Shown: positions 1-64,000 of the stretch, one piece after another | How the letters are laid out: every line of letters begins with the position of its first letter | How positions within the stretch are numbered: position 1 is the stretch's first letter | Assembly: GCA_951406725.2 (NCBI GenBank) | Contig: OX597832.1 | Location: forward strand, 50,034,001 to 50,098,000 | Reading direction: 5' to 3' | DNA from: Octopus vulgaris | Lineage: Eukaryota | Length of the DNA: 64,000 bases | The notes under the pieces: model-generated | Told to the model about the DNA's origin: nothing | The model's database searches: none | The model's input: only the letters and a program-made list of their open reading frames with translations | Program-made: the position numbers and the translations under genes

Positions 1-84
1 GGCCATTAGCAGAGACTGGGTTTGAACCGAAGTCGCTGGCTCGATTCGCTGGGACGTTTTTTTGAGTAACCGCGCGCGCGTGTG

Positions 85-116
<32 letters not shown>

Positions 117-459
117 TGGTAGGTAGGTAGGTAGGTAGGTAGAGAGAGAGAGAACTAAATCCACTTCGTAGACTTGCTACTATAAAAATCAACACTCATG
201 GTAACAATAGCTTTCGGAATCAACTCTGCTTCTTAAAGTGTCCTGTTGCTATCTAAAAGAATCTCTCGAGATATTTCTCTGAAATATCCGATATTTATTT
301 ATTTATTTATGATTATTGGTCTTTATCTTGTATTTACATAATACCTCTTTACTATTAGGACGGCAGAATTGGTGAGAGCGTCGGACAAAATCTCTTTCAG
401 TTATTTAGTTAACGACTATTTTACGCTCTGGGTTTGTATCCCATCCTTTCGGGATACCT

Positions 460-600
460 ATTTCTTTATTACCCACAAGGGGCTAAACATAGAGGGGACA
501 AACAAGGACAGACATAGGTATTAAGGCGATTACATCGACCCCAGTGCGTAACTGGTGCTTAATTTATCGACCCCGAAAGGATGAAAGGTAAAGTCAGTCA
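460..600 (-). mobile_element. Meta-like tRNA-derived SINE (family B), 3' part
   Basis: Reverse complement of the family B body (ctttcatcctttcggggtcgataaattaag ... cccttgtgggtaataaagaaata) seen in full at 5843 and 31717. Confidence 0.8.
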
Positions 601-1030
601 AGTACTACAGTCAAATAGATTGACTCTACTCCTTTCTCCAAAATGTGTAGTCTTCAATATACGTTAACGTTTCTTCGTTTTGTTTGGTTGCTCTCACACG
701 GTGTAGATCCCCCACAGTTTTTGTGTTTTTTTCTTTATATTTAGCCCTTGTACTCAAACCTACGTGTTGAGTTTTTTATGATGGGCCTCTTTTGATATTT
801 GTTCCGGCTCTTCACGTTTCAGTCGTTTGGCTGTAGCCATGCTGGAGCACTGCCTTTGGTCGAACAAATCAATCCCAGGACTTATTCTTTGTAAGCCTAG
901 TACTTATTCCATGGGCCTCTTTTTGCTGAACTGCTAAGTTACAGGGACATAAACCAACATTGGTTGTCAGGTGATGGTTGGGGGCCAAAGACAGACACAC
1001 AAACATATACATATATATACATACATACAT

Positions 1031-1483
1031 ACATACATATATATATAATTAAGTTTCAGTTGAACTAGGTACTTCAGTTGAGGCACCAAGTCAGTCTGGT
1101 ATTATCTGCACAGCTCGAAGTAAGGTAAATAAAGTCAAATAAGTAGCAGGATGTCAGGTATTAATGCAGTAAGACCGTTTCAAGTGGCTCCATTTAATTG
1201 AACACTACAAGTATATATATGCAAAACCTAGCTATCTGGAGCCTACACAGGTGTATTTAAGGCACAGATTCAACCATCTCGCTACAGTCAAAAATTGTGA
1301 AGCATGACTGTCACCACCACTACATGAACCTGAAGATTGCATAATTTAATGCATGAAAGTGCTAGTTCAATCAGATTGAACATTTAACATTCTATTATTT
1401 TATTTTATTATATTATATTATATTATATCATTATAAGATTGTAAATAAAACGTGAAAATCTGACAAGGTTGGAATTCCTTTTA

Positions 1484-1488
<5 letters not shown>
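1031..1488 (+). mobile_element. Hammerhead-bearing insertion (Penelope/retrozyme-like)
   Basis: Unique sequence interrupting the SINE microsatellite; contains the HHR at 1325-1369 followed by an AT-rich end; no ORF recognised. Confidence 0.5.
1325..1369 (+). ncRNA. Type I hammerhead ribozyme (HHR1)
   Basis: TGAAC CTGAAGA T TGCAT-aattta-ATGCA T GAA AGTGCT A GTTCA: 5-bp stem I, intact core, 5-bp stem II, self-complementary stem III, CUA triplet. Confidence 0.7.
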
Positions 1489-1521
<33 letters not shown>

Positions 1522-1704
1522 GCTTCTTTCAGTTTCTGTCTACTAAATTCACTCATAAGGCTTTGGTCGGCTTGAGGCTATAGTAGGAGACACTTGTCCA
1601 AGGTGCCGTGCAGTGGGACTGAACCTTGAACCATGTGGTTGGGAAGCAAGCTTCTTACCACAGCTATGCCTGCATACAGACACACATATACACAGACACA
1701 CACA

Positions 1705-2092
1705 TCAATGGACATCGGCATGGCTGTGTGGTAAAAACTCTGCTTTCCAACTATATGGTCTTATTTCCACTGCATGGCACCTTGGACAAGTATCTTTTAC
1801 TACAGCCTCCAGCTGACCAAAGCCTTGTGACTGGATTTCGTAAATGGAAACTGAAGGAAGCCTCCTATATCTATGTGTGTGTGTGTATTTGTCCTCCACC
1901 ACCACTTGACAACTAGTATTGGTGCGTTTACATCCCTGTAACTTAACAGTCTGGCAAGAGAGACTGATAGAATAAGTACCAGGCTTGAAAAAAAAAAGCC
2001 AGTGCTGGGGTGGATTCATCCAACTATAAAATTCTTCAAGGTATTGCGTCAGCTCAGCTGCAGTCTACTGACTGAAACGAGTAAAAGATAAA
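1705..2092 (+). mobile_element. CORE-like tRNA SINE (family A), diverged, head-to-head with previous copy
   Basis: tggctgtgtggt A-box, accttggacaag CORE-like segment, gactgaaac...gtaaaaga tail. Confidence 0.7.
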
Positions 2093-2445
2093 ACATAATA
2101 TGCATATATGCAGACAATAGGTGAGACCTGGGTATGCTCAGTACAGAAAACTTATAATAGTGCTCAACATGATTTACACTTAAACTGTGAACTCTTTGGC
2201 CAGAGCAAGGCCTGCTCTGTCAAGAATGGATATGAGAGAAATCCAAACTGAGCTGATATACAGGTTGGAATGGTGATAAGTGCTGTTTGGCTTTATATAA
2301 ATATATTTACAGGGAACACAAGAAATACAGAATAAAATATTATATGACTCTGGACTTCCTGAAACAGACGTTGAGTTAGATATTACATATTTTTATATTT
2401 TATTTTGTATTTTTTGTACTCCATCTGAATTTTATTCTTTTTTTC

Positions 2446-2849
2446 TTTCTTTTACTTGTTTCAGTCATTTGACTGTGGCCATGCTGGAGCACCGCCTTCA
2501 GTCGAGCAAATTGACCCCAGGACTTATTCTTTGTAAGCCTAGTACTTATTCTATCGGTCTCTTTTGCTGAACCGCTAAGTTACGGAGACATAAACTCACC
2601 AGCATTGGTTGTCAAGCAATGTTAGGTGGGACAAACATAGACACACAAACTTATACACACATATATATATATATACATATATACAACGGGCTTCTTTCAG
2701 TTTCCGTCTACCAAATCCATTCACAAGGCATTGGTCGGCCCGAGGCTATAGTAGAAGACACTTGCCGAAGGTACTACAGAGTGGGACTGAACCCAGAACC
2801 ATGTGGTTGGTAGGCAAGCTACTTACCACATAGCCACTCCTACGCCTAT
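2446..2849 (-). mobile_element. CORE-like tRNA SINE (family A), full length
   Basis: A-box and B-box (ggttcagtccc) on minus strand, accttcggcaag CORE-like segment, internal (TA)n, conserved 3' end. Confidence 0.9.
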
Positions 2850-2929
2850 ATATATATAATTAGATATGTGTGTGTAAGTAATAATTAAATTGTTATGGAC
2901 TCTATTGTATTTTGTTATGTGTGGGATGC

Positions 2930-2996
2930 CCTGGTCTGTGGAAAAATTATCTTGCATGAAACTGATCTGTGATGCAAAAGAGGTTGGCGACTGCTG
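2930..2996. mobile_element. hAT/Charlie-type MITE end (MER1-like)
   Basis: ggtctgtggaaaaattatcttgcatgaaactgatctgtgatgcaaaagaggttggcgactgctg resembles Charlie MITE termini as recalled; not searched. Confidence 0.5.
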
Positions 2997-3143
2997 GTTT
3001 AGTTAGATTTATTTATTTTTATTTCATTATTTCATCTAGTTTCAGCTCACGAGCTGTGGCCATGCTGGGGCACCGCAAAAGCATTTAAAGCCAGGAACTT
3101 TTCAGCACCTCCTCATACAAATATGCATATGTGCATACATACT

Positions 3144-3340
3144 CTTTACTCTTTTACTTGTCTCAGTCATTTGACTGCGGCCATGCTGGAGCACCGCCTT
3201 TAGTCGAGCAAATCAACCCCGGGACTTATTCTTTGTAAGCCCAGTACTTATTCTATCGGTCGCTTTTGCCGAACCGCTAAGTGACGGGGACGTAAACGCA
3301 CCAGCATCGGTTCTCAAGCAATGCTAGGGGGACAAACACA

Positions 3341-3398
<58 letters not shown>

Positions 3399-3452
3399 CA
3401 TATATACGACAGGCTTCTTTCAGTTTCCGTCTACTAAATCCACTCACAAGGC
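3144..3452 (-). mobile_element. Family A SINE, 5'-truncated, abutting a mariner MITE end
   Basis: Matches family A from the tail to cacaaggcat; preceded by MITE TIR at about 3087-3117. Confidence 0.85.
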
Positions 3453-4213
3453 ATATTATTTAATGTTCTCTTCTTTGGTGTTATTTGAGGGAGATTTGGC
3501 TACTATTTTTAGCATATTGGGTAACAGTGTACAGGCTCTAATGTTGGTTGGTTACGTGACACTTTAATTTTCTCCTGGTAACAACAACAATTGCGGGAAT
3601 GCAACCATCATATTTTTTTATTTTTTATATATAATACTTCTTTTTTCGCCTTTTTTTAACTAATGAACAAATACGAATGCGAGGAGTGATGATGAGGGAA
3701 GTGGTGGGGGTTCACCGGAATCATTAAAATGTCTGCACTGATTGAGATAGCAATGAAAAGATGTGAATGAATTGTTATATAATAGGACAGAAATTTTTTC
3801 TTTTTTTGCTGGAAATGAAAAACAGGCCTTACTAAAGCAAGATATCAATAATACATCACGCAATGTAACGCCTCGTACGGAAAATGTTGGAAAAACACCA
3901 TCAAGACTACAAGAAGAAAAGAAAGGCACAAAAAAGCAAACTTATTTATGAATTCTGTTTTCTTCATCACTCAACTTGTTCATCCTGTAAAAATAGTTTT
4001 CTGCACTCTTTGAATCTAAGTTTTGATCATTTTAATGAGTTGTGAAGCTATTATTGTACTGAAATAAACACCTCAACCCCCCCCTCCCTCAAAAATTAGT
4101 AAACATGGAAACTATATTGTAATTATGCATCACATGTGTGCACGAACATGCTTGTATGCACACATGCTTCTCATATACATGTACTTAAAAGTTTTTCGTG
4201 ATAGATAGACTCA

Positions 4214-4850
4214 AAAGGCGGCAAGCTGGCAGAAACGTTAGCATGCCGGGTGATAATGCTTAGCGATATTTCATCGGCCGCAACGTTCTGAGTTCAAATT
4301 CCGCCGAGGTCGACTTTGCTTTTCATCCTTTCGGGGTCGATTGAATAAGTACCAGTTACGCTCTAGGGTTGATGTAATCGACTTAATCCCTTTGTCTGTC
4401 CTTGTTTGTCCCCTCTATGTTTAGCCCCTTGTGTGCAATAAAGAAATAAGAAACGTTAGCACGCCAGGCGATAATGCTTAGCGATATTTCATTGACTGCA
4501 ATGTTCTGAGTTCAAATTCCGCCGAGGTCGACTTTGCCTTTCATCCTTTTGGGGTCGATTAAATAAGTACCAGTTAGGCACTGGGGTCGATGTAATCGTT
4601 TTAATCCCGTTGTCTATCCTTGTTTGTCTCCTCTGTGTTTAGCCCCTTGTGGGTAGTAAAGAAATAGGTATTTCGTCTGCCGTTACGTTCCAAGTTCAAA
4701 TTCCGCCGAGGTCGACTTTGCCTTTCATCCTTTCGGGGTCAATTAAATAAGTACCAGTTACGCACTGGGGTTGATGTAATCGACTTAATCCCTTTACCTG
4801 TCCTTGTTTGTCCCGTCTGTGTTTAGCCCCTTGTGGCTAGTAAAGAAATA
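4214..4850 (+). mobile_element. Meta-like SINE (family B) head-to-tail trimer
   Basis: One full and two 5'-truncated units, each with gagttcaaattcc B-box and cctttcatcctttcggggtc domain; gata(ga)ctcaaaag on both flanks. Confidence 0.9.
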
Positions 4851-5172
4851 AGATACTCAAAAGAACGAGGATTCTTCTTGCCTGTTGTGACTGCTGAGAA
4901 AACCAGTTGCCTTCTTCTGCACCAACAACTGAAACGAAGTGCCAACATTTTAATATTGTCTTAAATTGCCATGCTACAACTTCTACACATGGTCTTTGTA
5001 TATGTCGAAGTCTTCTTGATATGAAGCTTCCAATCATTTCACACCGTAATAAAACAACTGTCAGTTCCTGCGATCCTCTGGGAAATTAAAACACACACTT
5101 GCATCACATTGTGTATATGCTGACACACCAACCTTGTTCTTCACCAATTTCTGCTTACATGGCTTTTGTTAA

Positions 5173-5203
<31 letters not shown>

Positions 5204-5842
5204 GATATTGATATTAGTGTTAAGTTGTGGTGGTGTATCTATGCCACTTATCTTGCTTAGCCTTCCTCTTTTTGATCAAACTACCTCTGAAAATGTGAGT
5301 TGTTTGAACATCGTGGTGGTGATGGCTGTGTGTGTATGTATGTGTGTGTGTACCACTACAAGTTTGGCACATAATCTAATTGATATGGCTTGATGTTTGC
5401 CTTGCCTTGCATACATGATGTAGCGTTCTGCAACTGTTTGATTGATTACGTGAGAGGATTGCAAGTGTTGGGAAGTCTGGGTGGATTGCATTTCATTTGG
5501 TGTCGTCCGTCCTATGCATCCTTGTAGGTCAGAAAAAAACTCTGTCCCCTGAAACGAGGCGCAAATGAATTAAAGCTGGTGCGAAAAATTAACACTAGCT
5601 TCATTGGGTATATGTGAGATGGAATAGATTTCGAGGTAATTAGTTGTGGTCTGTGTTGACAGTCAGTTCAAAAAGTGAACTATGGGGAGGAAATACCAAA
5701 TGTTTAGGGAAAGGACTAGCATAGTTATGTGATAAGGGAGCTCACTTCACTGTCACATCTTTCTGGGTTTGATCCTGCTGTGCAGTCCTTTAGACAAAGT
5801 TGCCTCTATGACAGCCTCAAGTTGCCAGTATTATATAATTTC

Positions 5843-6077
5843 AAAGGCGGCGAGCTGGCAGAATCGTTAGCATGCTGGGCGAAATGCTTAGCGGCATATC
5901 GTCTGCCGTTACGTTCTGAGTTCAAATTACACCGAGGTCGACTTTGCCTTTCATCCTTTCGGGGTCGATAAATTAAGTACCAGTTATGCACTGGGGTCGA
6001 TGTAATCGACTTAATACCTATGTCTGTCCTTGTTTGTCCCCTCTATGTTTAGCCCCTTGTGGGTAATAAAGAAATAG
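5843..6077 (+). mobile_element. Meta-like SINE (family B), full length, 15-bp TSD
   Basis: TSD gtattatataatttc at 5828-5842 and 6078-6092. Confidence 0.9.
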
Positions 6078-6458
6078 GTATTATATAATTTCTGGAATTT
6101 GCTAGAAAGAAACTATGACTAAGCTCTCTGTATGTGTGTCCTTGTAAACAAGATTTTCTTGTACCTAACGGTTATGTATGGTTGATGGGAGCCAGCAATA
6201 CCTACTACAAAATCACTTAGGTTTGTATGACACAGCTGTAATTAATAAACAACGAAAATGGTAAAATACGTTTTTTTTTTCTCTGACAATGGCACCACAG
6301 GACCATTAATAGAGAATCACTTCTGTGCTGATAAGATTTGTGTATTAGTAAACAAAATTATGTAATGGTTTAAATGTGAAACAGAAGCATAAGCTATTAG
6401 GGCTATCAGAAAATAACACAAATAATGTGTGTTTTTTTTTTTAGAAAAATATATTCTT

Positions 6459-6800
6459 AGGTACAGACATGGCTATGTGGAAAGAAGCTTGCTTCCCAAC
6501 CACATGGTTCTGGGTTCAGTCCCACTGTGTGGCACCTTGAGCAAGTGTCTTCTGGTATAGCCTCGGGCCAACCAAAGCCTTGTGAGTGGATTTAGTATAT
6601 GGAAACTGAAAGAAGCCCATTGTATATGTATGTATGTCTGGGTGTGTATTTGTGTCCGTGTTCACCCCCCTCCACTACCACTTGACAACCAATGTTGGTG
6701 TGTTTATATCCCTGTACCTTAGTGGTTTTGCAAAAGAGACTGATAGAATAAGTACAAGGCTTACAAGGGGGAAAAAAATTGAGTACTGGGGTTGATTTGT
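6459..6800 (+). mobile_element. Family A SINE
   Basis: tggctatgtgg A-box, gggttcagtccc B-box, accttgagcaag, body homology. Confidence 0.85.
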
Positions 6801-7243
6801 TTGGTTCAGATTTCTTCAATGCATTGTGCTGGAAACAAAAGATAAAAGATAAAATAGTTTCTCATCAAATCCTGATACAAGATCGAACCTTATCTGGGTT
6901 ATCCTTCCTTATCTGTCCTTTTAGATATATTGTATATAAGGACAAGACATTTACATCTGTCCATGCATATAAACAGTGGCTAACAATCCAAAGATATATT
7001 GTAACATTGTACACATTTGTCCATCTTGTCTGTCATTGACTCCACGACTAGTTTATAATTATCTAATTCATTAGATTTTACCCTTTCTTCCTTTTCTGTC
7101 TGTCTGTCTCTCTTTCACTCTCATGCTAATCTCTATCTCTTATGTTCACCCCTCTCTCTCTCTTGCTCACCCATTTCTCTCTCTCTTGCTCACCTCTATC
7201 TCTTCCTATATATGTGTGATGATTATTTTATACATTTTGTACA

Positions 7244-7486
7244 TTATTTACATTTGACGGATATTTGTCCTCATCTTGTTTGTTGCTAACACAACATTTC
7301 GGCTGATATACCCTTCAGCCTTCATCAGGTGTCTTGGGGGAATTTCGAACATGGGTTCTCAGTCCTAAGGTATTTTTCGATGTTATTATTATTGTTATTA
7401 TTCAGGTCACTGCCTGGAATCAAACTCAGAATCTTAGGGTTAGTAGCCCGCTCTCTTAACCACTACGCCGTATGCCCATGGGCATA
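7244..7486 (-). mobile_element. tRNA-headed SINE carrying a Penelope-type hammerhead (family H, copy 1)
   Basis: Minus strand: palindromic atgcccatgggcat, A-box ggcgtagtggt, gggctactaaccc anticodon-like arm, B-box gagtttgattcc, (AAT)n, HHR, end tccgtcaaatgtaaataat. Confidence 0.8.
7288..7333 (-). ncRNA. Type I minimal hammerhead (HHR2)
   Basis: GACAC CTGATGA A GGCTGA-agggtata-TCAGCC GAA ATGT T GTGTT; 6-bp stem II; stem III ATGT versus ACGT in copy 3. Confidence 0.75.
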
Positions 7487-7789
7487 TTTTCTTATTTTAC
7501 TGGTTTCATTCATTTGACGGTGGCCATGCTAGGACACCACCTTCAAGGGTTTAGGTGATTATCTCAATCCAAGAGCTTATTTCATTTTGGTACTCACCTT
7601 AATCAATCTCTATTTGTTGAGTTGCTATGTTATGGGACATAGGACATGACAATAAAGACAACACCAGTTTCCAAGCCAGTGCAAACATAAACACAGTTAC
7701 GCATCCAGATGTATTTATGTATATTTCTACATACATGCATGCATGTATACCTGCTTACATATGTACATACATAGATACATGCATATTTA

Positions 7790-8006
7790 CAAGGGGGTTC
7801 TGAAAAGTTCCTGGTTTTGTGTAAAAGAAAATACAAGAGGATCAGTTAATTATAATTTTATTCTGCATATTTTCCTCTCAGGTTCACATACTTGTTGCAG
7901 CAGTCCTTCAGTTTTTCTAAGCTCTATAAAAGAACTCAGAACATTGGACCTCCAACCGGGCCATTCGTAATACCTTTAAAGGCAGGAACTTTTCAGCACC
8001 TCCTTG
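7790..8006. mobile_element. mariner-type MITE
   Basis: TIRs caagggggttctgaaaagttcctg / caggaacttttcagcacctccttg, TA on both sides; related pieces at 3087-3117, 26443-26555, 43787-44064. Confidence 0.85.
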
Positions 8007-8032
8007 TACAAATATGCATATGTATGCATATA

Positions 8033-8482
8033 TACTCTTTACTCTTTTACTTGTTTCAGTCATTTGACTGCGGCCGTGCTGGAGCACCACCTTTAGTCGA
8101 GCAAATCGACCCCGGGACTTATTCTTTGTAAGCCCAGTACTTATTCTATCGGTCTCTTTTGCCAAACCGCTAAGTGACGGGGACGTAAACACACCAGCAT
8201 CGGTTGTCAAGCAATGCTAGGGGGACAAACACAGACACACACACACACACACACACATATATTTATATATATATACATATATACGACAAGCTTCTTTCAG
8301 TTTCCGTCTACCAAATCCACTCACAAGGCATTGGTCGCCCCGGGGCTATAGCAGAAGACACTTGCCCAAGATGCCACGCAGTGGGACTGGACCCGGAACC
8401 ATGTGGTTGGTTAGCAAGCTACTTACCACACAGCCACTCTTTTGCCGAACCGCTGAAACAAGTAAAAGAGTAAAAGAGAGTA
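8033..8482 (-). mobile_element. Family A SINE with an inverted second 3' tail at its 5' end
   Basis: Full minus-strand copy, then cttttgccgaaccg plus ctgaaacaagtaaaagagtaaaagagagta (8453-8482), the reverse complement of the tail at 8033. Confidence 0.85.
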
Positions 8483-8801
8483 ATATGTATAGATTGCATC
8501 CACACACACACACACATACATTGCTATATGCACACTCATACTCATACAATATATTACTCACATACCTATACAGACACACAAACATACACAATCATTCTTA
8601 CAGATGTCTCCATCTATCTAAATTTCATTTTTATTATTATTATTCATTCATGTGAAGCTATGTTCACCTGTTATTCGACGCACATCCAATTATTTTAATG
8701 TGATAGAGAGCCATCCGATGGTCAGTTCCTTACACGCAGCATTGACCTTCCTATCCTCAAGGTGAATTCTTAACGCAGAGTTCCCAATTAGCAAAGATGT
8801 T

Positions 8802-8840
<39 letters not shown>

Positions 8841-9068
8841 TTTTTTATATTTTTTTTATTTCACCTCCTCCCACCTCCCCCTTTTGTTTTTTAATTAATA
8901 ATAATGCTAGGTGTTTCTCCTGCTGTTTTCCGATTTCATTTCCTTCTCCCTTCGCCTTCCCTTCCACTTCTCCTTCATCCTTGCTGCCTGAAACCCTCTC
9001 GATGACTCTCTGGAGCGCTCAACCCAGCGGAAACACTTATTGCATGCTGACATCACTTACCGCTTCAT

Positions 9069-9124
<56 letters not shown>

Positions 9125-9681
9125 ATGCATTCTGTCTGCTCTTACACATACATATATGCGTACAGTGTGTGCCCTTACACACACATTCTGTCTGCCCCCC
9201 CCTCTCCACCTTACATGTACATACACACTCATATAATCTGTTCCTATAGACACAATTTAGATTATCTTGGCTGTAAACTACATAAAATCCCATATGTTCA
9301 GTGACAAAATAAACTTTGCTGCTTTTAGTCAGATGCAACAGCAACAACAATAACAACAACAATGGCCATAAAAATGGCATTATCATCATCATCATCATTT
9401 GCAGCAACATCAGTATCAGATTGATTGTTCTATCATCACAAACGTCTTCCAACATTATTCTTTTTAGTATAATTCAGAATAATACTGAATTATATATATT
9501 TTCTCCAAAGAGTTCTATTTTACTTTTACACTAACCAGTATACAATCTTGTAATTTCTTTAACAAGATTACACTTTGCTAATGAGGTTGTAATAATATCA
9601 GAAACGCTCTGAGTTGTCTCCCCATACTTGTCCCCGCAAACAACTGAAACTAAAACTAGTCATTGAATAGAATATTTTTTG

Positions 9682-10021
9682 CCAGAGCAGCCAACTGGCT
9701 TCCGTACAGGTGGCACGTAAAAGGGCACCATTCGAGCGTGATCGTTACCAACGTCGCTTCATTGGCACCTGTGCCGGTGGCACGTGTAAAAAGATTCGAG
9801 CGAAGTCATTGCTAGTACGCCTGACTGGCCCCCGTGCCGGTGGCACGTAAAAAGCACCCACTACACTCTCGGAGTGGTTGGCGTTAGGAAGGGCATCCAG
9901 CTGTAGAAACTCTGCCAGATCAAGATTGGAGCCTGGTGCAGCCATCTGGCTCGCCAGCCCTCAGTCAAAATCGTCCAACCCATGCTAGCATGGAAAGTGG
10001 ACGTTAAACGATGATGATGAT
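9682..10021 (+). mobile_element. RTE-tailed non-autonomous retroposon with tandem hairpin modules (family D)
   Basis: Three ~65-bp modules with gtgccggtggcac, then aggaagggcatccagc...catggaaagtggacgttaaac and (GAT)n tail. Confidence 0.75.
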
Positions 10022-10086
10022 GTTTGCTGAATAATTATTCCTTGTTAGGTTTTTAATATTTACTGTATTAAATACAGTAATATTAA

Positions 10087-10307
10087 CCCTTTAATGTTCA
10101 GATTACTCTGTCAAATGTAATATTCATTTATTCACATTGTTTTTGAATTAATCAAGCATTATCTCATAGACATGAGATTTCGATGATGTAATTGCTTAGT
10201 CTTAGAATGACATTGTAGGGTAGTTGCGAGAGGCAAAATTTGAATGGTTTGAGCATACAATAGGTAAAATATTTGGGCCAGGTACGGCCAGTTTAAATGC
10301 TAAACTG
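10087..10307. mobile_element. piggyBac-like TTAA MITE
   Basis: TTAA flanks and diverged cccttt...aaatgctaaa termini; same family at 14910, 23874, 24290 (inverted), 41213. Confidence 0.7.
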
Positions 10308-10420
10308 TTAACTTTGCTATTGTTTTTCATGCAGATGGCACCTCTGAACTATTTATTCCCTAAAGAATTTTATTTATCAGCAACAACCAATGCACTTTTA
10401 TTTAGTGATTTTCTCATCAA

Positions 10421-10816
10421 TACTTTTTACTCTTGTTTGAGTCATTTTAACTGTGGCCATGCTGGAGCACCGCCTTTAGTCGAGCAAATCGACACCAGGA
10501 CTTATTCTTTGTAAGCCTAGTACTTATTCTATCGGTCGCTTTTGCCGAACTGCTAAGTTACGGTGACGTAAACACACCAGCATCGGTTGTCAAGCGATGT
10601 TGGAGGGACAAACACAGACACACACACATATATATATATACATATATACGACAGGCCTCTTTCAGTTTCCGTCTACCAAATCCACTCTCAAGGCTTTGGT
10701 TGACCCGAGGCTATAGTAGAGGACACTTGCCCAAGGTGCCATGCAGTGGGACTCAACCTGGAACCAACCATATGGTTGGTAAACAAGCTACTTACCACAC
10801 AGCCACTCCTACGCCT
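10421..10816 (-). mobile_element. Family A SINE, full length
   Basis: Co-linear with other family A copies. Confidence 0.9.
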
Positions 10817-11524
10817 TGACTTCTGTTAAGACTATACTTTATAAATGAAGGAGTCATAATAAGGTAGAAACATGCTTGGAGTTATTACACACCTACTTTA
10901 GAAAATGAAAATAATATTAGTCATTCCCTGATATTGTTTCTTTTTCCCTGTCTCATACTTGTTTCTAGTTGGCCCTTTAATAATACTCTCTGCATTAACT
11001 TGATTACCAGCATACAAATACAAAAAAAGCTCAAAAAACAAAACAAAGAAAGTCTTATTTTAATGTGTTCATATTCAAGCTAATATCACATTCCTTCATC
11101 AATTGCCTTTAGTTTGACTTATAGACCAAACATCAGCTTAATGTCTGCAAAGCCGGTTGGCTATGTTACTAAGTCCCTCCAAATTCTTGATTGCTTTCGA
11201 AATTAATTTACACATATTGTTGGAAACAGGGTCACAAAAGAGTTAAATATGTTAACATTAACTTAACTAAAGCATTGAATCTAGAGTTCTATTATGGTGA
11301 CTGAATTGGCTGTTCGGCTTTAATAATTGTAATCTAATAACATAGTATAGCATGTGTGTCTGGTTTTCTGTGTAGCCAGTACATTGAACAACTATCTCTC
11401 CGAGATAGTTGCTATACAATTGATTTTGTTATGTGATTGATTCTATTGATTAATTCTAATCAAGATCTTATTCATATTTCTCCAATACTCATCATTTTTG
11501 ACCAGCTGCTCTACCCTAATAACG

Positions 11525-11563
<39 letters not shown>

Positions 11564-11759
11564 TTTGGTTGTGCTTCTAGGCTGAACAAAAACAATAATA
11601 CTAATTTCAATACAGGGTATTAAATTTTGTGGGAGGAAGTAGCTGATGAAAAATTGACTTTATTGGTACTCTGTTTTATTGAGCAGCATCATAGTTCTCA
11701 TTGCCGTTATCATCATCATCATCATTTAACATCTGCATTCCATTCTGGTATAGATTGGA

Positions 11760-12074
11760 TGTTGGAGAAGACTTTTATGGATTCCATGGACAGCGAGGCT
11801 CACCAATGGAGAAGTTCTTAAGCAGATCAGGCCGAAAATGTCGCTAGAAGCTAGGATTACCAAGCATGGAATGGCATATTTCGGTCATGTTATGCGGAGA
11901 AAATCCCTGGAGAAGGACATCATGCTCGGAATGGTCAGTGGCAAGAGAGGAAAAGGCCGACCAAGAACCCGCTGGCTTGACACCATCAAGAGTGATATCG
12001 GAATGGACATAGCCAGTCTGAAAGAAGCGGGCCAGGATAGAACTGACTGGAGGACACTGATCCAACGAGTAACC
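11760..12074 (+). mobile_element. RTE-BovB clade LINE ORF C-terminal fragment
   Basis: CWRRLLWIPWTARLTNGEVL...YFGHVMRRKSLEKDIMLGMVSGKRGKGRPRTRWLD...DRTDWRTLI, matching the BovB C-terminus pattern; inserted in a reversed RTE-tail repeat, tggatg on both sides. Confidence 0.9.
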
Positions 12075-12854
12075 GTGGATGGTTTGACAGGCTCTGATGA
12101 GTCCAGGGTCTGCATCATGCCCCAGTGTCTACTTTGGCACGGTTTCTTCAGCTGGATGCCCTTCCTAATACCAACCACTTCACAGCACATATTGGTTGCA
12201 TTTTTCATACTTCCAGCTTCTAGTGACGAGTTGACCTGCAGCTTGCAAAGCTATGAATTCTGACGGGGTGACTTTACACTATGAAGTAAATGGTTAAAGT
12301 ACTAGTTAAGGGTCCAAAGCAGAACAGGGTTCTTGCTGTAGAGCTACATGACTACTGGGGTGCTAATGATTCTGCTAGCTTGCTGCTGATAATAATGATA
12401 ATAATGGTTTGAAATTGTGGCACACAGTGAGCTTGGTAGAGGCAGATAAATCACTTACATTGACCCCAGTGTTCAACTGGTACTTATTGTATTGATCTTA
12501 AAAGAAAGAAAGTCAAAGCTGACCTTGGTGGAATTTGAACTCAGAATGCAAAGCCCGAAGAAATACCAGTGAGCGTTTTGTCAGACACACTGACAACTCA
12601 TTGCCTTGATTGTAATAGTGATAATAATAATGGTTTCATATTTTGGCACCAGGCCAGCAATTTTGAGGAGAGGGGCTTAGTTAGTACCATTGACCTCAGT
12701 ATTTGACTAGTACTTTATTTTATTAACCCTAAAATGATGAAAGGTAAAGTTTTCTTCCGTGGGATTTGAACTCAGAATGTAGAGGGTCAGAACAAATCCT
12801 GCAAAGCATTTTCCAACACTTTAATGAGTCTGCCAGCTCACAAACAACATTATA

Positions 12855-13265
12855 CCAGGTTTGGCATATACATTTAACCATTATTTAAACAATAATTTAT
12901 CCATTATTCAAACAGAAATTGAAACGTTCTTATTCACAAAAATTGTTGCAAATGTTGTAAAATGCTTCCTAACATTCTTTTGTTTTATTGTTTACCCTTG
13001 ATTAAATATCGCAGCTCAAACAAAACACGAACAAATTGTAGCATTGAAAATGGCTGGTTTAAAAAGAATCGTGAAGTGATAAAACAGTTGAGAAAAGATT
13101 AAGAGCTATGGTGAAAGCAAAGAGTAGCCATTTTCAATTGTAAATGTATGTAAAATATTGTCAATAAATATCACAGTCAACCTGTAAACTTTCATTAACC
13201 AAAACCTAAAACTTGCTATTCTACAATAAAAATGAATAATGGGCAAATATTTATGCCACACCCAG
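12855..13265 (+). mobile_element. Tc1/mariner internally deleted element
   Basis: Imperfect TIRs with TA flanks; residual C-terminus RLRAMVKAKSSHFQL* resembles the Tc1/maT GGHFE end. Confidence 0.65.
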
Positions 13266-14446
13266 TAGATATTAAGTTCTCTTAGATTAATTCTTATGAC
13301 CTCTACAAAAGACTTGAATGGAAAGAAACTCCCAGAACAACTGATCTTCCTCCCCACCATTCCTGGTTACAATAAAAAGAAAAATGAAAACACACATTTC
13401 GTGTTTCAATCCTTTTTATTAGTTTTTCCCTATTGTTGGCTGTCAATGTCTGGCAGAACGCTCTGGCAATGTTGTTGTTACGTGAAAGAGAAGAACAAGG
13501 TTGCCAACTAGATATTGGAAGAGGAGAACCAATTCGGTTTTCGCTTAGTAAATTTTGTGCTGAAATTATCTATAATAATTGACTCCTTTGATGGAGGGAT
13601 GAGGAAGGAGAGAAAGAGAGAGAGACGTGGTGGTGGTGGTGCTTATTGTCTCTTCCCTACTTACTTTTATATATTCTGGAGTCTGATTCTCCTACACAGA
13701 AGAATTTTAGGGACAATAGTTTGTATGTTCATAAGCATATGACTGTACACACACACACACACACACACACATATGTATACATGCAAATACTACATATATA
13801 TATATTATTTGCATGCATACACATACATGCTCACAATTATTGTTTTTAGTGTATGAATAGATTCTTAAGTGAAGGGGTTTATTTGCTTGTCTGTTTGATT
13901 AATATGTAGATTTTTATGTCTATTTGTGACTTTCACACACACACACACACACACACACGTGTGTGTTGTATTGGTGTGTGTGCATAGAATATATGTTTTG
14001 CTTTGTGTTGTATATAGACATACATACAGGTGCCGGCATGGCTGTTGAATGAGAAGTTCACCTCTTTATAACATGGTTTTGGGTTCAGTACCATTGTGTG
14101 GCATCTTGGGGCCAGTGTCTTCCATTTTAGACCCCAGATTGACCAAAGCCTTGTCAGTGAATTTGGTAGCTGAAAGAAGCCTGTTGTATGTGTGTATATG
14201 TGTGCATGCACGTGTGTGTTTTTTGTGTCTTGTCTTGCCTTGTCCTTCATTTCTTGCTTTGGCCTTTATTTCCAATCTTCTATGAAAACATGTCTGGTTA
14301 CTGGGGGAAATATTATCTTAGTTGGAAACAGCTAAAGGTTGGCAACAGGAAGGGCCTCTGGATGTAGAAAAATCCACCCCAGCAAATTCTTTCTGACCCA
14401 TGCAAGCATGGAAAACTGTTGTTGAAACAATGATGATAATGATAGT

Positions 14447-14759
14447 TTTTTTTTTTTTTTTTGTTCCTTCTTGAGCCATGCCTGGCTCATAAGGGCCGGT
14501 TTCACGGTTTCTTGGCATATAGGTTCCCCACCTGGACGGGACACCGGTCCATCGCAGGTGAGCTGCAATATGCAGGAGGAAAGAGTGAGAGAAAGTTGTG
14601 GCGAAACAGTCAGCAGAAATTCGCCATTATCTTTTGCCGGAGCTGCGTGGAGCTTAGGTGTTACGCTCATAAACACACACATCGCCCGGTCTGAGATTCG
14701 AACCTGCGATCCCGCGACCGCGAGTCCGCTGCTCTAACCACTAGGCCATGTGCCTCCAC
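14447..14759 (-). mobile_element. tRNA SINE with V-like domain and poly-A tail (family C)
   Basis: tggcctagtggtt A-box, ggttcgaatctc B-box, cctgcgatggaccggtgtcccgtccag; TSD gataatg(a/g)tagt. Confidence 0.85.
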
Positions 14760-14909
14760 GATAATGGTAGTGACGAGTCAAAAATCTGGTTGATTCTCGA
14801 TTTAAGTGCTTGCTTTACTTATAACAGTTAGCTGTATCTCTATCTGTATGGCACCTATTACTGCAAGGTATTAAGATTTAGATCTGACATGAGCCCTAAA
14901 ATTCTTCAC

Positions 14910-15120
14910 CCTTTAGCTTTCAGATTCTTTTGTCAAATTTAATCCTTATTCATCCACATTTCTTTGAATTACCCACAATTATCTCATAACTGCAATTTTT
15001 TGATGAGGTAACCATTTATTTTTAGGATGACATTGTAGGGTAGGTGTGAGAGGCTGGATCTTGCCAGTTTAAATATAAATCATATTTGGGCTGGATATGG
15101 CCAGTTTGAATGCTAAAGGA
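14910..15120. mobile_element. piggyBac-like MITE, diverged
   Basis: ccctttagc ... gctaaaggattaa with family body. Confidence 0.6.
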
Positions 15121-15859
15121 TTAAAGCCAGAGTTTAACCTGTTTTCTATGGCATATAAGGGACTGAGAATTACAATACTCCCTCATCCCCCACTGATACC
15201 CTACAAACCATATAAACAAAAGCTTAATGCAGTTGCTGTACCTGCTAGAAATAGCAGCGAAATCTTGCTCACATCATGCTCTAAGCAGCTTAAAAAGAAA
15301 GAAAGGAAGAACACAGAATAGTAATGGTTTTGGGTGCATGAGATGGAATGTTTGTAGCTGGAATGCTTTTCGTTGTGGGGTTGCTCAGTCAGGACCGATG
15401 TGGAGGGAATCAATAACGAGAATATCAGCAAAAAACCAAACAAAACAGATGAAAAATCATGAAGAGTCAGTTAAAATATCTTTTCCAGAGATTACAAGTG
15501 CTGGTGATGCGATACGAACCATTGACTTTTTTCACTTGTTGGGCAAGCAACCAACTGATTCAGCCCCTGCTGGAACCTTTCTTAGTTGGGAGGGTTTTTT
15601 TTTTTTTTGCTTTTAAAAAAATAGATATATTAGACATATAAAAAGAAAGGAAAAGAAAACAAACAAACAAAAAGAAAAGCAAAATAAGATGAAAATTCAC
15701 TGCTTAATTTCCCAGAGTCCAAAATTTTCTCTTTGGTGGTGTGAAAACTAAATGAATGTCCTACTTTCACTCCCATCATCTCTTCTTGCCTGTTCACTCA
15801 AGTATTAATTCTTCTTCGCTAAATTACACTGTACGTTGGTTTGGAGTGGTTTGTCTATA

Positions 15860-16043
15860 AGACACACACACACATACACACTCTCACACACACACACTCT
15901 CTCTCACACACACACTCACACACACACACTCACACACACACACACTCTCACACACTCACACATACACACACACACAACACACTCACACACACACACACAC
16001 ACTCACACACACTTTCTCACACACACTCTCTCACACACACACA

Positions 16044-16086
<43 letters not shown>

Positions 16087-16097
16087 ACACACACACA

Positions 16098-16134
<37 letters not shown>

Positions 16135-16140
16135 ACACAC
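15860..16140. repeat. (CA)n/(CT)n compound microsatellite
   Basis: Direct inspection. Confidence 0.95.
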
Positions 16141-17078
16141 GTTTCTTTCATGTTTTCCCCATTTCGTTCTCTACCTGTTCTGCTCCTTAGGAATGCCTCA
16201 CTAAGAGAATATTATTTAGGGATTTTCTCTCAAAAATTTTTTTTTTTTTTGTAGTAGTCTTCCTTGTATCTTCTTTTTCTTCATCTCTCTCTCTCTCTGT
16301 CTCTCGCTCCTGTTTTAAAATTCTCTCTCCATTGCAACACACATCTTCATCTTCTTTGTCATCTTTTTCTTTGCCTTCTTCATGTATTATTTTTCGTCTT
16401 TTCTTCCATCTTTCATCTTCTTCTTCTGGACTTTCCTCTTCCCATTATACTCTCTCCCAACCAATTTTCTTTTTCTTTTCTTACCCCTTCTTTTCACCTC
16501 TTTCCATCATTTAGATCTTTACTCATCATCATCATCGTCATGATGTTATCATTTCATCATCTTTCTTCTTTAAATTGCCCTTCATTTCCTTTTTCTATTT
16601 TCTTTCTGGAATCTCCCCCACGCTCTCTCCTTTTTACTCTTCTCTTTTCTCTCCCCCTTTCTGTTTTATTTTATCATTCATTCTCTCTAACCTTTTATTT
16701 CTTGACTGTCAACTTATTCTTCTATTCTTGTTCTTTTGTTCTTCATCTTGGGAAAATAACCATTTATTTCATTTCTGTTTCATATAAACAAACACTGATT
16801 ATTTTAGAAAATACGACAAGAGAAAAATATAAGCAAACAAAATAATTTTTCTATTTTCACTGGATGTCACTCAAAAGCTTGCAAGTCTACAAATGTTCTT
16901 TCAATGCCACTTAAGTGTAGGGAAATTGCATCAGTAGTTTAGGGCATCCACTTTACTCCCTTGTGTGATGTTTTTCTTTGTGGTTTTCATAAGCATAGCT
17001 TTGTGGTTAAGTAGTACCCTTCATAACCACAACGTTTTGGGGTTCAGTCCTCCTGCATGGCATGTTAGATAAAGTATC

Positions 17079-17473
17079 GGATCTTTTCGGTTTGAACGGC
17101 AGTTTTTAAAAATAATTTCTAGGTAACTAAAAAAATTTTAAACTTCATATACTGGTAGAATGTGTTTATAAAACATCTTTTTCTCTTGGCTTTATTGAGA
17201 AAATTCTATAGTTTGTAAGATATTTGGTCTTTAATTTCTTGCATTTCGGCAATTTCAACCAATCAATGACTGTCTATTGAGGCGAAAACATTCTGTGCCA
17301 TATGAATATGTCCCTCGTTTAAGAAACAGATTGGGTTTATTTACATTTCTGAAGAAAAAAAAGATACCCTAACCCAGATTGAAATGCAATATATCGATAC
17401 CAGGGTCATAATTATGGGTGACAATTTCATATGACACAGCTAGAAAAAACTGCCGTTCAAACCGAAAAGATCC
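17079..17473. mobile_element. MITE with GG-initiated ~29-bp TIRs and 8-bp TSD (Merlin-like), nested in a SINE
   Basis: TIR ggatcttttcggtttgaacggcagttttt; TSD aaagtatc/aaagtttc; host SINE resumes after it. Confidence 0.8.
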
Positions 17474-17738
17474 AAAGTTTCTCCTATTGTAGCTAGCATC
17501 AGGTTGACTAAAGCCTAGTGAGTGAAGACTGGTGAAAAAAAAAAAAGAAAAGGTGGAAACTGTGTGGAAATTTGTTGTTTTTCTTCTCCTCCCCACTTCA
17601 TTTGTTTTAGCCATGCAGTTGTGGTCATGCTGGAGCGCCTCTGTGAATAAAAAAAAATTGAGATTGTTTCCAAAATGGGGAATCGAATCAAACCCATTGG
17701 TAAGCAAGCTACTTACCACACAACCACTCCTGCGCCTA

Positions 17739-18139
17739 TACTCTTTTACTCTTTACTCTTTTACTTGTTTCAGTCATTTGACTGCGGCCATGCTGGAGCA
17801 CCGTCTTTAATCGAGCAACTCGACCCCGGGACTTATTCTTTGTAAGCCCAGTACTTATTCTATCGGTCTCTTTTGCCGAACCGCTAAGTGACGGGGACGT
17901 AAACATACCAGCATCGGTTGTCAAGCAATGCTAGGGGGACAAACACAAACATACACGCACACACATATATATATACATTTATACGACGGTCTTCTTTCAG
18001 TTTCCATCTACCCAATCCACTCACAAGGCTTTGGTCGGCCCGAGGCTATAGTAGAAGACATTTGCCCAAGGTGCCACGCAATGGGACTGAACCCGGAACC
18101 ATGTGGTTGGTAAACAAGCTACTTACCACACAGCCACTC
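17739..18139 (-). mobile_element. Family A SINE, full length, preceded by an internally deleted copy (17600-17738)
   Basis: Co-linear with family consensus. Confidence 0.9.
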
Positions 18140-19119
18140 TATATATATATTCCTTATTTTTTTAACACAACCTGCAATTCAGTTTTCATATTTCCAACAT
18201 TTCATTCTGCTATTCTTTACCATCTGCCTCTACCACCACCATCTCCCTGTTAAAGGAGTTTCTTTGCTGCCCCTCTCATATTTTTAGGGATTCTGTTCAC
18301 AGTGGGAGTACAACAGAAACTGTTTGTATTTCTCACTTTTCCAACCACAGTTTCCCCCTTAAAGGCAATGGCGAGGGAGGGAGGGAGGGGGAGAACAGTC
18401 CCTTCCTCTTGTTCTCTGCTTTCTATCTCCCTTTTCCATCTTCCTCTGACACCCGAAATATTGAGCAAAAGGCAATATGTATAAGTGTATATATATATAT
18501 ATATATATATATATCTTGTGTGTGTGTGTATGTATGCGTCCATGCGTACGTGCACAAATACACATATATTCACGCGTATTCTAACAAGACAAATAGAAAC
18601 TGTTAGAAAAAACAGACGGAAGGAAAGAAAGAAGGAAAGGAATGGGGCAATGAAGGATTTAGCAGCTTAAGGAATCTTACACCATGAATCTTATTTAATT
18701 GGATTTGAAGAGAGTACAATTTCAGGTGTAACACAGAAAATGGGGCATCGGGCCTACAAGGTCACTTACCATAACACATAACCAATTTTTTTTCTGATAT
18801 CACTGGCTCCTTTCTGATATCCACCCTCAAACCCCCACCTCATTTGAAAAGGGAGCGGAGTTATTTTTAAGCTTATTGCTACACGTGTGCCCCACCCCCC
18901 GCATACACACACAGACACGCATTCCACCCACAACCTGGAAATCTTTAATAAATAAATAAATCCGTTTGTAGTTTGGAAGCTATTTAAAATTGTGTTTACA
19001 ATTGCTGTTGTTGTTGTCGTCGTTTAACTTCAGGTCAGGCCCTGAACAGATAGACTAATAATCAGACATTCCGACTATGACCTAGTGTCCAATTTTTTTT
19101 TTTTTATCATTATTATTAT

Positions 19120-19350
19120 GGCGGCGAGCTGGCAGAAACGTTAGCACGCCGGGTGAAATGCGTAGCTGTATTTCGTCTGCTGTTACGTTCTGAGTTCAAA
19201 TTCCGCCGAGGTCGACTTTGCCTTTCATCCTTTCGGGGTCAATAAATTAAGTACCAGTTACACACTGGGGTCGATGTAATCGACTCAATCCGTTTGTCTG
19301 TCCTTGTTTGTCCTCTCTTTGTTTAGCCCCTTGTGGGTAGTAAAGAAATA
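19120..19350 (+). mobile_element. Meta-like SINE (family B), full length
   Basis: ggcggcgagctggcagaaacg ... gtaaagaaata. Confidence 0.9.
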
Positions 19351-19394
19351 TATATGTGTCTGTTTGAAATGGATTTGATTATCTACTTTATACA

Positions 19395-19760
19395 ATACTA
19401 GCACTATGACCCGGCAACGCTGGGTCATAGTGCTAGTGCATGCATATACAGCTGCGTGTGTTTGCACATACACATGAGTACTGTCCAAATCTCTGACCAA
19501 TCACATACAGCTAGCTGGCATTCAATTGGCGTATCAAGTTTCGGGCATTTTGATTGGATTTTGTATAGAAAATTCACAATAAAGTCACTTCTATTGATTT
19601 TTTTAATGGCTTTGCAGGGTGACTGGGGAAATGTAAAGATGTGCACGACCACCCTTGGACGGTTCTGAATGACCATAGAAAGTGCGAGCCCTCTAACTGA
19701 AAAATTGTGGATTTGTATAAAGGACACACACACAGACATTTTGCCGTTTATATATATAGA
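19395..19760 (+). mobile_element. Helitron/Helentron-like non-autonomous element with terminal hairpin
   Basis: Starts atactagc with a 16-bp perfect inverted repeat (19397-19437); ends acagacattttgccgtttatatatatagag. Confidence 0.5.
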
Positions 19761-19861
19761 GATAATACTGTTGGAGTTGTTGATAGAAACACACACACAC
19801 GAGTACATTAAATGTACATGTGTGTGTATACCGTGATGAAAGATTTTCTAGTCGTTGACTA

Positions 19862-20355
19862 CCGTAAATCCTCGAGTATAATCCGCATTTCCCCCCAAAA
19901 ATTTAAAAGTCAAAATCCCTAGTGCGTACTATATACGAGGTTAAAATGAAAATTATTTTCTCAGCAATGTCCGAGTCTCTATTTGCTGTCCGGCAATGTT
20001 TATTCAGACGCATTTTGTGATGTCGGACGCAAAAATACCTTAAGCTAAGCCTGAAAGCAATGAAGTCATAAAAGAATCATCCATAACTTGCAGTAAGCAA
20101 CATTTATTAAATGTTATTACTGTTACTTCTTTATTTTCTGCAAACAAAATGCACAAAAAAGCTACACGTTTGCATTATCTTATATGCACAATAATAATAA
20201 AGGACGTTACTGTATACAGTTTTACAAACCAAGGACGTTATATAGATCTCCTTGACTCAAGTTAGAGAAGGGGTGCGTATTATACACAAGGTTTAGGTTT
20301 TGCAGAGGTACAGCCCCCTAAAAATCCCCTGCGTATTATACTCGAGGATTTATGG
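19862..20355. mobile_element. Tc2/pogo-type MITE
   Basis: TIRs ccgtaaatcctcgagtataatccgca / tgcgtattatactcgaggatttatgg (24/26), TA on left, TG on right; internal TIR-like repeats at about 19923 and 20275. Confidence 0.85.
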
Positions 20356-21506
20356 TGTGTATTTTGATCTGAACTAAAACGCAAATAGCCATTGAGCTAT
20401 GATGTAAGTGTAGTTCTAAATCGTTAACAATTTAAAACTACGCAATCCGAGTTTCCTCCGTAAGAGCGAAATCAGAGAACATATCACGAAATCGCACACC
20501 TTGAGGCAGCCGTAACACGAGGAATGCCTCTGTGCGCGCACGGGTAAGGAAGCAGAATAGAGTTGGTAGTAGATTAACTTGGCGAAGACATTAAAATAAC
20601 AAGTCAAACAAAAAAAAAACCCGTTGTTTATTTACTTATTAAACTATTTTATTTATCTATTTATTCATTTGTTTTCGTAAATAAATTCCTGGAATAGTCT
20701 TAGACAACAGCACTATAATAACACCCCCCACCACCACCCCAGCTTCGTTTCTCCCATCCCCCACCCTCCCTGCTCTCATCCGCCTTTAGTCCCTTTTTGT
20801 TTTATGACCATCCACTCTCTCTAACCCCATTTGCAAAAACATTAAGAATTACTATTGTTGCATTATGATGTCTCACTCTTTATTTCTCCCCCCCCTGTTC
20901 TCTCCCACTCTCCCTCTGTTCTTTTTCTCTCTCTCCCTCTGTTCTCTCTCTCTCTCTCTGTTCTCTCTCTCTCCCTCTGTTCTCTCTCTCTCTCTCCCAC
21001 TCTCCCTCTGTTCTTTCTCTCTCTCTCTCTCTGTTCCCTTTCTCTCTCACACAATTCATTTTTCTCTTGTTATGTCTTTTCATCTATACATTTGTGCTTC
21101 ACCAACTTTCTCTCACACTCTCTTACCCTTTCTCCATTATTTTTATTCTGTCTGTTTCTGTTTACAATTCTATATATTTCTCCCCCCTTAACCCTTACTC
21201 TCCCTTCCACACACACACACACACACTATTTCCCTCCTTTTCTCTTTCTTTTATCATTGTGCTTCTAACCTCCACCTTCTCTCTACTCTGTCTGTCTTGT
21301 TTTGTCCGCCTCTCTTCCCCTCTTTTACCCAGGCCAATTTTTTTTTTTTAAAATAGCTTTTTGTGACATTTACATGTCTCTGCTCTATCTTGTCTCTTAT
21401 ATTTATTATTTTTTTTGTCTTCCTTTATTTCCATATTACCATAGTTTATTTGCATTTATTAATCTGTCTCTTATCTGTAATTGTTTTAAGTATGACTGTC
21501 TGTCTC

Positions 21507-21558
<52 letters not shown>

Positions 21559-21614
21559 CACAAACACGCACACACAAACACACACACACACAAACACACA
21601 CACAAACACACACA

Positions 21615-21655
<41 letters not shown>

Positions 21656-22035
21656 TTCTCTCTGTCGCAGTCTGTTCAACTCATCTCTAAGGACATAAGG
21701 ACACAAGCTCCCTGGCTTTACTCTAAAATATCTAAAACCTTAATGGATAAATCAATTGGTTGAAATAGTTGATACCACTAACTTATATTCTAGTGTTCTG
21801 TCCCTCACCCCTCTGCGCCAAAAACCCCCAAAACATGGAGACTCCCAGTTATTTTGTGACACATACACACACACACACACATGCACAAACATCCTCAAAA
21901 ATACACACACACACACACACTTTTCCCATGATCTCTCCCCTCCTTACCGAAATGAAAAGGCCCAGAGGGAATTGGATTTTTTTTTTTATAGGAATGTGCC
22001 ATGAGGGAAGCCAAAGATGCAGTCATTGGTGATGC

Positions 22036-22039
22036 AATG

Positions 22040-22073
<34 letters not shown>

Positions 22074-22186
22074 CAATAATAATAATAACAATAATAATAA
22101 TAATAACAATAATAATAATAATAACAATAATAATAATAATAATAATAATAACAATAATAATAACAACAATAACAATAATAATAACA

Positions 22187-22219
<33 letters not shown>

Positions 22220-22262
22220 ACAATAACATTAATAATAATACTAATAATGATAATAGTAATAG
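22036..22262. repeat. (AAT/AAC)n microsatellite
   Basis: Direct inspection; source of the poly-I/poly-L ORFs. Confidence 0.95.
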
Positions 22263-23515
22263 TGAGGATGATGATGATGGTGAAAATTACTTTTATTTGC
22301 CACAAGGGCATCAAATGAAGTGCAAGCAATAATAGTGATAATTGGAACTCTGAAATTGTTGTATGAAAACTAGTCCTGCCTTCTTTACCCTTTAACATAA
22401 GGGTATGGGGAGTGGGGGGAGGGGGAAGAGAAAGGGGGTGGTGGAGAATGAGAAAGTGAATGCTAATCAATGATTAAAAGAAATGGCAATATTATTTATT
22501 CTTTAATTATCTGGAATTATACCAGTTGACTTGACGTTATTGTTTGGTGTTAATTATAATTATTAAGTTCGTTATTGTTCTTCAAATTGCATTTCTAAAT
22601 ATTTCTCTTGATTGTACGATTAGACAATTATATTGTTGTTGTTTTGTTCAAAGTCGGCTCTGCTTTACATAGTCTCGTGACCAAAGACATTCCCACCACA
22701 ACCATGTGATATTGGTTTAACTGAATTGTTAGACTCTAAATACTTTGCTCAGTGTTTGTTCTGACCGTCTCTGCTCTGAGTTCAAATCCTGCTTAGGTTA
22801 ACTCAGCCTTTCATTCATTCAGTGCCAATAATAAAATGACAAAAAAAAAAAAGAGAGAGAGAAAAAGTACGAATCTAAGATAGAGAATTGGTGGAACTCT
22901 AAAAACTGGATACCTTACTCTGTCTGTTCTGATACCTTGCATTCTAAGTTCAAATCCCAGTGAAGCCAAATTGGTTTTTTTTATCCACTCTAGGTTGATA
23001 CGAGAAGTACAATCCGAGTGGGTGTCAGATTTGCAGAACTATGAAAACACAGGACTGGATGCCTTGCAGTATTTGTTATGGTTCTTTGTATTTTGAGTTC
23101 AAATCCTGCTGGAGTCAATTTGATCTTTCATTCTCTCAGGTTCAAAACAAAATGTACCAAATAAAAGTAGAAAATTGGCGGAACTGTAAAAACACAGGAC
23201 TGGATGCCTTGTGCATTGCATTTTGAGTTCAAATCACATTGAGATCAACTTGATCTTTCCTCTTTTTGGGGTTGGATGAACTATTAATTATCAAACTCTT
23301 GGTGTTTTTTTTTTTTAGAATAACATATAATTCATGTTGTTGGTTTATAGCCCTGGGTCAGTTCTTGCCCCAAGGTACCATGCAGTGAGGTTGAATCTGA
23401 AATGATATGGTTGGGATGTGAACTGCTTAACCATACAAACACCTTCCCTATATACAGAGTGGCCTAAAAGTAACCAAATCCTATTGAATTTATTGAATAT
23501 TGCTAATTGTTCATC

Positions 23516-23750
23516 GAATGGCCTGCAAGTTCCCCAAACCTCAGTCCTTTGTACTTCTTTCTCTGTGGAGTACTGAAAATTCAGGTGTTCAGTGCTAAAC
23601 CAGAAACTCTCAGTGATCTGAAACAGAGCATCATGAATGCATGGCAAGGTATTATGCTGGAGTTGTGCAAAAAAAGAAACTGATTCAAGCGTTGAACAAT
23701 GTCATAACTTTATTGCAAATAATGGTTTACATTTTGAATATTTGCTGTAA
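23516..23750 (+). pseudogene. Tc1/mariner (maT/rosa-like) transposase C-terminal relic
   Basis: EWPASSPNLSPLYFFLCGVLKIQVFSAKPETLSDLKQSIMNAW...NNGLHFEYLL*, matching WPxxSPDLxPLDFFLWG and GGHFE motifs; TA-cagagtggcc TIR-like start at 23455. Confidence 0.85.
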
Positions 23751-23873
23751 TGTCCTCTCAATGATTAGCCAGGGATGATTTTTAAAATGAAAATATCTGA
23801 AATAAACTTGACTGCTCTCACAAACGAGAATACTAAAAATGAACCCGACTACTCTCAAAAATTAAGTAATTAA

Positions 23874-24094
23874 CCCTTTAGCATTCAGATTACTCTGTTA
23901 AATGTAATGCTTTTTCACTCAAATTGTTTTGAATTAATCATGCATTATCTCACAGCTTTGAGGTTTCAATAATGTGATTATTTATTTTTAGAATATCAAT
24001 GTAGGTTAGGTGTGAGAGGCTAGATATGGCTAGTTCAAATATAAAACATGTAGAATATATTGGGCCGGATATGGCCGGTTTAAACACCAAGGGG
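23874..24094. mobile_element. piggyBac-like TTAA MITE, best copy
   Basis: TTAA|ccctttagcatt ... aaacaccaagggg|TTAA; inverted partial copy at 24290-24398. Confidence 0.75.
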
Positions 24095-25097
24095 TTAAAC
24101 CAGAAAAATAATCCAGAATCTTTGTCCAGTACCAGAACGATCCCAAAATCTAATCAGTTTGTGCCAGTCACGAGGCCAAACATCCCTAAAAGCTTCATCC
24201 GAATCCATCCAGCGGTTCTTGAGATATCTTGACCACAGACAAACAAACTTGGCTGAAAACAATACCTCTGCCTTCGCTAAGGTAAAGGTAACAATTATTC
24301 ATTGAAATCTCAAAGCTCTGAAATGACGTTTGATTAATTCAAAACAATTGAGCAAATAAGCATTACATTTGACAGAGTAATCTGCTTGCTAAAGGGGTTT
24401 GCAAACTTCTTAACCTAATACCTTTGCTCGGACTCAGTGTTCTATATTTCGTAGGTGGGGTAGCAGAAATAAAGTGAAATCATCTGAAATACAAATAAAA
24501 TAGAAATGAGTGGATCTGAAACGAAAATGAAAGCAATTTTATATTCCTTAATATCCTTATTCATATCCTTTTCCTCTTCTCCCTCTCCAATGTCAGAAGC
24601 AGGTGGGGTAAGAATAAACTACTAAAATAAACGCATATTTGTCATGTGTGGCAGATTTCCAAATTGAGCAAATTAATTATTCAGCACAGGAAAAACGTGT
24701 TTTTTTTTTTGTGTTGTGTTTTGTTTTTTTTTTTTTGTTGTTTTTTTAAAAATTTATTTTTATTTTTGGACAAATGCCACTCTTCAGAATTGATATTCTT
24801 GTATTTGTTGTTAGTTGATGTCAAAGAACTTACCATTTTAAACATAGTTGGCTGAAATGCTTGTTTCCGATTGGCCAGTTGCAAATCGGTGGTGGTGGTG
24901 TGGATATAGGTGATGTTGATGATGTAGTGGTGTGCTGTGTGCATGCAAACATACACACCTGCATCTTGCTTCTTGTGTCTCGAGGCCCTACAAGATGAGG
25001 TTGGCTTCATCTTGCTTTACTTTATTGTTCCTATTCTTGTTGTTGTTGTTGTTATAAGTACTGTTAAGCTTATGACTGCTGTTTCTATTCTTCTTCT

Positions 25098-25402
25098 TGT
25101 TAGTGGTGGTGGTGGTAGTGGTGGTAGTAGTAGTGGTGGTGGTGGTAGTAGTGGTGGTGGTGATGGTGGTAGTGGTAGTGGTGGTGGTAGTAGTAATGGT
25201 GGTGGTGGTAGTGGTGGTGGGTGTAGTGGTGGTGGTGGTGATGGTAGTGGTGGTGGTGGTTCTAGTGTTGGTGGTAGTAGTAGTGGTGGTGGTGGTGGTA
25301 GTAGTGGTGGTGGTGGTGGTGATGGTGGTAGGAGCAGTAGTGATGGTAGTGGTAGTAGTAGCTATAGTGGTAGTGGAGGTGGTGGTAATAGAAGCTGTGA
25401 CC

Positions 25403-25435
<33 letters not shown>

Positions 25436-25500
25436 ATAGTAGTAGCAGTAGTAGCTATTGTAGAGGAGGTGGTGGTGGTAGTGGTGGTGGTGGTGTCGGC
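25098..25500. repeat. (GGT/AGT)n trinucleotide microsatellite
   Basis: Direct inspection. Confidence 0.95.
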
Positions 25501-25964
25501 AATAATATTGTTCTGTGAATAATCTACATTCCTAATAAAATGAGATGTCAAGTAGAAAGTATTTCCAGGAAGAGAAAGTCATTTTTCTGTTTTATACACA
25601 AGATACAGAATCGCATACTTAGGCACACACATATCAATGTTGGGGAAAATGGATGATGTGATGGATTTTGTTAGGTATTGCCTTACAGCAGCCCCGTACA
25701 AAGAAAGTACAGTGAATAGCTGTCATAATGGAATTGTTTAGGGTTTCTCTCATATTGTGTTACTTGTTTTTTTTTTTTGTTGTGTTGTGTTGAAGCAGAG
25801 TGGAGGAATGGCTCTGGCTCTGACGAAATGGTAGTACAGAATGGCCCTGACGAAATTGTGGAACGGTGCTGGTATATAAGTAAAATTGTGCAATTGTTCT
25901 CTGATGAAATGGCGGGAATTGGGTTCGGCTGAAACTGATATTGGACTTGAATACCCGTTAGCTT

Positions 25965-26440
25965 CTAGGTCCCTCCACTTCCTCTTCTTCTCTCTCCGCT
26001 TCCTCCTCCTCCTCTGCCTCTTCTTCTTCCTTTCTCTTCCTCCTCCTCTCCCTCCTCTCTGCCTCTCCTTCTTCCTTTCTCTTCCTCTTCTTCTTCCCCC
26101 CTCTCCCTCCTCTCTGCCTCTTCTTCTTTCTCTTCCTCTTCTTCTCCCCCTCTTCCTCTTCTTCTCCCCTCTTCCTCTTCCTCTTCTCTCTCCTCTCTGC
26201 CTCTTCTTCCTTTCTCTTCCTCTTCTTCTCCCCCCTCTTCTTCTTCTTCCCCCCCCCTCTTCCTCTTCTTCCTCCTCTTCCTCCTCTTCCCCATCTCCCA
26301 TCTCCCTCCTCTCTGCCTCTTCTTCCTTTCTCTTCCTCTTCTTCCTCCTCTTCCCCATCTCCCTCCTCTCTGCCTCTTCTTCCTTTCTCTTCCTCTTCTT
26401 CTCCCCCTCTTCCTCTTCTTCCCCCCTCTTTCTCCTCCTC
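25965..26440. repeat. (CTT/CCT)n polypyrimidine tract
   Basis: Direct inspection; almost purine-free on plus strand. Confidence 0.95.
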
Positions 26441-26692
26441 CTCAGTGATCCTTCAGTTTTTCTAAGACCTGTAAAAGAACTTGGGTGGTTAGGCCTCCAA
26501 CCAGGCTCTTCATGACCCCCCTTAAAGCCAGGAACTTTTCAACACCCCCTCATATATCTACATACATATATGAAAACTGTTCTAGTTGTGGTCACTCCAC
26601 TCTGTTGATATGATGTCAACTTTTTGTGTTTCAGGTGAGGGGTTTCCGAACAAGTGATTTATACTTTATTGACAATGCTCCTAGGGAGTTCC

Positions 26693-27122
26693 TAGGCATG
26701 ACTGTGTGTTAAGAAGCTTGCTTCTTAACTACATGGTTCTGGGTTCAGTCCCAGTGTGGCACCCTGGGCAAGTGTCGTTTACTATAGCCTCAGGCCGACC
26801 AAAGCCTTGTGAGTGGATTTGGTAGATGGAAACTGAAAGAAGCCCACTGTATATGTGTGTTTGTGTGTATATATACACACACATATGTGTGTGTCTTTAT
26901 CATTGTGTTTGTCCCCCACCACTGTTTGACAAAGTGTAGATGTGTTTACGTCCCCATAACTTAGCAGTTCAGCAAAGAGGGACCAATAGAATAAGTACCA
27001 GGCTTTAAAAAAAAAAATTAAAAGTCCAGGAGTCAATTTGTTTGACTAAAATCCTTCAAGGCAGTTGGTGCCCCAGCATGGCCACAGTCAAATGACTGAA
27101 ACAAGTAAAAGAATAAAAGAAT
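26693..27122 (+). mobile_element. Family A SINE, full length
   Basis: A/B boxes, CORE-like segment, (AAAAGAAT) tail. Confidence 0.85.
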
Positions 27123-27619
27123 ATGTGACCATTGTAGTCAAGGAACTTTAGGGAGGGAAGAGAAGGAGGGAGAGAGGGAAGAGAGGAAGGGAGGGAATGA
27201 GAAGGGATGAAGGGGGAGAGAGTGAGAAAGAGAGAGTGAAAGAAGGGCTTCAGTTGAGTGTAAAGAGTGCTATTCTATACTTTGTATTGTGACACCATTT
27301 TAGTGAATGTTTCTCATCTACTTAAAAAGGCTGGAGAAATAGGGGATAAGCATTATACTTTAGAACCCTTAAGTTCTGAAAAGGATTAACTCCGCGCGCG
27401 CGCGTGTGTGTGTGTGTGTGTGTGTGTGTGCATGCATGCGTGCGTGTGTGTGTGTGTAGTGTTCATATGCATGCACATGTACCCAAACACAAACACACAC
27501 ACACTCACACAAGTGAACAAAGATTATTTTTATATTCCTTCCACTCGACTAGCTTCAGTCACTTGATATAGTTTTTACACAGCACTATAATTCTTTCTGC
27601 CCCTTTATCTATTTATCTA

Positions 27620-27660
<41 letters not shown>

Positions 27661-27761
27661 TATTATTATTATTATAATATTATTATTATATTATTATTAT
27701 TATAATATTATTGTTACTATTATTATTATATTATTATTATTATTATATTATTATTATTATA

Positions 27762-27799
<38 letters not shown>

Positions 27800-28020
27800 T
27801 ATTATTATTATTATATTATTATTATTATTATATTATTATTATTATATTATTATTATTATATTATTATTATTATGTTATTATTATTATTTTATTATTATTA
27901 TTATATTATTATTATTATTATATTATTATTATTATTATTATTATATTATTATTATTATTATATTATTATTATTATGTTATTATTATTATTTTATTATTAT
28001 TATTATATTATTATTATTAT
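27620..28020. repeat. (TAT)n microsatellite with periodic phase slips
   Basis: Direct inspection. Confidence 0.95.
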
Positions 28021-28439
28021 TCAGTTATTATCAAAAGCTATTGAGAACGATAGCCTCATCAAGAAATTCAATAAGACAGTCTAAACCTCAATGCAACTTG
28101 AGAAATCTTTTTATGCACACACACACACACATTGGGACATAGAGTGCAGAAGATAGAGGGGGGAGGAGTTACAAATAGTCAAGTCTGTATAGCCAGCAAA
28201 GGTACTGAGCTCTCAGGCAGAGAGCAGGGGTAGCAGTTTGTAACCTGGTCTTTACTGGCACTGTATCCATGATAATCATTTTACTCTAAATGAATTTATC
28301 CATCAAGCAGTAATTAAGTTACCGATGTCGTTTAGTCGCAAGACATCTCCAACTGAGTAAGAGCTGTGATCAAAATTGTTCTAGCCATGGCCATCCCAAT
28401 TAGTTTTCAGATAGAAGGTATCTAAGATTAAATTATTGA

Positions 28440-28915
28440 ATATTTCATTTTTGGATTTGGTTTGCAAGATTCTTTATGTGAGTTTGTGTGTTGAAGCATA
28501 TTCTGTTGTGTCTGGGGAGAGTCATTTTCTTTTTGTGCCTTATAATTTAACACACTCACCGGTAAAAATTTTTATTTTCCTAAAATTTTTGTTGCGCCTT
28601 GCAACCTTTTCAATAACCTCTTAACCCATTTCTTTATTACCCACAAGGGGCTAAACATAGAAGGGACAAACAACGACAGACATAGGTATTAAGTCGATTA
28701 CATCGACCCCAGTGCGTAACTGGTACTTAATTTATCGACCCCGAAAGGATGAAAGGTAAAGTTGACCTCAGCGGAATTTGAACTCACAACGTAACGGCAG
28801 ATGAAATACCACTAAGCATTTCGCCCGACGTGCTAACGTTTCTGCCAGCTCGCCGCCTTTTAACCACTATGCCATATACCTGTGGGCATATCGTGTAGTG
28901 GAAACAAAAAGAAGA
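28440..28915 (-). mobile_element. Family H-headed element with alternative body, interrupted by a family B SINE (28627-28860, minus)
   Basis: Head ccactatgccatatacctgtgggcatatcgtgtagtgg at 28864-28900 shared with 31400; body shared with 48860 and 63470; ttaacc on both sides of the SINE. Confidence 0.65.
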
Positions 28916-29432
28916 AACTAAATCTTAAAACATTCCTAACAATTACTTACAATGTTAATTACAACAACGAGGCCTTGATAATGTGCTTGTTTACATGCTG
29001 ACATTGTGAGGCTCTGTTTCCACATTCTCTCTGTTCCTCTTTCATCCTGAAACTTTAGAATTTATTAACCCTTTCAATCAGAGTTGCTAATTTAGCCAAT
29101 TTCTAGCTAGATCCAGCATATTTTAATTACAACGTAGCTAATGAAAATAGCCCACCTAACAGATAGCTATAAACCTAGTTAATTCTAAAAATAACATAGC
29201 GCATGCTAATTAGTTTTCCCTCATTAAATTTCTTTTTAGTTTTATTGTTTTTGTTTTAGTTTTGTTGTTTTCTTTTGTTATGGTGAAGGCCCATGGCCTT
29301 GTGGTTAGGGTATTTGGCTTGTGATTATAAAGTCATAGGTTCAGTCCCTAGACCAGCCAGAGTGTTGTGTTCTTGTGTAGGTCACATCATTTCATGTTGT
29401 TCTAGTCCAAGGATTCTCGGCCTTTTTTCTAT

Positions 29433-29848
29433 TACTCTTTACTCTTTTACTTGTTTCAGTCATTTGACTGCGTCCATGCTGGAGCACTGCCTTTAATCGA
29501 GCAACTTGACCCCGGGACTTATTCTTTTGTAAGCCCAGTACTTATTCTATCGGTCTCTTTTGCCGAACCGCTAAGTAACGGGGACATAAACACACCAACA
29601 TCGGTTATCAAGCAATGCTAGGGGTACAAACACAGATACACAAAGACACACACGCATATATATATATATATACACATATATACGATGGGCTTCTTTCAGT
29701 TTCCATCTACCCAATCCACTCACAAGACTCTGGTCGGCCCGAGGCTATAGTAGAAGACACTTGCCCAAGGTGCCACGCAGTGGGACTGAACCCGGAACCA
29801 TGTGGTTGGTAAGCAAGCTACTTACCTCACGGCCACTCCTGCGCCTAT
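29433..29848 (-). mobile_element. Family A SINE, full length
   Basis: Co-linear with consensus. Confidence 0.9.
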
Positions 29849-30048
29849 GTATGGACCCCTTTGATTGCTATTTTATTCTAGTGAACCACCATAAACATTC
29901 AACATTTACAGACTAGTTTTTTAAAAACTTCTTTCAAAATTTGTATTTTGTTTTTCACACATGAACTTGTGAAGGTTGAACTATGTAAAATGTTAGAAAA
30001 AGAAACCTCACTGTTTCTTCTAGTACATACCAACACATACATCTAAAG

Positions 30049-30546
30049 CAGGGGTTCTCAACCATTCTTTATCTATAAGCCCTTTAATTCGTGTTTCATT
30101 CTGGTGGGCCCCCCCATAACCATTTGAAGCCTGTCATATAAATTGTTTTCCCCCTAACACCATTGCTTGACAACTAATGCTGGTGTATTTATTTATGCCC
30201 CCATAATTTAGCAGTTCAGCAAAAGAGATCAATAGAATAAGTACTAGGCTTACAAAGAATAAGTCTTGGAGTCGATTTCTTCATCTAAAACCATTAAGAC
30301 AGACCTCCAGTATGGCCAAAGTCAAATGACTGTTACAAGTAACAGAATAAAAAAGATAAAAGAACTAAATTAGTTATACTTCTACAGTACACAAAATATT
30401 TTAACCAATTTTTTAAATACAATTTCTAATATGTAATTATAGGAATATAATAAGATTTTTTTAAACATTGACTAGCTATGGAGACCTACAAGTGTAAAAT
30501 AACGATTAAAGAGGTCCATAGGCAAAAAACTTGTTGAGAACCATCG
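30049..30546. mobile_element. hAT-type MITE containing a SINE fragment
   Basis: caggggttctcaac / gttgagaaccatcg termini; TSD not clear. Confidence 0.5.
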
Positions 30547-31206
30547 TCTTAGAGGAAAGTTTGCAGGAAAGCTACGAATGGGGTTGGAATTGTAGGGGTT
30601 TGATCCTCTGGGAGAAGAGTCATTGGCATAGAAACTAGGAATGGCAGGATGTGGAGATGAGATAAATTATGAGTAACAAGAGGAATAGTGATGCTTGAGG
30701 TGATAATGAACTAAATAGATCTGGGAAGAGGGTGCTTCAGGTGGGGAGAAAAATATGGCTTTGGGCCAAGTCTGAAGCAGGTCATGTGAAATCCTAAAAA
30801 AGTCGCTCTGTCATCATCTATGGTTTATCACCAATTTTCATGGGCCTGAACTATTAAGTGAACAATAGGTTACTAATCTGTAACAGGTAACTATTTTCTC
30901 ATGGCTCACCACCATCTCTATCTCTGTCTGTCTGTCTCTCCCTTCCTCCCTCTCTCCAGCTGCAGTAGCTTGAGTCAACCTGGGGCTTATAGTAGAAGAC
31001 ACTTGTCCAAGATACCACATAGTAGGTTTGAGCCTGTGTATTTGCCCTCCACCACTGCTTGATAACTGGTGTTGGTTTGTTTACATCCCATGACTTAGAG
31101 GTCTGGCAAAAAGAGTCGAATAGTCTGTGATTGTTCGTTCAACTGAATCCTTCAAGGTGGTGCCCCAGCAAGGCCACAGTCCAGTGCTTGAAACAAATGA
31201 AAAGAA

Positions 31207-31460
31207 TTATTTACATTCGACGGATATTTGTCCTCATCTTGTTCATTGTTAACACAACATTTCAGCTGATATACCCTCCATCCTTCTTCAGGTGTCTTGG
31301 GGGAAATTTCAAACCTGGGTTCTCATTCCTAAGGTATTTTTCGATGTTTACTTGGAATCGAACTCGGAATCTCGAGGTTAGTAGCCCGTGCTCTTAACCA
31401 CTATGCCATATGCCCATGGGCATATGGCTTAGTGGAAATAAAAAGAAGAAACTAAATCTT
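31207..31460 (-). mobile_element. Family H SINE with hammerhead (copy 2)
   Basis: Same architecture as 7244-7486; 22-bp perfect palindrome at head; B-box gagttcgattcc. Confidence 0.8.
31251..31296 (-). ncRNA. Type I minimal hammerhead (HHR3), stem II partly decayed
   Basis: GACAC CTGAAGA A GGATG-gagggtatat-CAGCT GAA ATGT T GTGTT. Confidence 0.6.
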
Positions 31461-31710
31461 AAGCACGTAGCCACAAATGCGTCTACATATGAAAGATAAC
31501 AGTCAAAGCCTCTTTGACCAGAGGTGTGTCCTAAAAGGGCTGAGCTGGTGCTAAACAGATACAGATATAATAACACTGGGCCCATGTGAGAGGAAAAAAC
31601 AAACTGTAGACATGTTGGTTTCAAAATATGGCTCAAGGCCAGCAATTTCAGGGGAGGGGATAAGTTGATTACATTGACCCCCATGCTTAACTGGTACTTA
31701 TTTCATTGAC

Positions 31711-31946
31711 ATATAAGGTGGCGAGCTGGCAGAAACGTTAGCACGCCGGGTGAAATGCTTAGTGGTATTTTGTCTGCGTTACGTTGTGAGTTCAAATTCC
31801 GCTGAGGTCGACTTTGCCTTTCATCCTTTCGGGGTCGATAAATTAAGTACCAGTTACGCACTGGGGTCGATGTAATCGACTTAATACCTATGTCTGTCCT
31901 TGTTTGTCCCCTCTGTGTTTAGCCCCTTGTGGGTAATAAAGAAATA
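31711..31946 (+). mobile_element. Meta-like SINE (family B), 18-bp TSD, nested in an older reversed SINE
   Basis: TSD ggtacttatttcattgac at 31693-31710 and 31947-31964. Confidence 0.9.
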
Positions 31947-32843
31947 GGTACTTATTTCATTGACTCTGAAAAGATGAAAGACAGCTGATCCCAGCAGCAT
32001 TTGTATTCAAAATGTAAAGACAGATGAAATTCTGTGAAGCGTTTTGCCCAGCTTGCTAACAATTCTGCCAGCTTGCTGTCTTACAAACTGCAGATATATT
32101 GCACAGATATCCATCAAATATTCATCTCACAAACTTGGCCGTCTGAGATTCCTCCAGTTAAGTACCAGTTGACACTGGAATACCTGTAAGGCTCAGTATT
32201 CCCTGCAGGATGGTCTACAAGAAACTTGGGGGCTCCAACCTACTTCAGAGAAAACAATGCTCATTAGAGCCTGTTTTAATTAAATTAACACCATTTCCTT
32301 CAAGCTTGGCTCGGAGAAATTTCAGAAGAACAACAGTGTAAGCTTGGATGGAGTGCCAAGTCTTTCTGGCTAATCTGATTTTCTCCATGAGTACCTTTTT
32401 GATATTTATTAAATTAGTTTAGTAATTACATTAATTTTTCTATTTCTCATGTGTCCATGTGAAGATTTTTTTTTCTGTTATTTTTTTTTTTTTCAGTTTT
32501 TGTTTAAAATCTTTTCTGCTTTTGCTTATGCAACACATACTTATGTATTTGTGTGTGTGTATGCATGCATGTGTATTTGTACGTATGAGTATATATATAT
32601 ATATATATCATCATCATGTGTCCGCTTTCCATGCTGGTATGGGTTAAACTGGAACTTGTAAGCCGGAGAGCTGTACCAGGTTCCAGTCTGATTTTGGCTT
32701 GGTTTCTATAGCTGGATACCCTTCCTAATGGCAACCTCTCCAAGAGTGTAGTGGGTACCTTTTATGTGTCACCAGCATGGGTGCTTTTTTGTGTGTCACT
32801 GGCACTGGCCAAAAATATGATATATATATATATATATATATAT

Positions 32844-33105
32844 GTGGAGGCGCATGGCTTAGTGGTTAGGGTGTCAGCACCATGATCATAAGATTGTGGT
32901 TTCGATTCCTGGACCGGGCGACGAGTTGTGTTCTTGAGCAAAACACTTCATTTCACATTGCTCCAGTCCACTCAGCTGGCAAAAATGAGTAACGCTGCGA
33001 TGGACTGGCGTCCCGTCCAGCTGGGGAACACATACGCCATAGAAACTGGGAAACCAGGCCCATGAGCCTGGCTAGGCTTTAAAAGGGCGCATTTATTTAT
33101 TATTA

Positions 33106-33110
<5 letters not shown>
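32844..33110 (+). mobile_element. tRNA SINE with CORE-like and V-like segments
   Basis: tggcttagtggtt, ggtttcgattcc, cttgagcaaaacacttc, ctgcgatggactggcgtcccgtccag. Confidence 0.8.
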
Positions 33111-33136
<26 letters not shown>

Positions 33137-33626
33137 GATGATGCATGGCCTAGTGGTTAGTGTTGTATTCACAATTGGGAGATCATGGTTTCAATTCCTA
33201 GACTTGGTGGTGCGTTGTGTTCTTCAGCAAAACACTTCATCTCGTGCTGCTCTGCAAACATCATGACACCTGATGCATGACACACAGTGCACCTGTTCGG
33301 GCAATGTCGCTTTGATGGAGGGAGGGAGCTAATGTGCCGCACATACATTTGATCACTATAAACAGATTAATTGTGCAGGTCATTTGTCAAAGAAGCTGAA
33401 CATTCATACATCATCTTCAACAGGAGAGTCCATCGTAAATGCACTTGTTTATACATAATATGCATGTGTGTGTGTGTGAGTGTTTGTGTATATGTTTCTC
33501 TAGGTATATTGATGTGTGTATATGAATGAGTATATTTACTTATGTATGTATATATGTGTACACATACATACATACACACATATATATATATATGTATACT
33601 TTATTTAAAGCAGCAGAAAATTCAAC

Positions 33627-33674
33627 AAAACCTGTTACTCTGAGTTTCACGTTGCCGTTCATCGGACAGTTTTT
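33627..33674 (-). ncRNA. Type I hammerhead (HHR4), U4C core
   Basis: aaaaaCTGT CCGATGA ACG-GCAA-CGT GAA ACT-cag-AGT A ACAGgtttt; all three stems pair, GNRA loop, GUA triplet. Confidence 0.7.
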
Positions 33675-33703
33675 GCTAGAATAGAGCCGTTCTATCGGTT
33701 CTA

Positions 33704-33737
33704 TTCTATGTTTTGAGCCTACGCTCTTCTACAGAAA
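33704..33737 (-). ncRNA. Decayed hammerhead (HHR5)
   Basis: ttt CTGTAGA A GAGC-gtag-GCTC AAA ACAT A; stem II perfect, core substitutions at A6 and G12. Confidence 0.4.
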
Positions 33738-33800
33738 GGGACACAGAAAAAACAAGGAGAGAAAAAAATGTGTGTAGTGGCTAACGATCTATCATATATA

Positions 33801-33973
33801 GAATGGTCAGTGGCAAGAGAGGAAGAGGCCGACCAAGAACCCGCTGGCTTGACACCATCAGGAGTGATACTGGAATGGACATGGCCAATCTGAAGGAAGC
33901 GGCCCAGGATAGAACTGATTGGAGGACACTAATCCAGCGAGTGACCGAGAGTTGACTTCGACTGAGCGGATAG
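33801..33973 (+). mobile_element. RTE-BovB LINE 3' end
   Basis: MVSGKRGRGRPRTRWLDTIRSDTGMDMANLKEAAQDRTDWRTLIQRVTES; close match to 11932-12074. Confidence 0.9.
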
Positions 33974-34299
33974 AGAGAGATATATATATGTATGTATGTA
34001 TGTATAAATGTGTATACTTATGTAAAGAGTGGTCAATTAGAAGATTGATTCAAACATCAGGAGAGGGCTCAATTGCAGCATCCCTTAGCTCTTTCCTCTA
34101 AGACAACAACTTCCTCTTGATGGTAAATGAAGAATGTGCTCAATGAAGCTGTGATAGAATATGATGCTTGATAATGTTGGTATTATGTCTGTATGGATGT
34201 GTGACATTTATGTGTGTGTGTGTGTGTGAATATCTATCTACATGTATGTGTGCCTGTTTGTATATTTACTCATGTATTTATATGCATGGACTGACTTAC

Positions 34300-34515
34300 A
34301 TACACACACACATATATGTGTAGGTATATATATATATATATATAGATGTATGCACGTATATATATATATATATATATATAAATATATATATATAGATGTT
34401 TGAGTACATGTGTGTATATATATTTATATGTATGCATGGGTGTATATATGTATAAAGATGGAGTAGTTTTGGTGAAGCATTTTGTACATATCTACATATA
34501 TATTTGTATCTATGC

Positions 34516-34549
<34 letters not shown>

Positions 34550-34816
34550 GTGTATGCGTATGTGTACGTGCATATGTACATATATGTATGTACTTATATA
34601 CATGTATGTATACACACACACCCAGATACACACATGCCAATACATGTACAATGTATATATGTGTATATATGTTTATACATATGTACATACATACATACAC
34701 ATAAATACATACATACATACATACATACATACGTACATAAATATGTACATACATACATACATACCAACATACATAGATACATCCATTCTTACATAAATAC
34801 ACACACTCTCTCCCTC

Positions 34817-34858
<42 letters not shown>

Positions 34859-34860
34859 TA
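34300..34860. repeat. (TA)/(TG)/(TACA)n compound microsatellite
   Basis: Direct inspection. Confidence 0.9.
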
Positions 34861-35149
34861 TCTAAACTGAAACTAACTAATTAACTAAAACCATGGCAGA
34901 ATTAAGTAGTCATTATGTCTTGCTTGATATCTCAAAATGTAATTTAACCTGATAGATTGGAATAGTCTTTTTAGATGATGCAGAAAACTGTGTTTGGACA
35001 GTTTTGTTTTTGTTTTAATTTTATGTTTTTGTTTTTGTTTTGTATAATTATTATTTATGTCTTTATTTCTTAATTTATTTTAAATAATTGTAACTGAATG
35101 TGGTAATGGCAATTTGGAAGAGTTTGGTGAAAGAGAAGTCTGGGAATAA

Positions 35150-35670
35150 GTTGAGGGAGGCGAGAAAGAAGTAGGGGCAGAGAGGGAGTAGGAGTGAGAG
35201 AGAGGGAGAGCAGTATAAACAGTGAGAGATGGAGAGAGAGAGAGAGAGAGCAGCAGCAGCAGAGATAGAGAGATCAGTAATGAGTGAGAGAGAACAGTAA
35301 AGAGAGAGTAAGAGAGCAGTAGAGGGAGGGGGAAAGAGAGCAATAAAGATAGTATTAGAAAGAAGGACGGAGCGAGAGAGAGAGAGCAGTATAAACAGAG
35401 TGGGAGAGAGAGAGAGAGAGCAGTATAAACAGAGTGGGAGAGAGAGAGAGAGGGAGAGCAGTATAAACAGAGTGAGAGATGGAGAGAGAGAGAGAGCAGA
35501 GATAGAGAGATCAGTAATGAGAGAGTAAGAGAGTAAGAGAGCAGTAGAAAAAGGGGGAGAGAGAGAAGTAGTGTGTGTGAGAGAGAGAGAGCAATAAAGA
35601 GAGTATTAGAAAGAAGGAAGGAGCGAGAGAGAGAGAGGGGGAGAGGGAGATGAAAGAAGAAATGCAGAGA
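35150..35670. repeat. GA-rich minisatellite with recurring gagcagtataaacag motif
   Basis: Motif occurs four times (about 35206, 35383, 35417, 35455). Confidence 0.8.
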
Positions 35671-35881
35671 GAAGAGAATTGTTCAACTATTTGAATCTAA
35701 AATTGGTGGTGGTCGTGTGAGTGGGGTGAGGGGGTTTCAATGGGTCTTGGTGGGGTTACAGGGCAGAAGAATTGAAGGAGCTGGTTAGGGTTCGGCTGGC
35801 GGGGGGGGAGGGAGCGAGGGCTTTGTTACGTACATTGGAGAGTGTGATGAGATGAGAGACTTGCTGTACAATATTGATCAG

Positions 35882-35918
<37 letters not shown>

Positions 35919-37117
35919 TTTGGTAGCAGAGGTAAGGTTGGTGGTGATGGTGGTGATGGTGTTGGGGTGGGGGTGGGGGAATAACACCTACTAAGGATAG
36001 AAACTCGAAGGAAACTGGATTCTATGGAGGCAGACTGCCTGTCTGTTTGATTTGTTTCAATCTCAATAGCAACATGTAAAAATATTTGAAGCGTTGGTTG
36101 TTGTTGTAGTTGCTGTTGTTGTTGCTGTTGTTACAATGAGAACATGCAGTGGAGGATTCCATTGCTATTGTTGTTCCTCTTGTTGTTGCTGTTGTTGTTG
36201 TTGTTGTTGTTGGTGGCGGTGGTGGTGGTTGGGAGTCGTATGGTTGCTGTTGCCAACAATAATTTGCTTAGCAATGGAGAGGAACTTCCCTTTCCTTCAG
36301 ACAAGTGTCAACTCGCATCCCATGAGCCATCATTTCTATTTATCCGCTGAGTGGTGTTATCTTATACTCTCCTCCTCCTCAACTTCTCTCCTCCTCCTCT
36401 CCTCCTTCCATGCCTCTTTTCCTCCCTCTCCCCCTCTTCCCTCTAATCTCCCTTATCTTATCTTCTCCCCCTTCTCCCCCCTCCTCCTCCTACCATGCCT
36501 CCCCTCCTCCTCATCTTCTTCCTCCTCGTCTCTTCCTCCTCGTCTTCTCCCTCCTCGTCTTCTCCCTCCTCCTCTTCTCCCTCCTCCTCTCCTCCCTCCT
36601 CCTCTCCTACCATGCTTCCTTTCCTCCCTCTCCCCCTCTTCCCTCTCACCTTCTCCCTTATCTTCTCTTCTTCCTCCTCCTTCCCTTCCCTCTCACCTCC
36701 CCCAATCTCCCTCTTCCCCCCTCTCCCCCCTCCCCTTTACTCCTCCATATCACCATTTTTATGACTTTTTTTAATGCTACATGGATTGTATCGAACTGAT
36801 CCGCTTTTGCATTCTGTCTCAACTTGCCACTTGTTGCACTACTTTGCCAAGTTTGCGAGGTTTGAGTTTCAGCATCTTGAGATCAGACTTCGCTGCTTCT
36901 TACATCTACCTTTAGATCTGCTGCTGGTTCCTTCCGCATCCATTGTTTGACATCTCTTTATGCTTTGCTAGTCGTCATGCACATCACAACATCACATGAC
37001 TGTTCCAGCTCGACCTTCTAGGAATAGTGGGTTGATAAGAACGATGGATAAAGTAATGAAGCCCTAGAGTTGTTTTCGTTTAATCTTAGTCAATGTTGGT
37101 CCAGCAGATTTATGATC

Positions 37118-37270
37118 AGGCATAGGAGTGGCTGTGTGGTAAGTAGCTTACTTACAAACTACATGGTTCCAGGTTCCAGTCCCACTGTGTGGCACCTTGG
37201 GCAAGTGTCTTCTACTATAGCCTCGGGCCGACCAAAGCCTTGTGAGTGGATTTGGTAGACAGAAACTGAA

Positions 37271-37307
<37 letters not shown>

Positions 37308-37544
37308 GTATGTGTGTGTATGTGTGTGTATATGTTTGTGTGTCTGTTTGTACCCCCTAACATCGCTTGGCAACCGATGCTGGTATGTTTACGTCCCCGT
37401 AACTTAGCGGCTCAGCAAAAGAGACCAATAGAATAAGTACTAGGCTTACAAAGAATAAGTCCAGGGGTCGATTTTCTCGACTAAAGGCGGTGCTCCAGCA
37501 TGGCCACAGTCACATGACTGAAACAAGTAAAAGAGTAAAGAGTA
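37118..37544 (+). mobile_element. Family A SINE, full length
   Basis: ggagtggctgtgtggt, ggttccagtccc, accttgggcaagtgtc, tail gtaaaagagtaaagagta. Confidence 0.9.
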
Positions 37545-37969
37545 TATTCTAGCTGTGACTTGTAGTAGCTTTAATTGAAACTGGTCATTATATTTACATC
37601 CAACCCACCACGAGAGCCAACTTCAACTTTTGTCTTTCTCTCCAAAGTTAGTAAAACAAGTACCAACAACATTCTGCTATTGATTCACCCCCACTCCCCA
37701 CTTACAAAAACATGGACTTGTTGCCAAGATATTTATATACCGTATTCCTCAAGTCTACTAATTCAATATCTGCAGACAGAATGAGACTGAAGTAATTAAT
37801 AACTAATGAGGGACTGAATGGAAATTAGGTTAATTTTTACTGCTGTGATTAGATGTGGACAATAACACCATTTCTGTATATGAAAAGTTTCTATTGCATT
37901 TTCCACCATTCACAAGCATCAAGTGTGTATTCATTCAACAGTTTTGTGAATCCACATACATTGATAAAG

Positions 37970-39103
37970 GAAGCCAAGAATTTATACAGTTACCCTTGTT
38001 TTATCATATCGGTTTGGTTAAAAACAAAACAAAAAACTGTATGCTAACCCCTTGCAAATGGGAAGTGGTACTGACTGCATCGAAGCCAAGAATTTATACA
38101 GTTACCCTTGTTTTATCATATCGGTTTGGTTAAAAACAAAACAAAAAACTGTATGCAAACCCCTTGCAGATGAGAAGTGGTACTGACTGCATCGAAGCCA
38201 AGAATTTATACAGTTACCCTTGTTTTATCATAGCAGTTTGGTTAAAAACAAAACAAAACTAAACTGTATGCAAACCCCTTGCAGATGAGAAGTGGTACTG
38301 ACTGCATCGAAGCCAAGAATTTATACAGTTACCCTTGTTTTATCATAGCAGTTTGGTTAAAAACAAAACAAAAAAACTGTATGCAAACCCCTTGCAGATG
38401 AGAAGTGGTACTGACTGCATCGAAGCCAAGAATTTATACAGTTACCCTTGTTTTATCATAGCAGTTTGGTTAAAAACAAAACAAAAAAACTGTATGCAAA
38501 CCCCTTGCAGATGAGAAGTGGTACTGACTGCATCGAAGCCAAGAATTTATACAGTTACCCTTGTTTTATCATAGCAGTTTGGTTAAAAACAAAACAAAAA
38601 AACTGTATGCAAACCCCTTGCAGATGAGAAGTGGTACTGACTGCATCGAAGCCAAGAATTTATACAGTTACCCTTGTTTTATCATAGCAGTTTGGTTAAA
38701 AACAAAACAAAAAAACTGTATGCAAACCCCTTGCAGATGAGAAGTGGTACTGACTGCATCGAAGCCAAGAATTTATACAGTTACCCTTGTTTTATCATAG
38801 CAGTTTGGTTAAAAACAAAACAAAAAAACTGTATGCAAACCCCTTGCAGATGAGAAGTGGTACTGACTGCATCGAAGCCAAGAATTTATACAGTTACCCT
38901 TGTTTTATCATAGCAGTTTGGTTAAAAACAAAACAAAACTAAACTGTATGCAAACCCCTTGCAGATGAGAAGTGGTACTGACTGCATCGAAGCCAAGAAT
39001 TTATACAGTTACCCTTGTTTTATCATAGCAGTTTGGTTAAAAACAAAACAAAACTAAACTGTATGCTAATCCCTTGCAAAAGGGAAATGGTACTGCCTGC
39101 ATC
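37970..39103. repeat. Tandem repeat, ten 112-115 bp units
   Basis: atcgaagcc starts at 38079, 38191, 38306, 38419, 38532, 38645, 38758, 38871, 38986. Confidence 0.95.
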
Positions 39104-39389
39104 AAAACACTGTGTGTATGAGCAGTGCTGTGTCTAGCTCTGCACAGCAGCATTTTTCCATATACACCATACAGAGAAAAAACTGTAAATATACTGTAAA
39201 ATTCCTTGTATGAAAAATTATGTAGCTATGGAATGGCCTAATGCTCGTACACAGCACAGACTGTCAGAACTAAATCTGTCTGCAGGGGGTTAAATGAATC
39301 AGGTCATATGGGAAACAAAACCCCAAGGTGTACCCCTAAATTACTCAAATAACACCTCGAAATAGTTTAAACATACATATGTGAGATTG

Positions 39390-39790
39390 TGACCAGAGCA
39401 ACAAGGTGGCCTCCGTGCCGATGGCATGTGAAAAACATCATTCGAGTGTTATTGTTACCTGTCGCCATACTAGCACTTGTGCTGGTGGCATGTGAAAAAA
39501 CATTCGAGCGAGGTCTTTGACAGTGCCGCTGGACTGACTCCTGTGCAGGTGGCACATAAAAAGCACCATTTGAGTGTGGCCGTTGCCAGTACTGCCTGAT
39601 TGGCCCTCGTGCCAGTGGCACGTAAAAGTACCCACTACACGCTTGGAGTGGTTGGCGTTAGGAAGGGCAGCCAGCTGTAGAAACTCTGCCAGATCAGATT
39701 GGAGTCTGGTGCAGCCATCTGGTTCGCCAGACCTCAGTCAAATCATCCAACCCATGCCAGCATGGAAAGCGGACGTTAAATGATGATGAT
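39390..39790 (+). mobile_element. Family D RTE-tailed retroposon, four hairpin modules
   Basis: gtgc(c/t/a)rrtggca at 39415, 39479, 39543, 39609; RTE-like tail. Confidence 0.75.
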
Positions 39791-40337
39791 GAATGCAAAG
39801 GCACATGGCCTAACGATTAAGGTACTGCATTTATGATTGTCAAGACTGTGGTTTCAATTCCCAGTGCATTGATGATGATGATGATGCTTCATGTTTGGAA
39901 TAATATTTAAAGTAAAATTTAATGACATGTGATCAGTAAATAATAAAGCTATAACAGTAATTAAAATATTTTTCCTGTTTACTCATGGAATGTAGATAGA
40001 TATGTAACTCCCTTTAAAAAATGTGCAAAAATGAGGCAAGGAGATGTAAATATGAGATGTAAATAATCAGTGCAGTTTGGGTATCTGATCATTATGGATG
40101 GTTGCTGGGATGTGCATTTGTAGTCCACACAATCTTTGAATGATCACTCATCTGTGTTATCATAGATCAATTCATGATAAGCGTAACGTGGTTCACAGTT
40201 GAGCATACCATGTTATCTCGGATCAGTGATGAATGAAAAATTGGAAGCCATATTGTTTTCTGTGTTGATTTTACATTATGGGTAAATTCACACACATACA
40301 CACACTCACTCCTCACTCTGTGTAATTATATATACGT

Positions 40338-40487
40338 ATAGGTGCAAGCATGGCTGTGTGATAATAAGCTTGCTTCTCAACCACATGGTTCCAGGTTCAG
40401 TCCCACTGTATGGCACCTTGGGCAAGTGTCTTTTATTATAGCTTCAGCAAGGGGATTTAGTGGGCAGAAACTGAAAGAAGCCCATCC

Positions 40488-40529
<42 letters not shown>

Positions 40530-40790
40530 TATACATACATACATACATACATACACATATATGTGTGTGTGTGTGTGTATCTGTGTGTCTCCTACCATCA
40601 CTTGACAACTGATGTTGGTGTGTTTACATCCTTGTAATTTAGTATTTCAGCAAAAGAGACAAATAGAATAAGTACAAAGCTTACAAAGAATAAGTCCTGG
40701 GGTCGATTTGTTTCACTGAAAAACCCTTTAAGGCGGTGCTCCAGCATGGCCACAGTCAAATAACTGAAACAAGTAAAAAAAATAAAAGGA
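40338..40790 (+). mobile_element. Family A SINE
   Basis: A/B boxes, CORE-like segment, tail. Confidence 0.85.
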
Positions 40791-40860
40791 TATATGAGGA
40801 CCAGCTGGAAAGCTCATAGGCTGACCAAAATACTCACGTGAAATGCAGACCAAATTAGGT

Positions 40861-41185
40861 TTATTTTTCAACATAGTCTCCCTTGCAGTCCACACATTTC
40901 TTCCATGAGGGTTGCAGTGCTTGGTTCCCATTCTAGAAGAAGCTTTCATTCTGTTGGTCAAAAATATCATCAACAGCAGACATGATGTCATCATCACTGC
41001 GATACTGGTTCCCAGCCAAGTTTTTTTTTTTATGTTGAAGAACAGATGATAGTCAGATAGGGCCAGATCAGGAGAACAGGGAGAGTGATGAACCAGTTCA
41101 AAGTCACAGCCATGCACACCAGCCATTGAAATGAAGGACTTGTGTCCTGGAGCATTGCCCTGATGAAACAAAACCCCTTTCGTTA
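40861..41185 (-). pseudogene. mariner (DD34D-type) transposase C-terminal relic
   Basis: LFHQGNAPGH...HHSPCSPDLALSDYHLFFNIKK / LAGNQYRSDDDIMSAV...WKKCVDCKGDYVEK*, with a frameshift in a T-run; TIR-like end and TA at 40793. Confidence 0.9.
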
Positions 41186-42129
41186 ATACCATATATTAAA
41201 AAATTTAAATAGTTAACATTCAGATTACTCTGTCAAATGTAATACTTATTTATTCACATTGTTTTGAACTAATCAGGCATTGGCTCGTAGCTTGAAGATT
41301 TCAATGATGTGATTGTTTCTTTTTAAACTGACATTGTAGGGTAGGTGTGAGAAGCTGGATTAGGTCAGTTTGAGCATAAAACTGATAGAATATTTTGGCC
41401 AGATATTTTAAAGGGTTAATGCCTAGTTGTTTTTCTATTATAAGACATATTACTTGGTTTTACTTCAATCTGTCTAGATTAAGGGAAAAAAATGTACTTG
41501 ACTTTATGGTTGAGCAGGCAGTTGGCACTAGACAGCCGTTAAAATACTTGCTTCAATAATTTGGCATTGCAAAAATATCCAGATTTCTACAAATTCCCTA
41601 CCTTTAGTAGCTTGGAAAAAATTGGATGCAAAAAAAAAAATGTATTAAAACATTTCTGCTGCTCCTCCCCCACTACTATAAAAATATCAACATACCAGTA
41701 TATAGAGTTTCATAGCAGATTTAAGAACATTTAGTTCAGAATATATTCTCTGTTATTGCTTTTAAAAAAGCCAAAAAAATATCTATTTTTTAAAATTATT
41801 TTTAACATTGGAACTCACAGAAGATAAAGCTTATAAACAATAGCTAGCATGTAGAGAATATTAGGTTAAAAACCCCCTTGGAAAGAAGAATGTCCCACAG
41901 GTAGCCATAGACGTATTTGTTTTCAAGGTTTTTTTTTTTTTTAATTCTAATATTCAATATGCTATTGCTTCATAGCTTTATCTTCTTTGAGCTTCGATGT
42001 TTAAAATAATTTACTTCATATTTGTTGAAGTTTCTGAATTCTTAAAATGTAAATATCTTTTATTTATTCATCTGTTTGTTCATTTAATTTGTCGGATGGC
42101 AAAGCTTTCTCATCCCTGTTTCATTAGAT

Positions 42130-42354
42130 TACTCTTTTACTTGTTTCAGTCTTTTGACTGTGGCCATGCTGGAGCACCACCTTTAATTGAGCAACTCGAC
42201 CCCGGGACTTATTCTTTGTAAGCCCAGTTCTTATTCTATCGGTTTCTTTTGCCGAACTGCTAAGTGACGGGGACATAAACACACCAGCATCGGTTGTCAA
42301 GCAATGCTAGGGGGACAAACACAGACACACAAACATACATGCACACACACACAC

Positions 42355-42411
<57 letters not shown>

Positions 42412-42579
42412 TACGACAGGCTTCTTTCATTTTCCGTCTACCAAATCCACTCACAAGGTTTTGGTTGGCCCGAGGCTATAGTAGAAGACACTTGCCCAAG
42501 GTGCCACGCAGTGGGACTGAACCCGGAACCATGTGGTTGGTAAACAAGTTACTTACCACACAGCCACTCCTGCGCCTAT
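42130..42579 (-). mobile_element. Family A SINE, full length
   Basis: Co-linear with consensus. Confidence 0.9.
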
Positions 42580-43120
42580 ATTGTTAAATATTACAAATAT
42601 GGAAGCAATCAGAATTGACTCCGGGGAAGACAACAACCAGCAGTATTTTACAACAGGATGCTTTACTTGGTGCTGGTCCTCTTCGTTTTCCAATGAAGTG
42701 CTTTATTCCACAACTTTACCAAAGCCATTCGTGCTGTTAGATTTTGTGTCTATGTGGGACATAAACATCACCTCAGCTGGCTGAATGGCGTCAGAGTAAA
42801 GACATGCATACATACAAGGTTTCCATACAGTTTCCATCTACCTAATCAAACTCACAAGGCATTGGTCAACTGTGACAGAAGACACTCAAGGTACCACACT
42901 GCCACACAATAGGACTGAACTTAAAAGCCTGTGGTTGTGAGGCAAACTTCACAACCACACAGCCATATCTGTACCTAGCCTACATGCCATGTCTGCATCT
43001 ATATTCCATATCTGCACTTATAATATTTGAAAATAAGATGGAATGGTCATGTTTGGACTTCCTTTGTCATGAATCTGCCCAATAGGAACTGACTTGGTGC
43101 TGAACAATGACAACAGTATC

Positions 43121-43352
43121 TATTTCTTTACTACCCACAAGGGGCTAAACACAGAGGGGATAAACAAGGACAGACAAACAGATCAAGTCGATTATATTGA
43201 CCCCAGTGTGTAACTGGTTCTCATTTAATCGACCCTGAAAGGATGAAAGGCAAAGTCGACCTCGGCGGAATTCAAACTCAGAACGTAATGGCAGACAAAA
43301 TACCGCTAAACATTTCGCCCGGCGTGCTAACGTTTCTGCCAGCTCGCTGCCC
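43121..43352 (-). mobile_element. Meta-like SINE (family B), 14-bp TSD
   Basis: TSD atgacaacagtatc at 43107-43120 and 43357-43370. Confidence 0.9.
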
Positions 43353-43536
43353 TGCCATGACAACAGTATCAAGTTCATAATATGTGTGTGTGTGTAATAA
43401 ACACAATATATGTTGTGTTGTTTTCATTGCATGAAACTGTTACTAGCTTACAAAAATATATACTGTGTTCATTAAACAATATTTATCTCTCACCAGGTGG
43501 ATTACTTTGTTGATCTTACCTTCATGGAACAGTATA

Positions 43537-43761
43537 CAGTAATCCCTTGACTATCACGGGTGTTATGTTCCAAAACCCCACACGATGGGTGAAAATCTGT
43601 GAAGTAGAAATAGTACTGTGCTGTATATTTAAAAAAAAATTATTTTCATAATTTGTATATATTTATTTTATTATAAATGCAAGACAACACTACAGGGGAA
43701 AAGACGTAAGCTTAGATAATAAAGCACGATAGGTGACCTGTGATATGGCGAGGGGTTCCTG
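43537..43761. mobile_element. Tigger/pogo-type MITE
   Basis: TA|cagtaatcccttgactatcacgg ... ctgtgatatggcgaggggttcctg|TA; inverted sister copy at 46905-47123. Confidence 0.75.
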
Positions 43762-44092
43762 TATTACATATATGTATGTAGATATACAATGGAGTGCTGA
43801 AAAATTCTTGGTTTTGGGTAAAAGAAAATACAGGAAGATCAGTTAATTATGGTTTTATTCGACATATTCCCCTCTCAGATTCACATAATTATTGCAGCAG
43901 CCCTCCAGTTTTTCTAATCCCTGTAGAACTTGGATGGTTGGGCCTCCAACCAGGCTTTTTGTGATACCCTTAAATATAACAAAATAATTTGATAAAAAAT
44001 GTGAATTTTTAATTATTTTCTGAGATTTTACAAAAACAACAAAAATATTTTTTCAGCACCCTGTCATGTGTGTGTGTATATGTGTATATATA

Positions 44093-44482
44093 TACTCTCT
44101 TTACTCTATTACTTGTTTCAGTCATTTGGCTGGAGCACCGCCTTTAGTCAACCAAATTGATCCCAGGACTTATTCTTTGTAAGCCTAGTACTTATTCTAT
44201 CGATCTCTTATGCCGAACTGCTAAGTTACAGGAACGTAAACACACCACCATCAGTTGTCAAGCAATGTTGGGTGGGGGGGACAAACAGACGCTCGTACGT
44301 ATGTACGTACGTATGTACGTACATACATACATACATACATACATATACGACGGGCTTCTTTCAGTTCCGTCTACCAAATCCACTCACAAGGCTTTGGTTG
44401 GCCCGAGGCTATAGTAGAAGACACTTGCCCAAGGTGCCATGTGGTTAGTAAGCAAGCTACTTACCACACAGCCACTCTTGCG

Positions 44483-44486
<4 letters not shown>
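44093..44486 (-). mobile_element. Family A SINE
   Basis: Co-linear, small internal deletions. Confidence 0.85.
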
Positions 44487-44519
<33 letters not shown>

Positions 44520-45068
44520 TTGCAGTTAGAACAGGTTTTGTTGTCAGAAGTGTAATATTACAGTTCTGTATCTCCAAGGCATTGGCTATCTCTCCAACAC
44601 AACAGCAGCCAACCACCACTTCTAGTGTTTTTCTCTCTTTTTAACACCATAGTCATAGTATTATTCATTCACACACACACACACACACACACAAGAAGAG
44701 CTCTTCACTCCTATCATTTAGCTCTGACTGCTGCTGCTGTTAACAAATCATGCATAATGAAGAAGTGGATTGTTTGGCTATCTAGAATATCATTACTGTG
44801 TGCATCCATTAATTATAATCATTAACATCACAATATCGCATTCTTGCTACCTAAAGGCTAATTAAAGTTGTAACTATGAGTTAATGCTATAATAGACTTC
44901 TCCCTTCAGATTCACCTATAACCTTTTCTTTTTTTTTTTCTTTTTTATTGTTGTTGTTGTTTGCTGTTTTGTTTTTGGTTTTTGGAAAATAGGTTCTTGT
45001 TTACTCTTAGATTCTGTGAATTGTGCAGAGTTTTACTAGTTTTGTAAGTAACTCTCATACACAAGGAG

Positions 45069-45480
45069 CTCTTTTACTCTGTTACTTGTTTCAGTCATTT
45101 GACTGTGGCCATGCTGGAGCACCGCCTTTTAGTCGAGCAAATCGATCCCCAGGACTTATTCTTTGTAAGCCTAGTACTTATTCTATCGGTCTCTTGTACC
45201 GAACTGCTAATTTACGGGGACGTAAACACACCAGCATCGGTTGTCAAGAGATGTTGGGGGAACAAACACAGACACACAAACATACACACACATGCATATA
45301 TATACACATATATACAACGGGCTTCTTTCAGTTTTTGTCTACCAAATCCACTCACAAGGCTTTGGTCGACCCGAGGCTATAGTAGAAGACACTTGCCCAA
45401 GATGCCACGCAGTGAGACTGAACCTGGACCCATGTGGTTGGTAAGCAAGCTACTTACCACACAGCCACTCCTGCGCCTAT
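45069..45480 (-). mobile_element. Family A SINE, full length
   Basis: Co-linear with consensus. Confidence 0.9.
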
Positions 45481-46267
45481 TTGGTTATATACACATTACC
45501 TAAAAAAAAAAAAGGACTGGGTGGTCATGATTGGAATGATTCTGATCATATATATCTACTCAATCATGGTTGACCTGGATCTAAATGACAGCAATAGTAA
45601 CTACAAAAGCAGTATGTTGAAGAGATGGTGATTTTTCAAGATATGTTTATTTCAAGAATAATTCAGAAGTGCTGAACTATTTAACTTAAATTTTGGCAAT
45701 ATGATTTCAATTTAAAGAAGAAAAAAAAAAGTATTACACGACACAGAATAGGAACTAATTAATTGTATTTAAGAACATTTATTTTTTTCACGGATTTTAG
45801 CCCTTTACAGAGAATATGCTAATTTAAGAGAGGAAATATTGTTTCTACACAGTTGGAGGTCAGCTTCAGTGTTGCAAGATTCTTTGGTAAAACGGGTGCT
45901 GGCATTCTTGATGTAGTAAACCAAGGGATTTCCATTAATTAATTAAAATTATACCCTTAGTTATAAGAACAACCATTGTTTAAAGAATTCTATTTGGAAA
46001 AGGAAAAACAAAACTCAACAAAACAATTGCAGGGAATACAATGTGAAATTTTAATTAATTAAAAGGAATTAAATATGTAATGCAGTGACGAGTGAGTATG
46101 AATTTTGGCACCATGGTGATAATTCTGGATAGATTTTGCCATTTCACTTCTACTTTGACTTCATCAGTAAAGCATTGTCCAATTTTACCTGCAAAAACTT
46201 TAAAATAACTAAATGCATATATATGTATATATGTGTAATGTATATATATTTATTGTATGTATAGATA

Positions 46268-46302
<35 letters not shown>

Positions 46303-46325
46303 ATGTATGTATGTATGTATGTATG

Positions 46326-46365
<40 letters not shown>

Positions 46366-46693
46366 CCTGCTCACTTAGCCAGCTGGGTGGCGTCATTTGA
46401 AGGCTAAAACAATGCGAATTGCATTGTGACCAGCGATGTGTAGCAACATCTGATAGCCTGGTCAGTCATGTGATCACATGATATATATATATATAAATTA
46501 GAGAAAAACCACTATTCTGCAATTCAAACAATGATAGACATAAACCAAATCATAAAGAAAAATAAAATATAAAGCAAATAACTAGATCACAAAAAGTACA
46601 AAAATGAATAAACAATATATAATAAGTAATATAATGTTATACATTGCTTATTTATTATATATATATATATATATATATTTGTGTGTGTATGTG

Positions 46694-46739
<46 letters not shown>

Positions 46740-46904
46740 TGTACAAATATATATGAGAAAGAGAGAAGCAATTATGTGGATAAACAAATTAAATATAACA
46801 ACTTGGGTTTGATATACAAAATATGTATATGTGTATACATGTAAAATGAGAGAAAGTAAAGATTGAAGACTTTCAGACGATGTATATTTAAGTATAGATA
46901 TATA

Positions 46905-47123
46905 CAGTAATCCCTAACCCTATCACAGTTCACCTATCTTAGTTTGTTATTTAAGCTTTTGCCAATTCCTCCATGGCGTTGTTTGCATTTATGATAAAAT
47001 AAATATATACAAATTATAAAAATAAAAAAATGTATACAGTATAGTACTGTTTCTACTTTGCGAATTTTCACCTATCGTTGGGGTTTTTGGAACATAATAC
47101 GTGCGAAAGTCGAGGGATTATTG
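46905..47123. mobile_element. Tigger/pogo-type MITE, inverted relative to 43537
   Basis: TA|cagtaatccct ... cgagggattattg|TA; body is the reverse complement of the 43537 copy. Confidence 0.75.
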
Positions 47124-47426
47124 TAGATATTTATATTAATAGGTCCAATTTACATAAAGTACAAGTGACAAAGAAAATTAAGGGAGAAGAGCTAAGGTGT
47201 TATAAGTTCAACAGCTGTTTCTGGGGGCTCAGATATCCATCACGACATTGGTAGATGTAGTTCATCACAATGTGCAGGCCATAATGGAAGCAAATAAGCA
47301 TTGGATAAATTGAGCTTCCATCATCAGGGTGGAAAAATATCTTACATTTCCGATTATGATGCAGAGAAGTTTTAAGGTGGAATGTTTAAATGTAGAGAGC
47401 CAGCTGTATTGTGTGTGTATGTGTGC

Positions 47427-47470
<44 letters not shown>

Positions 47471-47476
<6 letters not shown>

Positions 47477-47827
47477 GAGTGGCTGTGTGGTAAGTAGTTT
47501 TGGGCAAGTGTTTTCTACTATAGCCTCGGGCCGACCAAAGCTTTGTGAGTGGATTTGGTAGATGGAAACTGAAAGAATCCCGTCATGTATATATATATAT
47601 ATGTGTTTGTGTGTGTGTAGAAATGTTTGTGTGTTTGTTTGCCCCTCCACCATTGCTTGACAACAGATTTTGATGTGTTTAAGTCCCAGTAACTTAGCAG
47701 TTTGGCAAAAGAGACTGATGGAATAAGTATTAGGCTTATAAAGAATAAGCCCTAGGGTCGATTTGTTTGACTAAAGGCAGTGCTCCAGCAAGGTTGCAGT
47801 CAAATGACTGAAACAAATAAAAGAATA
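47471..47827 (+). mobile_element. Family A SINE with deletion in the head
   Basis: Co-linear with consensus. Confidence 0.85.
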
Positions 47828-47939
47828 TATATATACATACACATACATGCATACACACACGTTTTAATTTTTTTTCAAAGCCTAAGCAATGCAAGTTATA
47901 AGAAATAATGTAAGTTGATGGTTTGTACTTTTACCTTGC

Positions 47940-47979
47940 ATTTTAATATTTCGGGCTTACAACCCCTTCTTCAGGAAAT
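47940..47979 (-). ncRNA. Decayed hammerhead (HHR6)
   Basis: atttc CTGAAGA A GGG-gttgtaag-CCC GAA ATAT T aaaat; ATAT can derive from ACGT by CpG decay. Confidence 0.5.
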
Positions 47980-48384
47980 CTTTGGAGGAATGTGATCTGA
48001 CTTCAGAGAAATCAGCTCACATCAAATTAGCATGAAATCTTGATGCAAGCTTTAAATTAGCTCACTTTAAAGCAGGAGGTTTTGTATCATAAAACTAATG
48101 GTAGTCTCAGGCAAGTTGCTATCAAAAGAATTCAAATATAGAATAGGATAGGAAATAGAATGCAAAATAAATGGCTAATATTCTGAATATCTGAACTATT
48201 CTAAACAATTACATACATCTTTGTTATTAGCGATTTTCAGTAATTTTGATATAATTATAAATAGAAAAGAATAAAAGAGGTAAACTTTCCGTAAGACCGA
48301 GTTGATAACAGAGATTCAGTTCCTGGTTGCTGCCATTTCACTTCAGGTACATTGCTAAATTCTTTGAGACTGAAAGCTGAAAAC

Positions 48385-48835
48385 ATTATTTACATTTGAT
48401 GGATATTTGCCCTCATCTTGTTTGTTGACAACGTTTCGGCTGATATACCTTCTAGCCTTCATCAGGTGTCTTGGGGGAAATTTCGAACCTGGGTTCTCAT
48501 TCCTAAGGTATTTTTTGATGTTATTATTATTATTATGTTTTTTCTTCTTTCTTCAAATTTTTTTCCATTTCTTGCCGAGTGTTTTCCATACACCTAGGGC
48601 AGAGAAGCTCATTGCATGCATTCCCAGATTACATGCGCAAATTCACAGACAAAATATGTATTTAAAAATTAATAAATAAATAAATTCATGGATGGATGTT
48701 ATTTTCACAGCGATAATGCTCTACTACTATTATTATTATTATTATTATTATTCAGATCACTGCCTGGAATTGAACTCGGCATCTTGGGGTTAGTAGCCCA
48801 CGCTCTTAACCACTGCGCTATATGCCCGTGGGCTG
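48385..48835 (-). mobile_element. Family H SINE with hammerhead (copy 3), extra sequence in its (AAT)n
   Basis: Head at 48760-48835, 3' part at 48385-48535. Confidence 0.75.
48427..48470 (-). ncRNA. Type I minimal hammerhead (HHR7), intact core
   Basis: GACAC CTGATGA A GGCT-agaaggtatatc-AGCC GAA ACGT T gtc; ACGT palindrome intact, stem I shortened by deletion. Confidence 0.7.
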
Positions 48836-48859
48836 AAAAGTCATACGTGTATGAGTGAT

Positions 48860-49008
48860 TCTGTTGTGTCTGGGGAGAGTCATTTTCTTTTTGTGCCTTA
48901 TAATTTAACACACTCACCGGTAAAATTTCCATGTATTTTTACTTTCCTAAAATGCTTCAACACACGTACTCACATAAAGAATCTTGCAAATCAAATCCAA
49001 AAACGAAA
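48860..49008. mobile_element. Retroposon insertion with 5' inversion and 12-bp TSD
   Basis: TSD tgtatgagtgat at 48848-48859 and 49009-49020; the two halves are in opposite orientation relative to the 28440 and 63470 copies. Confidence 0.75.
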
Positions 49009-49028
49009 TGTATGAGTGATATCTTTCC

Positions 49029-49250
49029 TACTCTTTACTCTTTTACTTGTTTCAGTCATTTGACTGTGGCCATGCTGGAGCACCGCCTTTAATCAAGCAA
49101 CTCGACCCCAGGACTTATTCTTTTTGTAAGCCCAGTACTTATTCTATCGGTCTCTTTTGCCGAACCGCTAAGTAACGGGGACATAAACACACCAGCATCG
49201 GTTGTCAAGCAATGCTAGGGGGACAAACAGACACACAAAAACACACACGC

Positions 49251-49284
<34 letters not shown>

Positions 49285-49447
49285 GACGGGCTTCTTTCAG
49301 TTTCCGTCTACCAAATCCACTCACAAGGCTTTGGTCGGCCTGAGGCTATAGTGGAAGACACTTGCCCAAGGTGCCACGCAGTGAGACTGAACCCGGAACC
49401 ATGTGGCTGGTAAACAAGCTACTTACCACATAGCCACTCCTGCGCCT
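49029..49447 (-). mobile_element. Family A SINE, full length
   Basis: Co-linear with consensus. Confidence 0.9.
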
Positions 49448-49728
49448 TCCTCTTGCATATAAATCTAAAAATTTGTTCATATGTTGCAAATCATTCGTTA
49501 GAATGCACTTCTTAGTTTTCTGTTGCATTTGGATAAGGAAAAGTACATTAGTGTGTGTATGTGTGCGCGCTCTTTCACCGATAATAATCATAGCTGAATC
49601 ATTGTGGACAGTTGTAAATCTTCATCTCCAACCCATATTTTGAAAAAGTGACTGTGATTATTATTGAGTGGGTTTGTTGCATAGGGAAAGTTCTGCTGAT
49701 TCTTGGCGCTGTTATTGTATGACCTCAC

Positions 49729-49818
49729 AAATGGATTCTGGTTTCTTTTCTACAACGAAAGGAAATGCTTCAATATTTGCAAATGAGAGACGTTCCTGGT
49801 TTATGGGAATAATCAAAT
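49729..49818 (-). other. Possible 90-nt coding exon (unassigned)
   Basis: cccattagcag|AT TTG...ATT T|gtgagg; frame (D)LIIPINQERLSFANIEAFPFVVEKKPESI; no homology recognised. Confidence 0.2.
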
Positions 49819-50040
49819 CTGCTAATGGGTACATGAATATAATTGCATTAAAATGGAAGTAGGGATCACCAGAAGTCAGGAGATGGAATGATAGATATAT
49901 ATATGTGTAAATTAGGTTAAATTAGATTCTCTGTCAAGAAGCACTATATGCTCTTCTTCCCCATGGCAAAATAATTTATTCCACTTTGTAAATTTTATTT
50001 CTTCTTCACACTTTTATATATATATATATATGTATATATA

Positions 50041-50447
50041 TAGGCACAGGAGTGGCTGTGTGGTAAGTAGCTTGCTTACGAACCACATGGTTCCAGGTTC
50101 AGTCCCACTGCGTGGCACCTTGGGCAAGTGTCTTCTACTATAGCCTCTGGCCGACCAAAGCCTTGAGTGGATTGTTAGATGGAAACTGAAAGAAGCCCAT
50201 CATATATATGTATATATATATGTGTGCGTGTATGTTTGTGTGTCTGTGTTTGTCCCCCTAGCATTGCTTGACAACCGATGCTGGTGTGTTTATGTCCCCG
50301 TCACTTAGCGGTTCGGCAAAAGAGACCGATGGAATAAGTACTGGGCTTACAAAGAATAAGTCCTGGGGTCAAGTTGCTTGATTTAAGGCGGTGCTCCAGC
50401 ATGGCCTCAGTCAAATGACTGAAACAAGTAAAAGAGAGTAAAGAGTA
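50041..50447 (+). mobile_element. Family A SINE, full length
   Basis: Co-linear; inverted relative to the 49029 copy. Confidence 0.9.
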
Positions 50448-51095
50448 TATTTATATATATATGTGTGTGTGTGTGTTTGTTTGGAACCATGGGTCGTCTG
50501 AGACAGGTTGGTATCAAAAGGATCAAACAGGGCACCAGATTTAGTATTACCATCTAAGAGCTAGAACAGTTCTTCTTTTGGGATTCCACGCATTCTTTAT
50601 CTACTGGATTCCACTTAAAAAGGTTTTGATTGATTTGAAGTTCCATCAGGAAACACTTGTTCAAGTGGGATCAAATGCCTAAATCATTTAGTTGCAAAGC
50701 AAACTTCTTAATGACTCTGGTCATTACATGGCAAAGAACTGAATGAACACCACCAACAAAGACAAGTACAAATGTCAACAGCAACAATGACAAGAACATC
50801 AGTGGTGTTAATGTTAATTTTGTAAAGTGTTTAATGTCAGAAGTTGAAGGGTGAATGTGCTTCCTCAACAAGAAAGGTACCTTTTTAGGTTAAAACTCAT
50901 CCTTTCATGAATAATGATTCATAATGTCAGAGCTTAACTCCTGTACTATTAAGCAGATGAAAGATAAATCTGTACTGGATGGAACAGCAGGCTGGTATTG
51001 GTAATTTTTGCTAGGAAAAAAAAACTCTGTTGTCCTTATTCCTCACAGCTGAAGAGATCTGAGGTAAATAGACGATAAAATGAACTGCCCAAATA

Positions 51096-51484
51096 GGATC
51101 TTTTCGGTTTGAATGGCAGTTTTTAACATAATTTCTAGGTAACTAAAAAATTTTAAACTTCGTATACTGGTAGAATGTGTTTATAAAACATCTTTTTCTC
51201 TTGGCTTTATTGAGAAAATTCTATAGTTTGTAAGATATTTGTTGTTTTTTTTCTTCAATGACGTCTATTGAGTTAAAAAGCATTCTGTGCCGTTTGAATA
51301 TGTCCCTCGTTTAAGAAACAGATTGGGTTTATTTACATTTGTGAAGGGAAAAAAAGATACCCTTCCTCCACCCCTAACCCTAAAACAGATTGAAATGCAA
51401 TAGATCAATATAAGGGTCATAATTATGGGTGACAATTTCATTTGACGCCGCTAGAAAAAACTGCCGTTCAAACCGAAAAGATCC
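51096..51484. mobile_element. Merlin-like MITE, perfect 8-bp TSD
   Basis: TSD cccaaata at 51088-51095 and 51485-51492; same TIRs and body as 17079. Confidence 0.85.
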
Positions 51485-51757
51485 CCCAAATACTCAAAAC
51501 ACTTGGAGCAAATGCGATATCAACATCATTGGCATTTCTCATATCAAAAACTTGGAGGTTTATCTGGAACTTAAAAAACTATGAAACAAAAGTCAAATAT
51601 CTTATTAATCTGGCCATTTGACTCAGTCCATGTGGATTGTAGTTTTGAAATGAGTTATTATTGTTTAGTCTTAGCTGGACATTGATAGACAAGACCTGTG
51701 GTCAAAATCAAAGTTGTTTCACCCTTATTTAATTAGTTTCTTTCTCTCTCATACTCA

Positions 51758-51789
<32 letters not shown>

Positions 51790-52137
51790 TGTCTCCAAAT
51801 GTCTTTGCATTGACACTGCTTCAACTGTGGTGGCGTTTTGTACCTTCTAATCTTCTAAACTCAAAAATGTCTATCCAGTAGCAGTTCGATGTGTTTTGTT
51901 ATGAAATAACCTAACTTACACAAAACAATGAAAGTAAACATCAGGATTGTCATCTCAGCAAGTCTCATCTGTGTGTGTGTGTGTCTGCATGTATGTACGT
52001 GCATATACCTCCCCCTCACATACACATGTACATATTTATATACACACATATACATATGCTTTATGATATTATACATACACATCTATATATATATATATAT
52101 ATATATAAGCAAAAATAAGCAACAAGAATAACTTTGG

Positions 52138-52229
52138 TAATTTGGTACGATCGTTTCACGCTACATCATTTTATTAAATATTGTAAGTATTACAACAGTT
52201 TTAAAATGTTGAGCAATCATCAGCCATTA
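52138..52229 (-). ncRNA. Type I hammerhead with long stem II (HHR8)
   Basis: TAA TGG CTGATGA [59-nt hairpin] GAA ACGATCGT A CCA-aa-TTA; intact core, palindromic stem III, GUA triplet. Confidence 0.7.
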
Positions 52230-52240
52230 ATAGAGCTTTC

Positions 52241-52339
<99 letters not shown>

Positions 52340-52431
52340 AAGTTAATTCAAACAAGAAAGCACAAAAAAACATAACAACGCAAGGACATGGAACAAATAT
52401 AGTATTATTGGACGCTCAGGAAAGAAGGAGG

Positions 52432-52466
52432 GTTTAACGTTTTGAGTGGAGCTCTTCGTCGGAAAC
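52432..52466 (-). ncRNA. Minimal hammerhead (HHR9), U4C core, G12A decay
   Basis: GTTT CCGACGA A GAG-ctcca-CTC AAA ACGT T AAAC; stems I and II pair, ACGT palindrome. Confidence 0.6.
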
Positions 52467-52539
52467 ATAGTAGAAGGAAAGATCCAGAGAAGGGAAGACA
52501 GAGGAAAAAAAATCGCCAACGGTACACTTATATATATAT

Positions 52540-52950
52540 CTTTCTGTGCGTGGAGGGGAAGCTATAGTACAAGACACTTGCATGGAACCTTGGGCAAGTG
52601 TCTTCTACTATAGCCCTAGGTGAACCAAAATCATGTGAGTTAATGGAAACTGAAAGAAGGCCATTGTAAACATGTGTGTGTGTGTGTGTGTGTGTGAGTG
52701 TACCTTTGACCTGGCATCATGTGATGGTTGTTGTAAATGAGCATCATCATCATACAAGCAATGTTACTTATTTTCAAGTTTTCTGAGAAAAACATGTCTG
52801 GTTTATGGGAAAATACTATCTTGCCTGGAAACAGTTGAGCGTTGGCAACGGGAAAGGCATCTGGCCATAGAAAATTCACCTCAACAAAATTCTTTTGACC
52901 CTTGCAAGCATGGAAAACAGACATTAAAATCATTATGATGATGATGGTGA
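52540..52950 (+). mobile_element. CORE-like SINE with RTE-type tail (family E); related copies at 14030-14430, 55330-55580, 61790-62340
   Basis: accttgggcaagtgtc ... gggaaaggcatctggcc ... catggaaaacagacattaaaat(gat)n. Confidence 0.7.
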
Positions 52951-53227
52951 TGTGTATCAGCAAATAGAAATGTGGGTGTGCATACACACACTCATATATT
53001 TGTCTTTATGTATTGAAATAGCTTGTCTTACTACTTCATAAGAGTTCAATGTAAGGAATGTTTTTCTGCAGCAGCACTCCACCATAGATTTCATTATTGC
53101 ATCTGGTTGGTAACATCAAGCTATGAGTTATGAGGTATTTACTCCCGAGGCAGGATATTTTAGTAAATATTCAACTTGATATATGTTTTGTTCAGTACTT
53201 CTGGTTTTGTTTATCTAAGCACCCATA

Positions 53228-56240
<3,013 letters not shown>

Positions 56241-57798
56241 CTATTGGTTATTTCTCCCACTCCCCACCTCTCGTGTCTGACAACACTGACCTATCTGTGG
56301 CAGATGAGGCATTGTGTTGTCTTTATGCATCTCTACATCCTTCGGCATGGAAAAAGACATATGGTTCACTGCAGAAAATAGTCTGAATTCAATGATGCAT
56401 GGAGAATAACAATGTGATTGTATGGTGGCAGTCTTGCTGGTGGTGGCGGTGGTGGTGGTGAAGGTTAGAGAGAGAGAGAGAGAGAGTGAAGAGAGTGCGA
56501 TTGGAGTAAGATTGAAGATTATTATTATTGTTATTATTATTATTATTTTTGTATTGTGTGAATTATATGGAAGAATTGTGTATGTATATGCATGTGTGAA
56601 CAGAGTGTTTGTTTGTGTTTACATGCGTATGTGTTTGTTGTGGTGGTGGTGGTGGTGGTCGTGGTAGGGGTTTGAAGAAGAGGTTTGTAGATATGAAGCA
56701 GTTTATGTGTAAGAATATAGTAATGTGTATGTATGTGTATGAGAGAGATAGAGAGGCAGAGCATTACTGTTCATCTGCATGAACAGATCTGTGTTTGTGT
56801 GTGTGTATATGCATAATATATTTGTTTGTATTGTGTGTTAAGGTGTGGGGAAATGGTGAGTTTTTATGTGTATTGTGGAATAATAGAGGTAAGAGTTTTG
56901 TGTGCGTATACATAAAAAACATGTGTAGTGTGAAGATGTTGATGAGCGTAGATATAAACGAAGAGGTGTATATGTTGAAAGGTAGAAAGATATCTTTTGT
57001 TTTTTTTTCAAGTGAACAAAGAAGAGAATGCATATGTATGTGTATGTATGTATGTGTATGTGTGTGTGAATGAAGAGCTGGTTGTATGTGTATGTATGTG
57101 AGTGCATAGATGAAGAGGTACTTGTGTGTGCGTGTGTGTGTATTGTGCATCAAGAAATGAAGACGTGTGTATAGCTGATTGCTACCTTTAGTCCGCTCTT
57201 TCAATTAACAGACAGCTGTTAATATGTGAAGAGAATCTCTGATCTCTTTCTGTTACTAAAGAGCTGCAGAATTGTCCATAACAGAATTGGTGCTGCTGAT
57301 AAGATCTTCACTGCTTTTATTGTCGTTACAATTTGAGTATGTGGGATCAAATAGAAGTCCTTCTCTTGATTTGAGTATGTGGGATCAAATGAAAGTCTTT
57401 CTCTCTGGTGTGATTCGAAGAAGAATTGATCGCTTATTACTAACATAGAAAAAAAGAAACAAAAGCGAAAATAAGAAACAAAAAATAAATTAAGGATATT
57501 TGTGTTGATAATTATAACGGATGATGTTAACATTAAAGGTGATGATGGCAGGCTACGAAAGAAGTTTCCCAGATGGCGTTGACGTGTTGGACAGTCCTTA
57601 ACGACTGTCTGTGAATCATTAAAAAACATCTATCTCCAATGCTGTGATGATGACTAACAATGATGAAAAAAGATAATAATGAGGATGATGATTATGATGG
57701 TCACAATAACGAGGAGGAAGGTGAAGGTGCATGGCTTAGGGGTTAGGGTGATTCAATCACGAAAGGTTGTAAAACCTGATGTTGTTGTTGCTGCTGCT

Positions 57799-58183
57799 TT
57801 GTTTGTTTGTTTGTTTGTCGAGCGAAGCGGACTTCGTCCCAGAGTGGGAGAATTCCGAAACGTGATCCTTTGCTATTCGTAAGACCCGCAGAAGAGAGAG
57901 CAGGTCAATCCCCGACACCGAGAGCATCGTAGGATGGATGAATGCGCATCCAGGCTCAGCGGTTGCGTAGGAAGTCGGGGACAAGAAACAGGAAGAAAGA
58001 GTGAGAGAAAGTTGGAGCGAAAGAGTACAACAGGGGTCACCACCACCACCCCCTGCCGGAGCCTCGTGGAGGTTTAGGTGTTTTCGCTCAATAAACACAC
58101 ACAACTCCCGGTCTGGGAATCGAAACCGCGATCCTCCGACCACGAGTCCGCTGCCCTAACCATTGGGCCATTGCGCCTCCACC
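57799..58183 (-). mobile_element. tRNA SINE, family C head with a different 3' half and (ACAA)n tail
   Basis: TSD gttgttgctgctgct at 57784-57798 and 58184-58198. Confidence 0.85.
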
Positions 58184-60364
58184 GTTGTTGCTGCTGCTAT
58201 TTAACCTTGAGTTAACTATGTTCAGTTAAGCTAATGATTAGATGCCTTCCAGCCATGGCAAGACTGTCTTTTATCCAAACACAATGTATGTAGGACTTCA
58301 TAAGTTAATGAGATAGATCACCATTGTTCTAAAATGCTAGGTGTGATTAGAGAGAAAATTTGCTGCTGTTTCTAGCAGGTCGAGTATTCACAACCAGGCT
58401 TTAAGATAAGGTCTAGATGTAGACCTTATTATAATTCTGTGAAGTCATGCAGCTGTGTTGATGTTTAAATTGTTCATGTTTGCATTTGGAAATGTTCATG
58501 TGTGTGTACATGATTGTAAGTTTGCATAACTTCATGCCCATCCATATTTCTGGAAAGAGAAGACTGTAGAAATCTCTCTCTTACTCTGTCTGTCTCTCTC
58601 TGCCTCTCTCTCTCTCTCACACACACACACACATCTTTGTTTATATTTATTATGAACATGTGTATTATGGATATAAGTCTTTCTCTCTCTCACCTCTCAC
58701 CCGTCCCTCTCTCTCTCTCATTAACTGTTCAAAAGTGTAAACAGTTTTCTGATGATTGCCTTTAGGTAGCATGAAACCTGGGCAATGAAGCCAAGAAATT
58801 TCGTACCTTGGCATGTTAATAAATACACTTTTGCAGTTATTGAGAATTCTCTTTCTTGTTTATCCTCCTATGACACGCATGCACGTGCGCACATATGTTA
58901 TTAATTGTGCAGAAGTAGAACACTTGAGTGGATAAATTCAATATTGGTATGCCACCATGTAGATATTAAGTTTAAATCTACTGCAGGCATTTTTGCTTTG
59001 TGTTTCAACAGTACACTTAATTCTGCATGTCTCAGTTCACCTAGGTGTTGGTAAGTATCAGATGAGCTAAAAATATTATCTACAATAGAGTGGCTTCAAA
59101 TCTTCATGTAGAATCTATCTTGTGTCTACTTATCATCATTAAAGCCACACCTAAGCATTGGTTGAAATGTGGTGTAATAAACAAATGCAAGATAGATGTA
59201 CAGCATTTAGGAGTGATTCTGTATTATTTTTACAGTAAGGTGGTGAGCTGGCAGAATTGTTAGCATGCTGGATGAAATGCTTAGCAGTATTTTGTCTGCC
59301 TCTATGTTCTGAGTTCAAATTCCGCAGAGGTCGACTTTACCTTTCATCCTTTGGGGTCGATTAAATAAGTACGAGTTACGCACTGGGGTCGATATAATAG
59401 ACAGGGCTTATTTAGACTAATATACCCTACACACACCCTGGTAGTGAAAGGCTCTCAGCTCCCACTGGACCTAGCGCATGACCCCCATCCATGACGTCCA
59501 GGAGAAGTGTGTTAGTTGATTGCACTGATTGGGGTTGGTGCAATCAGCTAACACACTTCTGAAAATTTCAGGCCTTGTACCTATGGTGCACACATGCACA
59601 CAGACACACAGATGATAGGCTTGTTCACAATTTCCCCTCTACCAAATTCACTCACAAGGCATTTGTCATCTTGGGGCTATAGCAGAAAACTGCACAGCAG
59701 GATTGAACCTAAAATCATGAGGTTGCAAAGTGAGCTTCTTAACCCCACTGCTTTTATGCCTAGTCACTCTTTTCACATTTCGAGTGCGAATCTTGCTATG
59801 GTTGATTTAAAAAGATGTTTTTTTTTTATTTTTAACCTTTCATCTCACCAAAGAAACAGAACCCCCCACCCCACTCTTGATAAAGTGTAAGTCCATTGAT
59901 TTTCTTTCCCTGTGCATTTGTAACCTTTTGTCATTGTAAGAGATTGTTGTTGTGCATATCTGGCAAAATTCACAAAAATATGGAAACAAGAAACAAAACA
60001 AAAAAAAAATACACTTTACATCTTACGATGATGATGATGATGATGATGCATAATTTAGTTTGTTGTTTCAAAAAAAAAGAAAAAATCACAAAACATGAGA
60101 TTGTCATGATGTATTTTTGTTTTGTTTTTACAATTAAAATTTGAAGAAAAACAAAAATCAGAAAATAAAATTCTCTCTTATTTCTTGAATTTAAATCATG
60201 AGATGAAAATGAAGAGAGGAAAAAATAACAATTCTGTCCTTTCCAAACACTAAACTTAGATGTACTTTAAAAGCATTTATTTCTGTTTTATTTTATTTTA
60301 TTGCATTTTATAAAATGTTTGTAATGCATCATGCATTGTTTTGCAAGTGAAACAGAGAAAGAAA

Positions 60365-60690
60365 TCATCATCATCATCATCATTGTTTAGCGTCCGCTTT
60401 CCATGCTGGCATGGGTTGGATGGTTCAACTGGGGTCTGGGAAGCCCAGAAGGCTGCACCAGGCCCAGTCTGATCTGGCAATGTTTCTACAGCTGGATGCC
60501 CTTCCTAACGCCAACCACTCCATGAGTGTAGTGGGTGCTTTTTACATGGCACAGGTGCCAGACGAGGCTGCCAAACAGCCACGATCGGATGGTGCTTTTT
60601 ACGTGTGAGGCTGGTAACGGCCACGTTCGGATGGTTCTCTTACATGCCAGCGGCACTGGTATCACAGCTACAGTTTCCATTGATGTTGAT
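60365..60690 (-). mobile_element. Family D RTE-tailed retroposon
   Basis: (CAT)n, gtccgctttccatgc, ggatgcccttcctaacgccaacc. Confidence 0.75.
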
Positions 60691-61165
60691 CGATTTTGAT
60701 TTTGATTTTGTAAAAAACAAAAGCAAAAACTATCAATATAAATAGAGCTTTTAACTTTTACTTGTTTCAATCATTGGACTGTGTCTATGCTAGTCAAAAA
60801 AAAAAAAATCAACCATAATACTTATATTTTTAAAGTCTGACTCTTATTCTATCAGTCAATTTTGCTGAACCGCTAGGTTACAAGGGACATAGACAAACCA
60901 ACAACAGTTGTCAAGCAGTGAAGGGGGCAAAGACAGAGAGAGTCACACACACGTGCATGCATGTCAGGCTTCTGCACAGTTTCTGTCTACCAAATCCACT
61001 CACAAGGCTTTAGTCAGCACAAGCCTATAGTAGAAGACACTTGTCAAGCTACCACACTCTGCAACCAAACCCAGAACCATGTGGTTGGGGAGCAGACTTT
61101 GTGACCACACAGCCATTCTGGTTTCTGTACTTATTTATATTAAATCCATTATTTTATTGAAAGGG

Positions 61166-61620
61166 TTAGTTAGTTAGTTAGTTAGTTAATTTGGCTCAAA
61201 AGCAAATAGCAAGGCCATGTAGGGGGACATGGAGTTAAGTACAGGGTGGTGTTCATGTAAAGAGTTTAGGCCACTTGAGGTCAAGGGAGGCTTTGAACAA
61301 AGCGGTCGTCGGCATCTTCACCATCTCGTCTGGCGGCTTGTTCCACGATCCGCAACCCGGACGGAGAAAGCTCCTCTCCTTCGATTGAGATGAAATTGTC
61401 GCAGGTAGAGCTTTTCGGAATGACCCCGCAGCCGACGCTCTGGAGCAGGAGTGAAGAACAGCTCTTTCGAGAGGTTACACTTTCCGCTTATGATGTTGTG
61501 GGCGAGAATGAGATCACCACAGCGGCGGCGTTTTTCTAGAGAATAAAGGTCGAGCGTCCTCAGCCTTTCTTCATAGGACAAATTTTTGAGACCATGAACC
61601 ATGCGGGTTGATTCCAATAA
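61166..61620 (-). mobile_element. CR1-clade LINE 3' end
   Basis: TRMVHGLKNLSYEERLRTLDLYSLEKRRRCGDLI...RGHSEKL...AFSVRV / WNKLPDEMVK...FKASLD; (CTAA)n tail. Confidence 0.9.
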
Positions 61621-61839
61621 GGTTTCAACTAGGAACTACATAAAAATCTGGAACTAAATCTTGTAAGACATTTAATCTAGCACTTTACCAATTCCGTTTT
61701 CCTACTACTTAACCATGGAGAATATTAATATATAAGTCTTATAAGGCTGTGAGTATTTATGTATGTGTGTCAGTATTTGCGTGTGTATTTATGTGTGGGT
61801 GTGCTTGTGCATACCTTTGCTTAGATATCACATGACAGT

Positions 61840-62139
61840 TGTGGAGGCGCATGGCCTAGTGGTTAGAGCAGCGGATTCGCCGTCGAGGGATCGCGGGTTC
61901 GAATCTCAGACCGGGCGATGTGTGTGTTTATGAGCGAAACACCTAAGCTCTACGCAGCTCCGACAGAAGGTAATGGAGAACTTCTGTTGACTCTTTCGCC
62001 ACAACTTTCTCTCACTCTTTCCTCCTGCATCTTGCAGCTCACCTGCAATGGACCGGTGTCCCGTCCAGGTGGGGAACCTATACGCCTAGGAAACCGGGAA
62101 ACCGGCCCTTTATGAGCCAGGCATGGCTCGAGAAGGAAC
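61840..62139 (+). mobile_element. Family C tRNA SINE (V-like) nested in a family E SINE
   Basis: tggcctagtggtt, ggttcgaatctc; a(t/c)gacagttg on both flanks. Confidence 0.85.
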
Positions 62140-63196
62140 ACGACAGTTGCAAATGAGCCTCATCATCATGATACAAGCAAGATTGTTCATTTCCTGTCTT
62201 CTGTGGAAAATATCCAGCAACGGGAAAGTATTACTTTGCTTTGGAAGCAGGTGAGAGTTGGTGACAGGAAGGGCATCCGGCCATGAAAAAAAAAACCTGC
62301 CCTAAATTCCAGTCACGGAAAAGTGGACGTTAAATGATGATGATGGACTTTGAAGGTAGTGTTTCTATGAACCTCTGTGTCTGTTGGTGGGATGGGGTAG
62401 GGGTAGGTGCATTATGTAGAGTCTCAATGAAATACTTTCTGTAGATTTGATCACACATGGCGCTATAATAGAATGGTCCAGAACGTTTACCTCTGCAAAA
62501 TGAATTGAGAATAAATGAATAATTCAATATAATTATCGAAGGTTGAGTTGAGCTCTATCAGAAAGAATTTTGATGAGACTGATTGATGTGTATAAAATGA
62601 CTACTAACAATGAAGATGCTGACAATGACAATGATGATGATGATGACAATGACAATGCTTAGGATGACTATGATGGTGATGATGATGTTGACAATGGCAA
62701 CTATAATTTTTTTTTTTTTATCAAAATGATTGTTTTCATATGATGTCTTTTGAAAATAAAAATAAATGAAAAAAACATTTATACAGTTCATCCTTGTAAA
62801 CTCATTGTATTATATTCTTAAAAGGAAAAATACAAAAAATAAGTGTAAAGAAAAAGAAAAGAAAAAAAAAACAATCAAATAAAATAGAATAGAATAAATT
62901 AAATAAATTGCATAAAAAATTCACCAAAAAAAAAATAGGGAGATTTTTTTGGGTTAATCATAATTTTGTACAAAGGAAAGGCTTTTTCCTCCTGAGATGA
63001 GATAAACAAGTCTTTCTGAAAACATGAAGTCATTTTATTTTAGTACTACCCCTACTATTTCCAACCCCCTTACATATCCCAGATCCCTCTTCAGCACCAC
63101 GTACACTTTCCCCCCATTGTAACAGTCATAGAAACCTTTGAGTCATCCGAGTCATTAATAGAAATGTTGGTTTCTGTTTGTGCGTGCCTTTTATTT

Positions 63197-63231
<35 letters not shown>

Positions 63232-63469
63232 GTGTGTGTGTTTGTTATCTTTTGATCGGAAGGTTTATTTAGTTCAAGGTGTGTTACTCACAAAGTGAGA
63301 ATTGTCCCTGGAAAATAAGTAAATAAAATATAAAAAAAGAAAGAAAAAATGAAAAAAAAAATAGACCCTATCCCATGTATTGTGTCTGTCTATATAAAGG
63401 CGTGTATTTATGCATGTGTGCACATGTCTTTTATGATGTGCGTATTATATATAAAACAAATGAATTGTT

Positions 63470-64000
63470 TTGTTTTTGGATTTGGTTTGCAAGATTCTTT
63501 GTGAGTTCGTGTGTTGAAGCATATTCTGTTGTGTCTGGGAGAGAGTCATTTTCTTTTTGTGCCTTATAATTTACCATACTCACTGGTAAAATTTCCACTT
63601 ATTTCTTATTTTTATTCTCTTAAAATTTTCGTTGCGTCTTGCAACCTTTTCAATAGTCTTGACCCTATTGAAAAGGTTGCAAGACACAACGAAAATTTCT
63701 TTTTGTGCCTTATAATTTACCATACTCACCGGTAAAATTTTCACTTATTTCTTATTTTTATTTTCCTAAAATTTTCATTGCGTCTTGCAACCTTTTCAAT
63801 AATCTTGACTCTATCGAAAAGGTTGCAAGACACAATGAAAATTTCTTTTTGTGCCTTATAATTTACCATACTCACCGGTAAAATTTCCACTTATTTCTTA
63901 TTTTTATTTTCCTAAAATTTTTGTTGCATCTTACAACCTTTTCAATAGAGTCAAGACTATTGAAAAGGTTGCAAGACGCAACGAAAATTTTAGGAAAATA
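63470..64000. repeat. 146-bp tandem array of fold-back hairpin units derived from a retroposon body; runs off the window
   Basis: gtgcc unit starts at 63559, 63705, 63851; each unit has 34-bp inverted arms around an 8-nt loop. Confidence 0.9.

What the first reader, a model, noticed from the sequence alone, without database searches (positions are those of the whole stretch)
7244..48835. tRNA-derived SINE family that carries a Penelope-type hammerhead ribozyme (three copies)
Seen: copies at 7244, 31207 and 48385 share a palindromic 5' end, a tRNA-like head (A-box, gggctactaaccc arm, B-box), (AAT)n, and then GACAC-CUGANGA-A-GGCUG..CAGCC-GAA-ACGU-U-GUGUU about 45 nt from the 3' end. Stem III is only the palindrome ACGU (AUGU in two copies), so cleavage would probably need dimers. 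Known: minimal dimer-type HHRs mark Penelope-like element ends; Schistosoma SM-alpha repeats combine a Pol III promoter with an HHR; an extra A after A9 is tolerated in the CChMVd viroid HHR. Inferred: a Pol III-transcribed, self-cleaving SINE/retrozyme hybrid, perhaps mobilised by Penelope machinery. I do not recall this being described in cephalopods.
Basis: partly seen in the sequence, partly recalled or inferred. Interest (0 to 1): 0.85.

Follow-up and report, generated by a model that had tools for sequence, protein, structure and literature searches.

The report
tRNA-headed SINE with Penelope-type hammerhead
A short mobile element, present three and a half times in this window, joins a tRNA-like RNA polymerase III promoter to a tail carrying the minimal hammerhead ribozyme motif typical of Penelope-like retrotransposons, which suggests a SINE that borrows Penelope machinery, although all the copies here are decayed fossils.

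Summary
Three copies of a ~240-nt element lie on the minus strand: 7244-7486, 31207-31435 and 48384-48831. A fourth fragment sits at 28857-28928. Each full copy has a palindromic 5' end, a tRNA-like head with A and B boxes, an (AAT)n linker and a ~140-nt tail. Target-site duplications flank whole copies 2 and 3.

Copy 1 passes a strict minimal-hammerhead descriptor (GACAC-CUGAUGA-A-GGCUGA..UCAGCC-GAA-AUGU-U-GUGUU). It is the only hit in the window, against none in 40 Mb of random sequence. The "extra A" is a hallmark of Penelope-type minimal hammerheads, not a defect.

A public scan with the core plus helix II returned at least 120 animal-derived metagenome contigs. Three of their families sit just downstream of GIY-YIG ORFs, one of which also has an RT domain. 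Helix I covaries across families, residue 17 is never G, and the motif lies 48-80 nt from the copy ends (50 nt here).

Not shown: cleavage, Pol III transcription or a Penelope partner (none in the window). Each copy is damaged in one helix. None of those contigs has a tRNA-like head. I read it as a new variant of a known kind, with Repbase/Dfam unchecked and the source organism unverified.

The parts
7244..7486 (-). Copy 1 (c1), full-length composite element, 243 nt
   Evidence: It has no T>=4 run in the sense strand. It sits in the A-rich 3' tail of another repeat, R. Its TSD is unclear (possibly TAAAATAA).
7471..7486 (.). c1 5' palindrome TATGCCCA|TGGGCATA (8-9-nt arms)
   Evidence: I3: 100% complementary, 0 nt between the arms.
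7412..7477 (-). c1 tRNA-like head with A box (..GGCGTAGTGG) and B box (GAGTTTGATTCC)
   Evidence: Box-pair scan. Not called as a tRNA by ARAGORN or by Rfam at E<=10.
7383..7402 (-). c1 (AAT)n linker between head and tail
7288..7333 (-). c1 minimal hammerhead: helix I GACAC/GUGUU, CUGAUGA, bulged A, helix II GGCUGA/UCAGCC, GAA, AUGU, U17. The predicted cut lies between 7293 and 7292.
   Evidence: The only strict descriptor hit in the window, against 0 in 40 Mb of random sequence. The isolated 52-mer folds into helices I and II at -15.1 kcal/mol, z -2.7.
7244..7287 (-). c1 3'-terminal A/C-rich segment after the hammerhead, containing the competing hairpin UGUUGU/GCAACA
   Evidence: (139-nt fold). 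Similarity to post-HHR segments of Penelope-linked families is only suggestive (best z 2.2).
31207..31435 (-). Copy 2 (c2). It lacks (AAT)n and about 26 nt, and has a 19-nt inverted 5' leader (31417-31435).
   Evidence: I1: 19-nt arms, 95% complementary.
31195..31206 (.). c2 target-site duplication, 3'-side copy, AAATGAAAAGAA
   Evidence: D3: 11/12 match with 31436-31447.
31436..31447 (.). c2 target-site duplication, 5'-side copy, AAATAAAAAGAA
   Evidence: D3.
31251..31296 (-). c2 hammerhead remnant: core intact (CUGAAGA, change at the free position N7), helix II broken (A/G mismatch and G-U at 10.1-11.1), AUGU
   Evidence: It does not fold as a hammerhead (z +0.34).
48384..48831 (-). Copy 3 (c3): head about 48753-48831, (AAT)n, 196-bp insert, (AAT)n, tail 48384-48520
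   Evidence: The insert carries T5 and T4 runs.
48376..48383 (.). c3 target-site duplication GCTGAAAA (3' side)
   Evidence: D6: 8/8 with 48832-48839.
48832..48839 (.). c3 target-site duplication GCTGAAAA (5' side)
   Evidence: D6.
48428..48470 (-). c3 hammerhead remnant: core intact, perfect ACGU palindrome, helix II 4 bp then a mismatch. A 5-nt deletion leaves helix I with 2 bp.
   Evidence: Relaxed descriptor hit. Alignment.
48537..48732 (-). Unique 196-bp insert inside the (AAT)n of c3
   Evidence: No other copy in the window.
28857..28928 (-). Partial fourth copy (c4): 26 nt of head, a 19-nt inverted leader and 27 nt of flank shared with c2. It is truncated by another SINE at 28675-28862.

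Best explanation
This is a composite SINE. A tRNA-derived head with intact A and B boxes is joined through an (AAT)n tract to a ~140-nt tail. That tail ends like the 3' end of a Penelope-like element (PLE): a minimal, dimer-type hammerhead followed by about 45-50 nt.

Most likely history (inference):
- A PLE 3'-terminal fragment landed in the (AAT)n tail of an older tRNA SINE. PLE endonucleases prefer AT-rich sites and ATT motifs, and PLEs favour microsatellites.
- The chimaera then spread as a unit. Pol III would transcribe it from the head; c1 and c2 have no internal T4 terminator.
- A PLE RT/GIY-YIG protein would recognise the tail and copy the RNA into new sites, producing the 8-12-bp target-site duplications seen here.

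The hammerhead came along as part of that PLE 3' module. If it acts at all, it would cut after GU-U, about 45 nt from the 3' end. That would need two RNAs paired in a domain-swapped dimer through the ACGU palindrome, as proposed for other PLE min-HHRs.

The copies in this window are neutral fossils, each with one helix damaged: 15.2 C>U in c1, helix II plus 15.2 in c2, and helix I in c3.

Shown: the anatomy, the TSDs, the non-chance fit of the motif, and the motif's kinship with PLE-linked hammerheads. Inferred: Pol III transcription, PLE mobilisation and any cleavage.
For: Copies and their parts:
- Three copies plus a fragment share the same parts in the same order.
- TSDs flank the whole composite in c2 and c3.
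- The A/B box pair matches the consensus.
- c1 and c2 have no T>=4 run in the sense strand.

The hammerhead motif:
- c1 is the only strict min-HHR hit in the window, against 0 hits in 40 Mb of random sequence.
- It shows every feature that PMC4209133 lists for PLE min-HHRs: a nucleotide between A9 and G10.1, G10.1-C11.1, a palindromic 15.2-16.2 with no loop 3, and a helix I of 4-5 bp. Helix II, at 6 bp in c1, is long, as in those PLE motifs.

Public relatives:
- The pattern CTGATGAAGGCT-N8-14-AGCCGAAAYGT hits at least 120 metagenome contigs.
- Among 126 motifs, N17 is never G (C 111, U 13, A 2), and ACGU outnumbers AUGU 116 to 10.
- Helix I covaries between families: matched mean 4.0 bp against 0.64 mismatched, with 1 of 20000 permutations reaching the observed value. 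The covariation score is 0.425 against 0.149 shuffled (0/500), and slid registers reach at most 0.129.
- L059 has an RVT_1 plus GIY-YIG ORF on the same strand as the motif. L049 and L074 have weak GIY-YIG matches below Pfam's cut-off, with visible GIY-YIG sequence motifs, 54 and 242 nt upstream of the motif.
- In those families, similarity between copies stops 48-80 nt past the motif, compared with 50 nt here.
- BLAST links the SINE tail to L023, L059 and L049 through the hammerhead only.

Literature:
- PLE endonuclease prefers AT-rich DNA and ATT, and reverse transcription starts inside the RNA without homology to the target (PMC11167929).
- PLEs favour microsatellites (PMC8557442).
Against: - No PLE coding remnant is in the window (tblastn with three PLE ORFs; best E 1.6), and nothing else in the window shares the tail.
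- No further copies of the SINE could be fetched. There is therefore no family consensus and no covariation test within the family.
- The three copies are no better conserved in the hammerhead than around it.
- Similarity to PLE-linked sequences beyond the hammerhead is not significant.
- In the 139-nt tail fold, the 3' strand of helix I prefers a downstream hairpin.
- Cutting at the hammerhead would separate the head from the 3' end that a reverse transcriptase must use, so cleavage would not obviously help a monomeric SINE.
- TSDs of 8-12 bp at A-rich sites and an AAATGT-like 3' end also fit LINE-mediated retroposition.
- ARAGORN and Rfam do not see a tRNA in the head.
Confidence: 0.6

Rival explanations
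1. An ordinary LINE-dependent tRNA SINE. On this reading the tail comes from, and is recognised by, a LINE (RTE, CR1 or L2 type). The hammerhead-like stretch is an inert passenger or a relic that plays no part in mobility, and Penelope is not involved.
For: - The TSDs are 8 and 12 bp at A-rich targets, and two copies sit in the A-rich tail of another repeat.
- The 3' end AAATGTAAATAA(TG), with AAATGT-like repeats beyond it in c1, resembles stringent-type LINE tails (my knowledge).
- No PLE was detected in the window.
- By my reading of their motifs, ORFs at 11838-12263 and 61318-61617 look RTE-like and CR1-like, although Pfam gave no hit.
- A published repeat survey reports RTE and CR1 as abundant in cephalopods, if that is the source (PMC8967140).
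Against: - The motif matches the PLE min-HHR class in every diagnostic feature and is far beyond chance.
- It sits at the same distance from the 3' end as in PLE-linked copies.
- No LINE fragment in the window shares the tail.
- The min-HHR families with a nearby ORF found here have RT/GIY-YIG ORFs, not APE-type LINE ORFs.
Confidence: 0.25
2. Two separate repeats that merely lie together. One would be a short tRNA SINE ending in (AAT)n, and the other an independent PLE-derived solo fragment (a monomeric, retrozyme-like piece) that repeatedly inserts into that microsatellite.
For: - PLEs prefer microsatellites and AT-rich/ATT sites.
- In c3, head and tail are 196 bp apart inside (AAT)n.
- c4 shows a head without a tail.
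- c2 lacks the microsatellite.
Against: - The head-to-tail junction (..TAACATCGAAAAATACC) is the same in all three copies.
- Orientation is always the same.
- The TSDs of c2 and c3 flank head plus tail as one unit.
- No tail occurs without a head in the window.
- c4 is cut by a later SINE insertion.
Confidence: 0.08
3. A chance resemblance. On this reading the CUGANGA...GAAA arrangement with flanking complementarity is a coincidence in an AT-rich repeat and has no evolutionary link to hammerheads.
For: - Rfam finds no hammerhead, even at E<=10 on 321 nt.
- Only one of the three copies passes the strict descriptor.
Against: - There were 0 descriptor hits in 40 Mb of random sequence, and I estimate about 4e-5 expected per window.
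- Rfam also misses the same motif in all six motif-bearing control loci tested, including L067 of the L049 (GIY-YIG-linked) family, so its silence carries no weight.
- At least 120 public contigs share the core and helix II, with a covarying helix I and a non-G residue 17.
Confidence: 0.02

Closest known systems
Minimal hammerheads (min-HHRs) of Penelope-like elements (Cervera & de la Pena 2014, PMC4209133; dimer cleavage reported by Lunse, Weinberg & Breaker 2017, which I could not read here)
   Same: - CUGANGA and GAA boxes.
- An unpaired nucleotide between A9 and G10.1.
- The G10.1-C11.1 pair.
- No loop 3, with a palindromic A-C-G-U.
- A short helix I (5 bp) and a longer helix II (6 bp).
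- A position about 50 nt from the 3' end of the repeat unit.
- Dispersed single copies.
- The same core and helix II sequence as in contigs that carry RT/GIY-YIG ORFs.
   Different: Here the motif is not in a pLTR flanking a PLE ORF. It sits in the tail of a ~240-nt element that begins with a tRNA-like Pol III promoter. None of the 120 or more public loci carrying the motif has such a head within 400 nt, apart from one weak hit that looks like chance.
Schistosoma Sm-alpha / Sj-alpha SINE-like elements (Ferbeyre 1998 and Laha 2000, as summarised in PMC6765202)
   Same: A short non-autonomous retroposon that combines a Pol III promoter with a hammerhead.
   Different: According to the review, Sm-alpha carries a canonical, efficiently cleaving type I hammerhead and is often found in tandem arrays from which units are released. 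The element here has a minimal hammerhead without helix III, is dispersed as monomers with TSDs, and places the hammerhead near the 3' end, after an (AAT)n linker.
Metazoan non-LTR retrozymes (Cervera & de la Pena 2020, PMC7229834; Li et al. 2026 preprint, 10.64898/2026.07.22.740005)
   Same: Non-coding, hammerhead-bearing elements that are thought to parasitise PLE machinery.
   Different: Retrozymes are tandem repeats of 170-400 nt whose units are released by two cuts and circularised, and they have no Pol III head. The copies here are single, show no tandem arrangement and each carry one hammerhead.
tRNA-derived SINEs, including the octopus families OK, OR1 and OR2 (Ohshima & Okada 1994, cited in PMC4824008)
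   Same: - A tRNA-like head with A and B boxes.
- A short length.
- TSDs.
- A dispersed distribution.
- A composite build of head, body and tail.
   Different: Known SINE tails derive from LINE 3' ends, and I found no report of a tail carrying a PLE-type hammerhead. I could not compare sequences with OK/OR1/OR2, Repbase or Dfam.
CChMVd viroid hammerhead with an extra A after A9 (De la Pena & Flores 2001, cited in PMC4209133)
   Same: An extra nucleotide between A9 and G10.1.
   Different: It is a type III viroid hammerhead with a stable helix III and is unrelated in context. The better comparison for the extra A is the PLE min-HHR class, where that nucleotide is conserved.

Membership tests
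PLE-type minimal hammerhead (min-HHR, PMC4209133) | Conserved boxes C3-U4-G5-A6-N7-G8-A9 and G12-A13-A14, then A15.1, U16.1 and H17 | tested here: met
   All three copies keep every invariant core base. The only change in the boxes is at the free position N7 in c2, and N17 is U.
PLE-type minimal hammerhead (min-HHR, PMC4209133) | An unpaired nucleotide between A9 and G10.1 | tested here: met
   It is A in all three copies, and also in all 126 public motifs, although there it was fixed by the search pattern.
PLE-type minimal hammerhead (min-HHR, PMC4209133) | G10.1-C11.1 closing pair and a helix II of 4-8 bp | tested here: met
   c1 has 6 bp, GGCUGA/UCAGCC. c3 has 4 bp followed by a mismatch. 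c2 has a G-U at 10.1-11.1 plus an A/G mismatch, so it is decayed.
PLE-type minimal hammerhead (min-HHR, PMC4209133) | No loop 3, with positions 15.2-16.2 palindromic so that two motifs can pair | tested here: met
   c3 has ACGU (self-duplex -1.7 kcal/mol). c1 and c2 have AUGU (+2.6 kcal/mol), which is weakened. Among relatives, ACGU outnumbers AUGU 116 to 10.
PLE-type minimal hammerhead (min-HHR, PMC4209133) | Helix I of 4-5 bp flanking the core | tested here: met
   GACAC/GUGUU, 5 bp, in c1 and c2. It is reduced to 2 bp in c3 by a 5-nt deletion.
PLE-type minimal hammerhead (min-HHR, PMC4209133) | Covariation that supports the helices | tested here: inconclusive
   This is met across public families that share the core. 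Helix I has 5 of 5 pairs with changes on both sides, and the score is 0.425 against 0.149 shuffled, 0/500. Within the SINE family itself, three copies show only decay and no compensatory change.
PLE-type minimal hammerhead (min-HHR, PMC4209133) | Location in the terminal repeat (pLTR) of an element that encodes RT plus GIY-YIG | tested here: not met
   The window has no PLE ORF; the motif sits in a SINE tail instead. Relatives in L059, L049 and L074 do lie downstream of RT/GIY-YIG ORFs.
PLE-type minimal hammerhead (min-HHR, PMC4209133) | Self-cleavage (weak, dimer-dependent) | not testable with these tools
   This needs transcription and cleavage assays.
Rfam Hammerhead families (type I/II/III, HH9, HH10) | A score at or above the family's gathering threshold | tested here: not met
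   There was no hammerhead hit at the gathering threshold or at E<=10. In the control, the same search also misses the motif in six motif-bearing public loci, so the test is blind to this class.
tRNA-derived SINE | An internal Pol III promoter: A box and B box at tRNA-like spacing | tested here: met
   TGGCGTAGTGG, then about 33 nt, then GAGTTCGATTCC. The box-pair scan picks up c1 and c2, and c3 is seen by eye.
tRNA-derived SINE | A recognisable tRNA cloverleaf in the head | tested here: not met
   ARAGORN finds 0 genes, and Rfam gives no tRNA hit at E<=10. By hand, the anticodon stem has only 3 bp and there is no 3' acceptor strand. This is usual for old SINE heads.
tRNA-derived SINE | Short, non-coding, dispersed copies flanked by target-site duplications | tested here: met
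   c2 has an 11/12-nt TSD and c3 an 8/8-nt TSD, both at the outer ends. c1 is unclear. One caveat is that c4 shares c2's 5' flank.
tRNA-derived SINE | A 3' tail shared with an autonomous partner element | not testable with these tools
   The source genome is not available. No partner is in the window.
Metazoan non-LTR retrozyme | Tandem head-to-tail repeats, each unit with a type I hammerhead, so that two cuts release a unit | tested here: not met
   The copies are 17-24 kb apart, each is single, and there is no tandem arrangement.
Metazoan non-LTR retrozyme | Accumulation as small circular RNA | not testable with these tools
   This needs RNA data.

The most novel reading that the evidence does not exclude
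This would be the first SINE shown to parasitise Penelope-like elements rather than LINEs: a Pol III tRNA-type head fused to a PLE 3' module that still carries its dimer-type hammerhead. Two further points would follow. The (AAT)n linker would be the scar of the founding PLE insertion. The variable-length 5' palindromes (5, 9 and 19 nt) would record hairpin-primed second-strand synthesis at each integration.
Probability: 0.3. Interest if true: 0.7.

Novelty: new variant of a known kind. Interest (0 to 1): 0.6.

Why it matters
SINEs are textbook parasites of LINEs. Penelope-like elements are a third class of retroelement whose mechanism is only now being worked out, and their known non-autonomous dependants are tandem retrozymes.

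A dispersed SINE with a Pol III head and a Penelope 3' module would have three uses:
- It would define the minimal RNA that the Penelope RT/endonuclease needs, roughly 140 nt including the hammerhead.
- It would allow a natural test of whether the hammerhead is required for mobilisation or is merely carried along.
- It would add a new route of SINE birth, by insertion of a PLE end into a microsatellite tail.

It also exposes a practical gap. Rfam-based annotation misses this whole, very common class of hammerheads.

If the family is already in Repbase or Dfam and its tail proves to be LINE-derived, the finding shrinks to one more dispersed min-HHR relic.

Tried and rejected
Attempts to obtain more copies of the SINE:
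- I scanned metagenome, viral and prokaryote-genome collections with a non-hammerhead segment of the tail (ATACCTTAGGANTGAGAACCC). There were no hits.
- I searched the protein collection with the open antisense reading frame of the SINE, hoping for spurious ORF calls on related genomes. There were no hits.
- I searched with an RTE-like ORF from the window to reach related genomes. That gave 11 hits. One 1-kb Logan contig (ERR11630394) is 84% identical in DNA to the window's RTE-like repeat but carries no SINE copy. A 492-kb NCBI contig proved unrelated.

Other dead ends:
- Rfam was uninformative for this class of hammerhead.
- Pfam on six window ORFs gave nothing useful, so my reading of mariner-like, RTE-like and CR1-like fragments rests on motif memory only.
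- tblastn with PLE ORFs against the window found nothing.
- The test for homology between the post-hammerhead 43 nt and PLE-linked families was not significant. A shared offset alignment with L090 (AACAAACAAGA..GAGGACAAATAT against AACAACAAGAGTCAGAGGCAAACAT) remains suggestive only.
- The idea that the post-hammerhead segment is generally A/C-rich was not borne out across families (0.49 against 0.49).
- Lunse et al. 2017 is not in the library.
- The source organism could not be identified.

Full report
**1. What is there**

Reading the three stated sites on the minus strand shows one repeated element of about 240 nt.

- BLAST of each copy against the window finds exactly three copies: c1 at 7244-7486, c2 at 31207-31435, and c3 at 48384-48831 with head and tail split by a 196-bp insert. 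Pairwise identity is 80-90%.
- BLAST also finds a 5' fragment near 28.9 kb.
- The alignments show the same order of parts in each copy: a zero-spacer palindrome centred on CCCA|TGGG, a tRNA-like head, an (AAT)n tract that is deleted in c2, a ~90-nt segment, the hammerhead-like motif, and a 44-nt 3' end finishing at AAATGTAAATAA(TG).

**2. Is it a SINE?**

Evidence for:
- The head matches the Pol III A-box and B-box consensus at tRNA spacing.
- c1 and c2 have no T4 run in the sense strand, so Pol III could read through them.
- c2 is flanked by an 11/12-nt direct repeat and c3 by a perfect 8-nt repeat, placed exactly at the outer ends of the composite. Head and tail therefore moved as one unit.
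- c1 and c2 sit in the A-rich 3' tail of another abundant repeat.

Caveats:
- ARAGORN and Rfam do not call the head a tRNA. By hand, the cloverleaf is degenerate.
- The TSD of c1 is unclear.
- The partial copy c4 (28857-28928) shares 27 nt of 5' flank with c2. It is either a local duplication or evidence of a longer subfamily.

**3. Is the hammerhead real?**

I wrote a descriptor for the minimal hammerhead: helix I of at least 4 bp, CUGANGA, 0-1 extra nucleotide, helix II of at least 4 bp closed by G-C, GAA, A, a pairable 15.2/16.2, U, H, then the helix I partner strand.

- It hits only c1 (7288-7333) in both strands of the window. A relaxed version adds c3.
- It hits nothing in 40 Mb of Markov-random sequence. 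My analytic estimate is about 4e-5 expected hits per window.
- The isolated c1 52-mer folds into helices I and II (-15.1 kcal/mol, z -2.7). In the 139-nt tail, however, a downstream hairpin competes for the 3' strand of helix I.
- Rfam finds no hammerhead. It also misses the same motif in all six motif-bearing control loci tested, including L067 of the GIY-YIG-linked L049 family, so that negative result carries no weight.

**4. Is it Penelope-type?**

[quoted passage not shown] They also describe a longer helix II in most examples. The element fits all of these.

I then scanned public metagenome contigs with the core plus helix II (CTGATGAAGGCT-N8-14-AGCCGAAAYGT).

- At least 120 contigs matched. 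Some carry animal genes such as UNC80 and an FMO-like exon, so at least those contigs are animal host DNA.
- In 126 motifs, the unconstrained residue 17 is never G, and ACGU outnumbers AUGU 116 to 10.
- Families differ in helix I but keep it complementary. Examples are UUCAA/UUGAA, UCCC/GGGA, GCC/GGC and GUC/GAU, alongside GACAC/GUGUU here.
- Matched helix I strands average 4.0 bp against 0.64 for mismatched pairs, and only 1 of 20000 permutations reaches the observed value. On a 13-sequence alignment, the covariation score is 0.425 against 0.149 shuffled (0/500), and slid registers reach at most 0.129.
- Three families lie just downstream of GIY-YIG ORFs on the same strand. L059 has RVT_1 plus GIY-YIG above Pfam's cut-offs. 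L049 and L074 are weaker Pfam hits but show clear GIY-YIG sequence motifs.
- In those families, similarity between copies ends 48-80 nt after the motif, compared with 50 nt in the SINE.
- BLAST links the SINE tail to these loci through the hammerhead only. Similarity beyond it is not significant.

**5. State of the copies**

- c1 has an intact core and intact helices I and II, but AUGU in place of ACGU.
- c2 adds a mismatch and a G-U in helix II.
- c3 keeps ACGU but has lost helix I through a 5-nt deletion, and its insert carries Pol III terminators.
- The ACGU self-duplex is -1.7 kcal/mol, while AUGU is +2.6.
- The hammerhead region is no better conserved than its surroundings, as expected for neutral decay after insertion.

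**6. Mechanism (inference)**

- A PLE 3' end inserted into the (AAT)n tail of an older tRNA SINE. PLE endonuclease prefers AT-rich and ATT sites (PMC11167929), and PLEs favour microsatellites (PMC8557442).
- The chimaera is transcribed by Pol III and copied by a PLE RT/EN that recognises the tail.
- The hammerhead is carried as part of that module. Any cleavage would need a domain-swapped dimer, and for other min-HHRs such cleavage is weak in vitro.
- Cleavage would detach the 3' end, so it is not obviously useful to a monomeric SINE.

**7. Rival explanations**

- A LINE-dependent SINE with an inert relic (0.25).
- Two separate repeats that coincide (0.08). The outer TSDs and the constant junction argue against this.
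- Chance (0.02).

**8. Novelty**

Min-HHRs dispersed as single copies are known and very common. SINE-like elements carrying hammerheads are known in Schistosoma (PMC6765202), and tandem retrozymes are thought to depend on PLEs.

I found no report of a tRNA-headed SINE with a PLE-type tail, and none linking hammerheads with cephalopods. None of the 120 or more public loci has a tRNA-like head upstream of the motif.

Repbase, Dfam and SINEBase could not be checked, and the source organism could not be verified. A published repeat survey lists Penelope among the abundant repeat families shared by coleoid cephalopods (PMC8967140), so a partner would be plausible if the window comes from one.

**Verdict:** I class it as a new variant of a known kind.

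Noticed in passing
window 28857-28928 (minus) and 31391-31462: The partial fourth copy shares 27 nt of 5' flank (96% identity) with c2, in addition to the 19-nt inverted leader and 26 nt of head. This points either to a local duplication of the c2 locus or to a subfamily whose 5' end lies further upstream. If the latter, the TSD call for c2 would need re-examination.
   Followed up: partly
window 7471-7486, 31398-31435, 48823-48834, 28864-28901: The 5' palindrome has arms of different length in each copy: 8-9, 19, about 5 and 19 nt. The TSD abuts the outer arm. The palindrome is either encoded in the master and 5'-truncated in copies, or made at each integration by hairpin-primed second-strand synthesis.
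   Followed up: partly
window 14695-14755(-), 32848-32908(+), 58117-58178(-), 61845-61905(+): A second, different tRNA-like SINE head family is present (AGGCGCATGGCCTAGTGGTTAGAGCAGCGGACTCG...GGGTTCGAATC), with good A and B boxes. No hammerhead motif is associated with it.
   Followed up: no
window, at least 12 sites, e.g. 27050-27113, 40722-40782, 2447-2498, 42133-42186, 49039-49092, 8043-8093: An abundant repeat ends in ..GGTGCTCCAGCATGGCCACAGTCAAATGACTGAAACAAGTAAAAGA, often followed by GTAAAGA-like repeats. c1 and c2 are both inserted in its A-rich tail, in opposite relative orientations.
   Followed up: partly
window 28675-28862(-) and 31712-31898(+): Two copies of another SINE (GGCGAGCTGGCAGAAACGTTAGCAC...) are 95% identical. 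One of them truncates the fourth copy of the element studied here.
   Followed up: no
window 48537-48732: A unique 196-bp sequence is inserted inside the (AAT)n linker of c3, so the same microsatellite was hit a second time. It contains T5 and T4 runs that would stop Pol III.
   Followed up: partly
window 21.9-22.5 kb, 24.9-26.5 kb, 27.6-28.1 kb, 34.3-34.9 kb, 53.2-56.4 kb: There are long microsatellite and low-complexity tracts: (ATT)n-like, G/A-rich, and (TA)/(TG)-rich. These produce most of the long ORFs listed for the window.
   Followed up: no
window 11838-12263(+), 40728-41192(-), 61318-61617(-): By my reading of their motifs (GRPRTRW..., HHSPCSPDLA.SDYHLF, LSYEERL..L.L.SLE.RR.RGDLI), these ORF fragments look like RTE-type, mariner-type and CR1-type remnants. 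Pfam gave no significant hit. The first has an 84% DNA match in a Logan contig of run ERR11630394.
   Followed up: partly
loci L044, L046, L073, L087, L109, L111, L118: Several metagenome contigs carry two copies of the same min-HHR on opposite strands, about 150-1700 nt apart. This matches the inverted arrangements described for Penelope insertions.
   Followed up: no
loci L003-L122 (dominant family, e.g. L018:2923-2955): One family (CGGAAGTCAGTC-CUGAUGA-A-GGCUUCCGACGUGAAGCC-GAAACGUC-GAUAAACAGUAUG) makes up most hits. It is conserved from about -230 to +75 around the motif. Rfam detects none of these motifs, so this very common hammerhead class is a blind spot of Rfam-based annotation.
   Followed up: partly
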